A DNA stretch of 64,000 nucleotides, taken from the NCBI GenBank assembly GCA_001600815.1, contig BCKZ01000003.1, positions 562,581 through 626,580 on the forward strand, in the 5' to 3' direction. Positions within the stretch are counted from its first letter, which is position 1, and each line of letters begins with the position of its first letter. The notes under the pieces were generated by a model. That model did no database searches. It saw nothing but the letters and a program-made list of their open reading frames with translations, and had not been told where the DNA came from. Below, one piece after another: positions 1 through 64,000 of this stretch. This stretch comes from Alloascoidea hylecoeti. Taxonomy: Eukaryota. The translations under genes and the position numbers were made by a program.

Positions 1-1
1 T

Positions 2-415
2 CCTCCTCTAGCACGAAAATCAAAACCATTCATCGATCATGTCATGACATTTAGTATAGTTGATGGAAAAGTTTGGGTTAGAAATTATCAAATCACAGAA
101 TCTATTAAACAAAAAGAAGCAAATGAATTAGGTGATGAATCTACTAAAAAAGGTGATGAATATGAAACAACATTAGTTGAAATTGGTCCAAGATTTGTTA
201 TGACTTTAATTACTGTTTTAGAGGGCTCATTTGGTGGTCCAGTTATTTATGAAAATAGAGAATTTGTTTCTCCAAATTTCGTTAGAGCTCAATTAAAAGC
301 ATCAGAAGCAAAAGAAGCAAAAGGTAGATCTGATGCTGCTATTGCAAGAAAGATTAAAAAGAGAGAATCTGTTCTTGCTGCTGATCCATTAGCTGATAAT
401 ATCTTATTTAGATAG
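2..415 (+). CDS. BRX1: Brix-domain 60S ribosome biogenesis protein, 3' part (5' end outside window)
   Basis: Open frame from nt 2: PPLARKSKPFIDHVMTFSIVDGKVWVRNYQI...LVEIGPRFVMTLITVLEGSFGGPVIYEN, the Brix EIGPRF motif in Brx1 context. Confidence 0.93.
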   Translation, partial: PPLARKSKPFIDHVMTFSIVDGKVWVRNYQITESIKQKEANELGDESTKKGDEYETTLVEIGPRFVMTLITVLEGSFGGPVIYENREFVSPNFVRAQLKASEAKEAKGRSDAAIARKIKKRESVLAADPLADNILFR

Positions 416-1023
416 AACCAACCATGTAATTATAGAAAACTACGTATTATTATACTTTTATTTGTTTATATGATATTCATCTGCAATTGTTATTATAATA
501 TAATAGAACTAGATAACTAAATCGATAAATGTAAGTATATGATTAACTAGTGTGAATTTGTTTATTTCTTTTCTGCTTTTTTCAAATAATCCCTATATCT
601 CCCAAAAATATAAATTAGTTTCAATTCTTTTTGATTAAAATCTTAGAAATTAACTTACAAAATGAACTTTTCTTCTTCAGGACTTGAAGAATTAAGAGGT
701 GGATATTTTGGGGTTTCTTTTTTTCCCTTTGGAACAATAATAGCGAAAACCAGAGCACCGAGAGTTCCTAAAGCTAACTGATGGGGTAAAACTGATTTAC
801 CAAAAATTATATATGCGGCACCCATTTTTTTAAAGATTTTTGATGATTTTTATTGTTTTCAGTTTTGTTTTGGAGGTTTTGAAAAGTATGAACTCCGACT
901 GTTTTTACTGGGCTGTCCGGCATGCTCATATTTACCCTGACATCTAACTTAAAACACCTTACTTGTTATCTTCACCATCTTAAATCTTAAACATAAACAT
1001 ACACACTGAATGAATAGTTTGAA

Positions 1024-4005
1024 ATGGCTTTGCCACAAGAGCACAGCTACATTCTAAACTATTTAAGGACATCTTTCTTAAAATCTTATGATGATGGTAT
1101 AAGTGATAGAGTTATAAAACCATACTTAGACCCACAAACCATAGATTCCACAAACGATAATAATCAAGATTATGGTAATCATATATTCAATGGTCTAGCA
1201 GATTTACCTGAAAATCTTGCTCAATTATATAAAAGATCAAATTCACCTCCAATACAAAGAGATTTATTTAGTGATGTTAAAGAACGTAAGAAAAATAATA
1301 GAGATCTTACAACACATTCAAAAATTGAAGAACATGAAGATGAAGATGAAGATGTTCATAGTTTTATGAATAATACTGCAAAAGCTTCAACTGGCTTAAC
1401 AAATAACACAAACAATACAAATAATGATAATGGAAATGATAATACTTTAAAAAAACCTGATAGTAATAGTGGTATGCTTGCTGAAAGTTTATCAACAATG
1501 CCTGAAAGTATAGTAACTCCAAAAGTTTCTAAAAATCCAATGAATATTGTTAGATTATTAAGAAAATCTTCTGATAATAATAAAAAAGTTAAAATTGATA
1601 ATAATAATACAACAAGTGAATCAGATTCTGATGAAAGTAGATTATCCTCAATACCTGAAGGTAGTATGATATCTTTACCATCTAATACTGCAAATACTAA
1701 AACACAACATTCTTTTGATACTTTACATCATCCTGCTACATCTTTTATGCCAAAAATTGATGTTATAGAACAACAAAATGATAAAATTGCTGAAAGTTAT
1801 TCAAGTTCAAGTTCTGATTTTGATAATACTGATGAAGATGATGATGATGATGATGACGATGATGATGATAGTGACCTTGATGGTTATGATTCTGATTTTG
1901 ATTTTGAAAGAGCTGCACAAGGAATGAAAATGTTTAAAGGCTCAAATGATGATTATTCAATTTATTCATCAACAGGTGGTGCAAGTAAAAACCAACAACC
2001 AAATACATTATTGTTAAATGGTAATGGAGGAGGTATAGGAAAAAGAAAAAATTTAAATAATTCATTACATGATAAAAAATCAAGATCAAAATCATCATTA
2101 AAAACAGAATCAAAAATTCAATTTAAAAAATTACCTGTTTCTGTTTATGATGAAAATAATAATAATTCAACAATTTCTAATCATAGTAATAATTCAATTA
2201 CAGGTAGTAATAATTCATTTTCTATTAAATCAAATTCATCAAAATTAATTAAAATAAAATCATCATCAAGTCAAATTAAATTAATAGCAAATAATTTAGA
2301 TTCAAACTTAAATGATGATTATGAAAATTCTTATAACCCTGATGAATCAAATTTTGATTCAATTAATTTACAACAACAACAACAAAATCCAATTATAAGA
2401 TCAAGAAAAAATACTGGTCAATCATTTTCATCAAATAATACATCATCATCAAAATTATCAATTGGTTCATTAGAAGTTCCATCATCTTTAACAAATTCAC
2501 CAAATTTACATAATAATTATAAACAACAAAATAAAAATTTAAAATCAAATTTAACCGATTTAATACAAGCTAAAAATCAAGGTGATCATGAGCCATTGGA
2601 ACAATTCATTTCTGCTTCTGGTGAAGGACATCCAACACCATTAACAATTAAAATGTTCATGCCAACATGTGATGAACCAAAAAAACCATGGTCAATTGTT
2701 GTTAGACCAGATGCACTTGTTGTTGATACAATTGGTTATGCATTATATAAATATACAAAAGAAAATCGAAAACCAGAACTAAATGAAAAATTAATGGATG
2801 CAAACCGTTGGACTTTACGTATAATTGAAGAAGATGGTGAACCAGATGAAGATTTCCCAGCATTAGATAGAAGAAGAAATGTTTCAAAATATTCATTTGA
2901 TGAATTTGCATTAGTTGAATCATCTGAATCACAATATAAACAAAATGAAAAATTAACACCAAATATAAAACAACAAACTAATGAAAATAGTAATACTACT
3001 ACTACTAATAATAATGTACCAACAACATTATTACCAGGAGAAATTATAAATAGTAAAAGAGTTTCTTCAAATAGACAAACAGTTCGATTAAAAATATTTG
3101 AATATCCTTTTGAAGAATCAACATCAATGACACATACAGCTTTATGGTTTAAATTAGATACTACTTTAAATGAAGTTATTGAAAAAACATGTTCAGTTAA
3201 AAGATTAAATCCAAATGAATATTCTTTAAGGATTGCAGGTCAATCTTTAATTTTAGATAAATTTCAACAAGTTGAATATTTAGGAGGTGAATATAATTTA
3301 GAATTAATACCAAATAAAGTTATTAAACAACTTAATAATAATTCAACAACAACATATAATTATTCTTTAGCAACACCATCAGCAAGTGGATTAAAAAATC
3401 AAGCAATGTTGGATAATCAAGTATCACCAACTTACGATAACAATTCGGATGATATTCAAGAAGCACCACCAACTGTTAAAAAATCAAGTCGTTCAAGAAA
3501 ATATCAACAACAACAACAATCATCAGTAACAATGATTAGTAATCATTTATCTTCATCACATAAACCATTTCATTTGCCATCATCACTTAAAGGTAAAATT
3601 AACAATACAAATAATAATAAATTTGATAAATTTCATTTATCAGATATACCACCAGATTCTTTAAATGGAACAGCATTTCAAAAATGGTTTGTTTGGAGAA
3701 GACAACAAATGTCATTTATAAGTAGACATGAAAGAATTTTAGCAATTGATGGAGATTATGTTTATATTATGCCATCAGATGATAAAACTTGGTTTGATTC
3801 ACCAAAAACTTCATCATTTCATATAAATCAAATTATTAAAATTAAAATTTCTAAAAAATTATCAAGTAATTTAAAAATTGTTGTTAGAAAAACAAACGGT
3901 CCAAAACGTTATGATTTAGAAGCAATGAATTCAAAACAAGCTAATGAAATTGTTTCAAAATTAAAAGCATTGGTTACTGCATATAGATTAAATAATCACA
4001 GTTAA
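1024..4005 (+). CDS. AVO1: TORC2 subunit Avo1/Sin1
   Basis: 993 aa. N-terminal YILNYLRTSF; Sin1 CRIM core DTIGYALYKY...WTLRIIEEDGEPDEDFPALDR; C-terminal PH domain WFVWRRQQMSFISRHERILAIDGDYVYI...KRYDLEA; Asn/Asp/Ser low-complexity linkers. Confidence 0.93.
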   Translation: MALPQEHSYILNYLRTSFLKSYDDGISDRVIKPYLDPQTIDSTNDNNQDYGNHIFNGLADLPENLAQLYKRSNSPPIQRDLFSDVKERKKNNRDLTTHSKIEEHEDEDEDVHSFMNNTAKASTGLTNNTNNTNNDNGNDNTLKKPDSNSGMLAESLSTMPESIVTPKVSKNPMNIVRLLRKSSDNNKKVKIDNNNTTSESDSDESRLSSIPEGSMISLPSNTANTKTQHSFDTLHHPATSFMPKIDVIEQQNDKIAESYSSSSSDFDNTDEDDDDDDDDDDDSDLDGYDSDFDFERAAQGMKMFKGSNDDYSIYSSTGGASKNQQPNTLLLNGNGGGIGKRKNLNNSLHDKKSRSKSSLKTESKIQFKKLPVSVYDENNNNSTISNHSNNSITGSNNSFSIKSNSSKLIKIKSSSSQIKLIANNLDSNLNDDYENSYNPDESNFDSINLQQQQQNPIIRSRKNTGQSFSSNNTSSSKLSIGSLEVPSSLTNSPNLHNNYKQQNKNLKSNLTDLIQAKNQGDHEPLEQFISASGEGHPTPLTIKMFMPTCDEPKKPWSIVVRPDALVVDTIGYALYKYTKENRKPELNEKLMDANRWTLRIIEEDGEPDEDFPALDRRRNVSKYSFDEFALVESSESQYKQNEKLTPNIKQQTNENSNTTTTNNNVPTTLLPGEIINSKRVSSNRQTVRLKIFEYPFEESTSMTHTALWFKLDTTLNEVIEKTCSVKRLNPNEYSLRIAGQSLILDKFQQVEYLGGEYNLELIPNKVIKQLNNNSTTTYNYSLATPSASGLKNQAMLDNQVSPTYDNNSDDIQEAPPTVKKSSRSRKYQQQQQSSVTMISNHLSSSHKPFHLPSSLKGKINNTNNNKFDKFHLSDIPPDSLNGTAFQKWFVWRRQQMSFISRHERILAIDGDYVYIMPSDDKTWFDSPKTSSFHINQIIKIKISKKLSSNLKIVVRKTNGPKRYDLEAMNSKQANEIVSKLKALVTAYRLNNHS

Positions 4006-4534
4006 ATTTATAAATATATATTATATCTCTAAAATTTAGACACAGAGAAACATAAATAAATAACAAACATTCTGCCAAAATAAAAACTAATTATAATAGT
4101 CATTTCATTTTCGGAAATACTGACTAGTGATTACTCATTAGTTGTAGGAGTATCCAATAATTAGTCAGAATTACCGAAATTAAGTAAAATAACTGAATAA
4201 TGCTGAATACTGGAAGTGTTTTGTAGAGATCTATAACTATCACCTAGGGTGACCAGACCATGAACACACGAGAAGTGGGGAGGATAAACAGTGGACTACC
4301 ATAATTAATCTCTAAACTAAATAGTTACCGTATAACTGAGAACATGCGTAGAAACGAGCACTAGTATCCATTTTAAGGATAAGGTTTGAATGTTTAAGGT
4401 TTCGAAGATGTTGTGAAAAGACCAGAGACTCAGAGTGCAATGCTGATACCAGATTCTTTTTCTTTTTTTTGTTCGTAAATGACTCCTACAAAAAAATGAA
4501 CTAACTATTCATCATAAGTTAGAAACGGAATTCT

Positions 4535-5480
4535 TTTACCATATCAAGTACACTACATAAAATAAATGATTTAATCTTTTTCAAACAGTTATCACGAAAA
4601 ACATTACTTGATTGTAGAGAAATATCTAAATCATTGAAACAAACAGCTGAATATGATGGTATATGGAAATCAAAGTTTAAAGATCAAAAATATTTTAAAA
4701 CACAATGGTTTCAGTTATGCAAAAGATGTTAGATGTTTTGAGGTTACTCTATGTAAATCAATGGTGTGATCAATGTATGACCTTCACAATATCACTAAAC
4801 AATTAAAACTCATAGTTAGTTTTAGCAGACCTCTCAGTTCAGACGATACGGATGGAGCGTCGACGGTAGCGCCGCTACCATATTAGAGCTGGTACCTGAT
4901 ACTGAACGGCAGATTTCAAGTTTGTTAGCAAGTCTTCAGCGACATATGGACGTGAAAAATGAAAATCAAGTCTTGGTAATTTAGAAAATCAAGGACAGTT
5001 TAATTTACAGTACAGTTTAAAAGGAGAAGATTGGCATTATATTTGCATTCATAATGGTATTATATATGGCATTTAATTGTCAGCTGGAGTAAGAGCCTGG
5101 AATATTGAACCTGGATCCAAGAATTTCAAGATGATAAACATGGAATCATAACAGTAATGGATCAAAACTTATTTGCTACTATTTGCTATGCATAAAACCA
5201 AATACCAGTTCAGGATTTACATTCAAATAAATTAAATACTATAGTTGATAATAATATCATTTGTGTTGATTATGATGATTTTGCTATTAGGATTTGGAAT
5301 TTAAATGATCTAAAATTATTCAAAAAATTTAAAAAAATTCCAGATCCTCGAATCTCACGTTTAAGATATTCTTGTTCAATTGATGCCGATTCGAAAAAAT
5401 TGGCTGCGCTTACTTTGGATGGTGATGTTATTTATGATTATACTAAACATTTAAAGAAAAGATATTCAAAACATTTATAA
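4535..5480 (+). pseudogene. Degenerate F-box/WD40 gene
   Basis: Hand translation: 4535-4730 ISSTLHKINDLIFFKQLSRKTLLDCREISKSLKQTAEYDGIWKSKF (F-box-like); 5241-5480 IVDNNIICVDYDDFAIRIWNLNDLKLFK...KKLAALTLDGDV (WD40-like). Stops and unrelated sequence lie between the two parts. Confidence 0.6.
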
Positions 5481-5699
5481 TTTATTGAAATTAAAAATAA
5501 ACAAATCGTTGCTTAATTAAACAACTGGAATTCATCCTTTCAATCCCTGATGGTGCTAGCAAAATTCAGAGAGGTTTGGGTAAGCGAAAATTAGGTAGAA
5601 GTAACCAAATAATTAAGGAAAGATTCATTTTATATGAGGACTTATATGAATAGTATAATACCGCCGCGTTTGTAAAGGAGACTTACAAATCATTTTTGG

Positions 5700-5935
5700 A
5701 AAAGTTGAATACATGTGATGAAGTTGATTCTCGCCCTAGGAATTCACACTTCTAAAGGGAACTGATTAGTAATTACACACAAGAAAAATGTGTATCGGAA
5801 GCTTGGAGCTAATGAGCCCAATGAAGTAAATCGTAGAAGAACGTTCACATCACAACAAGATTTACAAAAATATATATTAAACTTATATTATCAGAATTAT
5901 GAGATTAAGTATATTTTAGTAATACTATTCTTAAT
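5700..5935. repeat. Dispersed repeat X (relic of unknown gene), partial copy
   Basis: aaatgtgtatcggaagcttggagctaatg...aaatcgtagaagaa...tttacaaaaa...tatcagaattatgagatt matches 35570-35680, 48320-48430, 56740-56875 and 59520-59560. Confidence 0.65.
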
Positions 5936-6663
5936 TTATATTTGTTACTGGTTTTGCAACTCGTGGTTGGATTCAACAATTTTGGGTGGTCTGGTGTTGT
6001 GAGCACTATTCTGAGATGTCAAAGGCAGTATTAATGAAAGATAATAATTATCTGTATATGAGAAGTTAGAGAGACTAGATTAATCATTACTTTATGTTTG
6101 TGGTCATAGCGATCCTTAAAGTACATTCATTTATTAGTAGCTTCTAAGGAATACCAAAAGGAGGAATTAAGGAAAAGATGTTTGATGTGGGGTTTCTATT
6201 ATACCCGTTCCATGAATCCTGGTCTGTTCTGAGAGTTCCTCGTTGAACCTGTGAGGAATGTCAGGTTTAATTGGGCTGAAAACTACCAAATCACAACACC
6301 GGTATACACTTTATATATTTGTCATTACAATTATATAGATGAAAAAATAAAGTCATATCGGTATATAACAAATGTAATCATAGTTAATTTATAAATTTAT
6401 TGTCTGATAATTAATTGTCTCTAAAATCTAGACTAAACGAACACTAAAACAAATAACAAACATTCTAAATAAAAACAAAACATATCTGAAAGCAAATTTC
6501 TATTTTAAATTAAAGACAATCTATATGCCATTGCCATCGAAATTATTAGATGAAAAAATAAATAGACATATAACAAATATAAGGTACTAAGAGCCCCAGT
6601 CACAAAAATTATTTAATTATTAAATTAAAAGAACCAAATTTAATCTTAAGCTCATAGGCATGT

Positions 6664-9600
6664 TTATTTTTCAGTAGTAAGAGCAATAATCCTCTCCAAA
6701 ATTTTACCCAACTGGATCATTATACTAACAGTATCTGAAACAGGTTGACCGACCAATTCTTTATATAATGGGTTGTCATAATTATACATCTTAGGAATGT
6801 GAGCGAACTCATCGGTGTATTCTCGATGTTTATTAATGTCATATCCAGGTAATGTTGTAATAGCAGACACTAGTTCCTGACATGAGCTAACAATATTAAT
6901 ATTGGCTGAATGCTCACAAATACTGCGAAGTCTTCCTTCCATACTTGAATAACATAATATCCTCTTATTATTAGAAGACTCAGCATCGCCAGGTCTAACC
7001 AGAAAGCGAACAAATTTAAGTAGTGCACTCTCATCTGCCTTAGGATCTGAAATAAGCACAGTAGCTAAATAAATACCAATGGCAATTTGATCAAAGTCAG
7101 CTTGATCATATTGCATCAAGACCTTTGGCAAAAGAATATTATCTCCAATATCCATCCATTTGTTATTTTCCCCTTCAAGGCAGGATAAATATTTCCTACA
7201 TTCTTTGTGTGATCGTGAATAAATGAATAAGAAAAAAACATAAATAAAAGGAGAAATTTTTGCTTTACTACTAAGTGCCTTGGGGCCACGCTTAGCTAGT
7301 AATATCTTATCGTTCTTTAATCTGATTTCTAGGAATTTTTGAATCACACCTAAAGTGTGATGGCGAGAAACGCTAGAATGTATACCCCTTGATAGTAATG
7401 TCACTATAAATACATCAAACAGTTCTGGTGAATACTTTGTTGAGCATAATTTATCAAAAGAGTCTAATGAAGGACCAATTGCATTTCTAACTCTGGTAAG
7501 ACCTCCAACCAAGTCACCATCAAAAAAGCTAGACCCATCCATTCTCGTTAAACAATTAATTGCCAAAATTGTACTACCAATAAAATACCTTGTTTCTGGA
7601 AATTGAGTACAATAAATACCTTGCCAAAACAATAATGGCAATAGTGGTGATTTTGGAGGTAACTTATTGGCTAATATACCAGCAGCATGAATAATACAGA
7701 CATTCATATCAAGAGCCGCTACATCGTTACCTTCCGAAAGTGTCCTTGTAATTGTCAACAAATGCTCAAGTTTAATAATAACTGTTTCTGCATCTTTATC
7801 TTCAACTAAATCACCGAGAATACTAAGTGCCCTAGATCTCATAATTGACTTCTTCGAAAATGCAGCATCTGAGATATAAGCACACCAATGAGTTCTCCAT
7901 CTACGCTTTAGTTCCACATTATCACCGCCGGCAAGTTCCATAATTTCCATTAAACTAAGAGTAATTTCCGATAAAGCAGAAATTTTAGCTGAATCGTGTG
8001 AACCATTCATTTCGGAATCGACCACAGAATGGATACCAAATAAGAGTTTTCCCCGGCTACCACTAAGCCTTTCCAAAATCAGATTAAGCTGGTTTCTGAC
8101 CTCCATTGAAAGTGTCTCGAGGGTGGTAAAGTTATGGAAGACATTTATAGCGAGTTTATGTATAAAAAACTTCAGTTCATAAGGACCATTGTTTGTAAAT
8201 AATGAACCAATAACACATATTTCTGGAAGAAATTTAGAAGATAATTCTATTTCATCGAAGAAAAGGGCATCTATTGTTTTTGCATATACGGTAATTTCTG
8301 CCCAACTAATTGTAGAATTTAAAAAGTCTTCTGCTTCATTAGTAGAATCAATTGCAATTCTTGAGAGATTTCTTGCCTTAAACAAAACTATTTCACATAT
8401 CTGCTCTGATTTCACACCCAATAATAAAGATATAATATCCTCACAATTATCACCAGATGTCTGTTTATCGATTGCAGCGCCAATAATAATATCAACTAAT
8501 AAAGGAATTAGTTCATTTTGTTGAAATAATGGTTTCCAAATATTAACACTGGAACTTGCAATATGTTTCTCCGATTTAGTTGTAACTTTGATGAAACCCG
8601 AAATTAAATATTTCATTCTTCTTGGACCTCTTTTATCATTTTCAAGATAAACCGTGTGGTAAAGGTCTTTCAACCAAGGTGAAACAATATGAATAGCAGA
8701 ATCTCTACATTTTGAAGGAACTTTTGAAAAGGACTCAATAAAACTTTTACAGAAATTATATGTCCAATCTGGAAATCTTTCAGCAAGTAATGCAGATAAA
8801 TTAAGGTAATAGCCGACAGCGTTCATAGGAAAGTATAATCCTTCTCTACCACGTCCAATTTCTGTTTCGCTCAATCCGTACATTTTCCCCAATGTTGCCA
8901 TTAAATCAAAAGATGCATTTCTTGTTTCGTTATCTTCAGCGAATAATCCAAATAAACCGATAACTACGAGTGTCGAGATTATACTGGAAAGGGAGTGGAT
9001 AGCGGTATCGGTTAACGATGTTGATGATGAGTTTTCGCTGTACTTTTTAACCATATTATTTATATCTCTTAGAACATCATTTCTCTGGAGACCAGAAAAT
9101 GTTTTATTGGTGGAGTTTTGCAGATTGAAAATAAAACCATTATTCACCTTCTTGTTTGCTAATTTCACATCGACAAAATCAGTAGCATGGTAAACATCAA
9201 GAAGTGTTACGTAAGCTGTTCTCCCACCGATTGATACTGGTGTAGGATTAGCTTGACAAACTTGAACATATTCATTACCCACTTTAAATTTTACTTCAAT
9301 AAAATCTTTTAATTTAGGATCATATTGAAAAATATTGTCGTATTCTGTTTTGCCGTCCTTCAGAACATTTCTAGTTTTCCTTGACATTCCATATGGTGTA
9401 ATAGGAAGTTCTTGGTCAAAAGTACAAATAAAGTCGCATGGAGTAAAGTAAGGACTGAAAACAGAAGCACTTTCAAATAACTTTACGATTTGTTGTACCA
9501 ATGGTAAGGAATAATTTGAGCAATTGACATAATAGCTTCCAACACAGTTATCTGAAGCAAAAGATGGAGTCATCTTAATCATATTCTCAATTATAGAAGG

Positions 9601-12600
9601 GTCAACATAATTCTTCTCATCAAATGATGTAAAATCAACGAAAAAAGAGAACTTATTATTCCATATCTTACTCATTATTTGGAACAATCTATATGTCACC
9701 ATATCTGGATCACCAATTGTGGCCTTTTCAAAATTACCCATCGATATAACCATAAATGGAAGCCCATCGTCAGATACACCTTCCTTGATCATTTGTTTTT
9801 CTAAAATAGGCCCAAAATCTTTTGCAGCATTTTTTGTCATAAATTCGTATAAAAGCATTCCATTCTCTGTAGAGTTGGTAGTAATTTGTTGAGGAATTTC
9901 GTACCCTTTCTTTTGACGTGGAGGTCCAACCGCTTCAACCAATTCATCAAATCTAGTCATAGCCAGAGAATCGGGAGCGCTTATCATTGAAACAGAAAGA
10001 GAAGGTAGAGATTCTACATCATTTCCTTTATAAGTATTTGTCGGTCCATCATCAACAAGACTATTAGCCGCTGCTGCATTGATAGTTTCCAAGTACGCGT
10101 ATAAATACTCCTGTAAAAACATCATTTGTTCTTCATCCATTTTAACAGGTGCACTATTTTCATTTTCATCAATAGTAATTAAAGGCCCAATAGCAAATAA
10201 TGTTTCGTGTTTCTCTGAGTTACTAGGTGCTAATTTAACAGATTCGGTTAAAAATGTTGTTATTCGGTCATTGATTTGGTTTAACTCTCCCATTTTCTCA
10301 TATAGTAATGGTAATTTCAATGAGTAAAGAGAACCATTTGCCATATTTTGAATTACCTTCGCGACTAAAAGAAAAGACCTGCGAATATCTCTTCTTAAAT
10401 GATGCTTAACAAGGTTATTAGCTTCAGGGGCAACAATAGCAGGACAGAAAAATCTCAAGAACAAAAATGAGCCAACTGAAGTTGCCTCTGCTTCAGGAAA
10501 ACTTTGGATCGACACATCACGAATTGTACTGCAAATCTCTCTAAATGATGAAGGCATTATATCCAAAGAATTGATAAAAGCTTCAGAGAAGGATCTTAAA
10601 GAATTCATGAACTTTTCAATGTTCTCATTTGCTCTGTTTTCTTCAAGTTTATCTGCATTTAATTCAAAAACATGTCCAGCAGGATCATCTAAAAACGATT
10701 GCATCACGGGCCCCAAAGTTGAAGATAGATACTCAGCACCATGTGTTTTAGCATAAATAGCCAGCATACGGGTTGCTACACTGTTTCTTCTTAGAAGCTC
10801 AACCACCTTAGTCGTTCGCTGAATCTCTTTAGTTACTGCCGCTTTAATGAGCTCGAGACCTAAACCACTAGACATATACAAACTTAATAGACTGGAAGCG
10901 AGACTGTCTACCTCTCCTGCAGGGCAGGAGTCACAAAGTAAGACAGCAAGTGATAAATTTGACCTTAAATACTTTAATAGAGTTTGGACCTTTTCACTTT
11001 GGTTTGTGTTAAATTCTCTACTAACACCTTGTTCCATTATTGTTTTTAGAACTTTAATAGAAGCACTTCGTACCTTAGGGTTGCTGTGAAGTCCCATTGG
11101 TATACCAAATTTCAAACCAACATCTGCATTATTCTGAAGAATACTACTAAGAATTTCCACTATATATTTCGTAAGGGCTGAAGAGCGTTGTGATACTGCT
11201 TTGAGTGAGCGCTCAGATGAGCTTGTAACAGACGAACTAATAGTCCTTGCCAAAGTGCTACTGGAACCTCTGGCAGTAAGGGAGGTGGTACCAGATTCAC
11301 TACTATATTTTTCCAGTGCGTGAACACCGATAGAAAAGAAATTGGCACATTGTGTTGATTTGGCTTGAAGATAGTCCTCTTCTGTGTTGGCTTGTGGAAC
11401 AATGATCCTGACATTCTTAGAAACAATGGATGTAGCTTTCGCAGACTCTAGAGCTAAATCATTAAGCATATTTTCAATCTCATTCAACTTTCTTTCAGAT
11501 GTAGTTAAGCTTTTATAGGTGCTTCCCTCGTTTTCAGTTTTAAAAGCTGCTTTCTCAAACCATTTATACATTAGGCATGTCCAATCGTACAATTGCTTTG
11601 TAGTAAAAATAATATCAAAATATTGATCATTAGTTTTGATCTCTCCAGCAAGTTTAACACATCGTATCTTCATCCTTATAATGTCTATATTGTCTTCCAT
11701 AGCATCTAAATAGTTCATAATTGTATAAAGTCCAGTCGGAACAGCAATATCAAGTGTTAAAGCTTCTTCAGAACATCTTAAAATTATATTTTTTATCAGA
11801 GAAATTATAAGATCTGCAGTTTGAAAAATTAGGTCTTTCTTTCCAGAATCTAGTATCCTATTTATTAGTTTAGTTAACGACACAAACATTTGCTTGATTG
11901 TTGATGACCCAAACTCCCTTGATAATGTTTCTTTGGCTGCATCACAAACTAGAAGATTGGGAGCCACCATCATATCAATAGTTACCTCCAAAAATTCGTA
12001 AATAATAGGGGTTACTTCGGATGCCCTAACATTTGTATCTACATCAGTTTCTAAAATACATTCAGACAAAGATGCTAACATTCCAGAATAGTTCCTTCTT
12101 TCTGAAACAAAGGTAGAAAAATCGTTATTACTTGAAAATCTTGAATATATTTCTGACCATGCATTCATTATACCATCTGTAGCAACAGTGAATTTGTAAA
12201 CCAACTTTCTAATCCTCTTCTGAAGAGCAACATGACCCGTAATTACATAAGAATTTAGATCAAATTCATTATACTGATCTCTATTGTATAACAAAGGACA
12301 TGAAAGGATATTGCTGTTAAGATCTTCGACCTCCATAGCATCTGAAATAACTGCCATAATAGCACCTGCAGTTAATTTGTATATTTCAATATCAGGAGAA
12401 CAAAGTGATATTAATATGGCTGACTCAAGATTCGTATACATCTTGATTCTAGTATCTTTGGGTTCAAAACGGGTGATCACTCCCTTAGACGCTTCTCTGA
12501 ATTTAAACATCTTTGCAATCCTTAACCTTCCTTCAAGAACATCTCTAATGATTATAAATAAACTCTCTATACGAGAATCGCTCATATCAATTTCAATTAT

Positions 12601-14631
12601 TTTCTCAGCCAATGCATTCAATAAATAACCAGCTGATAAATAAACAGCAACGGGTGGATTATCACCTTTATCGTCCATTTCTTTCATATTCATAGCCACA
12701 GTGGTCAACTTCTTTTTCTCGAAAAATGCTTGAATAAAGTTTCTAGCAGAGGAGGACAGTTCCGGATCCATATCTAACAAACAAGTAATAACAGGATCCA
12801 TTGCTTCAGTTATTGCTCCCATATGATCAGTTCCTTCATAGTTAGCGTCAATGTAATGTGAATATGGACTCGGAATATAACATTGAAGAATATTTGAAAG
12901 AATTGGCACACTTACCATTTCAGAGTTACTGGTAGATAAAGACCTCTTAGAAGAACTACCCGCTGCTCTTGTTTTCAAAAGCAAAAGAGATTGCCTTCTA
13001 ATAATAGATTGTAAGGTGCCTGAAATGGTGTTGATTATGCTTTGATATATATTAAATTTTGCATCATAACTCCCGAGAGCTCTCAGTCCTGTAGTAATAA
13101 AGCAAATCAAGCCAGTTTCCAAGTCTTTTCGGCCTAAATGAAATTTAATATCTTTTAAAGTGTTTTCATAATCAAACGTAGTATAGGCAATCATATAATT
13201 AGCATATATATGCATTAAACTTGCAGTCATATTATCTCCAAAATTACTGTGAAAGTTCAAAGATATATCATTATGAACCTGTTTTGCATATAAGATAATT
13301 GGATTGTTAGGGTCAAAATCAAAAATAACTTCAGCTACAATACAAAAAATGCCAAAGCAATCAAATGTTCCGTCTGAAATATGCTTAACATGAACGCTTG
13401 AATGAAGCGAGCTAAGAAACTTCAATTTTTTAGAATTTGCAGTGAATCTTTTTATACCCGCATTCATGAAGGTTTCAAAAGTGCCTGGAAAAAAGCATAC
13501 TAACACAGACAGGAATCGAAAGACACCATCAGTGAATTTACAATTTTCAGTTGTAGCATAAATATAATCAAAAAGTCCAGAAGCCTCCAATTGAAGTGGA
13601 GATCCCTCCTTAGTAGTATTAAAAATTTCTTCTGGTCGAGCAATACACCAATATTCTAAGCTTTTTGACAAAAAATGTAACAATAATGACTGATGTAGGG
13701 GTTTTCTAAGGGCTGATAAACATTGCCATAAATCTTGAAATATCATGCCAATTGAATTTTGATCCAGGTAGATATATTCAAATATATCAATATTAGGGAC
13801 AACATCATATTCTTCTGCATTAAAGTTTTTGATAACTTCAAGTTTCTGTTGAATTATTTGATATGCAACAGACCAATTAGAAGCACTTAAATACCGACAA
13901 ACCATGCTGCAGTACTCATCAATCTCATCGATGTGACTTTTATAGGGATGAATCCCAATATGACTTTTCATTTGAATACTGCCATTGGATAAAATTGAAG
14001 TAGTTTCACAAATCATACTCTCTGAATGAAGATTGATCAATTTTTCTAATAAGTTTTTGGTAATTGCACTGTTCAACTTTGGAGGGAGTACTGTATGATA
14101 CTTAATGTATGGCTTTACAAATCCTGGTTCGCCAAAAGTTATAGGCACTCTTCCTCTTCTGACTTCCCCTGGTTCGCAGTGATCCCAATGTGCTTCTGTG
14201 CATTGAGCTAGAAGTTTTGTTACAACTATCAAAGATCGCAATGAGTAAACATTTCTGTTTGATAACGGCTCATTTCTATCTCGCTAAATATTTGTTAGCT
14301 GAAGTTATTGTAAAAAAGAGTGACACTGTAGCCGTATATCATCTTACCTTTGAAATCTGATCTAAAAGGTTCCCAAAACTAGCCAAGACCTCTGAAATTA
14401 ACGCTGTTCTTGAAAGTCGTAACAGCGTGGTTTTTGTAGAAATAAAAAGTTTGTCTTGTTCTGCATTTTCAATGGTGTTACCAGTTTCAAACGGTAACTA
14501 GATTAATTAGGCAATGAAAGTCTAATTAGTTATGATCCATTTTTTTAAATGTTAGGCAATTTACTTACCACTTTAATTAACCGTAATACTATGGTTTGAG
14601 CAATGTTATTGCTCTGATATTCCTGATCCAT
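6664..14631 (-). CDS. IRA2: Neurofibromin-like Ras GTPase-activating protein (Ira1/Ira2), about 2610 aa, 3 exons
   Basis: RasGAP signature FLRFFCPAIVAPE and Arg finger ELLRRNSVATR, followed by a Sec14-PH-like region. Exons 14631-14569 (MDQEYQ...LIKV), 14497-14348 (LPFETG...QISK) and 14283-6664. Introns 14568-14498 (GTAAGT..CTAAT..TAG) and 14347-14284 (GTAAGA..GCTAAC..TAG) keep the frame. Confidence 0.93.
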
Positions 14632-15381
14632 ATTAGACTAATAAGCTAATTTAGACTAAAAGGACAGTATGAAAGAAAAATAGTGAAGTTTTTGGAAAGC
14701 AAAAAGTATTTTTATAGAAGAACAAAACGTATAAATCAAGATAATTGCACTATTATATTTAAATTTATAGCCTCTTATTCAATTCAGAGTATAGAAAAAT
14801 ATTATGAGCCTAAAAGATTAAACGCATATATATATGTAATTATTAAAAAGATCATAAATTTCAACCATCTATATCAAACTGTGAAACCTTTTAGCATAAG
14901 TCTAAGTGCTGTTTTTAGAATAGAGAAGATACGTATCTGGAGCCTTTTTGAGACATATCTTCAATCACAAGCTTCTTTAGCAGCTATTCTCCCAGAGGGA
15001 ATGTTAATATTAAGGTATGGGTTACTATAGAAAGTTTGTCAACATGAAAGTATGCAATATGGGTGCTCAAGGAAAATCTTCATAAGAAGTTACCGTTGTT
15101 TGTATACACACAATGCATACATAACTAAAAAGTGACATCGCATTACATGGAAAAAATTATAATTGATGTGATATTATTTTCGCAAGCCTAATGGATAAAT
15201 ATACTATATATCGTTGTACTTTCTGAGTAAATTCCTTATAATTATGTGATAATTAATGTTTGAATATGTAACTAGTAGTCGCCTATATACTTATATGAAA
15301 TTATATATTTTCGATTATAAAGCCCTAGTCTTGCAATATTTCATGATCACGATATATATAAAATTATAAAAAAGGGCCATT

Positions 15382-15407
15382 AATATATATATATATATAT
15401 ATATATA
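15382..15407. repeat. (TA)n microsatellite
   Basis: Run of about 12 TA units; similar runs at about 16375-16392, 32576-32592 and 50195-50214. Confidence 0.9.
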
Positions 15408-18400
15408 GCTAGAGTATTAGCAGTTAAGATCTGGCTGATGTGTGTACCTTCACCATTAATACGTAAAGAATATTCTAACCAACTATCAAGATACAGCAAA
15501 TTTGAAGGGACTTGCTACTGAATATAATATAAGATCGTCATTAATTTATATAAACTGTAAATTTACAACTTCTGATGGTTGGCGACAAATTGACGTAAAT
15601 ATTAAATTCTCATATATGATCATTAATATTAAATAGAAGTATAGTTCACAATTGAACTTATCTCGTATATATGGCTATGATTACCAACTGCAATATGTAA
15701 AAATTGAAGACATATTCCATTTTAATTTGGATTGGTTATCATGTATTTAAAACAAAACAAAAGTAAGTCATATATATTATATATTCTTAATAATTTAAAG
15801 CGATATACATATTAATCTCAATTCTCAATATTTGTCTTATCATATATATTCTTTTTCTAGAAGGACTGAAATCTTATATTTTAATTGTAAAATGAAGAAT
15901 CTCAGCTATGGCTTTCTTTGTTTAATTGGGCTAGTTAAAAATTGATTATAATATTTTTCTATATCTATATAATTAATTATTAAATTAATTATAATAGAAG
16001 ATGGTTCTATTTTCAGTAACTCATCCCTTCAACTAAATGCAAGTGTTATTTATACTAATTATTATTTAAATTTGCTTGTTAAAGAATTAGATTCAAATTT
16101 CATATAATTATGCATAATAACATATTGTTGTATATCATATATTATATAACATGTCATGATCATATTAATTGAATAATAAAAACTTATACGTATTCTGTTT
16201 AAGCCAAAATCGCAAGGCTTTTCAATTGTGCTCGCAGATTTATAAATATAACATTTTATTGATGCGATAGCTATATAGCCAGAGATACACAATAATAACC
16301 GTAATCATATATGCAGTGAGACTGCTAAATATTAGAGTCCGAAATTCAGGGTTGAGATCAAATGCAATTTCAACTATATATATATATATATATCGATATC
16401 AAGCTTACGATTAAAACTCCAACTATAGCTTGTAGATATTTCACATGAATAAGACTCATATAAATGTTTATTTACCTCCAAATTAGTACTGAAAAAGTAA
16501 GATCTCTAAATTTTAAAGATTCGGTCAAATCTCTATATATGCACAGTTAATTATACCGTTATATATACATATGCACATATAGGTTGATCGACTATTGTAG
16601 ATACTTACCTATAAGTTAATGCCCACTAGTATGAGTCTTGTACAAGTTATTTATTAATGTAATATAATTAAATTATAAAAAAGACAATCACATATTAATT
16701 GATATATTGTATACAGCTATATAGTTATTAGTCACTATATTTAATTTAAAGCTACAATCAGCTACTTATAGTGGTACAACACTCAAAATATAGTTTATTA
16801 GTATTTGTATTGATTATATATATGATTAATATGGAGTAACGTTAATTAAATTTAGCTGTATTCAAGTTCAGATTTATAATTAATAATTTAATATATATGT
16901 TTCATGGTCATTATTTACTACTAGCTATTGCATAATAAGCGAAAAAAAGTCTAGGTATACATAAAGTTGCAATTGTGATTAATATAAAGTAACGCTTCAT
17001 TATAATTTATAATTATCTAGGTATTAGGTAACTATAATTGATACTGGTAGAAGAAAAAATATAAAATAAGTATAAAATTCTAGGTTTAATCTTATTTAAC
17101 AATTCGAATTCGGCTAAGTTGAATCGAATAACCCTGTTAAAGTTTCTTATTTTACAACCTGATGAGAAGCTGCCTACAATTAATCATTAATTCATTATCA
17201 TTATAATTATACATTTTACTTATAATTGAAACACTCTCTAAGTATATGTGAATGTATTTGTAAATTTAAGGAATATTAACCATGGCTGGTATTAATTGTA
17301 GTGTCATATACACATAAGCTTATATTTATTAGAATAAGTTTTCAATAAACTAAAATATGAATCTACATGTAGAGATGCATTTTCAAGCTTTGAGAAGTAA
17401 GCTACAGTTGGATACCGTTAAATACTTCCTATAAATATTAATGATCATAGCTTATATGCATCTATCTAAAATCTATAAATAAAGCATATATTTAAGTATT
17501 TGTATGTGATCGGTAATATGTATTTGGGTACATGACGTGCACTACCATAATGGTACAGATACTTGATAATTTAGCATATGCTGCTTTAAATTTAAATATG
17601 TAAATCTAAGAGCTTGGAATTGTATAATTAAATACTTGCACTATTTAGACTTCTCCATTGTTCTAAGAGTGTAATATATATCCAACATATAATTATATGT
17701 ATAAGCAGATTTTATGTTCATTAATTTTGTTATAAGACTTGGCAAAGCAAAATCAAAAAGTAAAGTTATTGCTTTATTATAAATCAAGTACGGGAAAGAT
17801 ATATGTTATAATTGTTTAATTGTAATTATTTAATAATTAATTGTGAACATTAGTTGCAACAGTATAGATGTGATAGTAACGCTAACTAATATCAATATTA
17901 TCATATATAGGTAGTTTATAACCAATTGCAATGATCGAAGGGCTGCATGACTATGGATACTAGATAGCCGATAGATATAGTTGCAGGGTATATACAAACA
18001 ACGCCTCTGAATCAAGCACTTTTTTGCCTGACAGGAGAATCAAGGAGGAACATTGTTAGAAGATAGTTGCTGAGAGGGATCCCAAACAATTCGAAAACTG
18101 ACTGTTGCTGCCAAATTCAAAACAGACGCCAAACTTTTCGCAAAGTAATATGCAATGCTATTATGCCTTATACTGAGTTCGAGTTATGCATATGCGTGAT
18201 TGCAGAATTATGAGACACTTTTGGAAAAAACAATTGCAATAATTACGCCAAGATAAATGTGTGTTAATTACCCCTAGATGTCTTTATTGTAACTATATGT
18301 ATCATTGTGTAGTAAATGTGTATCTATAATATACGCCTAGATATTAACTAGATCTAGATCTAAAACCAGATCTCGAATCAAAAAATTTGAATTGGCTTTG

Positions 18401-19549
18401 TGGAACTCTATTATTTATTGGAGGTGCAAAGGTTAAATTCCAATAAACTTAATATCAAGACATACAGAATCATTATGGTTCAGGTATTGTAAGACATTAT
18501 TTGCTCTGATATAGCGGGGTGTTCCAATATAACAATATCACTTAAACCATGTAAGATAATGCGATCAATTGCTGTTTTATTTGTATATTTTTCCGCTTGG
18601 GAATCCAAGGGCTGGAAGTCAGACATATATTAGCACCATATTGCTTAAGGTTATTTGCTTAAAGCTCAAACAGAACAAAACATGAATATTTCAAATTCAA
18701 ACATTAAAACACTAGTAAATTATCTTGATGTATAATTATAATATATTGGACTTTACATCAATCACCTAATATTATATTAATATGTAGGCATCACATTTGC
18801 CTGTTATATAGTATAAATAAACCAACATTATTATTTAAACAATTGTTCAATTAAGGTGGGCCTTTAAATGCATAATTAATGATATATCTATACAGTTAAT
18901 TGTAACGTGTACAGGGCCCAGTTCAGGGCCTAAAAAGTGTGTCACTAATATTCACTATTAATAATTGAAACCAAAAAACACAATAGTAGTAGTAAACACC
19001 AAATATTTATAACCAAATACAATCTTATTAGTCGCTATAAAAGATTGAAAAAGAAACGAAAGTAGTATATATACTGTGCATAGCAAAGGAAGATTAAATA
19101 TAATATTCGTGATAATGATATATATTTACGAATGATAATCTTTTGTTTTGTTGATCTCAACACCTAATAACCAAAAAATTCTAGTTCCTGAAACTCGTAT
19201 ACGTATTCATCTAGGTAAGGTGAGAAATCTTTCTACAGAACATTATATAATATGTATATATGCATATAGCCATGAAAAGTCTAAGAACTTGAGAGTTCGA
19301 TTGCGACGCCTATAGAAACTGATCATGAATATAATAATACAGTTATTCCACCTCATTAGACCCATGTGATGATACAACTATTCAGAAACATTCAGTAATA
19401 GCATACCAATTACTTAGTTCAAAAGATAGCCTAAATTGATCTTGAATTTCCGATAAAATATACATTTTTATTGATATTTATGGAATGTATCTTTATTCAC
19501 TAGCGGAAAATACACCTCCAGATTGAAATATAATTGCTTTGTAACTACA

Positions 19550-19870
19550 ATACCATGTCAAAAACAACTTTATTCAGAGCGGAAAAAGGACAATCGATGT
19601 TTTAAATTACATAGCGCCACTGTTTACACACAAGGTAAACAATAAAGTATCCCGTAAGAAGATCGAAAAAATTTTGCCCTTCCTAGTTCCAAGCAAGTAT
19701 CGTTAACAACAAATGAGCGTTATATGAGCTACCAATGGACACAACCTTTTTAGATAAATATAGCATCTAACTGTGGTTCAATTGATTGGAGCGGTTATGT
19801 GACAAATATAAATACTATCCATACAACACTTACAATGTGGATGAGGCCGGTTGTAGATATTCTTGAGGAT
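19550..19870 (+). mobile_element. pogo/Fot1-like transposase relic
   Basis: 19771-19866 translates LWFN*LERLCDKYKYYPYNTYNVDEAGC, matching the Fot1/pogo WF..L.....KY.I.P.NIYNMDETG motif (first catalytic D). MSKTTLFRAEKG at about 19555 resembles the psq-type HTH. Confidence 0.6.
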
Positions 19871-22132
19871 GTTGGAAAGTTCATTAGAGTGTTAATTCTA
19901 GCTGTTCCTCAATTGATCCCCCCTAAAGGTGATATATCGTGAATACATCAAAATCATAGGTGATTGTAACCCCCATGGGGATTTTTTAATCAAGAAACAT
20001 CGAGAGCTCACAGCCTAAAGATTTCAGAGAGGTGAAAAGGAATAAATGGTTCGTTACGTGTTTGAAGAAAGAGATTGAAGATCTAAGGGCTTCTACAAAA
20101 CCAGAGGAAATATACCAATGCAAATAGTAGATATAATTCATGATGAAAGTTGCGGATAGTGTTTCTTGCGTGCTTCTCTCCGGCAAAAAGATATTTAGAA
20201 GAAAGAACTCTGAACTTTTACTTAAAAGGATCTTAGTTATACTTATTCCAAAATTACTATTTTCTTTAATCCATAAAAGGCGAACGGCCAGAAAAAGTTT
20301 AGCGGTTCGTCTAAAATTGTTACTTTTCAACCACCAATTGAATACCCACCAACAAACTTAAATATGAATTATTAAAAAATAGCATTACTAAAATCTATTT
20401 AAACTTATAATTCTGATAATGTATAAGTATATTCGATGTATATAATTATTGGTAATCTTGTAGTGGTGAGAGTGATCTAAAGATATAAAATTAATATAAT
20501 GGAAGACCCATATTAGGATTATCAAAAATAAAAAACATTACATATTGAAACCGGTATCTATTCATATTATTTATTTACATATCATTTGCATCATAGATGT
20601 GTCATATTGGCTATATAGGTTTTAATGTTATAACTTTATGTAGGTAATAGTGCTTATTACCATATGTTAATTTAAACATTAATATATGTATAATTTTACC
20701 GATAGTTAACGTCGATGATAATATTTCATCACATCTCGTTGGATATAAAACACATATACATCTATACATTAAATTCGTATGCTCACCACTAATAGTTACC
20801 AAATATATATACCATAAGTATGTATATCCTTCTTTTCTGAACTTTTTCTTCTTTTTCTTTTCTTCAGCATGCATATAAATCTCATAAGAAATACATGTAA
20901 TATAACTTTTAAATAAATCTGTTAGATATCATGTGAGACACCTGACTAGTTCACGAGGAGTCAATTGGCTTTAGTTTTAGTCTAATGGCAAGATACAGGC
21001 ACTTTAACTTGGAGCTCTCAAGGAATCAGCAAACACCTAATTGCAATACGCAGCAACTGCTAGTAGTGATAAACCTAAACCTGCGTAGTTATGACTTATG
21101 AGTGGTAAAACAGCAATTTCAACAGAAACAGTCGATATTTCTCCACTTCCAAAAAACTAAACATACATTGATTGTACTTCTAAAGTCTTTAACAGTAGGA
21201 ATTATCTCATCAAGCCGACTGCGACGTCTTCACATATCTCAATATATCACGGATGAAAGTCTTTTCGACGATTTACACTCTGAAGATTTTCTTAACGATG
21301 AACAACTTAGATATTCAAAGGATAAATCGGTGAATAACTACTTCTCCTGAGAATGAAGGGGAGCAATATGATGAATCAACACTAGTTAAAGCTACCATAA
21401 GAACACAGAAGATGAGATAGCCTAATAAATGGAGTTGGTGTGCTTGTTTCACTCATGTATCAGATCAGAGATTTACCTACAAGCATGAAAAGGCCCTCTT
21501 TGATATATTTGATTTGAGTAACGGCAATTGTTGCACTGTATTACATAAAATCTAGTAAAAATAAAATCATTTTCAAGGTCAAAATAGCTAATCGGACTCA
21601 TGAGTGCAGCTACGAGAAGGGTTACTCTAATAGTGCGCCTGAGGAAGGCATTACCTAGTTCTCCGCTTGGCTATCGATATGTAAAAATACATAACTATTA
21701 ACTATAGGTTTATATTTTTTCACTTTTATTTCGAATTTAGAAATTTTTAAGTACGAATTTCCACAGTATGACATATCCACATATGAACGAGCGGAGATAA
21801 ATATTCGGCTATGAACGGAAGAATTATCGGCACAGAATTTAGAATTTATGAAACTCTAATTTTGATATGTGGACACCCGTACACCCATAATCAAACAAAA
21901 AAAATGATCTAATTACAACCAGATTAATATTTCGAAATTCATTGAGCATTCATAGTATCTGGTTTAATTATATTCAACGTTCTTTTTTTTTGATAATTGT
22001 TACTGTTAATTTTTTTATTAATTTTTACGCGTATTATTTGTTTCTTGTTATCTTCAACATTTCCCTATAGCTAAGTTAAGGATAAACTTGGTTTTTAATT
22101 TAAGCATAATCCTAAGTGTTTGACTTTAAAGG

Positions 22133-23134
22133 ATGCTGGATCTGGATAGGTATGTTACAATATTTATATAATATGAAGAGTCGAAGAACTATTAAGAATG
22201 ATAAAAACTAATACTAAGAAAATGATGAAGGATAGTGGAACAACTACAAAAACTACAACCAATTAGTGAATCTGAAGTTGAAGAACTTTGTATTCGAGTT
22301 ATTGATGTTTTAGTGGAAGAAGGAAACGTTCAAAAAGTAGACACACCCGTAACGATATGTGGGGATATTCATGGGCAATTTCATGACTTACTTACATTAT
22401 TTCAAAAAGGTGGTGCATGTCCTTACACAAATTATTTATTTTTAGGCGATTTTGTTGATCGAGGGTTTAATTCGGTGGAAAGCCTTTTACTATTGTTATG
22501 TCTAAAAGTGAGGTATCCCGACAGAATTACGCTTGTGCGTGGAAATCACGAATCGCGGCAAATAACGTCAGTTTATGGGTTTTATGATGAGTGTGTTCGA
22601 AAATATGGTAGTGCCAATGTATGGCGGTATTGCTGTGAGGTGTTTGATTATTTAGCACTGGGGGCCTTGGTAGGTGGACCTGGTGGAGTATTTTGTGTTC
22701 ATGGAGGATTATCCCCTAGTATTTCATCGATAAATCAAATCCGACTACTGGACCGAAAACAAGAAGTGCCACACGAAGGAGCCATGTGCGACTTGTTATG
22801 GTCAGATCCCGATGACATCGATTCGTGGTCGGTCTCGCCACGTGGAGCAGGATTTCTCTTCGGAGGATCGAAGGTTGGAAACTTCTGTCATTTGAATAAT
22901 GTGTCGTTAATAGCGCGGGCGCACCAGTTGGTTATGGAAGGGTACAAAGAGATGTTTGGTGGGTCGCTGGTGACGGTGTGGTCGGCACCTAATTATTGTT
23001 ACCGTTGTGGGAACGTAGCAGCCATCCTGGAGGTTGGAGACGACTTGAGTCGCAATTACAGCGTGTTCGAGGCTGCGACGGAGGACGCCAACAATATTCC
23101 CACCAAAAAGCCGATGGCCGACTACTTTTTATGA
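22133..23134 (+). CDS. PPH3: Protein phosphatase 4 catalytic subunit (306 aa, 1 intron)
   Basis: GDIHG, GDFVDRG, GNHE and SAPNYC motifs; PP4-type C-terminus KKPMADYFL. Exon 1 22133-22149 (MLDLD+AG); intron 22150-22230 (GTATGT..ACTAAT..AAG) gives MLDLDRIVEQL. Confidence 0.92.
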
Positions 23135-23262
23135 TTGTCCTACATAATTATTGTATTACTAATACTCTCATACATTGCTTAGTCAGACACACATAAGGCC
23201 TTTAATGTGCAATTTAGAGAATAGTTACTCCCACAAAGAAAGCTTGTATATAAAAAACGAAT

Positions 23263-24921
23263 ATGCCCCTAGGCTCTGTGTCCATGCCCGAGCTGAGCAT
23301 CGCCGCCCCTCCAAATTCTTCACCCGCAAGAAGTGGTTCCAGTAGCAACTTATCTCTGATCAATATGTACGCCGATGACCTGGAGTCCCAGCAATCACAA
23401 GAATCGAGAGTATCGAAATTATCGAAATTATCCAGGGTATCAAAGGTTTCCAGGATATCAAGGGCACCACCAACCCCCGTTAAAATTTCAGTCAACATTG
23501 CAAATAATACCGGGGAACGAGACAGATATGGGTTTAAAAAGAAAACTCAGTTTGTTTCTATTCAAGAGTACGATGCCTGGTGGGCTACATATGAGCCATT
23601 CTTAAAACGCCGTAAGAAGAAGTGGGTTCGTTTCATGGAGGCCTCGGGGCTTTCTTTAGGTGATGATAATCCTATAAGGTTCCCTCCACAATCAGAGAAA
23701 TTAAAAAGATATATTAGAAAGGGGATACCTGCTGAATGGCGTGGAAATGCCTGGTTTTGGTTCGCTAAGGGCCATGAACTACTAAACCAACATATTGGCC
23801 TATACGACAAACTATGTATTGAAACTGAAAACCTATCAAATGCTGATACAGAAATCATCGAACGAGATTTAAATAGGACGTTTCCAGATAACATTTATTT
23901 TAGAACTGATGCCGCAATGGCTGCCATTGCCAAAAGTGGAAGTAATATAAATATTGACTCGATAACTGGAGATGAAATTATTGAAGAAACTCCTTTAGTT
24001 CAATCTTTACGACGGGTCTTAACTGCTTTTTCAGTTTATCAACCATCAATAGGATACTGTCAAAGTATGAATTTTATAGCAGGACTACTACTTCTATTCA
24101 TGGACGAAGAAAAATCCTTTTGGATGCTGGTTATAATTACACAGAGGTATTTACCAGGTGTTCATAATAGGAGCCTAGAAGGCGTTAATATAGATCAAGG
24201 TGTTTTAATGTTATGTGTTCGTGAATTTCTACCAGATGTTTGGCAAAAAATCGGTCTTAATTTCGATGGTCAATTATATGAAAAGATTTTATCAAAACTA
24301 CCACCAATTACATTATCTACAGCATCATGGTTAATGAGTAGCTTCATTGGAATTTTACCAATTGAAACAACGTTAAGAGTATGGGATTGTTTAATATATG
24401 AAGAAAGTAAGACATTTTTCAGAATCGCCCTAACGATATTCAAATTATGTGAACCTGCAATAATGAGGTTAAGAGATCAAATGGAAATATTTCAATACAT
24501 TCAAAATTATCCTAAGATTCAAATTGATGCTAATTTTCTAATTGAATCATGTTATAAAAGAAGAAATGGATTTGGTCATATATCACAAGAAGAAATTACA
24601 AAATGTAGACGTTTTGTAAGAGAAAGAAGAAGACAATTACAAGTAGAAACTGAACATGAAAGAGAGTTTAGTAATGGAATAAGTGGTGTTCGTGCCATAA
24701 GTACATTTCAAAGACCAAGAATTCCAACTTATGAAGTCAATTCTCCAACTTCAGTTTCCAGTTTTAGCTCTAAAGCTTCAAAACATTTTCATTCAAATGA
24801 AATTGATGATGATCGTTATGATTTTAATAAGAAATTTGGCGCTGACTTTAATTTGAATATTTCAAGACGGATGAAAAACTTTAAAAAATCAAAACAAAGG
24901 GGAACAAAGTTAGAATATTAA
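23263..24921 (+). CDS. MSB3: TBC-domain Rab GTPase-activating protein (Msb3/Msb4 family)
   Basis: DRYGFKK N-terminal motif, KLKRYIRKGIPAEWRGNAW, IERDLNRTFP (Arg finger), IGYCQSMNFIAG (Gln finger), TLRVWD. Confidence 0.88.
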   Translation: MPLGSVSMPELSIAAPPNSSPARSGSSSNLSLINMYADDLESQQSQESRVSKLSKLSRVSKVSRISRAPPTPVKISVNIANNTGERDRYGFKKKTQFVSIQEYDAWWATYEPFLKRRKKKWVRFMEASGLSLGDDNPIRFPPQSEKLKRYIRKGIPAEWRGNAWFWFAKGHELLNQHIGLYDKLCIETENLSNADTEIIERDLNRTFPDNIYFRTDAAMAAIAKSGSNINIDSITGDEIIEETPLVQSLRRVLTAFSVYQPSIGYCQSMNFIAGLLLLFMDEEKSFWMLVIITQRYLPGVHNRSLEGVNIDQGVLMLCVREFLPDVWQKIGLNFDGQLYEKILSKLPPITLSTASWLMSSFIGILPIETTLRVWDCLIYEESKTFFRIALTIFKLCEPAIMRLRDQMEIFQYIQNYPKIQIDANFLIESCYKRRNGFGHISQEEITKCRRFVRERRRQLQVETEHEREFSNGISGVRAISTFQRPRIPTYEVNSPTSVSSFSSKASKHFHSNEIDDDRYDFNKKFGADFNLNISRRMKNFKKSKQRGTKLEY

Positions 24922-25858
24922 TATAAATCCCTTTTTTTTTTATTTGTTATTCATCATTTTCTACATCCATTTTTTATTTAATTTAATTTTGTTTAAATTT
25001 TATTTCATTTCATTTATTTCATTTCATTTATTTTTGATCCATTTTTTAATATTAAACTTGTATTAAGTTTTTTTTTAATACTGGGAAATCATCATTGTAC
25101 GAAACGAGACAATATACAGAAGATTTACTATAATTGCTCTGATGTAAATTGAAGAATTCATGTACACTATATCATATATGTTTTTTCATTCTTATAAATA
25201 AAAAGCAATTAGAAACAGATACAAGAGCAAAAACCAAAACAACATAGGAAGCATAATCACAAATACAATTAATTGCAACTTAGAAAAACAAAAAAACCAA
25301 ACCAAAACTTCAGCATTTAATCTATACTTTTAGTATTTATAATCACCCTATTATAATGAATTTCATTTCACTTCGACCTTTTATTTCTTCAATACTAATG
25401 AATATTAATATTATCTTTTGAAATATGGTGTACTACCTAGACTCGGTATCGGTTACATCTGGTTTATTAGATAAGATTATAGTCAGCTATTATAAAGATG
25501 TTATATAGCCGTATACAAAGACATATTTTTTACAACTAGGCTTGAACTAGCTAACTGCAATGGCTTGCAATTATGTATATTATTAAACCCCCATAGACTC
25601 ATAAGGATCAAAAACAATAACTTAACCAAAAATGAAGAACATTTTCGTATGTCTACAATCACGACTCTTCTTTGTTCTTAACTCCAATGTCAATGTGTAG
25701 TAGATAAAATATTTCATTTGTGTAGACCAAAAACTTGATATATAGAATTCTCTATTTGAAAAATACTTCTTAAGCTTAAAAATCCGATCAAAATTTACAT
25801 AAATGGTATAGTCCGGAAGGTTCAGAAGGTGTCATCCGGGATTGACATCACTTGCAAC

Positions 25859-25888
25859 TCACGTGTAAACTGAAAAATTTATTACCCG
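25859..25888 (+). promoter_or_regulatory. CNS1 promoter: Cbf1-type E-box, RRPE and Reb1-like sites
   Basis: TCACGTG 25859-25865, TGAAAAATTT 25871-25880 and TTACCCG 25882-25888, clustered about 115-145 bp upstream of the ATG. Confidence 0.55.
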
Positions 25889-26001
25889 CCTTTCATCTTT
25901 TTCAAAGTATAATATCCAATTTATAAGAATCATTCGTCCTTAAATTCTTCTGGAATAACAAAAATTTCCATCTTTTGTAAGTATAAAATTAAAGAGCAAA
26001 T

Positions 26002-27168
26002 ATGATTGATCATCCAAAAGTATATATTCCAAAACCAGGTGCTCCTGCTTTACCACCTCAACTTTCAGAACTTGCAAATCAATCAACTGATGAATTTATG
26101 AAAACCCTAAATCGAATGCCATTATTTATGACAGAAATTGATGAAACTGATGGTGAAGGTGGTGAAAATGTTCATTTAGAAGCTTTAAAATCATTAGCTT
26201 ATGATGGAGAACCAGATGAAATAGCAACAAATTTTAAAAATCAAGGAAATGATTGTTTTAAATCAAAAGATTTCAAAAATGCAATTGAATATTATAATAA
26301 AGCATTAGATATAAATTGTAATATTGATTCTATTGATGCTGCTTGTTATGGTAATAGAGCAGCATGTAATTTAGAATTGAAAAATTATAGAAGATGTATT
26401 AATGATTGTAAAGAATGTTTAAAATTAGAGCCAAAAAATATAAAAGCAATTTATAGAACTGGTAAAGCATTTTTTAAAATTGATAAAATTAATGAATCAA
26501 TTCAAATATTACAATATGGTTTATCAATTGATGAAAAAAATTTAGCAATCTTAAAATTATTAAAAGAAATTGGTGAAAGAAAATTAAAACTTGATAAATT
26601 AATTGCTGATAAGAAAAAAAGAGAAGATGATGAAAAATTAAGAAAAGAAATATTAATAAATGCTTTAAAAGTAAGAAATATTATTAATTTTAAAAGAATA
26701 CAAAATGATTATGATGATGATGAACATAATGTTCCTGCAAAGTTGAGATTAGAAGATCCAAAAGATATAGAATCTCAACTTATTTTCCCAACTTTTATAT
26801 TATATCCAACAGTTGATCAATCAGATTTTATTAATAATTTTTCAGAACTTGATACACCATTATCATATTTAAACATGTGCTTTGAACAACAACCAAAATG
26901 GTTTGAAGATGATGAATCATATTCTATTGATTTTAAAATATCAAATTTAGAATGTTATGCTGTCACTACAAAAGGAAGTCTGATTAAAATAGGGAAGAAA
27001 GTAATTATAAATAAATTATTCCAAAATGAAAAAATATCAATAAGATTGGTTGATGGTATGTTTACAATATATGTAGTTCCTAAAAATAAGGCTGTTGAAT
27101 GGATCGCTAAAGAAAAAAATGTTTTACTTCAAAATAAAGAGACTTTAATACCCACAAATCCAGAATAG
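26002..27168 (+). CDS. CNS1: Hsp70/Hsp90 TPR co-chaperone Cns1 (TTC4)
   Basis: PALPPQL..LNRMPLFMT..LEALKSLAYDGEPDEIATNFKNQGN, TPR repeats (NRAACNLELKNYRRCINDC), wheel domain LIFPTFILYP...SDFI. Confidence 0.93.
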   Translation: MIDHPKVYIPKPGAPALPPQLSELANQSTDEFMKTLNRMPLFMTEIDETDGEGGENVHLEALKSLAYDGEPDEIATNFKNQGNDCFKSKDFKNAIEYYNKALDINCNIDSIDAACYGNRAACNLELKNYRRCINDCKECLKLEPKNIKAIYRTGKAFFKIDKINESIQILQYGLSIDEKNLAILKLLKEIGERKLKLDKLIADKKKREDDEKLRKEILINALKVRNIINFKRIQNDYDDDEHNVPAKLRLEDPKDIESQLIFPTFILYPTVDQSDFINNFSELDTPLSYLNMCFEQQPKWFEDDESYSIDFKISNLECYAVTTKGSLIKIGKKVIINKLFQNEKISIRLVDGMFTIYVVPKNKAVEWIAKEKNVLLQNKETLIPTNPE

Positions 27169-27437
27169 ATGATCATGAAAAACTTTTGTTTTAAATTTAT
27201 CATTAAAAGACATAATCTATATTTTTATATATATTATTATACATGCATATTTGGGGTATAACATTCAAAATATATTAGTGTAGTTTTAAATTGTTTTGTA
27301 TTTTTAGTTGTAATTATATAAGCTAGAAATTGCAACTCACTTGCATTTTCTTTTAAATTCCTTCCCAATCCATAAATATTTGCTTTCCACAGGGTATTTA
27401 TTTTCTATAGTACTGATCATAATAATCATAAATATAA

Positions 27438-28880
27438 TTATTTATTGTTATTTTGAGATTTAAATCCCATTTCATTAGCATAATTTTCAATTTCTTGTTG
27501 AGTTAAAACATCTTGTCCTGACCAATTTGCACTCGAACTTCTTGCTCTAAATCTTGAAATACGAGATTTTTTAAAAACTTCTTCCATTTGTAATGGAGCA
27601 ATTGGTCCAAAAACAGTATCTGGATCAATTTTTCTTTGTTGTTCTAATAATTCTTTTAAATCTGGTGAATTTGCCCAATCTTTTAATATACTACCATCAT
27701 CATCATCTTCAGATTCTGAATAAATTTCAGGTAACACTGTTGGTGATGGAACTGGATTTGAATTTATATTTGAAGATGAAGCCCATGATTGTTGATCTTG
27801 TTTATAATATGATGAACTTGATGGTGTTGTGGTATTATTTTGTTGTAGTTGTCTAGTAAAACTACTGTTACTTTGAAAAACATTAGATTTTTTATATGAT
27901 TCATTATTATGTATATTTGAATAATTTTGATTATTACCATTCATATTTGATGATTTAAGATCTGAATATCTTAAAGCAGAAGGGCCATTTTTTGTCTTTG
28001 CATGTTGTAAAACCGCAGCTTTAACTAAACTTTGATTCATTGGCGTAAATTTGTTATTATTATTAACATTACTTTGTCTATTCCCTCCGTTATTATTCGT
28101 AGAACTAGTATCATTATGATACAGTGAACTATTATTCATACCAAGTTTATCATTTCTTGAAATATTACTTGAACGTACAGCTTTTGGCTTATTATTTTGT
28201 TCATCAGTTCTTCTTCTTTTATAATCATTTTGTAATTGATTTGATTGAGGCAATGCTAATTTTGATATTGGTCTCTTTTGCTGAGATGATGTACTTAATC
28301 TCATTGCTTGTTTATTTTCCAATACAGATTTGTGTCTATTATTATTAGATTGTTGTTGTTGTGAGGGTACTGGAGGTAATGGTCTCTCAATACTTTGACG
28401 TTCTAATTTCGAATTCATTAATTTTGATTTATTATAGGCTAATCTATTTGAATCATTTTGATCTAATGAAACAGAAGTTAAACCAAAAGTTTGTTTTTGA
28501 TTTTTTCTTAAAGGTTCTGTATTTACTGCTGATTCAATTGAATGATATTGAGGTTTATTAACAGTTGATGTTCTTAAATTTGTGACTGGTTGTTTTATTA
28601 AATTTGTTTTATTATTATTACCATTACTGTTATTATTATAGTTGTTATTATTGTTGTTTGTATTGTTATTTGTAGTTGTTCGAGGGTCTCTTGTCGATGA
28701 ACCAGGAACTCTAAAATTCCCAAATTTTTTACCATTCTTTAAATCTTTTATATTCATTTTACGAATTGGTTGTTGTGACATATTTGTAACATCTGAAAAT
28801 GGATTTGCTTTTTCAATATTATTATTAATAATTCTTGAATTTAATTCCTTATCAACTAATGTTGATTTCATTTTCAAAGC

Positions 28881-28915
<35 letters not shown>

Positions 28916-31002
28916 CATTTTCAGTAACTTTTTCATTATTACTTAGCCTCCTAACAGATTTCATAAATCCAGGATTATATCTCTTAGTTGGAGAAGCAGG
29001 TCTTGATTTACCAGATACAGTCGATGATTTAATAGGAGATCCAGGTCTTGAGAGTGGCTTCCCACCAGCAGTAGTAGGTTTAGATTTTACTGGAGATCTT
29101 GATACTTTAAGATTATTCTCAATTATAGGATATAGTGGTTTGTTGTTATGTTTTGCTAATGGACTTTCAGAATATGCATAGTTTAAATTATCATTATTAT
29201 TATTAATATTAATAAATTTTGATGAAATTATTGTATTATTTTTAGCAGCACTTGCTGCTGTTGGAGCCATTAAACGTGATAAAAGATTATCAGCTTTTTG
29301 TCTTTTTGCTGGATTACCTTCATCATTTTCTTCATTTTCTTCAATAGATTTCCTAGAATTTAAAGGATTTTGAACGGTTGGATTTCTATCTTTAAATATA
29401 TTTTTAGTTAATTGGAAAATTTTATCAATTTTAGTCATTGGTGAATTATTCTCTTTTACTTGTAATGTTGGTGCAGGTGATGGTGATGAATCAATTTTAT
29501 CATTATTATATTTTTCATTACTAATTGTAGGTACAATTTGTTTCAATGGACTTATTGACGATGGTAAAATTTCATTGTTTTCATTGTTTTCATTATTTTC
29601 ATCATTTAAAGTATTAACATGAATAGATGTTGTTGATAATGATGATAATGGTGGAAGGATTTCTTCATTATTGGTTGGTAATTGTGTTAATTCTTTCTTT
29701 TTAGTTGGAGATTCAGTATCATTCTTTAAAATAACAGGATATAATGATATAGGTTGTTGTTGTTTTATTGGAGAATTTAATGAATCATGAGACCTTTTAA
29801 TCCCCCGCGATGGTGAAGTAGCAGAATTTAAAACAGAAACTTTAATATTTTTTACTTCTTGTTTATTAGATGGTGGAATTAGTTTCCTCGACGTTAATGG
29901 TTCTCTGCGTGGTAAAGATTTAAATTCAAAAGGCGTTGTAGTAGTAGTAGGAGTAACAGCATTTCCATTTGATAATTTTGAATTAAATATAGTGTGATCA
30001 GAACCAGCATCATCCGGATTTTTTAAAGGTAATTTAATTGGTTGAGTGATATTCTCAATGAAAGGACTTGAATTTGAATCATCAACAGATTCATTAGTAT
30101 TTTCAATTATCGTTGGTGATTTTATATATTCAGAAGCGTCGATGAAATCATTTTCTGGATCTGGATCTGGATCTGGTAATGATGCTGCACTAACAAAAGA
30201 AGCATCCGTGCCTTCTGTTGAAGTTGTTTTCCTTTTATTAGATTTTCTAACTGATCGACTGATAGCTGTAAATGAATCATCCTTTTTATCAATATCACTA
30301 ACATTATCATTATCATCAAAAAGCATATTGGCATCATCATCGAGAAGTTTATTTTTACCATTTAAAGTTTTTGGTTCTTCTCCTTCGTTTTCATCATCAA
30401 CGCGCACCAAAGAATCCTTTTCTGGAGTTGTTACTGGTGATGAATTAACAGAGCTTACTTGTTTTTCAACAAATGATACTTTTGACTTACTTCCAAATGA
30501 TGAAATTGACCCAGCAGCGGAATCATCATGATCAACATCAGAAGTTGAGGGTTGAAAAGATTTTAATTGTTGGGAGAAAGGTGGTGGTGGTAATTGTTTA
30601 GATTTCATTGCAGATTTTAAAGATCTTTGCTTTATTGGTGATAAATTATGTAAATACTTCCTTGGTGATAAAGATCTAAGATTTTTAAATGGAGAATTGG
30701 CAGATTTTATCTTTGATGGAGATTGTAATAATAAGCATTGGTCCCTAACTTGTTAGTTCAAAAAAGATGATGATGAGATAAAGTATCCAAAAAACATACT
30801 TTTTGTTATCATCCAAAGCTTCTGTCATATGCTCATTGATCCAATTCAGCTCTGCCTGTGCAGCATACGCGAAATGTTCCATATCCGCCAGGACCAAAGT
30901 ACTCATTGCTACCATCTCATTAGAGACCCATTGGGAAGAGCCGGGAACCGTGTTGTCCTTTTTCAACTGCGAAGGATAGGCCCAAAAGTTCTGAAACGAC
31001 AT
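27438..31002 (-). CDS. SLI15: Inner centromere protein INCENP/Sli15 (1169 aa, 1 intron)
   Basis: C-terminal IN-box LPEIYSESEDDDDGSILKDWANSPDL...DPDTVFG...RFRARSSSANWSGQD; N-terminal fungal INCENP helix PGSSQWV...ELNWINEHM. Exon 1 31002-30800; intron 30799-30745 (GTATGT..ACTAAC..TAG); exon 2 is in frame with ORF 27438-30608. Confidence 0.9.
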
Positions 31003-31201
31003 TTTTCGATTTATTTCGACTGCTCCCGACGCGCACGTGTATTTTAATTGTGTTGAGAGGAAAACGAGTTTCTTGACGAGACGGAGGGAAAAAAGAAGGT
31101 TTGCTGAAGTCGACTGTTGTCATGCCGTTGCTATGCCAATGCTCGCACGCGATCACGTGGTCTCACAATAATGGTCTCTGTGAGTATCGCTAGACACAAA
31201 T

Positions 31202-32148
31202 TCAGTAATTTATATAACCACCTTTTGCTTCTATAACTAGGTTTAGTCGCTTAGGCATCGATTCTATGAGTCTGTCAAAATATGAATGATTTATACTATC
31301 ATAGCTCTGGATGCACTTCTGAAAGGCGTCTTCGAACCGTAGCTACACCTCCTTTCATGGTGGCGATTTCTTTATGTTGTTTTCTCAGCTCAATTTTGAG
31401 CTTATGCCACGCGTTTTCAATGGGATTTAGGTCTGGAGAGTTGGAAGGCCAAACTAGCTGATTAACCTGATATTCCTCCAAAAGCTCTCAGCTTTTTTTA
31501 GAATTGTGAATGGGTGCATTATCCTGTTGGAAAATAGCACCTTCAAACTCCCGAATAAAAAGTATAGCTACTAGTTTTAACACTTCTTCTATGTATCTCT
31601 CAGAATTAATCGCACCAGCATCAAAAGTTACCAATTGGGAACGTTTTTGACCCCCAAAGGCTCCCCACACCATCACGGAGACATTTTTGGCTTTAAATCT
31701 TGGTACCATATACTTTGTATTGTATCTATCACAAATCATCAATGGTAAAATGCAAATATTTCTTAGCAAAAAAGAGTCGGTCAGCTTTGTGTTTATCCGT
31801 TAACATAGGTTTCTCTTGCATTTTTTTCCATTCATAATTGTGTTTCTTTATTGTTCTCCGAATGGTGATAGGTGCCACTTCATATCTCTCCGAAGCTGTC
31901 AATTCTTTGACATTTTTTGTTGGACTTCTTTGCAATTCCCTTACTAAGGATCTACAATCTTAGGAACATAACTTCGGTTTCTTAGAAGCTGTGCTATAAT
32001 TATCTACAGTGCCGGTATTTTTGTAACGTTTCCGGACGCGTCTTGCTGTACTTAGATTAACACCTATAATTCTTGCAGTTTGACTATAATTTTCACCTTC
32101 ATCAACCAAATGAACAATATGATACTTTTCTTCATCAGTTAACCTCAT
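31202..32148 (-). mobile_element. Tc1-family (DD34E) transposase pseudogene, family 1
   Basis: MRLTDEEKYHIVHL..SQTARIIGVNLSTARR (HTH), EKPMLTDKHKADRLFFAK, SVMVWGAFG, FQQDNAPIH-34 aa-WPSNSPDLNPIENAW, ESMPKRLNLVIEAKGGYINY*. Frameshifts, an in-frame stop at 31488-31490, and a deletion of the first-Asp (WSDE) segment. No TIRs identified. Confidence 0.93.
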
Positions 32149-32842
32149 AAATATTTTTACGTGTCGCAGAAGAAAAAAAAAGTTGGGCAATACCACAGAT
32201 GACCCACTATATATACAACTCATCCAATTGAAGATATTACTATTTTTCATAATACCTACTGTATTTTTATATAGTACACAAATATGTTGTACTGTAATTT
32301 GTGGCAGTTTGGGTATCGGTAGGTATAAATCATGCAGAAGTAATACGAGATGAGATGCATGAAGTGTTTACTCTTTAGTATCTTTATTAGGATGCGAAGC
32401 AACAGGAATTACTCTTAGCCTCCTGTCCTGCATATCAATACTATATAATCATAGAATATGATAATCAATCTCACTTACCCAGTTATTTAACTTATTTTTA
32501 GACTTTCTGAAAAAAAAACCAGTGCATATAGTCCTACCTATTTTTTGTTATTCTAACTTTAGGTCATTGGATTTCATATATATATATATATATGCTCTGT
32601 CTTTAAAGCTTTGAGATATCGTATGTAAAGCGCTATACTTATCTATTTTAAAATCGGGAAAAACATTGCAATTTAACTAGAACTGCCGATAATATTTGAT
32701 TAAAGTATGGATATATAGCTAAGTGCACTCCCGTTTTTTCTTTACACCACCTTCCAATGAAATCCATATATATATGTTCAATTGCAATAATTCAAAGCAT
32801 AATTTTAAATATCTCGAAGCTTCAACTACACATTTCACTGAC

Positions 32843-33703
32843 ATGAGTTTTGACATGAGTTTTAATGAAATTAATGAGTGGCTCGGTTGGGACACATTAA
32901 ATGATAACGTTAACTATGAAGAAATTATCCCAGCTGATACCATCATAATTAGCAGTCCTAAATTCAGTACCCCCACTAGCTATAGCAGTGATACTCCAAC
33001 TACAGAATTGAAGAGGCAAATCTATCCTTACTATTTTGACAATATACTTGAGGCAAATGGTAAAGTTTTCAATGGTAATGGAGGTACTCGAGGTTGGTTT
33101 GAGTATTGTATGCAATGGTTTGATCTTGACATCGGATGTTATTGCACAAATGAACAAGAATTAAAATATGCAATCTGGTTATACTTTACAGCCAAACTTA
33201 AAATCCCAATATATCAAAGAAAAACATTTAAAAATACAATAGGAAAACGATCCTATGAATATAGTTGTAAAAATTGTGGTAAAGTTGTGATTAACTTTAA
33301 TCAAACAAAATCACAAATGGGATATGGCTCTACCGCTGTGATAAATAAATGGGAAGTTGAAGAGATAGATAAAAATCATATTGATCATTGTACTATGCAT
33401 ACAGATGATTTCGACAGAACACCTGGAAGGAGAAAATGTATGCATCTAAGAGACCTAATAAAAACAATCGAAAATAAAGAGGGTAATAATAACACTATAA
33501 CTCATTCACAAATCCGCGAGATAACAGTTGATATTTTGCAAGACATATATTTTGGAAGAGCTTTCTGCTTTAAATATGTGGCATTCACAGTGGTTGATCC
33601 TAATGGAAATATAATTCGATTGAGTACCGATACATTAACTTATTATGCTATAAAATCTGATAGAGCGCGGTTTGTTAGAATGACACGACCAATTTTTAAG
33701 TGA
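32843..33703 (+). CDS. Orphan zinc-finger family copy A (MULE/WRKY-GCM1-like DNA-binding domain, no DDE)
   Basis: Intact ORF; ATG at 32843 or 32855 by alignment with paralogs. Core NGKVFNGNGGTRGWF..FDLDIG..NEQELKYAIWLYF..YEYSCKNC..KWEV..NHIDHC..IREITVDILQDIY. Confidence 0.75.
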   Translation: MSFDMSFNEINEWLGWDTLNDNVNYEEIIPADTIIISSPKFSTPTSYSSDTPTTELKRQIYPYYFDNILEANGKVFNGNGGTRGWFEYCMQWFDLDIGCYCTNEQELKYAIWLYFTAKLKIPIYQRKTFKNTIGKRSYEYSCKNCGKVVINFNQTKSQMGYGSTAVINKWEVEEIDKNHIDHCTMHTDDFDRTPGRRKCMHLRDLIKTIENKEGNNNTITHSQIREITVDILQDIYFGRAFCFKYVAFTVVDPNGNIIRLSTDTLTYYAIKSDRARFVRMTRPIFK

Positions 33704-34499
33704 TGATGCATTTCATAAATGAATTTTCTTTTTCTTCTATACGATGTTGTTCATAATAAAAACTGTTAATTTTAAAAATGGATGTATGTGGGTATACCGT
33801 TAATATAATAGAAAAAAATTAATCAAAATCAATTGAATTGAAATTAGAATAGAACCCTAATCAATTATTGGATGGAACCCCAACTAATTTCTATACTAAA
33901 CCCCTATTATTTATCACAAGCATCACTAAACCCACGTGCACATTTTTCCTTCTTAAATATATGACTTTACTTTCTATTCAACATCTTTCTTATTTATCCG
34001 TTTTTATATAAAGAGAAATGTAGTCTCCCATTTAGAAAGATATAGCTTTTATAACATGGAGTATCTACCAGTAAAATAAAAATTAAATTACCTAAATGTT
34101 TAACAGTAATAATTCATAATATTAGTCATCACTTACAAATGATAGGGTAAATATCTTCCATTCGGCATCAGCGTGCCCACAAGGGTGTAATCCCCAGCTA
34201 TTGAGGTCAACAATAACAAAGCTAAGTGAAAACTGGAGAAAATGTTACCAAATAATCAGGTGACTTCCATGTGATCAAAAGAAGGAACCAAGATGCTAAC
34301 AACCAAACAACCAAAAAATCAAAGTGGAAATTTACCGTGACTCATCCTATATATAACATTACATAATTTAATATTATTTGCTTTATTTATTTAAAGGGAG
34401 GTAGTATAAACTGTTGGATATATTACACTCTTGGAACAGTTCACTAAAGAGTCGATTGGCTTTTTGGCGCAACTGGGAGAACAGGCACTTTGAACTTTA

Positions 34500-34730
34500 A
34501 CATAAACGATCAAAAATAAACACTAATATTCAATGGAAAATCCGCGAAATAACTACCGATAATTTAAAAGACATAATATATTTCGGAAGAACTCTATGCG
34601 ATTCATACATGGGGATCACAGAGGTTAATAATTATAAAAATATATATCAATTGGCTACTGATGAAGCGTTTCACAATCCTATAAGATCGGAAAGCGGTTT
34701 CTTCAAAACACAGAATTAAGTTTTATATGC
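34500..34730 (+). pseudogene. Orphan zinc-finger family, 3' fragment
   Basis: TIKNK..NIQWKIREITTDNLKD..YFGRTLCDSYMGITEVNNYKNIYQLATDEAFHNPIRS aligns with the C-terminal third of copies A, C and E; the downstream flank resembles the 3' flanks of A and E. Confidence 0.75.
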
Positions 34731-35054
34731 CTAATTTTTAAATAAAATCTCTCTCTTTTATACATGATGTTTCGCCAAAAAACTGATTTTAAATAAAGGT
34801 GTATACATATACAGTCTATAAAATTGACACTACCGTTAATAGACAAACCCTAATATATGAAATCCGCTATTATAGAACAATTTTTCAAATTAATATTACT
34901 CCAGCAATCCCAATTAATTCAGCCGACTCAGTCAACTCAGCTTCTTCTGTTATTTCTGCTCACGTAAACGTATACTCTAATCATAAAATAGACATTCTAT
35001 CTGACTACATATTGATGAAGTAAATGTTTCAATGTATCCAAAATATCTTCCCAA

Positions 35055-35680
35055 ATGTTTACATTACTTCTGGGTGTTCTTAATACAATATCACAAAATT
35101 CTGATTTTTAAATTTGGAACACTGATGGAGCAAGTGCACACACAATCAACGTTAGACTCTTCATTTTACCTGATCAAACTAATGCAGATGTTAGCTGTTT
35201 CTTGATTTGGTCCTCTAAAGAAGTTGTTGAAATGAATTCATGATGAGAAGCTTTTAACAAAACCCATCAACATCAATCTCAAAAAAGAAAGATTTTGTTA
35301 TGTTATATTAGAAGTTAAGCGCTGAGACTATAACCTCCAAAATAATATGTTCGGGTATTTTAATGATTGGAATTTAGCCATTTAACTTCTGGACGCGTGG
35401 TTGATATAAGATGGCCGATGATCTCATGGTGCAAGATTTATAATCTCAAGATTCCATCACAGTTCTCGAAGATTCCCTAAAAACTAATTGAAGTGGAATA
35501 CAAACATATTTAGTTTAGATAAAACACTAATTGCACATAATCCACCAAAAAATAGCAAATAGAGACATACATATATGTGTTGCAAGCTTAGAGCTAGTGG
35601 TCTAATCCGTATCCGCTCACACCGCAACATTCACAAAAACAAACATCAAACATATATCAGATTTATGAGATTAATTATAT
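35055..35680. repeat. Dispersed repeat X, long copy
   Basis: Colinear with 47845-48430 (tacattacttc..cttaataca; gcagatg..tgtttc; gattggaattt.gcc; gcgtggttgatataagat; gtgcaaga; gttctcgaagat.cc.t.aaaact). Confidence 0.75.
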
Positions 35681-36090
35681 TAATGTAATTTTATTTGTAA
35701 TAATTTATGCTTGATAGTGAACTCTTATAATTCGTGGTTGCAAATTGCAATGCAACAACATTATTATATTTTGTTAGATATAAAGGATTGTCTTTAAAGA
35801 TTGTTTTTGTGATTAGTTTATGAAATGAGGCTCGATGTTTAGAACTTACTATATAGTCATTTCTACTTGTTTTTATAGAACAGATATATATATGATAATA
35901 TACAGATAATAACTATTCTTTAAAATATGTCATCAGATACAAAAGAGGTATAAAGTCCCGATTATGGTTTATAGAATATACTTTAATACTTAATTATATT
36001 TTGGGATTATTGCCGCTCGCTCAGTCACTCATAATAAATTTGTTTCGGTGAATCCAGATATGGTATAATTGTATGGAATATTAATTATAA

Positions 36091-36160
36091 TTAACATTTA
36101 CATTCCTTTTGACATCTGCAAGTACTAGTATCACCACAAGAACAAACTTTTATGTTCAAA
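36091..36160 (-). pseudogene. Metallothionein 3' relic
   Basis: Minus strand reads NIKVCSCGDTSTCRCQKECKC*, matching the C-terminus of the MT at 57059; the 3' flank 36010-36090 matches 56985-57060. The 5' part is missing. Confidence 0.8.
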
Positions 36161-36299
36161 AAAAAGAAGAAAAAGGAATAGATGTCAGCCACTTGTTATA
36201 CATTGAAAGGACCTAAAAGATCCTAAATTTAATAAGACAGATTATAAATTTTTAAAATCTGTCTTAGAACACTTAGAACACAAGAGCAAACTGCATATA

Positions 36300-36800
36300 C
36301 GATCAAGTCTAAAGTTGTACCTTTTTCCTGAAACCACTCCATATAAAAATGCATTTTGAAAATCCACAACATTGACTACTAGAATACTGTCAATCGCGAT
36401 TTAGGTAATAGTAGCCCCTTGAAGAAATTGTAACCAACTAAGCGAATTGAAATTCTCACTATCCAAAATAGGCAAAAGGTTTAATATAAATCTTTCAAAT
36501 ATGCGGTTTATATAAATATGGCAGTAACTCTTTGTGTAAACCCTTCCCCGAAGAAGTTGGAATGACAAACATTTTTTGAGAGAGCGGCAAATTAAAGGTT
36601 GTAAAAGGCCTTCCCATTGAAGACGTTTCAAGTGCTTACTTGAAAGTTCAACATTGATATATCGAAGCCCACCCTAATAACTAATAACCCTTTTGAAAAA
36701 ACATGAATATGGTTTCTGAATGAGCAGAATCAAAGGAAGAATATTATAATTATATGATCTAAATATTTGGAGTGGAAGTGTGGGTGTTGTATTTAGACTG
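36300..36800 (+). mobile_element. Tc1-like family 2 relic (left end and 5' transposase)
   Basis: Homologous to 38580, 41630, 48935 and 57560 copies (tccaaaataggcaaaagg.. = SKIGKRLNI HTH; aaccc.tttgaaa; ttctgaatgag..caaagga). Confidence 0.6.
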
Positions 36801-37502
36801 ATAATTGTTCTAGCTATGGTGTGGGTATGCATATGCATAGTAATCTGGAAGAGTTTAGGATTATTTTATAACCAGTTTTTTACATGAGCTATAAAGATAT
36901 TTCATCAAATGTATACCAATATTAGATTTTGTATGGATATATTTCTCGATTCATACAGCATCATACATAGTTAATATCAACTTGGTGATATTACTATCAT
37001 TTTGAATACTCACCGTTTTATATAGATTATAAAATTGTGGCTGTTCATGGGTACATACTATTACTACATACGTATGGTACATGCATAGCATGATACCAGC
37101 CTTAAATTTCTCAAAACTAATATTAAATACACGCAATGAATGTAAGTTTTAATATAGAGTTAGGTTTATGCTTGTCGTATAAGAAGATAAATACATTTAA
37201 AATACACCCAAACTAACACTATTATGTAACTTATTTTTAGACTTTCTAATAAAAGCCAAAATGAGTTTAATTCTGGCCGAGTAATTTTGTTCTTACTTAT
37301 TGACATTTGACCTTACGTATGTGTTTCATTTTCTATCCTTTAAAATAATCGAGATATACATGTATTTAATTAGATTTAAATGTCTTGCTATTGCACTTGG
37401 TTTGCAATTTAAATCACTTTCTCATAAAATTCAGATATATGTTCAATCGCAATAATTCAAAGCATCAAATATCTCAGAAAATCAACACATTTTATTTATA
37501 TC

Positions 37503-38325
37503 ATGAATTCTGATGAAATCAATAAGTTGCCTGATTGGGACCAAGGTACATTAGACGACAACTATAAAACGATTATTGAGCAGTCTGAGCTCCAGTCCTA
37601 GTACTAGTCACAGTAGTGATACTTCACCTAGAGTATCGAGAAGTCACATACATCCTCATTATTTAGACAAAACACTTCAGGAGAATGGTAAAGTCTTTAA
37701 TGGAAATGGAGGTACTCGAGGTTGGTTTGGGTATTGCATGCAATGGTTTGATCTTGGTATTGGATACTATTGCACAAATGAACAAGAATTAAAATATGCA
37801 ATCTGGTTATACTTTACAGCCAAACTCAAAATGTCTGTACATCTAAGAAAAACATTAATAAATAAAAAAGGAGAAAAATGTTATGAATATAGTTGTAAAA
37901 ATTGTGATAAATCTGTGATTACTTATACTCAGAAAAAATCACAAATGAAATCTAGTTCTATCGCTGTAATGACCAAATGGGAAGTTGAAAAGATAGTTGA
38001 AAATCATGATGATCATTGTAACATACATTCAAATGATAAAACACTAGGGAGGATAAAATGTATGTATTTAGAAGACCTAATAAAAACAATCAAAAATAAA
38101 GAGGGTAACACTAATAATCAATCGCAAATCCGCGAGATAACAGTCGATATTTTGCAAGATATATATCTCGGAAGAGCTTTCTGCTATTCATATGTGGCAT
38201 TTACAGAGGTTGATCCTAATGGAAATATAATTCGAGTAGGTACGGATAAATCTACTTATAATGCTATAAAAGCTGGTAGAGGTCAATTTCTTAGAATAAC
38301 ACGGCCAATTTTTAAGATTATATAA
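37503..38325 (+). pseudogene. Orphan zinc-finger family copy B (frameshifted near 5' end)
   Basis: Nearly identical to copy C (43507-44355) but lacks 23 nt (tcacagcagcggctaataccacc), so the ATG at 37503 reaches a TAG after about 32 codons. The listed 37576 ORF starts at TTG. Confidence 0.85.
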
Positions 38326-38579
38326 TTAAAATTTTACTAGAAAATTTAAGTTAACACGAGGTAGATTTATAATGCAATACTAACAATCTCTTTTGATAGA
38401 GTGATTTTATAAAATGTTAAAAACTTTTTACCTGATAACTAATAATGATATGTGAACTGCCGATCGTCTATTAAGGTTGTTAAGCTTTTTCAGAGATCCC
38501 TCCAAAAAATAAACCATCTTCTTAATTATATATATAATGGCTTCTAGAATTCAACATCTTTCTTGTAACTTTAACTCTA

Positions 38580-39590
38580 AAAAGAAATTCCAACCAGCTG
38601 AGCGGATTGAAGTGTTTAATCTGAATAAACATGGTTTCTTAATTGTCGAAATAGGCAGACAGCTAAATATTTCCTCCTTAAAGTGTGAAGTTCAGTGTTA
38701 AGATATACTCCGACAGCTTTTCTCGCAAAAACTTCTCCCCAAACAAAAGAGTCTTAGGCAGTTAATAAAAGGAGTTTAAATCGAATTCTGAGGGTTGTAA
38801 AAATTTTCTTCGAATATGTTTTGGGACCTGGCTTCAAAGTTCAATCTTAAAGTATCAAAGATCATATAAGAACCTCTGTGAAAACATGAATGTGGAATAT
38901 TTTCGGTATCTAACGGTCCTTTTCTGAATTAGAAGCACCAATGGAGAATAATGATATATATAGTACAAATCTAAATTGGATTATTAATGGGACGTTTGTG
39001 GTGATGTTGTAATTACTAACTAATGTTCGGTCGCTAAAGGAAAAGTATATGCTCGACATTAAATTCAAAATATTTATAGAATGCAGGAGCTAAAGTCTTG
39101 GTCTATGAGACTTCTAGTCTGTGGTGAAATTTGGAAAGATATTTGTGCCTTACGATATATGCATATGGTATATAGAGTAGTTGGGGTCTCAATTGCACAA
39201 AGCCAGCGCAGGTTCCTAGGTAAATATAATTTCTAAGAGGGGCCATTTCTGAGGGTATCTTATTCAACAACGATAGCACACCTATTCATTAAGCAAGAAT
39301 CCCTTTGAATTAGTTTTGTGGTAATGAGATAGAGGTGCTGAAGTGGCCACCTTTTTCACTGGTCTGATCCATTTGAGGGCAATTGGGAATATCCTCAAAA
39401 ATGTTCATCACAAGAAAGGAATTATGATTATGAGCCTTCCATGCAGTGTAGAAATTATGAAGGATCTATGTTTTGAATTTTTCAAATTATTGGGAATTAT
39501 AGATCATTCAAGAATATCAGTGATAATCTTACTCCATGATCTTTACGGCGGCATCCGTTTAGAGGGATATGGGACGAACTACATTAGGGT
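38580..39590 (+). mobile_element. Tc1-like family 2 transposase relic, near full length
   Basis: PAERIEVFNLNKHGFLIVEIGRQLNIS (HTH); GPFLN; GILFNNDSTPIH*AR..NEIEVLKWPPFS (decayed QQDNAPIH...WPPxSPDLNPIE); LEGYGTNY at the end. Many stops and indels. Confidence 0.8.
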
Positions 39591-39599
39591 TCCACTCCA

Positions 39600-40140
39600 A
39601 GTAAACAATGGATCTAATTAATCTTAAACTTCGATTGTTCTTTTCCCGTTTTGAATTAAGGTAACTATTGACAAGATGGTGAGTAGTGGTTGGATATATA
39701 AACAGGAAGTAGGTTTTACGCGTCTCACTTTTTGGAGGTGGGTTTTCTTTTGGCTAAGTAGCACAACAAGGCGAAGGAATGTGCGCAGTGGACACACCTT
39801 ATGGACTAATAGTATCTTTAGAATTACTGAATATCATGCTCCATTTTAAATACAATTTAAAGTCTTGTAAAAGTTTCACATATTGATTATAATATTGCCA
39901 TTTCTATATAGGGTATCCAAAATACATGGCAGAACTTTTGACTTTACCTGGCTGAAAAATTGCGAAACAATATTCAAGGAGAGTAAAGACTACAGCTTGC
40001 GTTTTTTGAGCACTCGAGTTCTTAGCCGACCGTGCTTCACAGTTTTCACACCTCATGTCAATTTTCTGTTGCTATCACATGAGATGTGGTTACAGTTGTT
40101 GTACAATTCTTCATTCATTATAACAAGAACAGAATTCGAA
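39600..40140. repeat. Repeat Y, putative right end of Tc1 family 2
   Basis: Direct match to 45050-45540 (cagtg..acaccttat.gactaatag; gtcttgta; ggca.a.cttttgactttacc; cgtgcttca) and partly to 42440-42620. Confidence 0.65.
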
Positions 40141-40824
40141 TTTGGATACCAATTATATTCAAAAAGAGTGATTTCTCTATAATAAAATTCAGGCTAAATT
40201 TATTTCAAGATCTACATAATTATAAATATATATAAATTTATTCAATTTCAAATAGGTTCATAATTAACAACATTGATAGTTTAATTAAGCTTTATTTATC
40301 CCAGTTAAAATAGTTACAAGATTTTAAGAAAAGAACGTAAAATGTGCTAGGAAGAGAACTCATATCATGATCATATATCAAAAAAAACTGATATACATGT
40401 ATTTAAATTTTCTCGTTTATTTTTTATTTTTATTTGATTAATATTTGGAGCTGGAGTGTATATTTGCAATTGGGAATCCTCCATTCACATCACTCGGAGG
40501 TAATACGAGATGCATGCTAAAAAGCTTATAGCTCACTACTCAGCCTCGTCAATTGCCAAATCGTCAAAACAATTTTAATAATATAAGTTATAAGATAATA
40601 AACGTGGATTAAATAATTGATGTATGTGTGCATATATTTATTGTATGCATATGTAATGTAACTCATTTTAACTTTAGGAAGTCAAAAAATGAGTTTAATT
40701 CTAGGCTTTTGTACTATTTTTTGTCCTCACATCATGATCATATCATGACATTGTAATTAGACGTTACATAAAGCTTGATGTTTATTTTCAAAACCTCAAC
40801 TACATATTTTATCGGACCAAAATT

Positions 40825-41100
40825 TATTAGACAAAAAATATGAAGCAATTATCACAGCGACGGCTAATACCACCACGAACGGTACTAGCTTCGCTACTTG
40901 TACTTTAGTATCGAGAAGTCACATATATCCATACTATTTAGACAGCATACTTTAAGGAAATAGTAATATTTTTAATGGAAACAGAGGTACTCGTGGTTGG
41001 TTTAGATACTGCATGCACCACTAGTTTGATCTTTATTATTCCACGAATGGGAATGAACAAAAATCAAAATATCCAATCTGGTTATATACTTTATGGCAAG
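40825..41100 (+). pseudogene. Orphan zinc-finger family, 5' fragment
   Basis: gcaattatcacagcgacggctaataccacc...gtatcgagaagtcacatatatccatactatttagac...tttaatggaaacagaggtactcgtggttggtttagatactgcatgcac...aatgaacaa...caatctggttata; stops and truncation. Upstream 40490-40710 matches the family promoter. Confidence 0.85.
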
Positions 41101-41629
41101 ATCCAAAGTTGTTTTTTTTTTCTAAATAAAAGAATCATTGGGATCACATTATGTCTGTTGTGAATCGAACCACTCGTTTGCCTTAGTCATCCCCGACTTT
41201 CGCTAATTCGTTGTAACTTTAACCTAGATGATATTCTCCTCATTTATTCTAGTTTAGGTTCTATTATTTAGAATATATATGAGTTCAGTGCCGTGGGTGG
41301 AAGGCAACATCTCAGGAGACCGGATTATGTGTAATCCATTGTGGAATCTGGATCATAAACTTCAACATGCTCAACGTTAATGGATTAATATTAACGTTTA
41401 GTCATGCATTGAACATAATGGATCAATTGCAATATTCAGCAGACTCAGCATATATTAAACATCAGCGATAAAGGAGCACTCATACATCACTTTATAGAAA
41501 CTCTCTTAAATTCTTAGCTAAACTATCACAACCCATTTTTATATACAATTCCAATGCTCTGCTATCTTTGAATAGTTTGAATAGTAGTGAGTATATATGT
41601 CGTGATAGATATCCGCTTAGAGAATGAAA

Positions 41630-42410
41630 ACAATTTCTCGGGAGCCACTTCGAATAAAAACCTATCTACTAAAATACACCAAGACTTTTAGGATAATGAT
41701 ATGCGAAATTTCAGGTAATAGTCATTAAAAAACAATGCTAATCAATGAATTGGGTTGAAATATGTAATACCAGTAAACTTGGTTTCTCAATAAATTAAGC
41801 AAAAGGCTTTACATTGCACCTTCAACTGTGTGATTCATAATGCAGAAGTATCACAACAACTATTCTGTTGTAATGGATGGTCCTCGAAAGAAAACACCGT
41901 AAATAAATTTCTCATAGGGTGGTAATTTGGCTATTCAAATTCCGAGAATTGTAGAATTCAAAGCTTCCCTCGCAAAGACTTACATACAGTACATTTGAAT
42001 AGCTGAGTCAAAAATTCAACACGGTTATCTCAAAAGTCCATTCTAATAATTCTTTTGAAAAACCATGGATATGAAACATTTTCGGGCAAGTAAAGGGCTT
42101 TTTCTGAATGAGGAAAACCAAAGAAAGAAAAAAATATAATCTAATAATAGATTGGAGTGGCAGCCGGACGTTTATGATGGGGCTGTACTCCATTATGAAC
42201 GTTCGGGTGCTACAAGATCTGGGTTCGGAAATGTATGGCTACATAATACATGTATGCTCGACAACAATCAGGCCAAGTCAAGCTTTTGAACTTCAAAACA
42301 TCTATAATTACATAAGGAAGTTTGGGTCTACAATGCATTGGCTCTGGAAGCTTCATGGTATTGGTTGGAAGTTGGAGGTGTGGTCGTACGAACTCGGTGA
42401 TGTCTTTTGC
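41630..42410 (+). mobile_element. Tc1-like family 2 relic
   Basis: SKRLYIAPSTV (HTH), HGYETF..GLFLNEENQRK, YARQQSGQ..AFELQNIYNY; colinear with the 38.6-39.6 kb copy. Confidence 0.7.
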
Positions 42411-43506
42411 AATCTTTTACAGGCTGCTTTTGGGTTCAGATACGCATAAGCAATGGAGTTATGTAATTTCACATATCGATAGTCCTTTCCCCTCTTTGAA
42501 TTATGGTGTCTTTTGGCAAGATGGTGAGGGAGAGAGCGTTGGTTGGTTAAACGGATCTTAGGTTTTTACTCTGAGCATTTGGAGGGCATTTAATTTACTG
42601 TTCGCGAAGGTGCACACGATATATGCAGGGTCTTAATACCTCCTTGTGCATAATAGCTAATTAAAACAAGTAAAGGTTATAAATAAATTAAACAATAAAT
42701 TTTCATCAGACTAACGTTGTAAGTCTATAAAGTGGTAAATTTAACTAATAATATTAATAAAATAATTTTTGTTTATTGTATAACTAGTGTTAGTCACATA
42801 AAATATTTCACCAATGTGTTTATTTTGAATCTAGGTTCAAGCAGCATGACTGTTATTTCTTTAAACGTCAATTACCTACAAGATTAGAAATAATGCTATA
42901 GCTTCATTTTGGTGATATTACTATCATTTTGAATATTTTTCCATACATTATAATTTTGTGGCAGTTCGTGGATATGAATCACCCTGAAAAAATACGAGTT
43001 GCATGGTAAAGCTCTAACGTACAATACAAGCCTCAATTGCAAATTTATCTAAACTATTATTATGGAGACGCAATTTTAATAAATATATTTATAATCTTAG
43101 CTTGAGATAAACGATATAAAACATATACTCAACTAAATCAATTATTTAACTTATTTTTAGACATTCTAATAAAAGTCAAAATGAGTTTAATTCTGGCCGA
43201 ATATTTTTTGTTCTAACTTTATGAGATTGGCTGGACCTTACATGTATGTTCTATTTCCTATTCTTTAAGATTTTTTTAATTGATGTAAAGAACTATTTTT
43301 GATCTTGAAATTTTGAAAAATATTTCAATTGGACTATAATACTGCCCATCATCTTATGAATATATGTATTTAAATAGATTTAAATGTCTTGCTATTGCAC
43401 TTGGTTTGCAATTTAAATCACTTTCTCATAAAATTCAGATATATGTTCAATCGCAATAATTCAAAGCATCAAATATCTCAGAAAATCAACACATTTTATT
43501 TATATC

Positions 43507-44355
43507 ATGAATTCTGATGAAATCAATAAGTTGCTTGATTGGGACCAAGGTACATTAAACGACAACTATAAAGCAATTATCACAGCAGCGGCTAATACCA
43601 CCTTGAGCAGTCTGAGCTCCAGTCCTAGTACTAGTCACAGTAGTGATACTTCACCTAGAGTATCGAGAAGTCACATACATCCTCATTATTTAGACAGAAC
43701 ACTTCAGGAGAATGGTAAAGTCTTTAATGGAAATGGAGGTACTCGAGGTTGGTTTGGGTATTGCATGCAATGGTTTGATCTTGGTATTGGATACTATTGC
43801 ACAAATGAACAAGAATTAAAATATGCAATCTGGTTATACTTTACAGCCAAACTCAAAATGTCTGTACATCTAAGAAAAACATTAATAAATAAAAAAGGAG
43901 AAAAATGTTATGAATATAGTTGTAAAAATTGTGATAAATCTGTGATTACTTATACTCAGAAAAAATCACAAATGAAATCTAGTTCTATCGCTGTAATGAC
44001 CAAATGGGAAGTTGAAAAGATAGTTGAAAATCATGATGATCATTGTAACATACATTCAAATGATAAAACACTAGGGAGGATAAAATGTATGTATTTAGAA
44101 GACCTAATAAAAACAATCAAAAATAAAGAGGGTAACACTAATAATCAATCGCAAATCCGCGAGATAACAGTCGATATTTTGCAAGATATATATCTCGGAA
44201 GAGCTTTCTGCTATTCATATGTGGCATTTACAGAGGTTGATCCTAATGGAAATATAATTCGAGTAGGTACGGATAAATCTACTTATAATGCTATAAAAGC
44301 TGGTAGAGGTCAATTTCTTAGAATGACACGGCCAATTTTTAAGAATGTAATATAG
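43507..44355 (+). CDS. Orphan zinc-finger family copy C (282 aa, intact)
   Basis: ATG-initiated open frame with all family motifs (CKNC...KWEV...NHDDHC). Confidence 0.78.
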   Translation: MNSDEINKLLDWDQGTLNDNYKAIITAAANTTLSSLSSSPSTSHSSDTSPRVSRSHIHPHYLDRTLQENGKVFNGNGGTRGWFGYCMQWFDLGIGYYCTNEQELKYAIWLYFTAKLKMSVHLRKTLINKKGEKCYEYSCKNCDKSVITYTQKKSQMKSSSIAVMTKWEVEKIVENHDDHCNIHSNDKTLGRIKCMYLEDLIKTIKNKEGNTNNQSQIREITVDILQDIYLGRAFCYSYVAFTEVDPNGNIIRVGTDKSTYNAIKAGRGQFLRMTRPIFKNVI

Positions 44356-45049
44356 TTCTACAGATTTAATAGAACGTATGTCACAATTAATAACATGATC
44401 ATGAGCTATAATGCAGTAATAACAATCTTTTTTGATAGTGTGATATTATATTAGTCCCATACCGATATGTGCATCTAATTATTCTAATAACATAACACAA
44501 GATATATTTTTCAAAAAGTCAACCTCTAAATTTTCGAGAGAAAAATATTAAAAAATGTTAGGAAGTGCTATCGAGAGTTATCGACAAGAGCTCCTTCTGG
44601 TTTTTGCTGTAAGTGGTTTTAACAAGGACTTCAAGAAAAATATGAATCTAATAAGTAACAAAAAGTCTCTACCTAATGATAATGATAAGATGTAAAGAGA
44701 GCTGAAGTAAACACTAAGTTTGATTAACAATAATATAAGTAAATGAAGGTAACTTTAGACGAATATCGATTGTGTTGACAGCAGTTATTCAACTTGGTTC
44801 AGCGGTATAGTATAATAAGATAAGCTACTCTCAGATTCACAGGTCAATCCAATAGGGGTTTAAATGATTAACAGTTCCTTAAAACACGACATCAAAAAAT
44901 TTTAGACTGTTAGAGTTAAGCTGTAAAAATATTCATTTCCCTTAAGGAGTTATTCCTAAACTAGTTTATTATACGAATATCTCAAACTTGTTACGAGATA
45001 CGTTAGGGCCCTGCCAAGTGTAAAAAATGGCATTAAATACTTTTAAATG

Positions 45050-45540
45050 TAGGTTCAGCTTTTCCTACTTTGAATTGAGATTTTTTTCGGAATGGTGGTT
45101 CATATAATTGCAAAGAAAGGAAGTATTATGGCCAATTTATTCTCTTGTCCAAGAATTCGAACCACAAGGACAGTGCCACACCTTATAGACGTCGACTAAT
45201 AGAATCTCTAAAATTTAGGGAATAATATGCACTATCTTAAAAACAGTGTAAGGTCTTGTAGAATATTCATTTAATGCTTATAATATATTGTAATTTTTAT
45301 CTCGAGTGTCCAAAAAAGTGGCACAGCTTTTGACTTTACCCGCATAGAATTGTAAGACCTATATATAGATGTTTCACTACGAGAAGGATACTCATAGATA
45401 GGAGATTAAATACTGCAGTTTTCAAGTCGTGAGGATTCAACTTCCCGTCAGACTGTGCTTCAGAGGTATATATGCACACATCATATGCATGGCCATCTTA
45501 TGTTGCGATCTTAACAATATGCAGTTACAATGTTAATATT
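45050..45540. repeat. Repeat Y, second copy
   Basis: Colinear with 39640-40140. Confidence 0.65.
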
Positions 45541-46372
45541 TCTGGATAAATAATGAACATATTCTTTAAAACACGACATTAACTATCTACTTATAAAAGA
45601 AAAGAATGTCAAATGTATGAAGAAGAGAAGTCCTAAATCCAGAACAACTGTATTTGAGTCGGCGTATAATTGCGGTGATCCTTGATTCTCGTATGTCTTA
45701 ATCAACACGACCGATATATCCTCTATCCCCACTTACATATACATAATTATTAACTTATTCAAAATGAGCGTTTATTTCAAACCCCAATCTATCAGTTCAT
45801 TTGATATTTTTCTAATCATAATCAAGTATAGAGTTTCGATTACTAGTTCCTATATTTGTATTAATAGATTTGAACAGTTTGTTGGTATAAATCACTCGGA
45901 GATAACACGAGATACAAGAGAGATGCCGTAGCTAAGCCTCGTCAATTGTAAATTTTTCAGAACTAATTATAATATTATAAGGCCAAAAAGGTGAAGTTTA
46001 ATAATAAACCGGTAAGTATTTTACTTAATACTTAATGTTGTAGCATAAGATGAGCAATATATCATTATGTAACTTATTTTTAGACTTTCCAATAAAACTT
46101 ATAAATGTCAAAATGAGTTTAATTAATATTCTAACCAACTATTTTTTGTTCTTGCTTCATGAAAGTTTGAAAAACATTGCAATTAATATTAAACTATGGT
46201 ACCGCCACCATCATATGAATAGTTAATTTAAGTAAATAAAAGTGTCTTGTTGTTGTTTAAACCACCTCCTCATAAAATTCAAATACTGTTATATACACAT
46301 TTTTTCAATTTCACTAATTTAAAGCATATTTCTAGCTATCCCAAAACCTGAACGACACATTTTACTGATATC

Positions 46373-47214
46373 ATGGATATTAATGAGTTGCTTAATCCGG
46401 ACCAAGATACATTAGACGACAGACTTAATACAAATGTTACACCAGCGGCTAATTCCCCATTAATTATAAAAAATACTACCTCAGCTACAGTATCAAGAAG
46501 ACAAATATATCCGTACTATTTAGACAGAACACTCCAGGAAAATAGCAAAGTCTTTAATGGAAATGGAGGTACTCGTGGTTGGTTTAGATATTGCATGCAC
46601 TAGTTTGATCTTGACATTGGATACTATTGCACAAATGAACAAGAATTAAGATATTCAATCTAGTTATAATTTATAGTAAAACTAAGAATCCATCTGCAAC
46701 ATAGTTATTGGCCTAAAAATAGAGAAGGAGAAAAACACTATACTTATGGTTGTAATAAATGTGATAAAAGTTTAATTACCTTTATTCGCATATAGAATCT
46801 GGTTCTACTGCTGTAACACAAACATAGAAAATTAAAGAGATGGGTAGAAATCATAATGAGGAATGTATAGAGAAAAGTAGTGTAACAACCGAAAGAAGTA
46901 CCGGTAAGCATTTAAGAGACCTAGTACAAACAATCGAAAGTAAAGAGGGTGACGTTAATAATTATAATCAATTGAAAATCTGTGAAATAACCGTCGATAT
47001 TTTGCAAGATATATATCGCGAAAGAGCTGTCTTTGGTTCAGATATCAATGTGCCATACTGGTATACAAAGGTTGATTTTCACCGAAACATATTACGAGTG
47101 GATATGAATAAAGCTACATGGAATGATAAAGAGAAAGAGAAAAAGCCATTTCATAAAGCAATAGTACCAATTATTTATGAGGGCCAGCTGATGTATTATC
47201 ACATAATTCTATAG
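46373..47214 (+). pseudogene. Orphan zinc-finger family copy D (stops and frameshift)
   Basis: First 76 codons encode the same peptide as copy E; then TAG at conserved Trp (46601), further TAG/TAA and a frameshift near 46800. CNKC...NHNEEC and EITVDILQDIY are retained. Confidence 0.88.
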
Positions 47215-47844
47215 ATAAATTTTCTCTATGCTGTTTCAACTTACGTTAACGTGGACTATAATCCTTCTTCTATCGGAAATCATAAAATAGACGTTTCATG
47301 GAAGCGCGTCACATTCGAAGAGCTTTTCCTAGATACCTATGTAAACTTATAATTGTATGTTAATGATGAGTGATGCCATGATTAATGGATCCTTAAATTA
47401 TTTATCAGAAAAATTAGTTTTCGAGAAACAAATTCTATTCAAAGATGTTCAGAAAAAGAGTACTTGCAAAGTTCTACCCTAATAGTTCTTATAAAATAAA
47501 TGCTAGGAAATAATATTTCCTTTATACAAATAAATTAATCTCATATATCTCTGGATAATGATATTATTAATGTCATTATTCATAATGAGGTGAAATTTAT
47601 ATTCGATTTAGAGTAATTGGATTTTTATAATACATTGGAATTGTTAAATTTTAATAATAAAGTTACCATTAATTTCGGCTACCTTTGAACTCTCCTCGTA
47701 TGAATAATTGCAATCAGGAAACACATTAGCAAAGAATTATTGTCCTGAGAATTATCATAAACTTGAGAATTATTCACTTGTACATAAAAAATGAGAAGAT
47801 GTGATGCTTACAGATTTTAAAGCGAGGATCTACCTTCATTAATG

Positions 47845-48430
47845 GTATACATTACTTCGAAGCACTCTTAATACAGCGTCACTAATCTTTTATTTTTGGT
47901 ACTTGATGGAACAGGTACACTCCATGACTTTTCAATTTACTTGTGCACACTAATCAGGGAAGCAGATGCTATATGTTTCATAATTTGGTTCACTAAAGAA
48001 GGGGTTGAAAAAAAGAAGCAAATCTCATCATCAAAAAAGATTTAGCTACAATATAGCACAAGGTAAGAGCCCCCGAAGCTATAACCCCTATTAGTTTTCA
48101 TTTGGGTTTTATAACGATTGGAATTTGGCCTTGTAAGCTCCTGAAGCGTGGTTGATATAAGATATCTGATGATTAATCATTCGGATAATCATCTTAGAGT
48201 GCAAGAATTATTATCCCAAATTTCCACTATAGTGTTCGAAGATCCCTTGAAAACTATTCGAACTGGAACTCACACATCCAGGATAGGGATCGTCAATTCT
48301 CCAGAAATAAGAAATGAAGATGTGTGTTGGAAGATTAGTGACAGTGATCTTAATACGCTAAATCGTCACACCCAAGTAGAGTTTACAAAAGGAATATATT
48401 GAGCAAATACTATCAGAATTAAGATATTAA
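47845..48430. repeat. Dispersed repeat X, long copy
   Basis: Colinear with 35055-35680. The minus strand gives a long frame with few stops starting with hydrophobic LNILILIVFAQYIPFVN. Confidence 0.72.
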
Positions 48431-48708
48431 GTTGATGATAATAATACTATTGGTTTTGAAATTTTTAATGTCCAAGTCCAGAGAGTCTCGGTGGTTTAAT
48501 AATTTTAGTTTTTATATATATATTAAATTGTAAAACAAGTCAAAGAATAGAATTAACAAGATATATTTATAAAAATATAAATAAATTTAAATAAGTCAGA
48601 ACATTATACTTTGTAGCCCACTACTCTGTTTTGAAATTTTACCAGCTCGCTCCTCACTCGAGGATAAATTCGTTATAATAAATACAGATATAGTATAATT
48701 TTAATTAA

Positions 48709-48830
48709 TTAACATTTACATTATATTTATCACATTTTACAACTATTATGACAATAACAACTCTTTGTGTTTGAACTTTTGCATGATCTTGAGGCAGCCT
48801 GAAATCCAGAACATTGGGCACACACAAGAA
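48709..48830 (-). pseudogene. Metallothionein relic
   Basis: Minus strand SSCVC....SCKSSNTKSCYCHNSCK..CKC*. Both flanks match the MT locus (48640-48710 vs 56985-57060; 48860-48930 vs 57400-57455). Confidence 0.7.
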
Positions 48831-48934
48831 GAGATCCTTTTTTTACGTTACGGGACCGTAAAGCACAAATTTCTCCGTTTTAAGTTTTATATTATATGCA
48901 ATAAAAAATTGAGAAGCGCAATGAACGCTGTTTA

Positions 48935-49560
48935 TTCGGAAGCCAGTCCAAATAAAAGCCCACCTTTTAAAACCAACCTCAGAAACACTTCAAGAATAAT
49001 ATTCAGCTAAATTTCAAGTAATTGTTGTTCTAAAGATCAATTGCAACCAGTTAAACGGGTGGAAATCTTTAAATTTAATCTGACTATACATACTTAGCTT
49101 CTCGATTTCCAAAATAGGCAAAAACCTTCAACTGTGCGGTTCACAGTGCAGAAATGTAAATTATGTAATGCATCCTCGAAAGAAGAACCGCAAAGATACT
49201 CGGGAAAGGGTTGTAAATCAAATTCTGGGAGTTGTCGAGGCTTCCCCCTTCAACACGGTTTTTTCGAAGCCCACCCTAAAAACCCTTTTGAAAGACCACA
49301 GACATGGAACATTTCCCGCGAATAAGGTCTTTTATGAATTCATATGAAAATGGAAAAAGGAACAGAAGTATTTTGTCTAGTTCCAGGAGTCAGGACGTCT
49401 GGAATGGTATACATATTGTATTAAGTAATTATAATGGTAGTCGCTACAGGAACTGAATTTGTGTATGATACTCAACGACAGTCGGGCTAAACCTTTCAAC
49501 AAAAATGTTTATAATTATAAGGAAGTCTTTGTATGTGATTACTAGTATAGAATCTATAGA
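48935..49560 (+). mobile_element. Tc1-like family 2 relic
   Basis: ggaagccagtccaaata...caattgcaaccagttaaac..tccaaaataggcaaaa..ccttcaactgtgcg..aacccttttgaaa..ggaacatttc; colinear with the other copies. Confidence 0.62.
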
Positions 49561-50699
49561 TTGGAACTTGAAAAGGAGGAGGTACGTTACTAGGGTAGTT
49601 TCCATGTAGCTAACGGTAAATAATAAACTTAAAATGACACATTACATAATAAAATCTATTAATATATTACGGATCCAGAGCATTATGCACATATTTTGAA
49701 AACCATTTAAGATCTTGTGGAAAATATTCAGTGGCTGGTTGTAATTGATATCTTGCTTTTTTGATTTGGAATGCTCCCAAAAAAGAGGCACTACATTTTA
49801 CTCTATAAAGGTCGACCTATAGTTGAAAATTAATATATAATTCTTAGAATTTTAAGGTTAAAGTTGTTAAATATATAAAAACAACAACAATAAACAATGT
49901 TGCAACTTGCAATATATTAAAGAGCATTAAAACCTTGCAATTGATGATTAATAATTTGATTGTGTTAAGTTTTGACGCTATCAATTACAATATAATTAAT
50001 TAACAATATCCAATCATGATCACTTTTTTTTGATTTAAAAAATTATAATGGACAAATAAGCAAACTGAAAAAAAGAAAAAAAATTTAAACGTTATTAACC
50101 CTCATTATATCGTATTATAAAAAAATTCTCAAATTTATACCTTTTATCACATTTTAAATAATTTCTGGCATATTTTTCTTTTCAAACCTATCACTATATA
50201 TATATATATATATAATTTAATCTCAAGCTTAAGTATATATTCAGACATATTATTATTTATTTTCACAAGTTGTTGCTTTTTAACTGGAGTGATTGAAAAA
50301 TCTTTTAAAGTTTTTAAGATGGTTAACTTATACAAAACAATTGATTATAAAATAGAATAATAAAGATGTAAAATATATTTCAATTAAAATTTATCAATCA
50401 AAAAAGTAGACATATTAAAAAAAAAAAGGAAACATTATTTTATAATCAGCATTAAAACAAAACAAATGAACAAATAACAGAAAAAGAAGTAATAAATAAA
50501 ATTGTGTATCTGAAGAAAGAAAAGAATGGAACATAGCAATAAAATGGAATAAAATAAAAGAATCATATATTTTTTAATCAATGATATAATATAATATTAA
50601 AAGTAAACAGGAAAAAAAAAGAAGATTTTCAAAAATTAAAAAAACATGATTGTTATTTTATCCATTTATAAATTGTAATTTTAATTGTGATTGTGATTG

Positions 50700-51290
50700 T
50701 TAATTGTTAATTGTTAGTATTGTTATTGTAATTGTAAATTATTAGCAGATCGATATTGTTATTGTTTATTGTTTATTGTACTTAAAAAAAAAAAAAAGAA
50801 NANAAAAAATTTTCAAAATATTTTATTAAAATTTAAACTTAAAAGCAAACAAAACAAAACAAAACAAATCAAATCAAATCAAATCAAATCAAATTCAAGT
50901 TTTTCAATATATCTTTTTATTTTTATTTTATATTCATTTGTATCTCATTCATTTACATGAAAAACAATTTAAATTGTTAAGTTGGTTGTATGTTTATAAT
51001 CAAAAATTTAAATTTTTATAAATATTAAACGAAGTCAAAACAAAATTTAAAAACAAAACGAAACAAAATTAAAGCAGAACAGAAACAAAACATATAATAG
51101 TTTTAAGAAAGATAAAAATATAAATAAATAAAAGAAGAAATAAGAAGAAGTAAATGTAAAACTTAATAGAAATTTTAAAAAACAAACAGAAAACAATAAA
51201 CAAGAAAAAAACAAAAGACGAATTGAAGTAAACTAAAAAATTTTAAAAAAAAAAATTAAAAAATTAAAAGTTAAAAGATAAAGGTAAAAG
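50700..51290. repeat. A-rich low-complexity tract with (AAAAC)n/(AAATC)n repeats
   Basis: Poly-A runs; caaaacaaaac..aaatcaaatcaaatc at 50847-50895; two N bases at about 50801. Confidence 0.85.
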
Positions 51291-51732
51291 GTGTTTGAAA
51301 AATAGGTAGTAATTATGATAGTAAGGATAACAACTAAATTTGGAATTAAAGGATTGTTATTGTTAGGTTAAGGATAATGATAATGAATGAAAGGATGATG
51401 TATAAAAGGATTATGAAAATGTAAAAAAGGATAGTGGATTGATTAATTAAAAGGTCTCAGCTCAGTAATATTTACACTCCCAATGTGTTTTATTTTGTTT
51501 ATATTTTACCTGAATCTTTTTATTTGATTGTAATTAAGAATTGAATTGAAAATATAATGATATAAATCTCTCACTCACTTTTTTTTTTCTTTTTCTTTTT
51601 CGTTTTTTTCTTTAAATTTGTGTTTTATTTATACTTTCCGGAAGCTTTGCCATAACCATTAAAAGAAATCATAGTTTTTTCGATTGCAAGGCATTGAATT
51701 GAAAATAAGTAAAATGAGGTGATATAAATTGG

Positions 51733-53274
51733 TTATAGTCTCTTCCCAGGAACCAATGCAAAAATACAAGTCATTATAGCAACAGAAATTGCAATAATAA
51801 CAGAAACAAAACCAGATCTTTTTAATAATAATTTATAAACAAAAGGTTCTTTTATTTTAACCATCATTCTACTTAATGAAAACCAATTTCGATTTTTTTT
51901 ATTAATTTGAAATGAAGAAAAATTTGGTTCACTTGGTGAATCTTTTTCATTTGTTGGTAAAATTGTTGTTGTATTATCCATTGTATTTATATCAGCTTGT
52001 GATGAATAACCAATTTGTTCAGAATATCCAAGCCACATTACAATTGGGTCTAAATTATATAAGGAGCAAATGATATAATATAAGCCAATACCAAAAGGTA
52101 TTATTACAGAAACTCTTGTTGATTTTGGTTTCCAATCTAAAAAGATAAAGATAAAACCAAGCCAAAATCCAACCCATAAACAAACAAGTCCAACAACTAA
52201 ACGTATTAATGAACCTTGTGGTGATAAATTACCTAAAGCTTTATATTGTAAAAAAATTGGAAAAGCATCCTTTTCCATTGCTTGAAATACATATTCTCTT
52301 GCTTCGTCAAAGACTTCAGGATCATCTCTACCTTCAATTTCAACGGCATGTCTTACGGATTGAATAATATGAGGAGGTATAACGATCTCACGTTCAGCAC
52401 CTGGGATGAAATAAGTAACTAGTAAGCGACGAGAAGAATCTCTAATATCTTGACGAGATACAAAAGTAGTTGTGTTTGGGCCTTTTGAAGAACTTGGAAA
52501 AAGTTGTTCTAATAATTCTGGAGTGATTGTTCTTTTATGATTTGGTTTTAAATCTTCAGCAGATTGTTGTGGTTGTTGTTTATTATCATTTACATTTAGA
52601 TTTGTTTCAGTTTGTGGATTGGGTTGTAGTTGTTGTGGATCAGATTGTGCATGTTGAGGGAAAGCATTTTCGGAAGGAGTTGTTGGGGATTGGATAGAAC
52701 TTCGGAAGGAATCTCTTAGCAATTGAGATTTAGCTCTAATGCTTGATAAGCGTTGCTCATCAGGTTCAAAGTTTGAGCTTGTATGGGAGTATCTATCGTA
52801 AACTTTTGAAGGAGATTCGAGTTCCTGGTTGCGCAAGTGGTCGGGCATCTCAGCGTACTGCTCAATGAGCTGCGTGACACGGAACAGCTTCTCGTCGTCG
52901 CCCGGGAGAAGTTCGTCACCTCTCAGGAAGCAGGAGAGCCTGTGGGCGTCGTTGTCGTCGAGCACCCCCCCTTGGATGAGGGCGTCCAGCAAAACCGAGG
53001 AGGAGGTTGACTTGTGGGTGTCATTCTGGGCCTGGGCCTGTGGAGGGTGGGCCTCGTCGGAGAGCATGATGGACTGGCGCAGGCCACGGACGTAGTAACG
53101 GCACAGAGAGAGGTGCTGGACGGCATCCAGCCAGAAGTCCAGGTAGTCAATGGAACGCTGCTCGTCGCGCATAAACAGGTAGAAGGACCACAGATCGACG
53201 GGCGCACATGTTTTTCGGTTGAGGACCTCGTACAACGTGGGCAGACGTTGCAAGGCAGAAGTGGTGGAGGACAT
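51733..53274 (-). CDS. RAX1: Bud-site selection protein Rax1 (RGS domain plus 3 TM helices)
   Basis: RLPTLYEVLNRKTCAPVDLWSFYLFMRDEQRSIDYLDFWLD; YFIPGAEREI; EGRDDPEVFDEAREYVFQAME; C-terminal TMs ending VPGKRL. Confidence 0.92.
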   Translation of the reverse strand: MSSTTSALQRLPTLYEVLNRKTCAPVDLWSFYLFMRDEQRSIDYLDFWLDAVQHLSLCRYYVRGLRQSIMLSDEAHPPQAQAQNDTHKSTSSSVLLDALIQGGVLDDNDAHRLSCFLRGDELLPGDDEKLFRVTQLIEQYAEMPDHLRNQELESPSKVYDRYSHTSSNFEPDEQRLSSIRAKSQLLRDSFRSSIQSPTTPSENAFPQHAQSDPQQLQPNPQTETNLNVNDNKQQPQQSAEDLKPNHKRTITPELLEQLFPSSSKGPNTTTFVSRQDIRDSSRRLLVTYFIPGAEREIVIPPHIIQSVRHAVEIEGRDDPEVFDEAREYVFQAMEKDAFPIFLQYKALGNLSPQGSLIRLVVGLVCLWVGFWLGFIFIFLDWKPKSTRVSVIIPFGIGLYYIICSLYNLDPIVMWLGYSEQIGYSSQADINTMDNTTTILPTNEKDSPSEPNFSSFQINKKNRNWFSLSRMMVKIKEPFVYKLLLKRSGFVSVIIAISVAIMTCIFALVPGKRL

Positions 53275-53464
53275 AAGAAAAGAGCGAACAGAGTGGGTGT
53301 CTTGTCACAAACAAGCTGGGAGCAAACACCACTGAAGGAGGCGGCCCGGGAATGTCACGCCCGCGTAAACCTCAGCACGCACCACCCAGCTCGCGTACAC
53401 CCACACGCCCGCGGCCTTGTCTATTTATATCCTCCACCTCTTGTTGCTGGGAAGAAAAGCAACT

Positions 53465-53776
53465 ATGACCGTCCCTGCCGTGGCCCTGGCTGCCCTCGCA
53501 CGCCCCCTGGCTGCCCTGCCCCTGGCTGCCCTCGCACGCCCCCTCGCACGCTCCGTCCTTCCCCTCGCGTGCTCCCTGCTGCCCTGCAGGCCCTTCGAGA
53601 CCAAGACCGCTTCCGAGGAAAACAACGAACAGGCTTTTGAAAGAAGAAAGAAGAGAAACGAGGAGTACTTCATCCGCCAGGAGGAAGCCCAGAAACTGGC
53701 CGCTCTACGTCTGCACCTGAGAAAGCCAAAAGAATCCACTGCTCAAGAAGAGATCGACTCTAAAACTAAAAACTAG
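53465..53776 (+). CDS. INH1: Mitochondrial F1F0 ATPase inhibitor (IF1/Inh1/Stf1 family), 103 aa
   Basis: Arg/Leu/Ala-rich presequence, then AFERRKKRNEEYFIRQEEAQKLAALRLHL, matching the IF1 F.KRE...E.Y.IRQ.E.E.L..LR pattern. ATG at 53465. Confidence 0.72.
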   Translation: MTVPAVALAALARPLAALPLAALARPLARSVLPLACSLLPCRPFETKTASEENNEQAFERRKKRNEEYFIRQEEAQKLAALRLHLRKPKESTAQEEIDSKTKN

Positions 53777-53938
53777 AACCATCCCATCCATTAGATCAGA
53801 TATGCTTATGCCTTATGTTTATGATTAGTTATGCCTTATGACTTTTTTTTATTATGAAACTGTATGATCATTATTTACTATAATTAAATAATTAAATAAT
53901 TAAATAATTTATAAACCTATAAATTTATAAATCTTAAA

Positions 53939-54275
53939 TTAAAGACTTTCAACAGCTCCTGAAATATATTTTTCAAAATCAAAATTTGCATCACTTAAAT
54001 CTAATGTTGTTGAATTTGTCGAAACTGGTTTTGGATTTAATTTAATATATTCTTTTTTGGCTTCTTCAATTAATTTTAATTTTAAATTCCATTCATTTTC
54101 TGATGCTTTTTTAATTGCTGATGATTGTAATGTTGATCGATGATAAAATCCATAAAATACTCCTGCTCCAACAGCTGACCATCTTAAAACCTAAATCATC
54201 ACCATTAGTTAATAAATAGTAATTGATTAACAATTAATCAGGATAGTTTCTTACATTAACAACAGGGGATGCCAT
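53939..54275 (-). CDS. TIM11: ATP synthase subunit e (90 aa, 1 intron; missing from the ORF track)
   Basis: Exon 1 54275-54255 MASPVVN; intron 54254-54191 (GTAAGA..ACTAAT..TAG); exon 2 VLRWSAVGAGVFYGFYHRSTL...LIEEAKKEY...DFEKYISGAVESL*, with the GxxxG dimerisation motif. Confidence 0.9.
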
Positions 54276-54456
54276 TTTATCTTTTCTCTAAATGTAACGT
54301 AAATTGCAGAAAATGAATTAACTCGTCTTGATTTGCCGGCACTCATTTCGTAAAGGGTGTCCGGTGGTCCCAAATATATACCATTCTGTAATATACGCAC
54401 CATTCCTTCCACATCACTATCATATCATAATCAATCGATTAATATCAAATCAAAAG

Positions 54457-55115
54457 ATGAACATTCTTACTTTATTTTTAAATCTTTTTATTTTTAATTA
54501 TGTTTCGGCATTAGACATTCAATTATATGCAAAAGATTTAATATCTTCATCAATCAATCAATTTGGTTTAATTTCTTATGATTATGATTCAAATGATTAC
54601 CGGTATACTGCAACTTTTGTTAAAAATGATAATTTTAAAATAAGTGAAACAAGTAATGGTGGGTTTTGTATTGGAATTATTGATAATTCTGATAATTTTA
54701 AATGTCAAAGTATAGCAAAGGTAAGATATTTTTTAACTTCTGCCGTGTAAGTTAATTTACTAATATGAAATAGCTTGGATATCCATTAAATGGTGAAATT
54801 ACATTAACTACATTAAATGATGGATCAATTAAACATATTGATTATTCACCATATAATCATATCCCACAATCATCTAAAAATAAAATAAAACCAAAATCCA
54901 TCACAAAAGATGAAAATAAAGATGAAAAAGATAAAATTAATGTTAGAATATCAATTTCTAAAAAAAGTATAACACCACCTTTAAAAAATAAAATTAAATT
55001 AATTGATAATAAAGAACCAGAACCTGAAGTTCCTAAATCATTTATACAAAAATATTGGATGTTTTTAACAATTCCTTTGGTTTTAATGACTCTTGGTGGT
55101 GGAGCTGGTGAATAA
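54457..55115 (+). CDS. EMC10: ER membrane complex subunit 10 (201 aa, 1 intron)
   Basis: Signal peptide MNILTLFLNLFIFNYVSA; FCIG..C; intron 54721-54773 (GTAAGA..TACTAAT..TAG); C-terminal EPEVPKSFIQKYWMFLTIPLVLMTLGGG. Confidence 0.85.
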
Positions 55116-56629
55116 TTAAACCAATCAATTGCAAATTTAGATAGATTGAATATATTATTGCTATTTATATAATCATAGAAACGAATCAGTAATTTTGTTT
55201 GGAATTTAAGATTTAAGATTATAAATATTTTTGTTTGACGTTTCAAAATAAATATTATTATGTTTTAGAGATAAATCATAATCATAATTAAGCAAAGCCA
55301 CTTGAAAAGCTAATGTCAACCATGTTACACTAATTTATTTCCTAAAAACTTCTTGATAACGTTTAATATTATCATCATTCAAAAATTATGTCAAAAATGG
55401 AACATTCATGTCATAGTTTTAAAGGATTAGATTCTTACACACGCTTATAGTTAAACCAAATAAATTATGATCAAATCAGTTTCAGATCTTATTTAAATGA
55501 TCTTCAAAACTTAATTTGACTCCAATTTCTTTCAAAGATTTATTAGCATGTACATCATTCCCTCGAGCTCATAAATCTTCAAAACGTTTTACCCAAAAAA
55601 TACTTTTGGCAAATCCCTTATGTTTTACCTCAAAATGTAATCAATCAATCAATCAATCAATGTATAATTATATTAGTTTTCATTATGCTTTGCTAATATT
55701 AAACCATCATCCACCGTAAATAATTACCTTTAAATTAGTTTCAAGATTATGGAAAACACAAGTTTCAATCGCAGAATTAATAAGTTCTATCTTATTTGGT
55801 GCTATTCGTAATGTTTGATACCAATTTACATACACGGGGCTTAGAAAAGTCATATGGCAGGTTCTGGTTTCAAGATTCTGAATACCGATAGATGGCTGTA
55901 CAGTACTTGTTTACATAAAAATTACTCAGAAATCTTGTGCTTACATCAAATTAATTAATCTTTGATGTTAGGATATTGAATTATAAACAATCTGAAGAAA
56001 CTATAATTTGCTAAGAGAGAAAAGTCTCTACAAAATTAATATATTTTTCTTATTCCTTCACGACAAGTTAAATACTTGTACAATATACAAATTAAATATT
56101 TTCTACAAGTAGATGGCATACGTAATTTATATTTATACTCGGATACCACAACATTGTTCTGTTGTAACCACAGATTACAAAGTCAGCAACAAAGATAAAT
56201 GATTATTTTAATCATTATTTTTTCAATATTCTCTCTTTGTGATTTTTTCTATGATCTGAGAATTTTTCCATAATTTAATTTAGCGCTTTGACATTCATAA
56301 AACGCAATTTTTAATTACACCATGATAAGTTATACTGTAGATTTTTTCTTAAAGTGGTTATCATAGTGTAATGTAATAATTAAGAAGATCTATAACATTC
56401 CAAAATATGAAAAAAGTTTCCAAATCGCCGCAACTCAGAAGTTCCATTTTGAATTTAATCACCACCAAAATCGAAAGCTTCTAATCTTGGAGAGCAAGAG
56501 TTCATTTGACGACTTGATATTTTTGTAAAAATGGTTATCTCGCTAATATAGAGTTGTTTCCACAAGCTAATTGATCAAATTAAGCTTACGAAGTGTAAGT
56601 TCAAATACCCAGACAGAGATTTTAGGGTG

Positions 56630-56875
56630 TTATTATTTCAAATTTCCATCAGAGTACTCGAACATCCTTTAAAAACTATTCGAAGTTGAATTCATAGATC
56701 AGGAAGGTATATATAATTCTACAGAAATTACATGTTTTAGTTGTGTGTCACTATCAGAAGATTGGAGATAATGGGTTTAATACGTTAAATCGTAGAAGAA
56801 AGCTCACAAAAATGGCCAAGCAAAGTTTACAAAAAGAAAATTTCAAACAAAAAATTATCAGATTTTTAAAATTAC
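56630..56875. repeat. Dispersed repeat X, partial copy
   Basis: aatttccatcagagtactcgaacatcctttaaaaactattcgaag...aagattggagataatggg.ttaatacgttaaatcgtagaagaa...gtttacaaaa...tatcaga. Confidence 0.7.
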
Positions 56876-57058
56876 ACCACAATTAAAAGAGAAAATCAAA
56901 CAAGATATATTTATAAGAATATAAAAAATACAAATAAATTAGAACATTTCAATGAATTTATAGTTATTTCTTGGAATTTTAGCCACTCAGATCTGCTCAC
57001 GTATGATAAAAATTTGTTTTAATAAGTTTAGATATAGTATAGTTGTATGAAATATTAA

Positions 57059-57247
57059 TTAACATTTACATTCATTTTCACATTTGAAATTATCACCACA
57101 AGAACAATTCTTTATTTTTGAACATTTGCATAACGATCCACAACTTGAACAAGAGCATGTTTTTGAAGTATTTTGAGATTTAGAATATTGGAAGATTTTT
57201 CCACAAACACACACACAAGTAGAAGAACAAGAACAAGAACAGGTCAT
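57059..57247 (-). CDS. Metallothionein (62 aa, 16 Cys)
   Basis: MTCSCSCSSTCVCVCGK...CSCSSCGSLCKCSK..CSCGDNFKCENECKC: CxC clusters, AAAATG start context, TATAAA-like element about 90 bp upstream. Confidence 0.85.
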   Translation of the reverse strand: MTCSCSCSSTCVCVCGKIFQYSKSQNTSKTCSCSSCGSLCKCSKIKNCSCGDNFKCENECKC

Positions 57248-57559
57248 TTTAGTTTTGTTTTGTAGATGATATTTTATTTGAAAGTAAGTAATTTAAAACT
57301 GGTTTTTGATTTTGTTTAATATAGATGAATTTAATTATTTATAAAAAGAAGAAAAGAGGAGATTTTACCAACTATTTATACATATGGTAAAGACTATTGG
57401 AAAGCACAAATTTCTCAGTTTTAAGTTTTATATAAAAAATGAAGGAGAACAATGCACGCTGCTTATCAAAATAAATGTTTTTAAGTAAAAGCACAAACCT
57501 CTCAATTGTATTCATACACATTAAAATATTGAGCGAAATGCATATATAAGTTTTACGGC

Positions 57560-58210
57560 CAAATTAAGTCTAAAATTGTGCTTTTTTGGAAGCCACTCCA
57601 AATAGAATCTCATCTTTTCAAATGCATCACAAAAATACTTATAGAATACTGTTAAGTGAGATTTCTGGAAATTATAGTCCTAAAAACCAATTGCAATCAG
57701 TTAAGTAGATTGAAATATTTAATCTAAGTAAACATCCAAATGGCTTCTCAATTTTGACAAAAGGCTAACACTTAATATTACATCTTCAACCTTGGGCTTC
57801 ACACCAACAGCCGATGTAACATGCCCTCTAAAAGAGTACAAAACAAATTATGAGGTTGTAAATGTTTCCACATTTAATACATTTAATGAACTGACTTCAA
57901 AGTTCAACAATGATATTTTAATGACTATCCGAATAACCCACTTGTCAAAATATAAATCTGGAACATTTTTCGTGAGAAAAATACCTTCTCTGAAGAGGAC
58001 CCAAAGGAAGAAAAAATTATGGTCTGTAAAGAGATCGGAATAGTTTTAGGACGATTAGGGTGGTGATGTATTCAATAATGAATGTTTGGGGCTACAGGAT
58101 CCAGGTCTAGAAAAGTATATTTTAGACGACAATCAGGTCAGGCTTTGAAACCTCAAAAGATTTATAATACAAAGATTTTTGAGTATGTGAGTTTTATGGT
58201 ATAGACTTAG
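57560..58210 (+). mobile_element. Tc1-like family 2 relic
   Basis: KNQLQSVK*IEIFNLSKH..GFSI; SGTFFVRKIPSLKRTQRK; ttagacgacaatcaggtcaggctttgaaacctcaaaa (RRQSGQAFEPQ-like); colinear with the other copies. Confidence 0.65.
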
Positions 58211-58457
58211 TTTTTGGGAGGAGTTCATTAGATCGATCTCAGATATATGTTTAATATTCTAAGCTTTAAGATCATGTAAATCTATTTGAAGAACTATAAT
58301 TGATTATGAAATTTCGATTTTGCAATTGAACTATTACCACCCATCACTTAATTAATTAATAATTTAAATAACCTTCTCATGAAATTCAATTATTATACAT
58401 ATTTGTTAACATATTTCTAACTATCCCAAAACCTAAACTACACATTTTACTGATATC

Positions 58458-59252
58458 ATGGATATTAATGAGTTGCTTAATCCAGACCAAGATACATTAG
58501 ACGACAGACTTAATACAAATGTTACACCAGCGGCTAATTCCCCATTAATTATAAAAAATACTACCTCAGCTACAGTATCAAGAAGACAAATATATCCGTA
58601 CTATTTAGACAGAACACTCCAGGAAAATAGCAAAGTCTTTAATGGAAATGGAGGTACTCGTGGTTGGTTTAGATATTGCATGCACTGGTTTGATCTTGAC
58701 ATTGGATACTATTGCACAAAAGAACAAGAATTAAAATATGCAATCTGGTTATACTTTAAGGTCAAACTCAAAATCCCTTTATATCAAAAATGGTCATATA
58801 AAAATCAATATCATTATGGCTGTAATAATTGTGGTGAAACTATAATTACTTTTATTCTTAAAAACTCACAAATGGAATTTGATTCTACCGCTGTAACACA
58901 AAAATGGGAAGTTAAATATATTGATAGAAATCATAATGTGTATTGTGATATGCATAAAAAGAGTAATGGTACACCTCTAAAAATAAAATGTATCTATTTA
59001 GATGACCTAGTACAAACTATCAAAAATAAAGAGGATAGGGTTAATATTCAATCGGAAATACGCAAAATAACCGTCGATATTTTGCAGGACATATATCACG
59101 GAAGAACTTTCCGCTCTTCAATCATGACATTCACAGTGATTACTTATTATGGAAATATATATGAATTGAATACTGATGAACTTACTTATAATGAAATAAG
59201 AAAGGACAGAGATTACCTTTTTAAAATAACACGCAGAACTTTTAATCAATGA
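58458..59252 (+). CDS. Orphan zinc-finger family copy E (264 aa, intact)
   Basis: ATG-initiated; YGCNNC...QKWEVKYIDRNHNVYC...IRKITVDILQDIY. Confidence 0.78.
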   Translation: MDINELLNPDQDTLDDRLNTNVTPAANSPLIIKNTTSATVSRRQIYPYYLDRTLQENSKVFNGNGGTRGWFRYCMHWFDLDIGYYCTKEQELKYAIWLYFKVKLKIPLYQKWSYKNQYHYGCNNCGETIITFILKNSQMEFDSTAVTQKWEVKYIDRNHNVYCDMHKKSNGTPLKIKCIYLDDLVQTIKNKEDRVNIQSEIRKITVDILQDIYHGRTFRSSIMTFTVITYYGNIYELNTDELTYNEIRKDRDYLFKITRRTFNQ

Positions 59253-59399
59253 ATTACAATACATAATTTTATAAATAAATTTTCTTTCTCTTATATACAT
59301 GTAAGTTATAACAGAAAAATCGCTAATTACAAAAGTAGAGGTATAAGATACAACCGTTAATAAAATATTTTTTGATCGTCCTAATGGTTGTTTATATTA

Positions 59400-59560
59400 T
59401 CTCATATTTCAACCACAGTTTTCAAAGATCCCTTAAAAACTATTAAACGTGGAATTCAGACTTGTAAGTTGTAAGATGGGAAGTCCTGATTACACATGAA
59501 TTTCCGGTGACAGCTAAGTTAAGAAAAATGTGTGTCGGGAGATTGGATCTTATACGTTAA
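59400..59560. repeat. Dispersed repeat X, partial copy
   Basis: ccacagttttcaaagatcccttaaaaactatt...ggaattca...aaaatgtgtgtcgggagattgga..ttatacgttaa. Confidence 0.65.
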
Positions 59561-59849
59561 CTCAACCGAATACTGCCATCGACGGTATAACTATAAGTTG
59601 CAATTGTCATATTCCAATATGATGACTTTAAATTTGATTCTAGAAAGGAAGGAATTAATTGAAGTACTTAAAACTATGTTTCTGGATGAAAAAAATGCTG
59701 ATTATTAAGTTGCACAAAAACGGTAAATATCCAGTTAATTTCTGCAGACTCATTGACTTGATGATCAAATCCAAATTTTCAAAGAAGATTGTGGGATATC
59801 TTAAGCCCCAATCTCGATTTTCATCAGCAAAAGCTTTCGTCAACATTGT

Positions 59850-60285
59850 TAAAAGTTTCATCCTTTAATCTTTCTTTTCGAGTTTTAGAAGCAGCATTGG
59901 TAATATCATTTCCGACAACAGTAAAATAACAAATGGCTAGTTTCAAACGACTACCATTGACTCTCTGTGGTGATTGGTATCCAACTGGAGTAATTAGTTT
60001 ATACTTATTATTTTCATATCATAATTCTGCTGGGACTTTGATGTTTTAATTCTTTCTCGTAGAACCCAGGAATCAGATATTAAATACCCCAGAACGTGAT
60101 CAATATGCACGGTCACATGAAGTTGTTGCTACACATTGTATTGTTATGATGTTTGGATGTTAGGGAGCTCTGTTTTTGAAGGTGCATGGTGACGTAAGTC
60201 CCTGACCTAGTCCGCAATGACTGCCACTTTAAATTGGTGTTAAAGTTGCAAATGATCAGGGCGAATCATACCCTTCAATATTCTT
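59850..60285 (-). mobile_element. Ty3/gypsy-type integrase relic
   Basis: Minus strand VTVHIDHVLG (catalytic D context), SWVLRERIKTSK, and NNKYKLITPVGYQSPQRVNGSRLKLA (GPY/F-SH3 C-terminal module, consensus N.TYKL.T..G....VNGSRLK). Internally deleted. Confidence 0.55.
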
Positions 60286-62159
60286 CAATTAATTAATAAG
60301 TGAATGAATACTAACTAACGTTTAAAATCTATATAGTTTGTTCTTTAAAGATTTTGAAAATTTGTCTAAGAAAAAGGAGTGGATATTTAGACTTGAAACG
60401 TATCACACATATTAAACGTTTACATTTTAATACTATTCCGAAAATATAATTATAATCAATATACATATGGTTAGTTTTTCTAGAAGCTTTAACCAGCCCT
60501 CGAGCTATAATATATCAATATATATCTAATAAGAATCTTGTGATCATGTACTGATTGGAATTATGCGAATATGTATAAATTGATTTTAACTTTTTCTTAT
60601 ATTATCATGAGCCGAGCATTCCAATTGGCCGCGCGCAGAATTAAAAGGGTAGGATCGATTCTAGGTCTTAAGGATAACATATAATAATCGACTGATGTTT
60701 ATATGATTTTCCCGCGCGCGCCGCAGATAAGTTAGGCAGATCTAGGGTAAATTAGAATTGTGTCACAGCAGGCCGAAGGGTATGCAATTATAAGTGTAAG
60801 TTCGACGTCTTAGTTTTAAGGAGATGAGCATCTTCAATCGTGAATAAATATGAGCTATAAATTTAAGCCTATTTGTAAGGATTAATATTCAATTAAAATT
60901 AACTACTCGAGCTCAAGTCGTAGCTCTAAATAAATCTTCGGCTGTATGTCTACATGTAAAGCTTCTGTAGCGCCCATTAGCCGGCCTTTAAATTTACCAT
61001 GATATCTGTGATTGTCATTGTCATAACTATATGCATACAACATGTTGTTGGTTATATTTTAAATTATAATCAGCATCGTGGGTGTAATAAAATGGGTTAT
61101 TTACAAAGAAATAGGTCTATAGATATAGAGTCGTATAACAATGAGGTTTTGTAAGCAAACAATAAAAATATCAGAACAAAAATACAAACTCAACCAAGAA
61201 TGTCAGGGATAACGAAAACACAAAAATCAATAACTTAACCAGAAATGAAGAATCTCTTAAAAGTCAGTCAGATCACATCTCTTAGAATTCTTAGCTTCAA
61301 TGATAACTTGTTACAGTTTAAAGATTTCAAACTTAAAGACCAAAACTTGATAATTTGTATTTCTTCTCTTTTCTACCCTAAATTTATATACGCCTTACTT
61401 TCCGTAACTTTTGATCTATTACATCCGGGTCCACGAAACACAGCAATAGAGCATGATCATGTGACTTCAAAGTCCAAAATTAGGATATATGGTACAAAAT
61501 ATTACAAATGCACTGAAACATCATGTCATGGCTACAATATATTATAATATTAATTCCAACGGTATCATAATTATAAAATGAATTAGCTTTTTAATTTTAA
61601 TTTACATAATCATAGATTCATAATGAAGGATTAATAAATTAATTATTAATTATATAAAAATTGATGCATTTTTTTCCCCACTTGGGCTCGCTTATATTGC
61701 TAAACTGTAAGTTATTTTATGTAATGAATAGAAAACGAACTAACCATCAAATCAAGAATCAACAATCAGCAATCAACAAAAAATTCCAGATAAAAAAAGT
61801 AGAGAATGAAACATAATCTCACAAGATTGAGAAATTTAAGAATGTGTGAGAAATTCAACATGTGAAAGAAACTAACTAACTAATGAGTAAGTCTATAAAA
61901 AACCGAAAAGGCATTTATTTTTTTAAAAGAAAAAGAATCAAATAACCAATTAACCAAAAGTGAAAGTAATTAAAAATCAAAAACATCGTAATTAACGTAA
62001 CCACGAAAACGTAGAAATAAAATATGAAAAAAGTAAGTCATAATGAAATAATTGAAAATAGTTAATATTTTGAAACCATAAATTAACGATGCCGCACAAG
62101 CACACAAAGCTTAAGCCAAGCTCAATGAAAGATTATTATAAAATATGTTATAAAAATAG

Positions 62160-62915
62160 CTACCGTGCCTTATTATCAATCCTCGATTGAAAATTCCATA
62201 ATTCTCGTTTCCAATCTTTTAATTTTTTGTGTAAATAAATCAATCTTTTAACATCTTTTTGGTATTTTTCATTCTTTACTGGTTTTGAAGAACTTAACTT
62301 TTTATATAATAATGAATATGACGAGTATTTTATTTTGAACTGTCTTGCGACTTGAGCGAGTTTAACCATTTCAGGAGAATTGATCATATACCTTGGTTGA
62401 TTACTTAAACTATTTTTGGATGGATTGTTGGTTAGGTTGGTGGTTGTTGTCCGAGGAAGGTCAAATTTATACTCTGGTGATGACTCCGATGACGAGGAAG
62501 GTAATCGCTGGTGACCTCTATTTATGTATCTAGGCTCTGAAAGACGGTTGTTATTAGACGTAGGTAATTTCTGCCTTTTAGTATTAAGTGTAGGCTGTGA
62601 TGGTGAGTGAACCTTCTCGATTACACTCAATTTCCTTTTTCTAATGATGTTTTGTACCATGAATTTATCTTCAGCAGTACCAATTTTCGATACTTGTGAA
62701 GTTGAGCTATTTCGATAGACATCGACTTTAGCTGGTTCTGGTGAAACATTTATAGGGAACACATTATCCCCCACAGTTATTGAGAAAGATCCATCATGAA
62801 CAGAAACAGACAATGGTGAGCCCTTAAGCTGAGAAAAGACAGAGGCCGGCAGCCGCACGGGGAAAATAATAGGGGACTGTTCCGAAGAAGCTGATAAAAT
62901 CTGTTCTAGCGGCAT
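62160..62915 (-). CDS. Putative ELL/occludin-domain protein (RNA Pol II elongation factor ELL-like), 251 aa
   Basis: Beta-rich N-terminal domain (IIFPVRLP...SITVGDNVFPI...KIG..EDKFMVQ), Ser/Pro/Lys linker, and C-terminal helical LARQFKIKYSSYSLLYKKL...KRLIYLHKKLKDWKRELW resembling fungal occludin-ELL domains. Coding status is good; the family call is tentative. Confidence 0.5.
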   Translation of the reverse strand: MPLEQILSASSEQSPIIFPVRLPASVFSQLKGSPLSVSVHDGSFSITVGDNVFPINVSPEPAKVDVYRNSSTSQVSKIGTAEDKFMVQNIIRKRKLSVIEKVHSPSQPTLNTKRQKLPTSNNNRLSEPRYINRGHQRLPSSSSESSPEYKFDLPRTTTTNLTNNPSKNSLSNQPRYMINSPEMVKLAQVARQFKIKYSSYSLLYKKLSSSKPVKNEKYQKDVKRLIYLHKKLKDWKRELWNFQSRIDNKAR

Positions 62916-64000
62916 TTGAATATTCTTGTTGAAATAAGAGGAGATGTTTGGAAAAGAAATTAAATAAGAAGAAGGAGGGAAAGAAGGGAAAGACTGAAGA
63001 GAACAATAAAATAATAATTTAATGTATTAATATTCTACTATTATGGGACAAAATCACCGATTCCAATGCATAGATCTGCATGTCTCCAAAAGGGGGGGAT
63101 TTTTAAATTTGGCTCCGACCTTGGCGCTGACTGGCTGGCTCTCAGGCTGGCCTCCCTGGACTCAACTGGCTAGCCTTCCCTCGGTAATTATAGTTACGAT
63201 TAAGGCCTTACAATATTTCAAAACAAATTAACTTTCTATGAAGCATATTTTATTCAAAAGAGATCTAGAAAATATATAATCTTCAGATTTTCTTATAATT
63301 TCCCTTTCAGTATGATAATCAAGCTTCCAAATTAACTCTTTTTTTTAGGGTTTTGATCATGATTAATTATGAGAAAAATGATCTGTCTAATATTATAATT
63401 AAATTGATTATTTGATTAAAAGTTATGGTTTTGCATGTACCCGGCCTCGGACATAATTTTTGGAGTTAATATACAGTTCAAGTTAAAGTTAAGAAAATGA
63501 CAGACCCAACCTGACGGGTGCAGGTGGAAGCAGACCACTAGCCTAACACGATTTAAAGAATTTAGTTTCTAACAACAGATATGTTAACATCTAGCTATAG
63601 ATATCTATATAGTTCTTTATTTATGGTAAACACGGTAGTAATAATATGTCAAGTTAAAATTAAATCTCCAAGAAATGCTTATATGTGATATACACGAGTA
63701 CTCATAATTTAAAAGCGATCGATCACAACATGAGTTAAAATGTCAGCTGAGCGTCCAATAAATATGAATCAATATCAATCAATCAACTAGTAAGCTCTTT
63801 CCAAATAGAATAGGCGCCCTCGAAATATATATTAAAGTCAATGTTTATTAGTAAGAAGTTGCTTCGTTGTCTTGAAAATTTTAAAGAAATATCATTATAA
63901 AATGTGCTTTAAATGATTGTAACAAAAAAGGTTGTCTGTGTATGCTAAAGAGATACTATATGCAAAGTAATTAATTTCTAATCGTTAAATTAATTATCGA

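Follow-up and report, generated by a model that had tools for sequence, protein, structure and literature searches.

Babu et al. 2006 (PMC1702500, excerpts) describe WRKY-GCM1 zinc fingers as four-stranded at the core, with zinc chelated by a Cys that ends strand 2, a Cys that opens strand 3 and a His dyad that ends strand 4. The residue at -2 from the first Cys is hydrophobic, and strand 1 holds a conserved aromatic that corresponds to the W of WRKY. According to the same excerpts, a helix precedes strand 1 in the MULE-associated families and their Cys spacer is short, the HxC family among them has HxC as its C-terminal ligand pair, and the Mutator-associated fingers have stand-alone fungal derivatives in Rcs1/Aft1, Aft2 and Candida Rbf1. 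BED fingers carry the signature Cx2CxnHx3-5[H/C] (excerpt of PMC3606216, citing Aravind).

We analysed a tandem array of related genes in a 64-kb stretch of DNA, referred to as a whole as the window. The best reading of this locus is a lineage-restricted zinc-finger-like family, probably DNA-binding, under birth-and-death and concerted evolution, and we give this reading about an even chance of being correct.

Seven copies on one strand

Searches of the window by tblastn with copies A, C and E and by profile HMM on the six-frame translation agreed on seven family copies, found no further one and placed all of them in + frames, about 3 kb apart (Table 1). The initial annotation had placed at least seven copies on the + strand at these positions, and the ORFs and translations agree with the states that it assigned. 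Three copies are intact (A, C and E), two are broken (B and D) and two are fragments, a composition that bears out the proposed birth-and-death evolution. Copy A, described as starting at 32843, is an intact ORF that probably begins 69 nt earlier at an in-frame ATG, because the extension aligns with homologue P0001 from residue 1. Compared with copy C, copy B has lost 23 bp after 37575 and is thereby shifted in frame; 3' of the deletion, over 37576-38322 (249 codons), the two copies differ in 4 codons, all nonsynonymous. The first 76 codons of copy D are protein-identical to copy E and are followed by three in-frame stops (codons 77, 101 and 103) and then a frameshift near 46786.

Most copies had been said to share upstream DNA, and a 16-mer is indeed found as an exact + strand match at all four sites given for it and at no other, 276-360 nt before the ATG of copies A, B, C and D in flanks that have otherwise diverged. 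It was not found upstream of copy E, which is preceded by a four-gene island of conserved genes. The array itself lies in a gene-poor, repeat-bearing stretch, with a degraded Tc1/mariner transposase about 400 nt upstream of the likely start of copy A and a dispersed repeat of about 150 bp occurring three times inside the array. Spacer ORFs of at least 50 aa in the array gave 0 Pfam matches and no recurring partner gene. The host genome is AT-rich (30% GC) and intron-poor. All 4 CTG codons of a PP2A-like gene fall at Leu/Val/Met positions of human PP2A; judged from this sequence, the host looks like a standard-code budding yeast with CTG read as Leu, which places it outside the CTG-Ser clade.

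Table 1. Coordinates of the array features within the window.
Feature	Position	Strand	Basis
Conserved upstream 16-mer	32488..32503, 37227-37242, 43147-43162, 46070-46085	+	exact match
Copy A, intact (probable start)	32774..33703	+	ORF; tblastn 32843-33700; 286 aa from 32843, 309 aa from 32774
3' fragment = copy C residues ~205-270, 46% identical	34501..34719	+	tblastn (34501-34716); HMM E 8e-11; translation
Gene-conversion tract B/C	37395..38300 with about 43399-44330	+	pairwise alignment, 100-column windows
Copy B, frame-shifted	37503..38325	+	tblastn (37503-38322); alignment with copy C
5' fragment with stops = copy C residues ~45-111	about 40887..41087	+	tblastn; HMM pieces; translation
Copy C, intact, 282 aa, copy used for modelling	43507..44355	+	ORF; tblastn (43507-44352); AlphaFold2
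Helix + four-strand putative zinc-binding domain of copy C, residues 90-186	43774..44064	+	domain model, residue indexing
Gene-conversion tract D/E	46330..46660 with about 58415-58745	+	pairwise alignment, 50-column windows
Copy D, pseudogene	46373..47214	+	tblastn (46373-47211); HMM; translation
Copy E, intact, 264 aa	58458..59252	+	ORF; tblastn (58458-59249)

A narrowly distributed family with a conserved core

A phmmer search of 1,835,955,588 cluster representatives returned 11 matches, one of which is the window's own ORF. These 11 homologues are 84-536 aa long, and none of them is named or carries a Pfam domain, a DDE or a transposase. The identity is 59% for P0001 and 39% for P0002. Four longer forms (346-536 aa) have long low-complexity N-termini, and short and long forms split in the tree with support of 100/99. 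Each long form appears to be a single gene. The core is kept in proteins from other contigs that are 25-39% identical. The family is real but very narrowly distributed, lineage-restricted and unannotated.

Residues R80, W82, F83, Y137, C139 and C142 are invariant in all 12 family members, and both I-Q-D-I-x2-G and W167 are found in 9/9 full-length members. The TRxWF-type and I-Q-D-I-x2-G motifs, which the initial annotation had called private, thus extend beyond the window. The alignment places an H-x3/4-C pair in 8 of the 9 full-length members, spaced as H-x3-C in short forms and H-x4-C in long forms; homologue P0005 is without an aligned H/C pair. Copies A, C and E all retain C139, C142, H176 and C180, the four putative Zn ligands claimed for them. 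The motifs of the conserved pattern described earlier are likewise present, with six residues rather than five between KWEV and the His.

Predicted structure and possible kinship of the core

In the full AlphaFold2 model of copy C (pLDDT 78.6, pTM 0.74), residues 1-51 are disordered and residues 55-280 form a compact core, mostly with pLDDT above 85. The N-terminus of the intact copies is short and disordered, acidic and then Ser/Thr-rich. Modelled in isolation (pLDDT 86.9), the domain is one helix and four strands. The predicted strands of copy C (120-127, 133-139, 145-155 and 163-172) are antiparallel with loops of 5-7 residues, and a predicted helix (101-115) is immediately N-terminal to strand 1. 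Strand 2 ends with C139, and C142 lies three residues ahead of strand 3. H176 and C180 come 4-8 residues past strand 4, in a short turn of helix beyond the strand end itself. In this model the C-x2-C hairpin and the H-x3-C pair at one end of the sheet most likely form a C2HC zinc site, and we infer zinc binding by the core. The strands are basic (13 K+R vs 5 D+E, pI 9.64). Disordered N-termini in the window copies and long low-complexity N-termini in the long forms resemble a transcription-factor architecture; these, the basic strands and the putative zinc site would be indirect signs of a sequence-specific transcription factor.

Several features of the predicted core coincide with those published for WRKY-GCM1 fingers. 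The AlphaFold2 prediction has four strands, the residue at -2 to the first Cys is Y137 in 12/12 members, and the helix stands N-terminal to the sheet as in the MULE-associated families. The Cys spacer of x2 is short, as in the MULE-associated HxC family; the C-terminal pair is H-x3/4-C, not HxC. Family alignments show no invariant aromatic in strand 1, the positions varying between L, Y, I and V. The ligand pattern literally satisfies the BED signature, with no Pfam zf-BED match.

None of the 12 members matched the Pfam models for WRKY, FAR1, DBD_Tnp_Mut, AFT, FLYWCH, GCM, BED or MULE even at E<=10, a null limited by the HMMER filters, which drop most very weak matches. Foldseek, which has limited sensitivity for small zinc domains, gave 0 PDB matches at E<=0.001 for either the whole model (best E 0.037) or the isolated domain (best E 0.22). 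No WRKY, GCM or Aft entry was among the best 50 PDB matches listed for either model, and those listed, among them SnoaL-like proteins, AMPK KA1 and designed cystatin-like sheets, are alpha+beta proteins of a generic kind. A sequence-profile search of the PDB returned only a chance match to Kaiso (E 0.88), and no significant match to the family was found in BFVD (viral structures) or the ESM Atlas. No MULE DDE was detected in 30.8-64 kb of the window (123 of 146 ORFs scanned) or in the 11 homologues, consistent with the claim that no DDE domain follows the copies.

The MuDR/FAR1-like fold proposed in the initial annotation is favoured by the predicted helix and four strands, the Cys pair at strand 2/3, the aromatic at -2 and the His/Cys pair past strand 4, but not by a Pfam or PDB match. 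Its Pfam candidates (DBD_Tnp_Mut, FAR1, AFT, WRKY and FLYWCH) all failed, and its structural comparison yielded the predicted sheet and a candidate zinc site but nothing significant in the PDB. The core may plausibly descend from the DNA-binding domain of a Mutator-like transposase, but this stays an unproven lead, because no Pfam superfamily model and no significant PDB or viral structural match supports it. Likewise, we treat 'transposase-derived' and 'transcription factor' as inferred descriptions, because of the Pfam and Foldseek nulls and the lack of a transposase in the homologues.

These same nulls, across Pfam, PDB sequences and structures, BFVD and the ESM Atlas, would be expected if the core were a new fold, or at least shared no ancestry with WRKY-GCM1/BED or any transposase, with a convergent C2HC site and helix-plus-sheet layout; such a core may bind nucleic acid or do something else. 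Small zinc domains, however, often escape Foldseek and single-family HMMs. The model (pTM 0.74) resembles a single compact unit of 225 residues and not a 60-residue finger with tails, and TRxWF and ILQDIY are without counterpart in the excerpted WRKY-GCM1 description (PMC1702500). Against convergence, strand number, ligand placement, the -2 aromatic and the N-terminal helix are several independent published criteria whose joint fit goes beyond a bare CxxC...HxxxC coincidence. We consider a new or unrelated fold unlikely, although a serious candidate.

Selection and gene conversion

The dN/dS among copies A, C and E is 0.36-0.69 by ML and up to 0.89 by NG86. For A-C, omega is 0.45 (bootstrap CI 0.30-0.70) with 0 bootstraps >=1, for A-E 0.59 (CI 0.40-0.88) with 0.7% of bootstraps >=1, and for C-E 0.89 (CI 0.61-1.36). 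Residues 56-89 have an omega of 0.14-0.26, and omega is highest in the sheet domain (0.56, 0.69 and, for C-E, 1.43), a value above 1 in one pair of three sequences being no test of positive selection. Purifying selection acts on the core, as A-C and A-E lie below 1; the N-terminal TRxWF motif is strongly constrained, the sheet domain little or not at all. A dN/dS of about 1, which the initial annotation would have held against its own proposal if joined with a lack of transcription, is seen in neither pair involving copy A but lies within the C-E interval. Because of this C-E value and that of its sheet domain, either copy C or copy E may be drifting.

Two pairs of copies share conversion tracts. 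The B/C tract is 95-100% identical per 100-column window, save one window with the 23-bp deletion (77 identical and 19 gap columns), and its flanks are only about 50-55% alignable. The D/E tract is 92-100% identical per 50-column window, with flanks at 40-60%.

A tandem array with rapid turnover, pseudogenes and ongoing ectopic conversion, an extremely narrow taxonomic range, a gene-poor location adjoining the Tc1/mariner relic and high omega in the surface-exposed sheet domain could also point to a genetic-conflict family, selfish or defensive, such as a drive/killer-type element or an anti-mobile-element factor, in place of an ordinary regulator. This seems improbable to us. The proteins have no toxin-like, membrane or enzymatic feature, the spacers hold no recurring partner gene, the long forms are apparent single genes with transcription-factor-like low-complexity N-termini, and the one elevated omega is no test of positive selection.

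That the ORFs are nonfunctional relics in decay is very unlikely. Broken copies make up four of the seven, the C-E interval includes 1 and the B/C codon differences are all nonsynonymous, but three ORFs of 264-286 aa remain open despite 30% GC, omega is below 1 for A-C and A-E, the core persists in diverged proteins of other contigs and AlphaFold2 predicts the fold confidently.

The copies are not bounded by TIRs, as they would be inside the TIR/TSD-bounded MULEs that the initial annotation named as contrary evidence: no TIRs are common to them, and the only inverted pairs detected are AT-rich, 26-40 nt long and 71-81% complementary. That non-autonomous Mutator-like or other transposons carried them or left them as remnants, so that they spread by transposition and not by tandem duplication, is scarcely credible despite the nearby transposase relic and the dispersed repeat, given seven same-strand copies at ~3-kb spacing, only direct self-matches >=60 nt involving the array, no inverted repeat within 6 kb that is >40 nt or of >81% complementarity, a single weak inverted pair that flanks copy C and is not common to other copies, and no MULE DDE in the scanned ORFs or homologues.

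Discussion

In our preferred reading of a lineage-restricted, probably DNA-binding family, the locus is a tandem same-strand array in which each intact gene encodes a disordered N-terminus followed by a compact alpha+beta core centred on a helix and a four-stranded antiparallel sheet. The predicted sheet may bind DNA in the manner of WRKY-GCM1/BED-type fingers, the proteins would act as sequence-specific regulators, and the array evolves through tandem duplication, ectopic gene conversion and pseudogenisation. More speculatively, and on the unlikely side, the core could represent an undescribed zinc-dependent class of sequence-specific DNA-binding domain of a small standard-code budding-yeast clade that escapes Pfam, the PDB and the Atlas, either a structural BED/WRKY-GCM1 intermediate or a new fold, with the array recording fast diversification of specificity (omega highest in the sheet, >1 for C-E).

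If the core binds DNA, a clade-restricted regulator family has been wholly missed by current annotation, and the idea that yeasts hold more transcription factors than have been counted would gain support. If the Mutator-type link is true, yeasts would have recruited a transposase DNA-binding domain independently once more, beside Aft1/Aft2 and Rbf1, and this family would be caught early and still expanding, with intact genes, conversion tracts and pseudogenes together. If that link is false, a confident AlphaFold model without a PDB neighbour is a candidate new fold.

Comparison with known systems

Wor3 of Candida albicans reportedly belongs to a DNA-binding family that is restricted to one small clade of yeasts, said to be the CTG-Ser clade, and that domain databases do not detect. 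The analogy is one of kind only and implies no sequence likeness, the window host reading CTG as Leu and lying outside that clade.

Like a BED finger, the family fits Cx2CxnHx3-5[H/C] (PMC3606216, excerpt) and draws its putative C-terminal ligands from a helical segment, a BED feature according to the excerpts of PMC1702500. Unlike BED, it separates the two ligand pairs by at least 33 residues that include two long strands, giving a four-stranded sheet and not a hairpin.

Several points set the family apart from WRKY-GCM1 fingers. No member of that superfamily is a significant match in sequence or structure, the C-terminal pair is H-x3/4-C in a helical turn as opposed to HxC or HxH (PMC1702500, excerpts), strand 1 lacks a conserved aromatic, and the domain sits in a larger conserved core whose TRxWF and ILQDIY motifs are specific to the family. 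In the long forms the insert precedes the first Cys, and does not fall between the two Cys as in the insert-containing WRKY-GCM1 family of the excerpted description (PMC1702500). Unlike for Mutator-associated fingers, no transposase-linked relative was found among the 11 homologues. As in the Mutator-associated WRKY-GCM1 fingers of the same excerpts (PMC1702500), a predicted helix is followed by four strands, the Cys spacer is short, the Cys lie at the strand 2/3 hairpin with an aromatic at -2, and a His/Cys pair comes past strand 4. Like Rcs1/Aft1, Aft2 and Rbf1, the family is stand-alone, DDE-less, found in a yeast and recently duplicated.

Seven family loci lie in tandem

Searching the window by tblastn with the three intact proteins (copies A, C and E), and its six-frame translation with the family HMM, returned the same seven loci, all in plus frames, which bears out the seven same-strand copies of the initial annotation; neither search found an eighth locus in the window. 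Copy A carries an additional in-frame ATG at 32774, 69 nt upstream of the start first annotated, giving a 309-aa protein whose alignment with the homologue P0001 begins at residue 1. At B and C (37428-37520 and 43432-43524) a deletion of 5 nt relative to A has put the ancestral upstream ATG out of frame, where it opens an upstream ORF of ~24 codons that overlaps the main start codon, and D and E have lost the upstream ATG of the copy A type. The upstream 16-mer first reported for four copies has exactly four exact occurrences, at the positions reported (32488, 37227, 43147 and 46070). It precedes copies A, B, C and D by 276-360 nt, within flanks of otherwise poor conservation, and was not found upstream of E. 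As a speculation, it may be a common, possibly autoregulatory, control element of these four copies.

Family loci and neighbouring features of the window
Feature	Position	Strand	State or content	Evidence
Tc1/mariner transposase	31302-32367	minus	degraded, split over three frames	DDE_3, HTH_Tnp_Tc3_2 and HTH_23 matches
Copy A	32843	plus	open ORF, 286 aa from first annotated start	
C-terminal fragment	34501-34716	plus	fragment	tblastn and translation
Copy B	37503	plus	frame broken by 23-bp deletion after 37575	
N-terminal fragment	about 40887-41087	plus	fragment	tblastn and translation
Copy C	43507	plus	open ORF, 282 aa	
Copy D	46373	plus	three in-frame stops, then a frameshift	translation
Island of four conserved genes	51733-55264		RGS-domain protein, ATPase-inhibitor-like ORF, ATP synthase subunit e, EMC10	
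Copy E	58458	plus	open ORF, 264 aa	
288-aa ORF	about 62160-63026	minus	no Pfam match	
Dispersed repeat	5790-5990; 20305-20480 (inverted); 35600-35750; 48350-48460; 56740-56880			

A protein family beyond the window

Queried with copy A, phmmer matched 11 of 1.84 billion cluster representatives at E<=0.001. One of them, P0009, is an ORF that the window itself carries within pseudogene D. The rest comprise the short forms P0001 (59% identity) and P0002 (39%), the C-terminal fragment P0003, four long forms of 346-536 aa with long low-complexity N-termini (P0004, P0005, P0007 and P0008) and three truncated predictions. All homologues are unnamed singleton clusters on unannotated contigs, and none contains a Pfam domain. 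Word-indexed protein searches added no members to the phmmer set. The profile search was redone with a core-only alignment, its first version having probably been hampered by gappy N-terminal columns, and recovered the same family and nothing further. Residues Y137, C139, C142, P59, R80, W82 and F83, among others (copy C numbering), are invariant in all 12 aligned members, as are W167 and the motif I-Q-D-I-x2-G in the nine full-length ones. A maximum-likelihood tree of the family, D and the fragments left out, splits short from long forms with support of 100/99 and leaves the branching among short forms without resolution. Judged by their sequences, these proteins form a genuine family.

Selection and gene conversion within the array

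The initial annotation had proposed dN/dS among the intact copies as a check on its reading. Across four methods, pairwise values were 0.26-0.57 for A-C, 0.36-0.75 for A-E and 0.64-1.03 for C-E. Bootstrapped NG86 estimates over the core lie below 1 for A-C (0.45, interval 0.30-0.70) and A-E (0.59, 0.40-0.88), with 0.89 (0.61-1.36) for C-E. Constraint is uneven along the protein, with dN/dS of 0.14-0.26 at residues 56-89, 0.56, 0.69 and 1.43 in the sheet domain (residues 90-186) and 0.41, 0.88 and 0.98 in the C-terminal part.

Copies B and C have in common a tract of ~900 bp that is 95-100% identical per 100-column window, save the window with the 23-bp deletion, and is surrounded by barely alignable flanks; D and E, 12 kb apart, have one of ~330 bp with 92-100% identity per 50-column window. 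Both are tracts of gene conversion, so the array shows concerted evolution alongside the birth-and-death mode first proposed. Self-comparison reveals decayed homology among the array spacers, as would fit a duplication unit that was once larger, at about 3 kb. RIP-like decay of D was rejected, as C>T and G>A are not enriched relative to the remaining substitution types between D and E.

Predicted structure

AlphaFold2, given the 12-row alignment, modelled copy C with a mean pLDDT of 78.6 and a pTM of 0.74, leaving residues 1-51 disordered; from residue 55 on, most blocks reach 85-97. Short helices (63-68 and 78-89), a two-residue bridge and a helix at 101-115 precede four strands (120-127, 133-139, 145-155 and 163-172) and a helical turn at 176-179. 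The remaining 100 residues fold as a helical subdomain (helices 197-208 and 214-230, three short strands, helix 257-279). The same elements were predicted for residues 90-186 modelled alone (pLDDT 86.9). The loops joining the strands are short (5-7 residues), which forces the four strands into an antiparallel meander. On this topological inference both candidate ligand pairs, C139 and C142 at the hairpin between strands 2 and 3 and H176 and C180 in the stretch following strand 4, lie at one end of the sheet.

Transposase and transposon boundaries

The helical C-terminus agrees with the earlier statement that no DDE domain follows the zinc-finger-like region. In the 30.8-64 kb interval we scanned 123 of 146 stop-to-stop ORFs of at least 50 aa against Pfam, a set that excludes the family copies and the RGS gene with its overlapping ORFs; no MULE domain was present in these 123 ORFs, which matched a Tc1/mariner relic, three housekeeping genes and nothing else. 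The relic, the only transposase among them, lies ~400 nt upstream of the likely start of A at 32774. The alternative that all copies sit inside TIR/TSD-bounded MULEs fares poorly: self-matches of at least 60 nt involving the array are all direct, and the inverted repeats found within 6 kb (26-40 nt, AT-rich, 71-81% complementary) include none common to different copies. One inverted pair around copy C, I5, was treated as chance because other copies lack it and the B/C identity tract begins inside it. Separately, a dispersed repeat of ~110-190 bp with a common core, 70-77% identical, occurs five times in the window, three of them within the array, and is possibly what remains of a solo LTR or a MITE.

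Genomic setting

The window has a GC content of about 30% and long, intron-free ORFs typical of budding yeast. Pfam matches identify an RGS-domain gene, an ATPase inhibitor, ATP synthase subunit e and EMC10, a PDB sequence match identifies a PP2A-type phosphatase, and on visual inspection other large ORFs resemble a TPR protein, a TBC GAP, a neurofibromin-like GAP and a protein of the Avo1/Sin1 type. Neither Rfam matches nor tRNAs (ARAGORN) were found in the window. The conserved-gene island splits the array between D and E; GC is 44.6% near its RGS gene, versus about 30% elsewhere, and falls to 19.9% in the preceding 2 kb, which contain the window's sole two N bases (50801 and 50803). The stretches 14300-22200, 33700-51700 and 55300-64000 are unusually gene-poor for a yeast, with no stop-to-stop ORF above about 140 aa apart from the family copies and the 288-aa ORF. 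Within 1018-30752, GC3 is 0.07-0.11 in three Asn-rich genes versus 0.26-0.39 in other neighbouring genes, which suggests that base composition varies strongly on a local scale. The four CTG codons of the phosphatase all correspond to Leu, Leu, Val and Met in human PP2A, so the organism reads CTG as Leu and lies outside the CTG-Ser clade. Membership in the Wor3 family was dropped, leaving an analogy, as CTG read as Leu argues against the CTG clade.

Likely function and comparison with known zinc-binding folds

Indirect evidence bears on function: the N-terminus is disordered, acidic and Ser/Thr-rich, the strands are basic (13 K+R versus 5 D+E, pI 9.64), a C2HC zinc site is probable, and the low-complexity N-termini of the long forms look transcription factor-like. 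The most economical reading is a putative sequence-specific DNA-binding regulator, whose sheet would contact DNA by analogy with WRKY-GCM1 domains.

Whether the family belongs to that superfamily, as initially annotated, was judged against database searches and the published fold definition. Not one of the 12 members matched the WRKY, FAR1, DBD_Tnp_Mut, AFT, FLYWCH, GCM, BED or MULE Pfam models, even at E<=10, and the profile search of PDB sequences gave Kaiso as its sole match (E 0.88). In Foldseek, neither the whole model (best E 0.037, TM 0.15) nor the isolated domain (best E 0.22) matched a PDB entry at E<=0.001. Among the 50 PDB matches listed for each, neither search included WRKY, GCM or Aft entries, and the domain's neighbours were generic helix-on-sheet proteins. 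ESM Atlas gave no usable match to the whole protein or to residues 56-190 (the latter against named clusters). Capture from a virus is unsupported because the BFVD viral structures yielded no significant match to the model. With Pfam, PDB, Foldseek, BFVD and ESM Atlas all without a significant match, the fold-level resemblance to WRKY-GCM1, real as it is in the model, lacks statistical support. We rate membership in the superfamily as about as likely as not, and Mutator ancestry as less likely, since none of the relatives has a transposase.

According to Babu et al. (2006; PMC1702500), the WRKY-GCM1 fold has a four-stranded core with a conserved aromatic in strand 1, zinc-binding Cys residues closing strand 2 and opening strand 3, a hydrophobic residue at -2 from the first Cys and a His dyad closing strand 4; both Mutator-associated families have a helix preceding strand 1, and in the HxC family the Cys spacer is short. 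The modelled domain resembles this description in strand count, predicted Cys placement and the invariant Tyr at -2, and the Mutator-associated families in its N-terminal helix and short spacer. It differs in having no aromatic in strand 1 and, in place of the His dyad, H-x3-C or H-x4-C in a predicted helical turn. C-terminal ligands in a helical turn are, in the same paper, the BED/C2H2 condition, and the family's ligand pattern literally fits the BED signature Cx2CxnHx3-5[H/C] given in PMC3606216.

What the first reader, a model, noticed from the sequence alone, without database searches (positions are those of the whole stretch)
34500..59560. Repeated module: gene relic X, metallothionein, Tc1 relic, zinc-finger gene
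Seen: the same order and orientation occurs three times. (1) X 35055-35680, MT relic 36091-36160(-), Tc1 36300-36800, ZF copy B. (2) ZF copy D, X 47845-48430, MT relic 48709-48830(-), Tc1 48935-49560. (3) X 56630-56875, intact MT 57059-57247(-), Tc1 57560-58210, intact ZF copy E, X 59400. Non-coding MT flanks are homologous across modules. Established: metallothionein loci amplify in tandem with neighbouring genes (S. cerevisiae CUP1 arrays). Inference: an old metal-resistance amplicon that decayed back to one MT while the ZF passenger kept multiplying. Speculatively, the divergently oriented Aft-like-fold gene and MT form a regulator-target unit.
Basis: partly seen in the sequence, partly recalled or inferred. 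Interest (0 to 1): 0.72.

Follow-up and report, generated by a model that had tools for sequence, protein, structure and literature searches.

The report
Decayed yeast zinc-finger and metallothionein array
A yeast carries an old, mostly broken run of duplicated DNA in which an unnamed, probably DNA-binding gene was copied along with a small metal-binding gene and two dead transposons; the duplication is real, but nothing tested shows that it is a metal-resistance unit or that the one gene controls the other.

Summary
The repeated order is real and comes from local duplication. The array is wider than reported (32.5-59.6 kb): 7 zinc-finger (ZF) copies (3 open), 3 metallothioneins (MT; 1 open), 6 Tc1-like relics and 4 'X'. 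X is not a host gene: it is the 3' part of a pogo/Fot1-type DNA transposon (DDE_1, E 1.8e-13). The array MTs form one clade, and modules 1 and 3 share the MT-promoter/Tc1 junction. The metal-amplicon and regulator-target readings are weak. ZF has at least 17 loci elsewhere, with no MT in the 14 whose flanks were read. Four open MTs elsewhere lack a ZF neighbour yet share the promoter motif, and three copper-fist regulators exist. Recent copying (gene conversion) covers ZF genes only, and contig depth shows no MT amplification. ZF is an orphan family whose predicted fold is closest to Aft2 (Z 6.2 and 5.7, tied with unrelated folds). The scan noted this family before on other DNA of this genome. 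Best reading: a birth-and-death array of a probably Mutator-derived DNA-binding gene, with MT as an early passenger.

The parts
32774..33703 (+). ZF copy A, open frame, 309 aa
34412..34502 (+). 91-bp solo LTR of a young TRIM-like retroelement, 5-bp target duplication; later insertion, not part of the unit
34504..34701 (+). ZF fragment f1 (3' end only) followed by the shared ZF 3' flank
35034..35748 (+). X1: 3' half and right terminal repeat remnant of a pogo/Fot1-type DNA transposon
36047..36156 (-). MT relic 1 (last codons, stop and 3' flank); a weakly matching promoter remnant follows at about 36160-36260
   Evidence: promoter remnant score 52, best of 500 shuffles 47
36300..36810 (+). Tc1-like relic T1 (5' part); junction with MT promoter shared with T3
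37503..38325 (+). ZF copy B, 23-nt deletion near the start breaks the frame; about 900 bp almost identical to copy C
38478..39953 (+). Tc1-like relic T5 in two pieces, includes catalytic-region remnant; closest to a dispersed copy, may be an independent insertion
40815..41093 (+). ZF fragment f2 (5' part, broken)
41612..42389 (+). Tc1-like relic T4
43507..44355 (+). ZF copy C, open frame, 282 aa
45180..45377 (+). Tc1-like relic T6 (3' end)
46373..47214 (+). ZF copy D, several stops and a frameshift; first 200 bp 99-100% and next 100 bp 94% identical to copy E
47698..48486 (+). X2: pogo/Fot1 relic with right terminal repeat remnant
48676..48938 (-). MT relic 2 (48676-48796) and promoter remnant (48861-48938) with one copy of the MT promoter motif
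48931..49789 (+). Tc1-like relic T2, the longest-spanning copy
56462..56874 (+). X3: pogo/Fot1 relic, internally deleted
57059..57247 (-). MT, open frame, 62 aa, 16 Cys; a Cys kept in 4 of 4 paralogues is Phe here
57248..57545 (-). MT promoter, homologous to those of the unlinked MTs; motif GAGRRRTTTGTGCT at 57403 and 57490
57560..58207 (+). Tc1-like relic T3, between the divergent MT and ZF E promoters
58458..59252 (+). ZF copy E, open frame, 264 aa; predicted Aft2-like fold, CxxC...H-x3-C
59395..59563 (+). X4: short pogo/Fot1 relic

Best explanation
This is an old tandem gene array evolving by birth and death. A ZF gene came to lie next to one member of a dispersed MT family; a pogo/Fot1 element sat between them and a Tc1-like element sat at about -300 of the MT promoter. 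That unit (ZF+, pogo+, MT-, Tc1+) was duplicated locally at least twice. Later deletions removed pogo and MT from several units, further duplication of Tc1-ZF units without MT added ZF copies, and recent gene conversion made B/C and the starts of D/E nearly identical. The ZF protein most likely is a zinc-held, WRKY-GCM1-fold DNA-binding protein derived from a Mutator transposase N-terminus, acting in trans like its roughly 17 dispersed paralogues. The MT is most likely switched on by a copper-fist factor through a motif that all five open MT promoters share, whatever their neighbours. Shown: parts, duplication, decay, conversion tracts, genome-wide distribution. Inferred: order of events, DNA binding, zinc binding, Mutator origin, copper-fist control.
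For: Duplication: array MTs form one clade against 4 dispersed MTs (98/98; 83) and share a 3'-flank segment; T1-T3 junction z 13 while T1 scores at most z 1.8 against 9 dispersed Tc1 copies, T2-T3 z 10.5; X lies just past the MT 3' flank and Tc1 at the promoter in 3 of 3 array MTs and 0 of 4 dispersed MTs, although each relic family gave only 9 and 16 profile matches in 205 kb of other DNA. ZF as the growing part: 7 ZF against 3 MT; B/C 96-100% identical over about 900 bp with 73-84% flanks, D/E 99-100% over 200 bp; the B/C tract has double depth (119 against 50-64; 20 against 8-10 in a metagenome run) while the rest is single copy; 24 ZF loci on 9 contigs counted; the C2 and upstream C3 copies share the ZF 5' flank but carry no MT. 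Fold: pLDDT 87.6; Aft2 (4lmg) ranks first of 48,161 chains for both models (Z 6.2, 109 of 120 residues, rmsd 4.1; Z 5.7); helix before a strand set, short Cys spacer and His/Cys end fit the HxC family as described in passages of PMC1702500. MT control: TTTnnGCT in 5 of 5 open MT promoters; three copper-fist genes.
Against: Array transposon copies are no closer to each other than to dispersed copies (Tc1 62.0 against 61.6%, X 60.9 against 61.1%); monophyly of all five array Tc1 copies is rejected (p-AU 0.033), of T1+T2+T3 borderline (0.051), of X1-X3 neither shown nor rejected (0.44), so some Tc1 copies may be separate insertions. Sequence cannot show what selection favoured at the first duplication; MT dosage remains possible. 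Copy E has dN/dS about 1.0 against B, C and C2, so it may be drifting; only comparisons with the C1 copies show clear constraint (0.19-0.37). The Aft2 match is within 1 Z of tRNA-synthetase sheets, below the tool's trust level of 8; Foldseek, Pfam and a PDB profile search gave nothing significant; no MULE transposase domain was found in the genome.
Confidence: 0.6

Rival explanations
1. Old metal-resistance amplicon: selection for MT dosage drove the first duplications, as at CUP1, and ZF was carried along; later MT copies decayed.
For: Three MT copies descend from one local ancestor. The genome keeps at least five open MT frames, so MT dosage has mattered. ZF synonymous distances in the array (0.28-0.41) are lower than the transposon divergence, which fits later conversion and leaves the first step open.
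Against: 2 of 3 array MTs are dead and the third has lost a conserved Cys and carries 8 bulky hydrophobic residues against 0-2 in paralogues. No depth excess over MT relic 1, which lies inside single-depth contigs (the open MT was outside the stretch laid). CUP1 repeats are 1.2-2.0 kb and none holds an intact neighbour gene (passages of PMC4232551), whereas this unit held a whole ZF gene. MT paralogues spread by dispersal, not in this array.
Confidence: 0.25
2. Regulator-target cassette: ZF E is a metal-responsive factor that binds the divergent MT promoter, and the linkage is selected.
For: Divergent orientation; best fold match is the iron regulator Aft2; TGCACGC, one letter from the Aft site as recalled, is in the promoters of the array MT and 2 of 4 dispersed MTs.
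Against: No MT near 14 of 14 outside ZF loci whose flanks were read and no ZF near 4 of 4 outside MTs (flanks of 1.5 kb only for two of them). A 650-bp Tc1 relic separates the promoters. No match to the recalled Aft site YRCACCC in 6 of 6 promoter pieces. Separate copper-fist genes and an AFT-domain gene exist. Copy E shows dN/dS near 1.
Confidence: 0.06
3. The order is chance: independent transposon insertions into a gene-poor region made look-alike modules.
For: Both X and Tc1 are dispersed families (26 matches each, lower bounds); array copies are not closer to each other than to dispersed ones; p-AU 0.033 for Tc1 monophyly.
Against: Shared MT-promoter/Tc1 junction, MT clade, 6 of 6 Tc1 and 4 of 4 X on one strand (one further short pogo end at 56130-56277 is on the other strand). 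May hold for T5 alone.
Confidence: 0.04
4. The ZF genes are cargo or remains of a still-mobile element that spreads by transposition.
For: 24 loci on 9 contigs, no relative outside this genome among the hits checked, probable Mutator-type fold.
Against: No terminal inverted repeats beyond chance-level pairs around the copies in 6 of 6 regions; no MULE domain found; no longer fused form (weak evidence); constraint between subfamilies (dN/dS 0.19-0.37).
Confidence: 0.05

Closest known systems
Yeast tandem gene arrays with gene relics (Despons et al., PMC2822764; passages)
   Same: Direct orientation, relic copies (11% of arrays there), birth-and-death with possible gene conversion, large arrays interrupted by unrelated genes.
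   Different: Here the unit holds two unrelated genes and two transposon relics; that survey aimed at arrays without spacer genes.
S. cerevisiae CUP1 arrays (PMC4232551; passages)
   Same: A Cys-rich metallothionein gene duplicated in tandem with neighbouring DNA.
   Different: CUP1 units are 1.2-2.0 kb, never hold an intact neighbour and vary in number; here units are 60-75% alike, 2 of 3 MTs are dead, the neighbour is whole and outnumbers MT.
WRKY-GCM1 superfamily: HxC (MuDR-type) and insert-containing (Aft1/Rcs1, Aft2, Rbf1, FAR1) families (PMC1702500; passages; PDB 4lmg)
   Same: N-terminal helix, antiparallel strands, two Cys then His and Cys as likely zinc ligands, stand-alone form, lineage-specific expansion.
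   Different: CxxC and H-x3-C spacing instead of HxC or HxH; extra N-terminal segment and a helical C-terminal part; no sequence-level match to AFT, FAR1 or MuDR profiles.
pogo/Fot1-type (DDE_1, PF03184) and Tc1-type (DDE_3, PF13358) DNA transposons
   Same: X aligns along the 3' half and terminal repeat of a 2.2-kb element with long terminal inverted repeats and a DDE_1 domain; the Tc1 relics belong to a family with DN-PIH and LNPIE motifs.
   Different: All array copies are dead fragments.

Membership tests
Tandem gene array, birth-and-death type | Neighbouring homologous copies in direct orientation, some intact and some relics | tested here: met
   7 of 7 ZF on +, 3 open; 3 of 3 MT on -, 1 open
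Tandem gene array, birth-and-death type | Copies descend from a local ancestor | tested here: met
   MT clade 98/98, shared junction; Tc1 trees do not support it for all copies
CUP1-type metallothionein amplicon | Several functional MT copies in near-identical repeats | tested here: not met
   1 open MT of 3; units 60-75% alike
CUP1-type metallothionein amplicon | Copy number above the assembly or variable between strains | tested here: inconclusive
   Contig depth single copy over 32-46 kb in 3 DNA runs, two of which may be the source; contigs only; the open MT was not in the stretch laid
CUP1-type metallothionein amplicon | Metal induction and resistance that follows dose | not testable with these tools
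   Needs expression data and growth tests
Fungal metallothionein | Short, Cys-rich (CxC motifs) protein | tested here: met
   62 aa, 16 Cys; four paralogues of 46-61 aa with 12-19 Cys
Fungal metallothionein | Match to a curated MT profile | tested here: inconclusive
   No Pfam hit for the array MT; one paralogue Metallothio_5 at E 1.5
Fungal metallothionein | Binds Cu, Zn or Cd | not testable with these tools
   Needs purified protein
WRKY-GCM1 superfamily | Four-stranded fold with N-terminal helix (HxC and insert families) | tested here: inconclusive
   Models show helix then four strands; Aft2 first at Z 6.2 and 5.7 but tied with unrelated folds; GCM at Z 4.2
WRKY-GCM1 superfamily | Two Cys and a C-terminal HxH or HxC zinc site | tested here: inconclusive
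   CxxC invariant in 16 of 16 rows; His and Cys follow the last strand but mostly as H-x3-C
WRKY-GCM1 superfamily | Sequence-specific DNA binding and zinc binding | not testable with these tools
   Needs binding assays
AFT family (PF08731) | Profile match over the curated cut-off | tested here: not met
   0 of 19 alignment members; the genome's one AFT match is another gene; profile comparison with it probability 0.1%
Mutator (MULE) element | Transposase catalytic domain and terminal inverted repeats | tested here: not met
   No PF10551 match in the genome (loose first look); no terminal repeats in 6 of 6 regions
pogo/Fot1 transposon (for X) | DDE_1 domain, psq-type HTH, terminal inverted repeats in the parent element | tested here: met
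   Parent on C18: DDE_1 E 1.8e-13, HTH_psq E 0.02, repeats of 111 nt at 97% plus 97 nt at 89%; X1-X4 align to it
Tc1 transposon (for the relics) | DDE_3 catalytic domain | tested here: inconclusive
   Motifs visible in a dispersed family member; Pfam E 0.074, under the cut-off; terminal repeats not found

The most novel reading that the evidence does not exclude
The orphan ZF family is a second, transposon-born class of metal regulators: its members bind the TGCACGC element of MT promoters in trans, and the array began as a selected regulator-plus-MT cassette, an independent replay of the rise of Aft1/Aft2 from a Mutator transposase, caught with two dozen paralogues in one lineage.
Probability: 0.06. 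Interest if true: 0.7.

Novelty: new variant of a known kind. Interest (0 to 1): 0.3.

Why it matters
As it stands it is a clear but ordinary case of a yeast tandem array in which dead transposons mark the duplication unit. Its value is as part of an orphan family of about 24 probable DNA-binding genes with no detected relative outside this genome, a candidate for studying how regulators arise from Mutator transposases. If the family were shown to control metal genes it would be an independent origin of an Aft-like regulator, which would be of real interest.

Tried and rejected
X as a host gene relic: rejected. The array Tc1 relics as copies of the young Tc1 at 31.2-32.2 kb: no significant tblastx match. 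Outside relatives of ZF: single-protein search gave 1 hit of 118 candidates, the C2 copy; profile search of 1.84 billion representatives gave 18 hits; the most distant, P0019, maps to this genome and finds only itself; P0014-P0017 were not mapped one by one; longer forms 0 of 7445 candidates; ESM Atlas no usable hit. These blanks do not prove absence. Foldseek against PDB and viral models: nothing at E 0.001. PDB sequence profile: nothing under E 0.37. No WRKY or FLYWCH chain was listed among the top 50 rows, which excludes nothing. Expression: no RNA holder listed; the one RNA run laid had next to no match; no evidence either way. Low depth at 46.8-50 kb in two runs was not read as a deletion, since records can be filtered out and a third run covers it. 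Assembly artefact for B/C: rejected by double depth. A stop shared by D and f2 at the same Trp codon was noted but could be convergent. Rfam over 30-64 kb and tRNA scan: nothing. A genome census with the family profile was not possible; the count of 24 loci rests on three single-protein searches and is a lower bound. Literature: one search for metallothionein with WRKY-GCM1, transposon-derived, gene cluster and budding yeast found 0 papers with 4 of 5 terms; this single search does not show that nothing is in print. No supplements were opened.
Full report
Setting. The window is low-GC (31%) budding-yeast-type DNA, judged by its genes; it is C3:562581-626580 of a 24.8-Mb assembly. Between 32.5 and 59.6 kb lies a cluster of same-strand repeats.

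The order X(+), MT(-), Tc1(+) occurs three times. Module alignments score 438, 597 and 654.5 against best-of-10 shuffles of 180.5, 110.5 and 110. A profile made from two unlinked MT loci finds both relics and the promoter remnant of module 2. The array is wider than reported: ZF copies A, f1, B, f2, C, D, E, six Tc1-like elements in seven pieces and four X. A, C and E are open; B has a 23-nt deletion and D several stops. Single-copy genes at 50-56 kb (an RGS-domain gene and an ATPase-inhibitor-like gene among them) separate modules 2 and 3.

X is a transposon. A DNA search gave 26 matches across the genome (25 candidates scored, a lower bound). One relative on C18 is a 2.2-kb element with long terminal inverted repeats, a psq-type HTH (E 0.02) and a DDE_1 domain (E 1.8e-13). 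X1-X4 align to its 3' half and right end. The Tc1 relic is also a dispersed family (26 matches, 23 candidates); Tc1 motifs are visible in a fuller copy, though Pfam gives only E 0.074.

The modules come from duplication, with a caveat. The three array MTs form one side of the tree against four dispersed MTs (98/98; 83 in a simpler run) and share a 3'-flank segment. The stretch where the MT promoter meets Tc1 is shared by modules 1 and 3 (z 13; T1 reaches at most z 1.8 against 9 dispersed copies, T3 at most 6.7) and by 2 and 3 (z 10.5). None of the four dispersed MTs has X or Tc1 in these places. Against this, array transposon copies are no more alike than dispersed ones (about 61-62%), one clade for all five tested Tc1 copies is rejected at p 0.033 and for T1-T3 is borderline at 0.051. 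The duplications are therefore old, and T5 at least may be a separate insertion.

What is growing is ZF, not MT. ZF outnumbers MT 7 to 3. B and C are 96-100% identical over about 900 bp within flanks of 73-84%; D and E are 99-100% identical over their first 200 bp. These look like recent gene conversion (inference). Contig depth is single over most of 32-46 kb and double on the B/C tract, in a possible source run and in a wood-decay metagenome run, so both copies are real and no hidden amplification shows (contigs only, the open MT lay outside the stretch). Three single-protein searches give 24 ZF loci on 9 contigs, 17 outside the array. Flanks were read for 14 of the 17, with no MT in any. 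The nearest known MT on a shared contig is about 220 kb from a ZF. The C2 copy shares the ZF 5' and 3' flanks, so ZF has moved with its own promoter and without MT. dN/dS is 0.19-0.37 between subfamilies, about 0.5 among A, B/C and C2, and about 1.0 for E against B, C and C2 (simple counting method).

The MT is an ordinary family member, perhaps weakening. Four more open MT frames lie on C11, C4, C1 and C21. All five promoters carry TTTnnGCT, mostly as GAGRRRTTTGTGCT, in one to four copies; in 205 kb of other DNA plus five further loci the long form was found only at MT loci. It resembles, without matching, the GCTG-type Ace1/Cuf1 element (WNNNGCTGD in passages of PMC1929147; the Ace1/Amt1 TTTnnGCTG form is recalled). 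Three copper-fist genes exist and one separate AFT-domain gene. The array MT has Phe where 4 of 4 paralogues have Cys, and two more Cys look replaced in the DNA alignment.

What ZF is. No relative outside this genome was identified (four hits were not mapped). Pfam gives nothing over a cut-off for 19 of 19 members. The model of copy E is confident (pLDDT 87.6): a helix, four strands, CxxC at the end of one strand, His and Cys after the last, then helices. Aft2 bound to DNA ranks first for two models (Z 6.2, rmsd 4.1, 109 of 120 residues; Z 5.7), but within 1 Z of tRNA-synthetase sheets. Passages of PMC1702500 describe Mutator-linked WRKY-GCM1 families with an N-terminal helix, one with a short Cys spacer and HxC, and derive Aft1/Aft2 from such transposases. 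ZF fits that plan except for H-x3-C spacing. It works like a WRKY-GCM1 DNA-binding protein with fair odds (about 0.7, my estimate); membership is unproven, and AFT family membership was not met. No MULE catalytic domain and no terminal repeats were found.

Comparison. Arrays with relics make up 11% of yeast tandem arrays (PMC2822764, passages). CUP1 repeats are 1.2-2.0 kb and never hold an intact neighbour (PMC4232551, passages), unlike this unit. PMC3167633 (passages) was used only for the list of copper-fist factors. Other papers were seen as search listings only; no supplements were opened.

Verdict. A real, old, decaying tandem array. Most likely a birth-and-death array of an orphan DNA-binding gene with an MT passenger (0.6); an MT-driven start cannot be excluded (0.25); a regulator-target cassette is unlikely (0.06). 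Interest 0.3.

Noticed in passing
window 34412-34502; L090 (C11:769292-769686) and L089: A 91-bp solo LTR (TG...CA ends, target duplication seen at 8 of 11 loci read; the other three are one solo without it and two paired elements) with 178 candidate places, the 40 scored 91-100% identical. Two loci hold a complete element of about 390 bp with two LTRs, a primer-site-like motif after the first and a G-rich tract before the second: a young TRIM-like retroelement with unusually short LTRs.
   Followed up: partly
L077 (C1:278351) and L073 (C1:283.2 kb): A copper-fist transcription factor gene lies about 4.8 kb from an open MT gene on the same strand; a better candidate for a linked regulator and target than the ZF gene.
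   Followed up: no
window 31150-32300: A younger Tc1-type relic on the minus strand with about six close copies by depth; a different family from the array relics.
   Followed up: partly
L048-L050 (C1:735-755 kb); L056-L057 (C8:824-833 kb): Two more ZF clusters, five and three copies, with no MT; several members appear split in two by an intron or a break just after the CxxC strand.
   Followed up: partly
L066 (C3:1246329-1247717): P0019, a 463-aa very distant ZF family member with a coiled-coil-like N-terminus and an HHxC end, closer to the usual HxC pattern; may be the best query for linking the family to Mutator proteins.
   Followed up: partly
window 5500-6000 and 20280-20470: Further relics of the same pogo/Fot1 family, the second a short element made of the two ends.
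   Followed up: no
window 35840-35930: A short stretch with about six-fold contig depth between X1 and MT relic 1; probably another small repeat.
   Followed up: no
window 52800-53800: A GC-rich island (45% over 52-54 kb in a 31% window) covering the start of the RGS-domain gene and a divergent ATPase-inhibitor-like gene with a short repeat in its leader.
   Followed up: no
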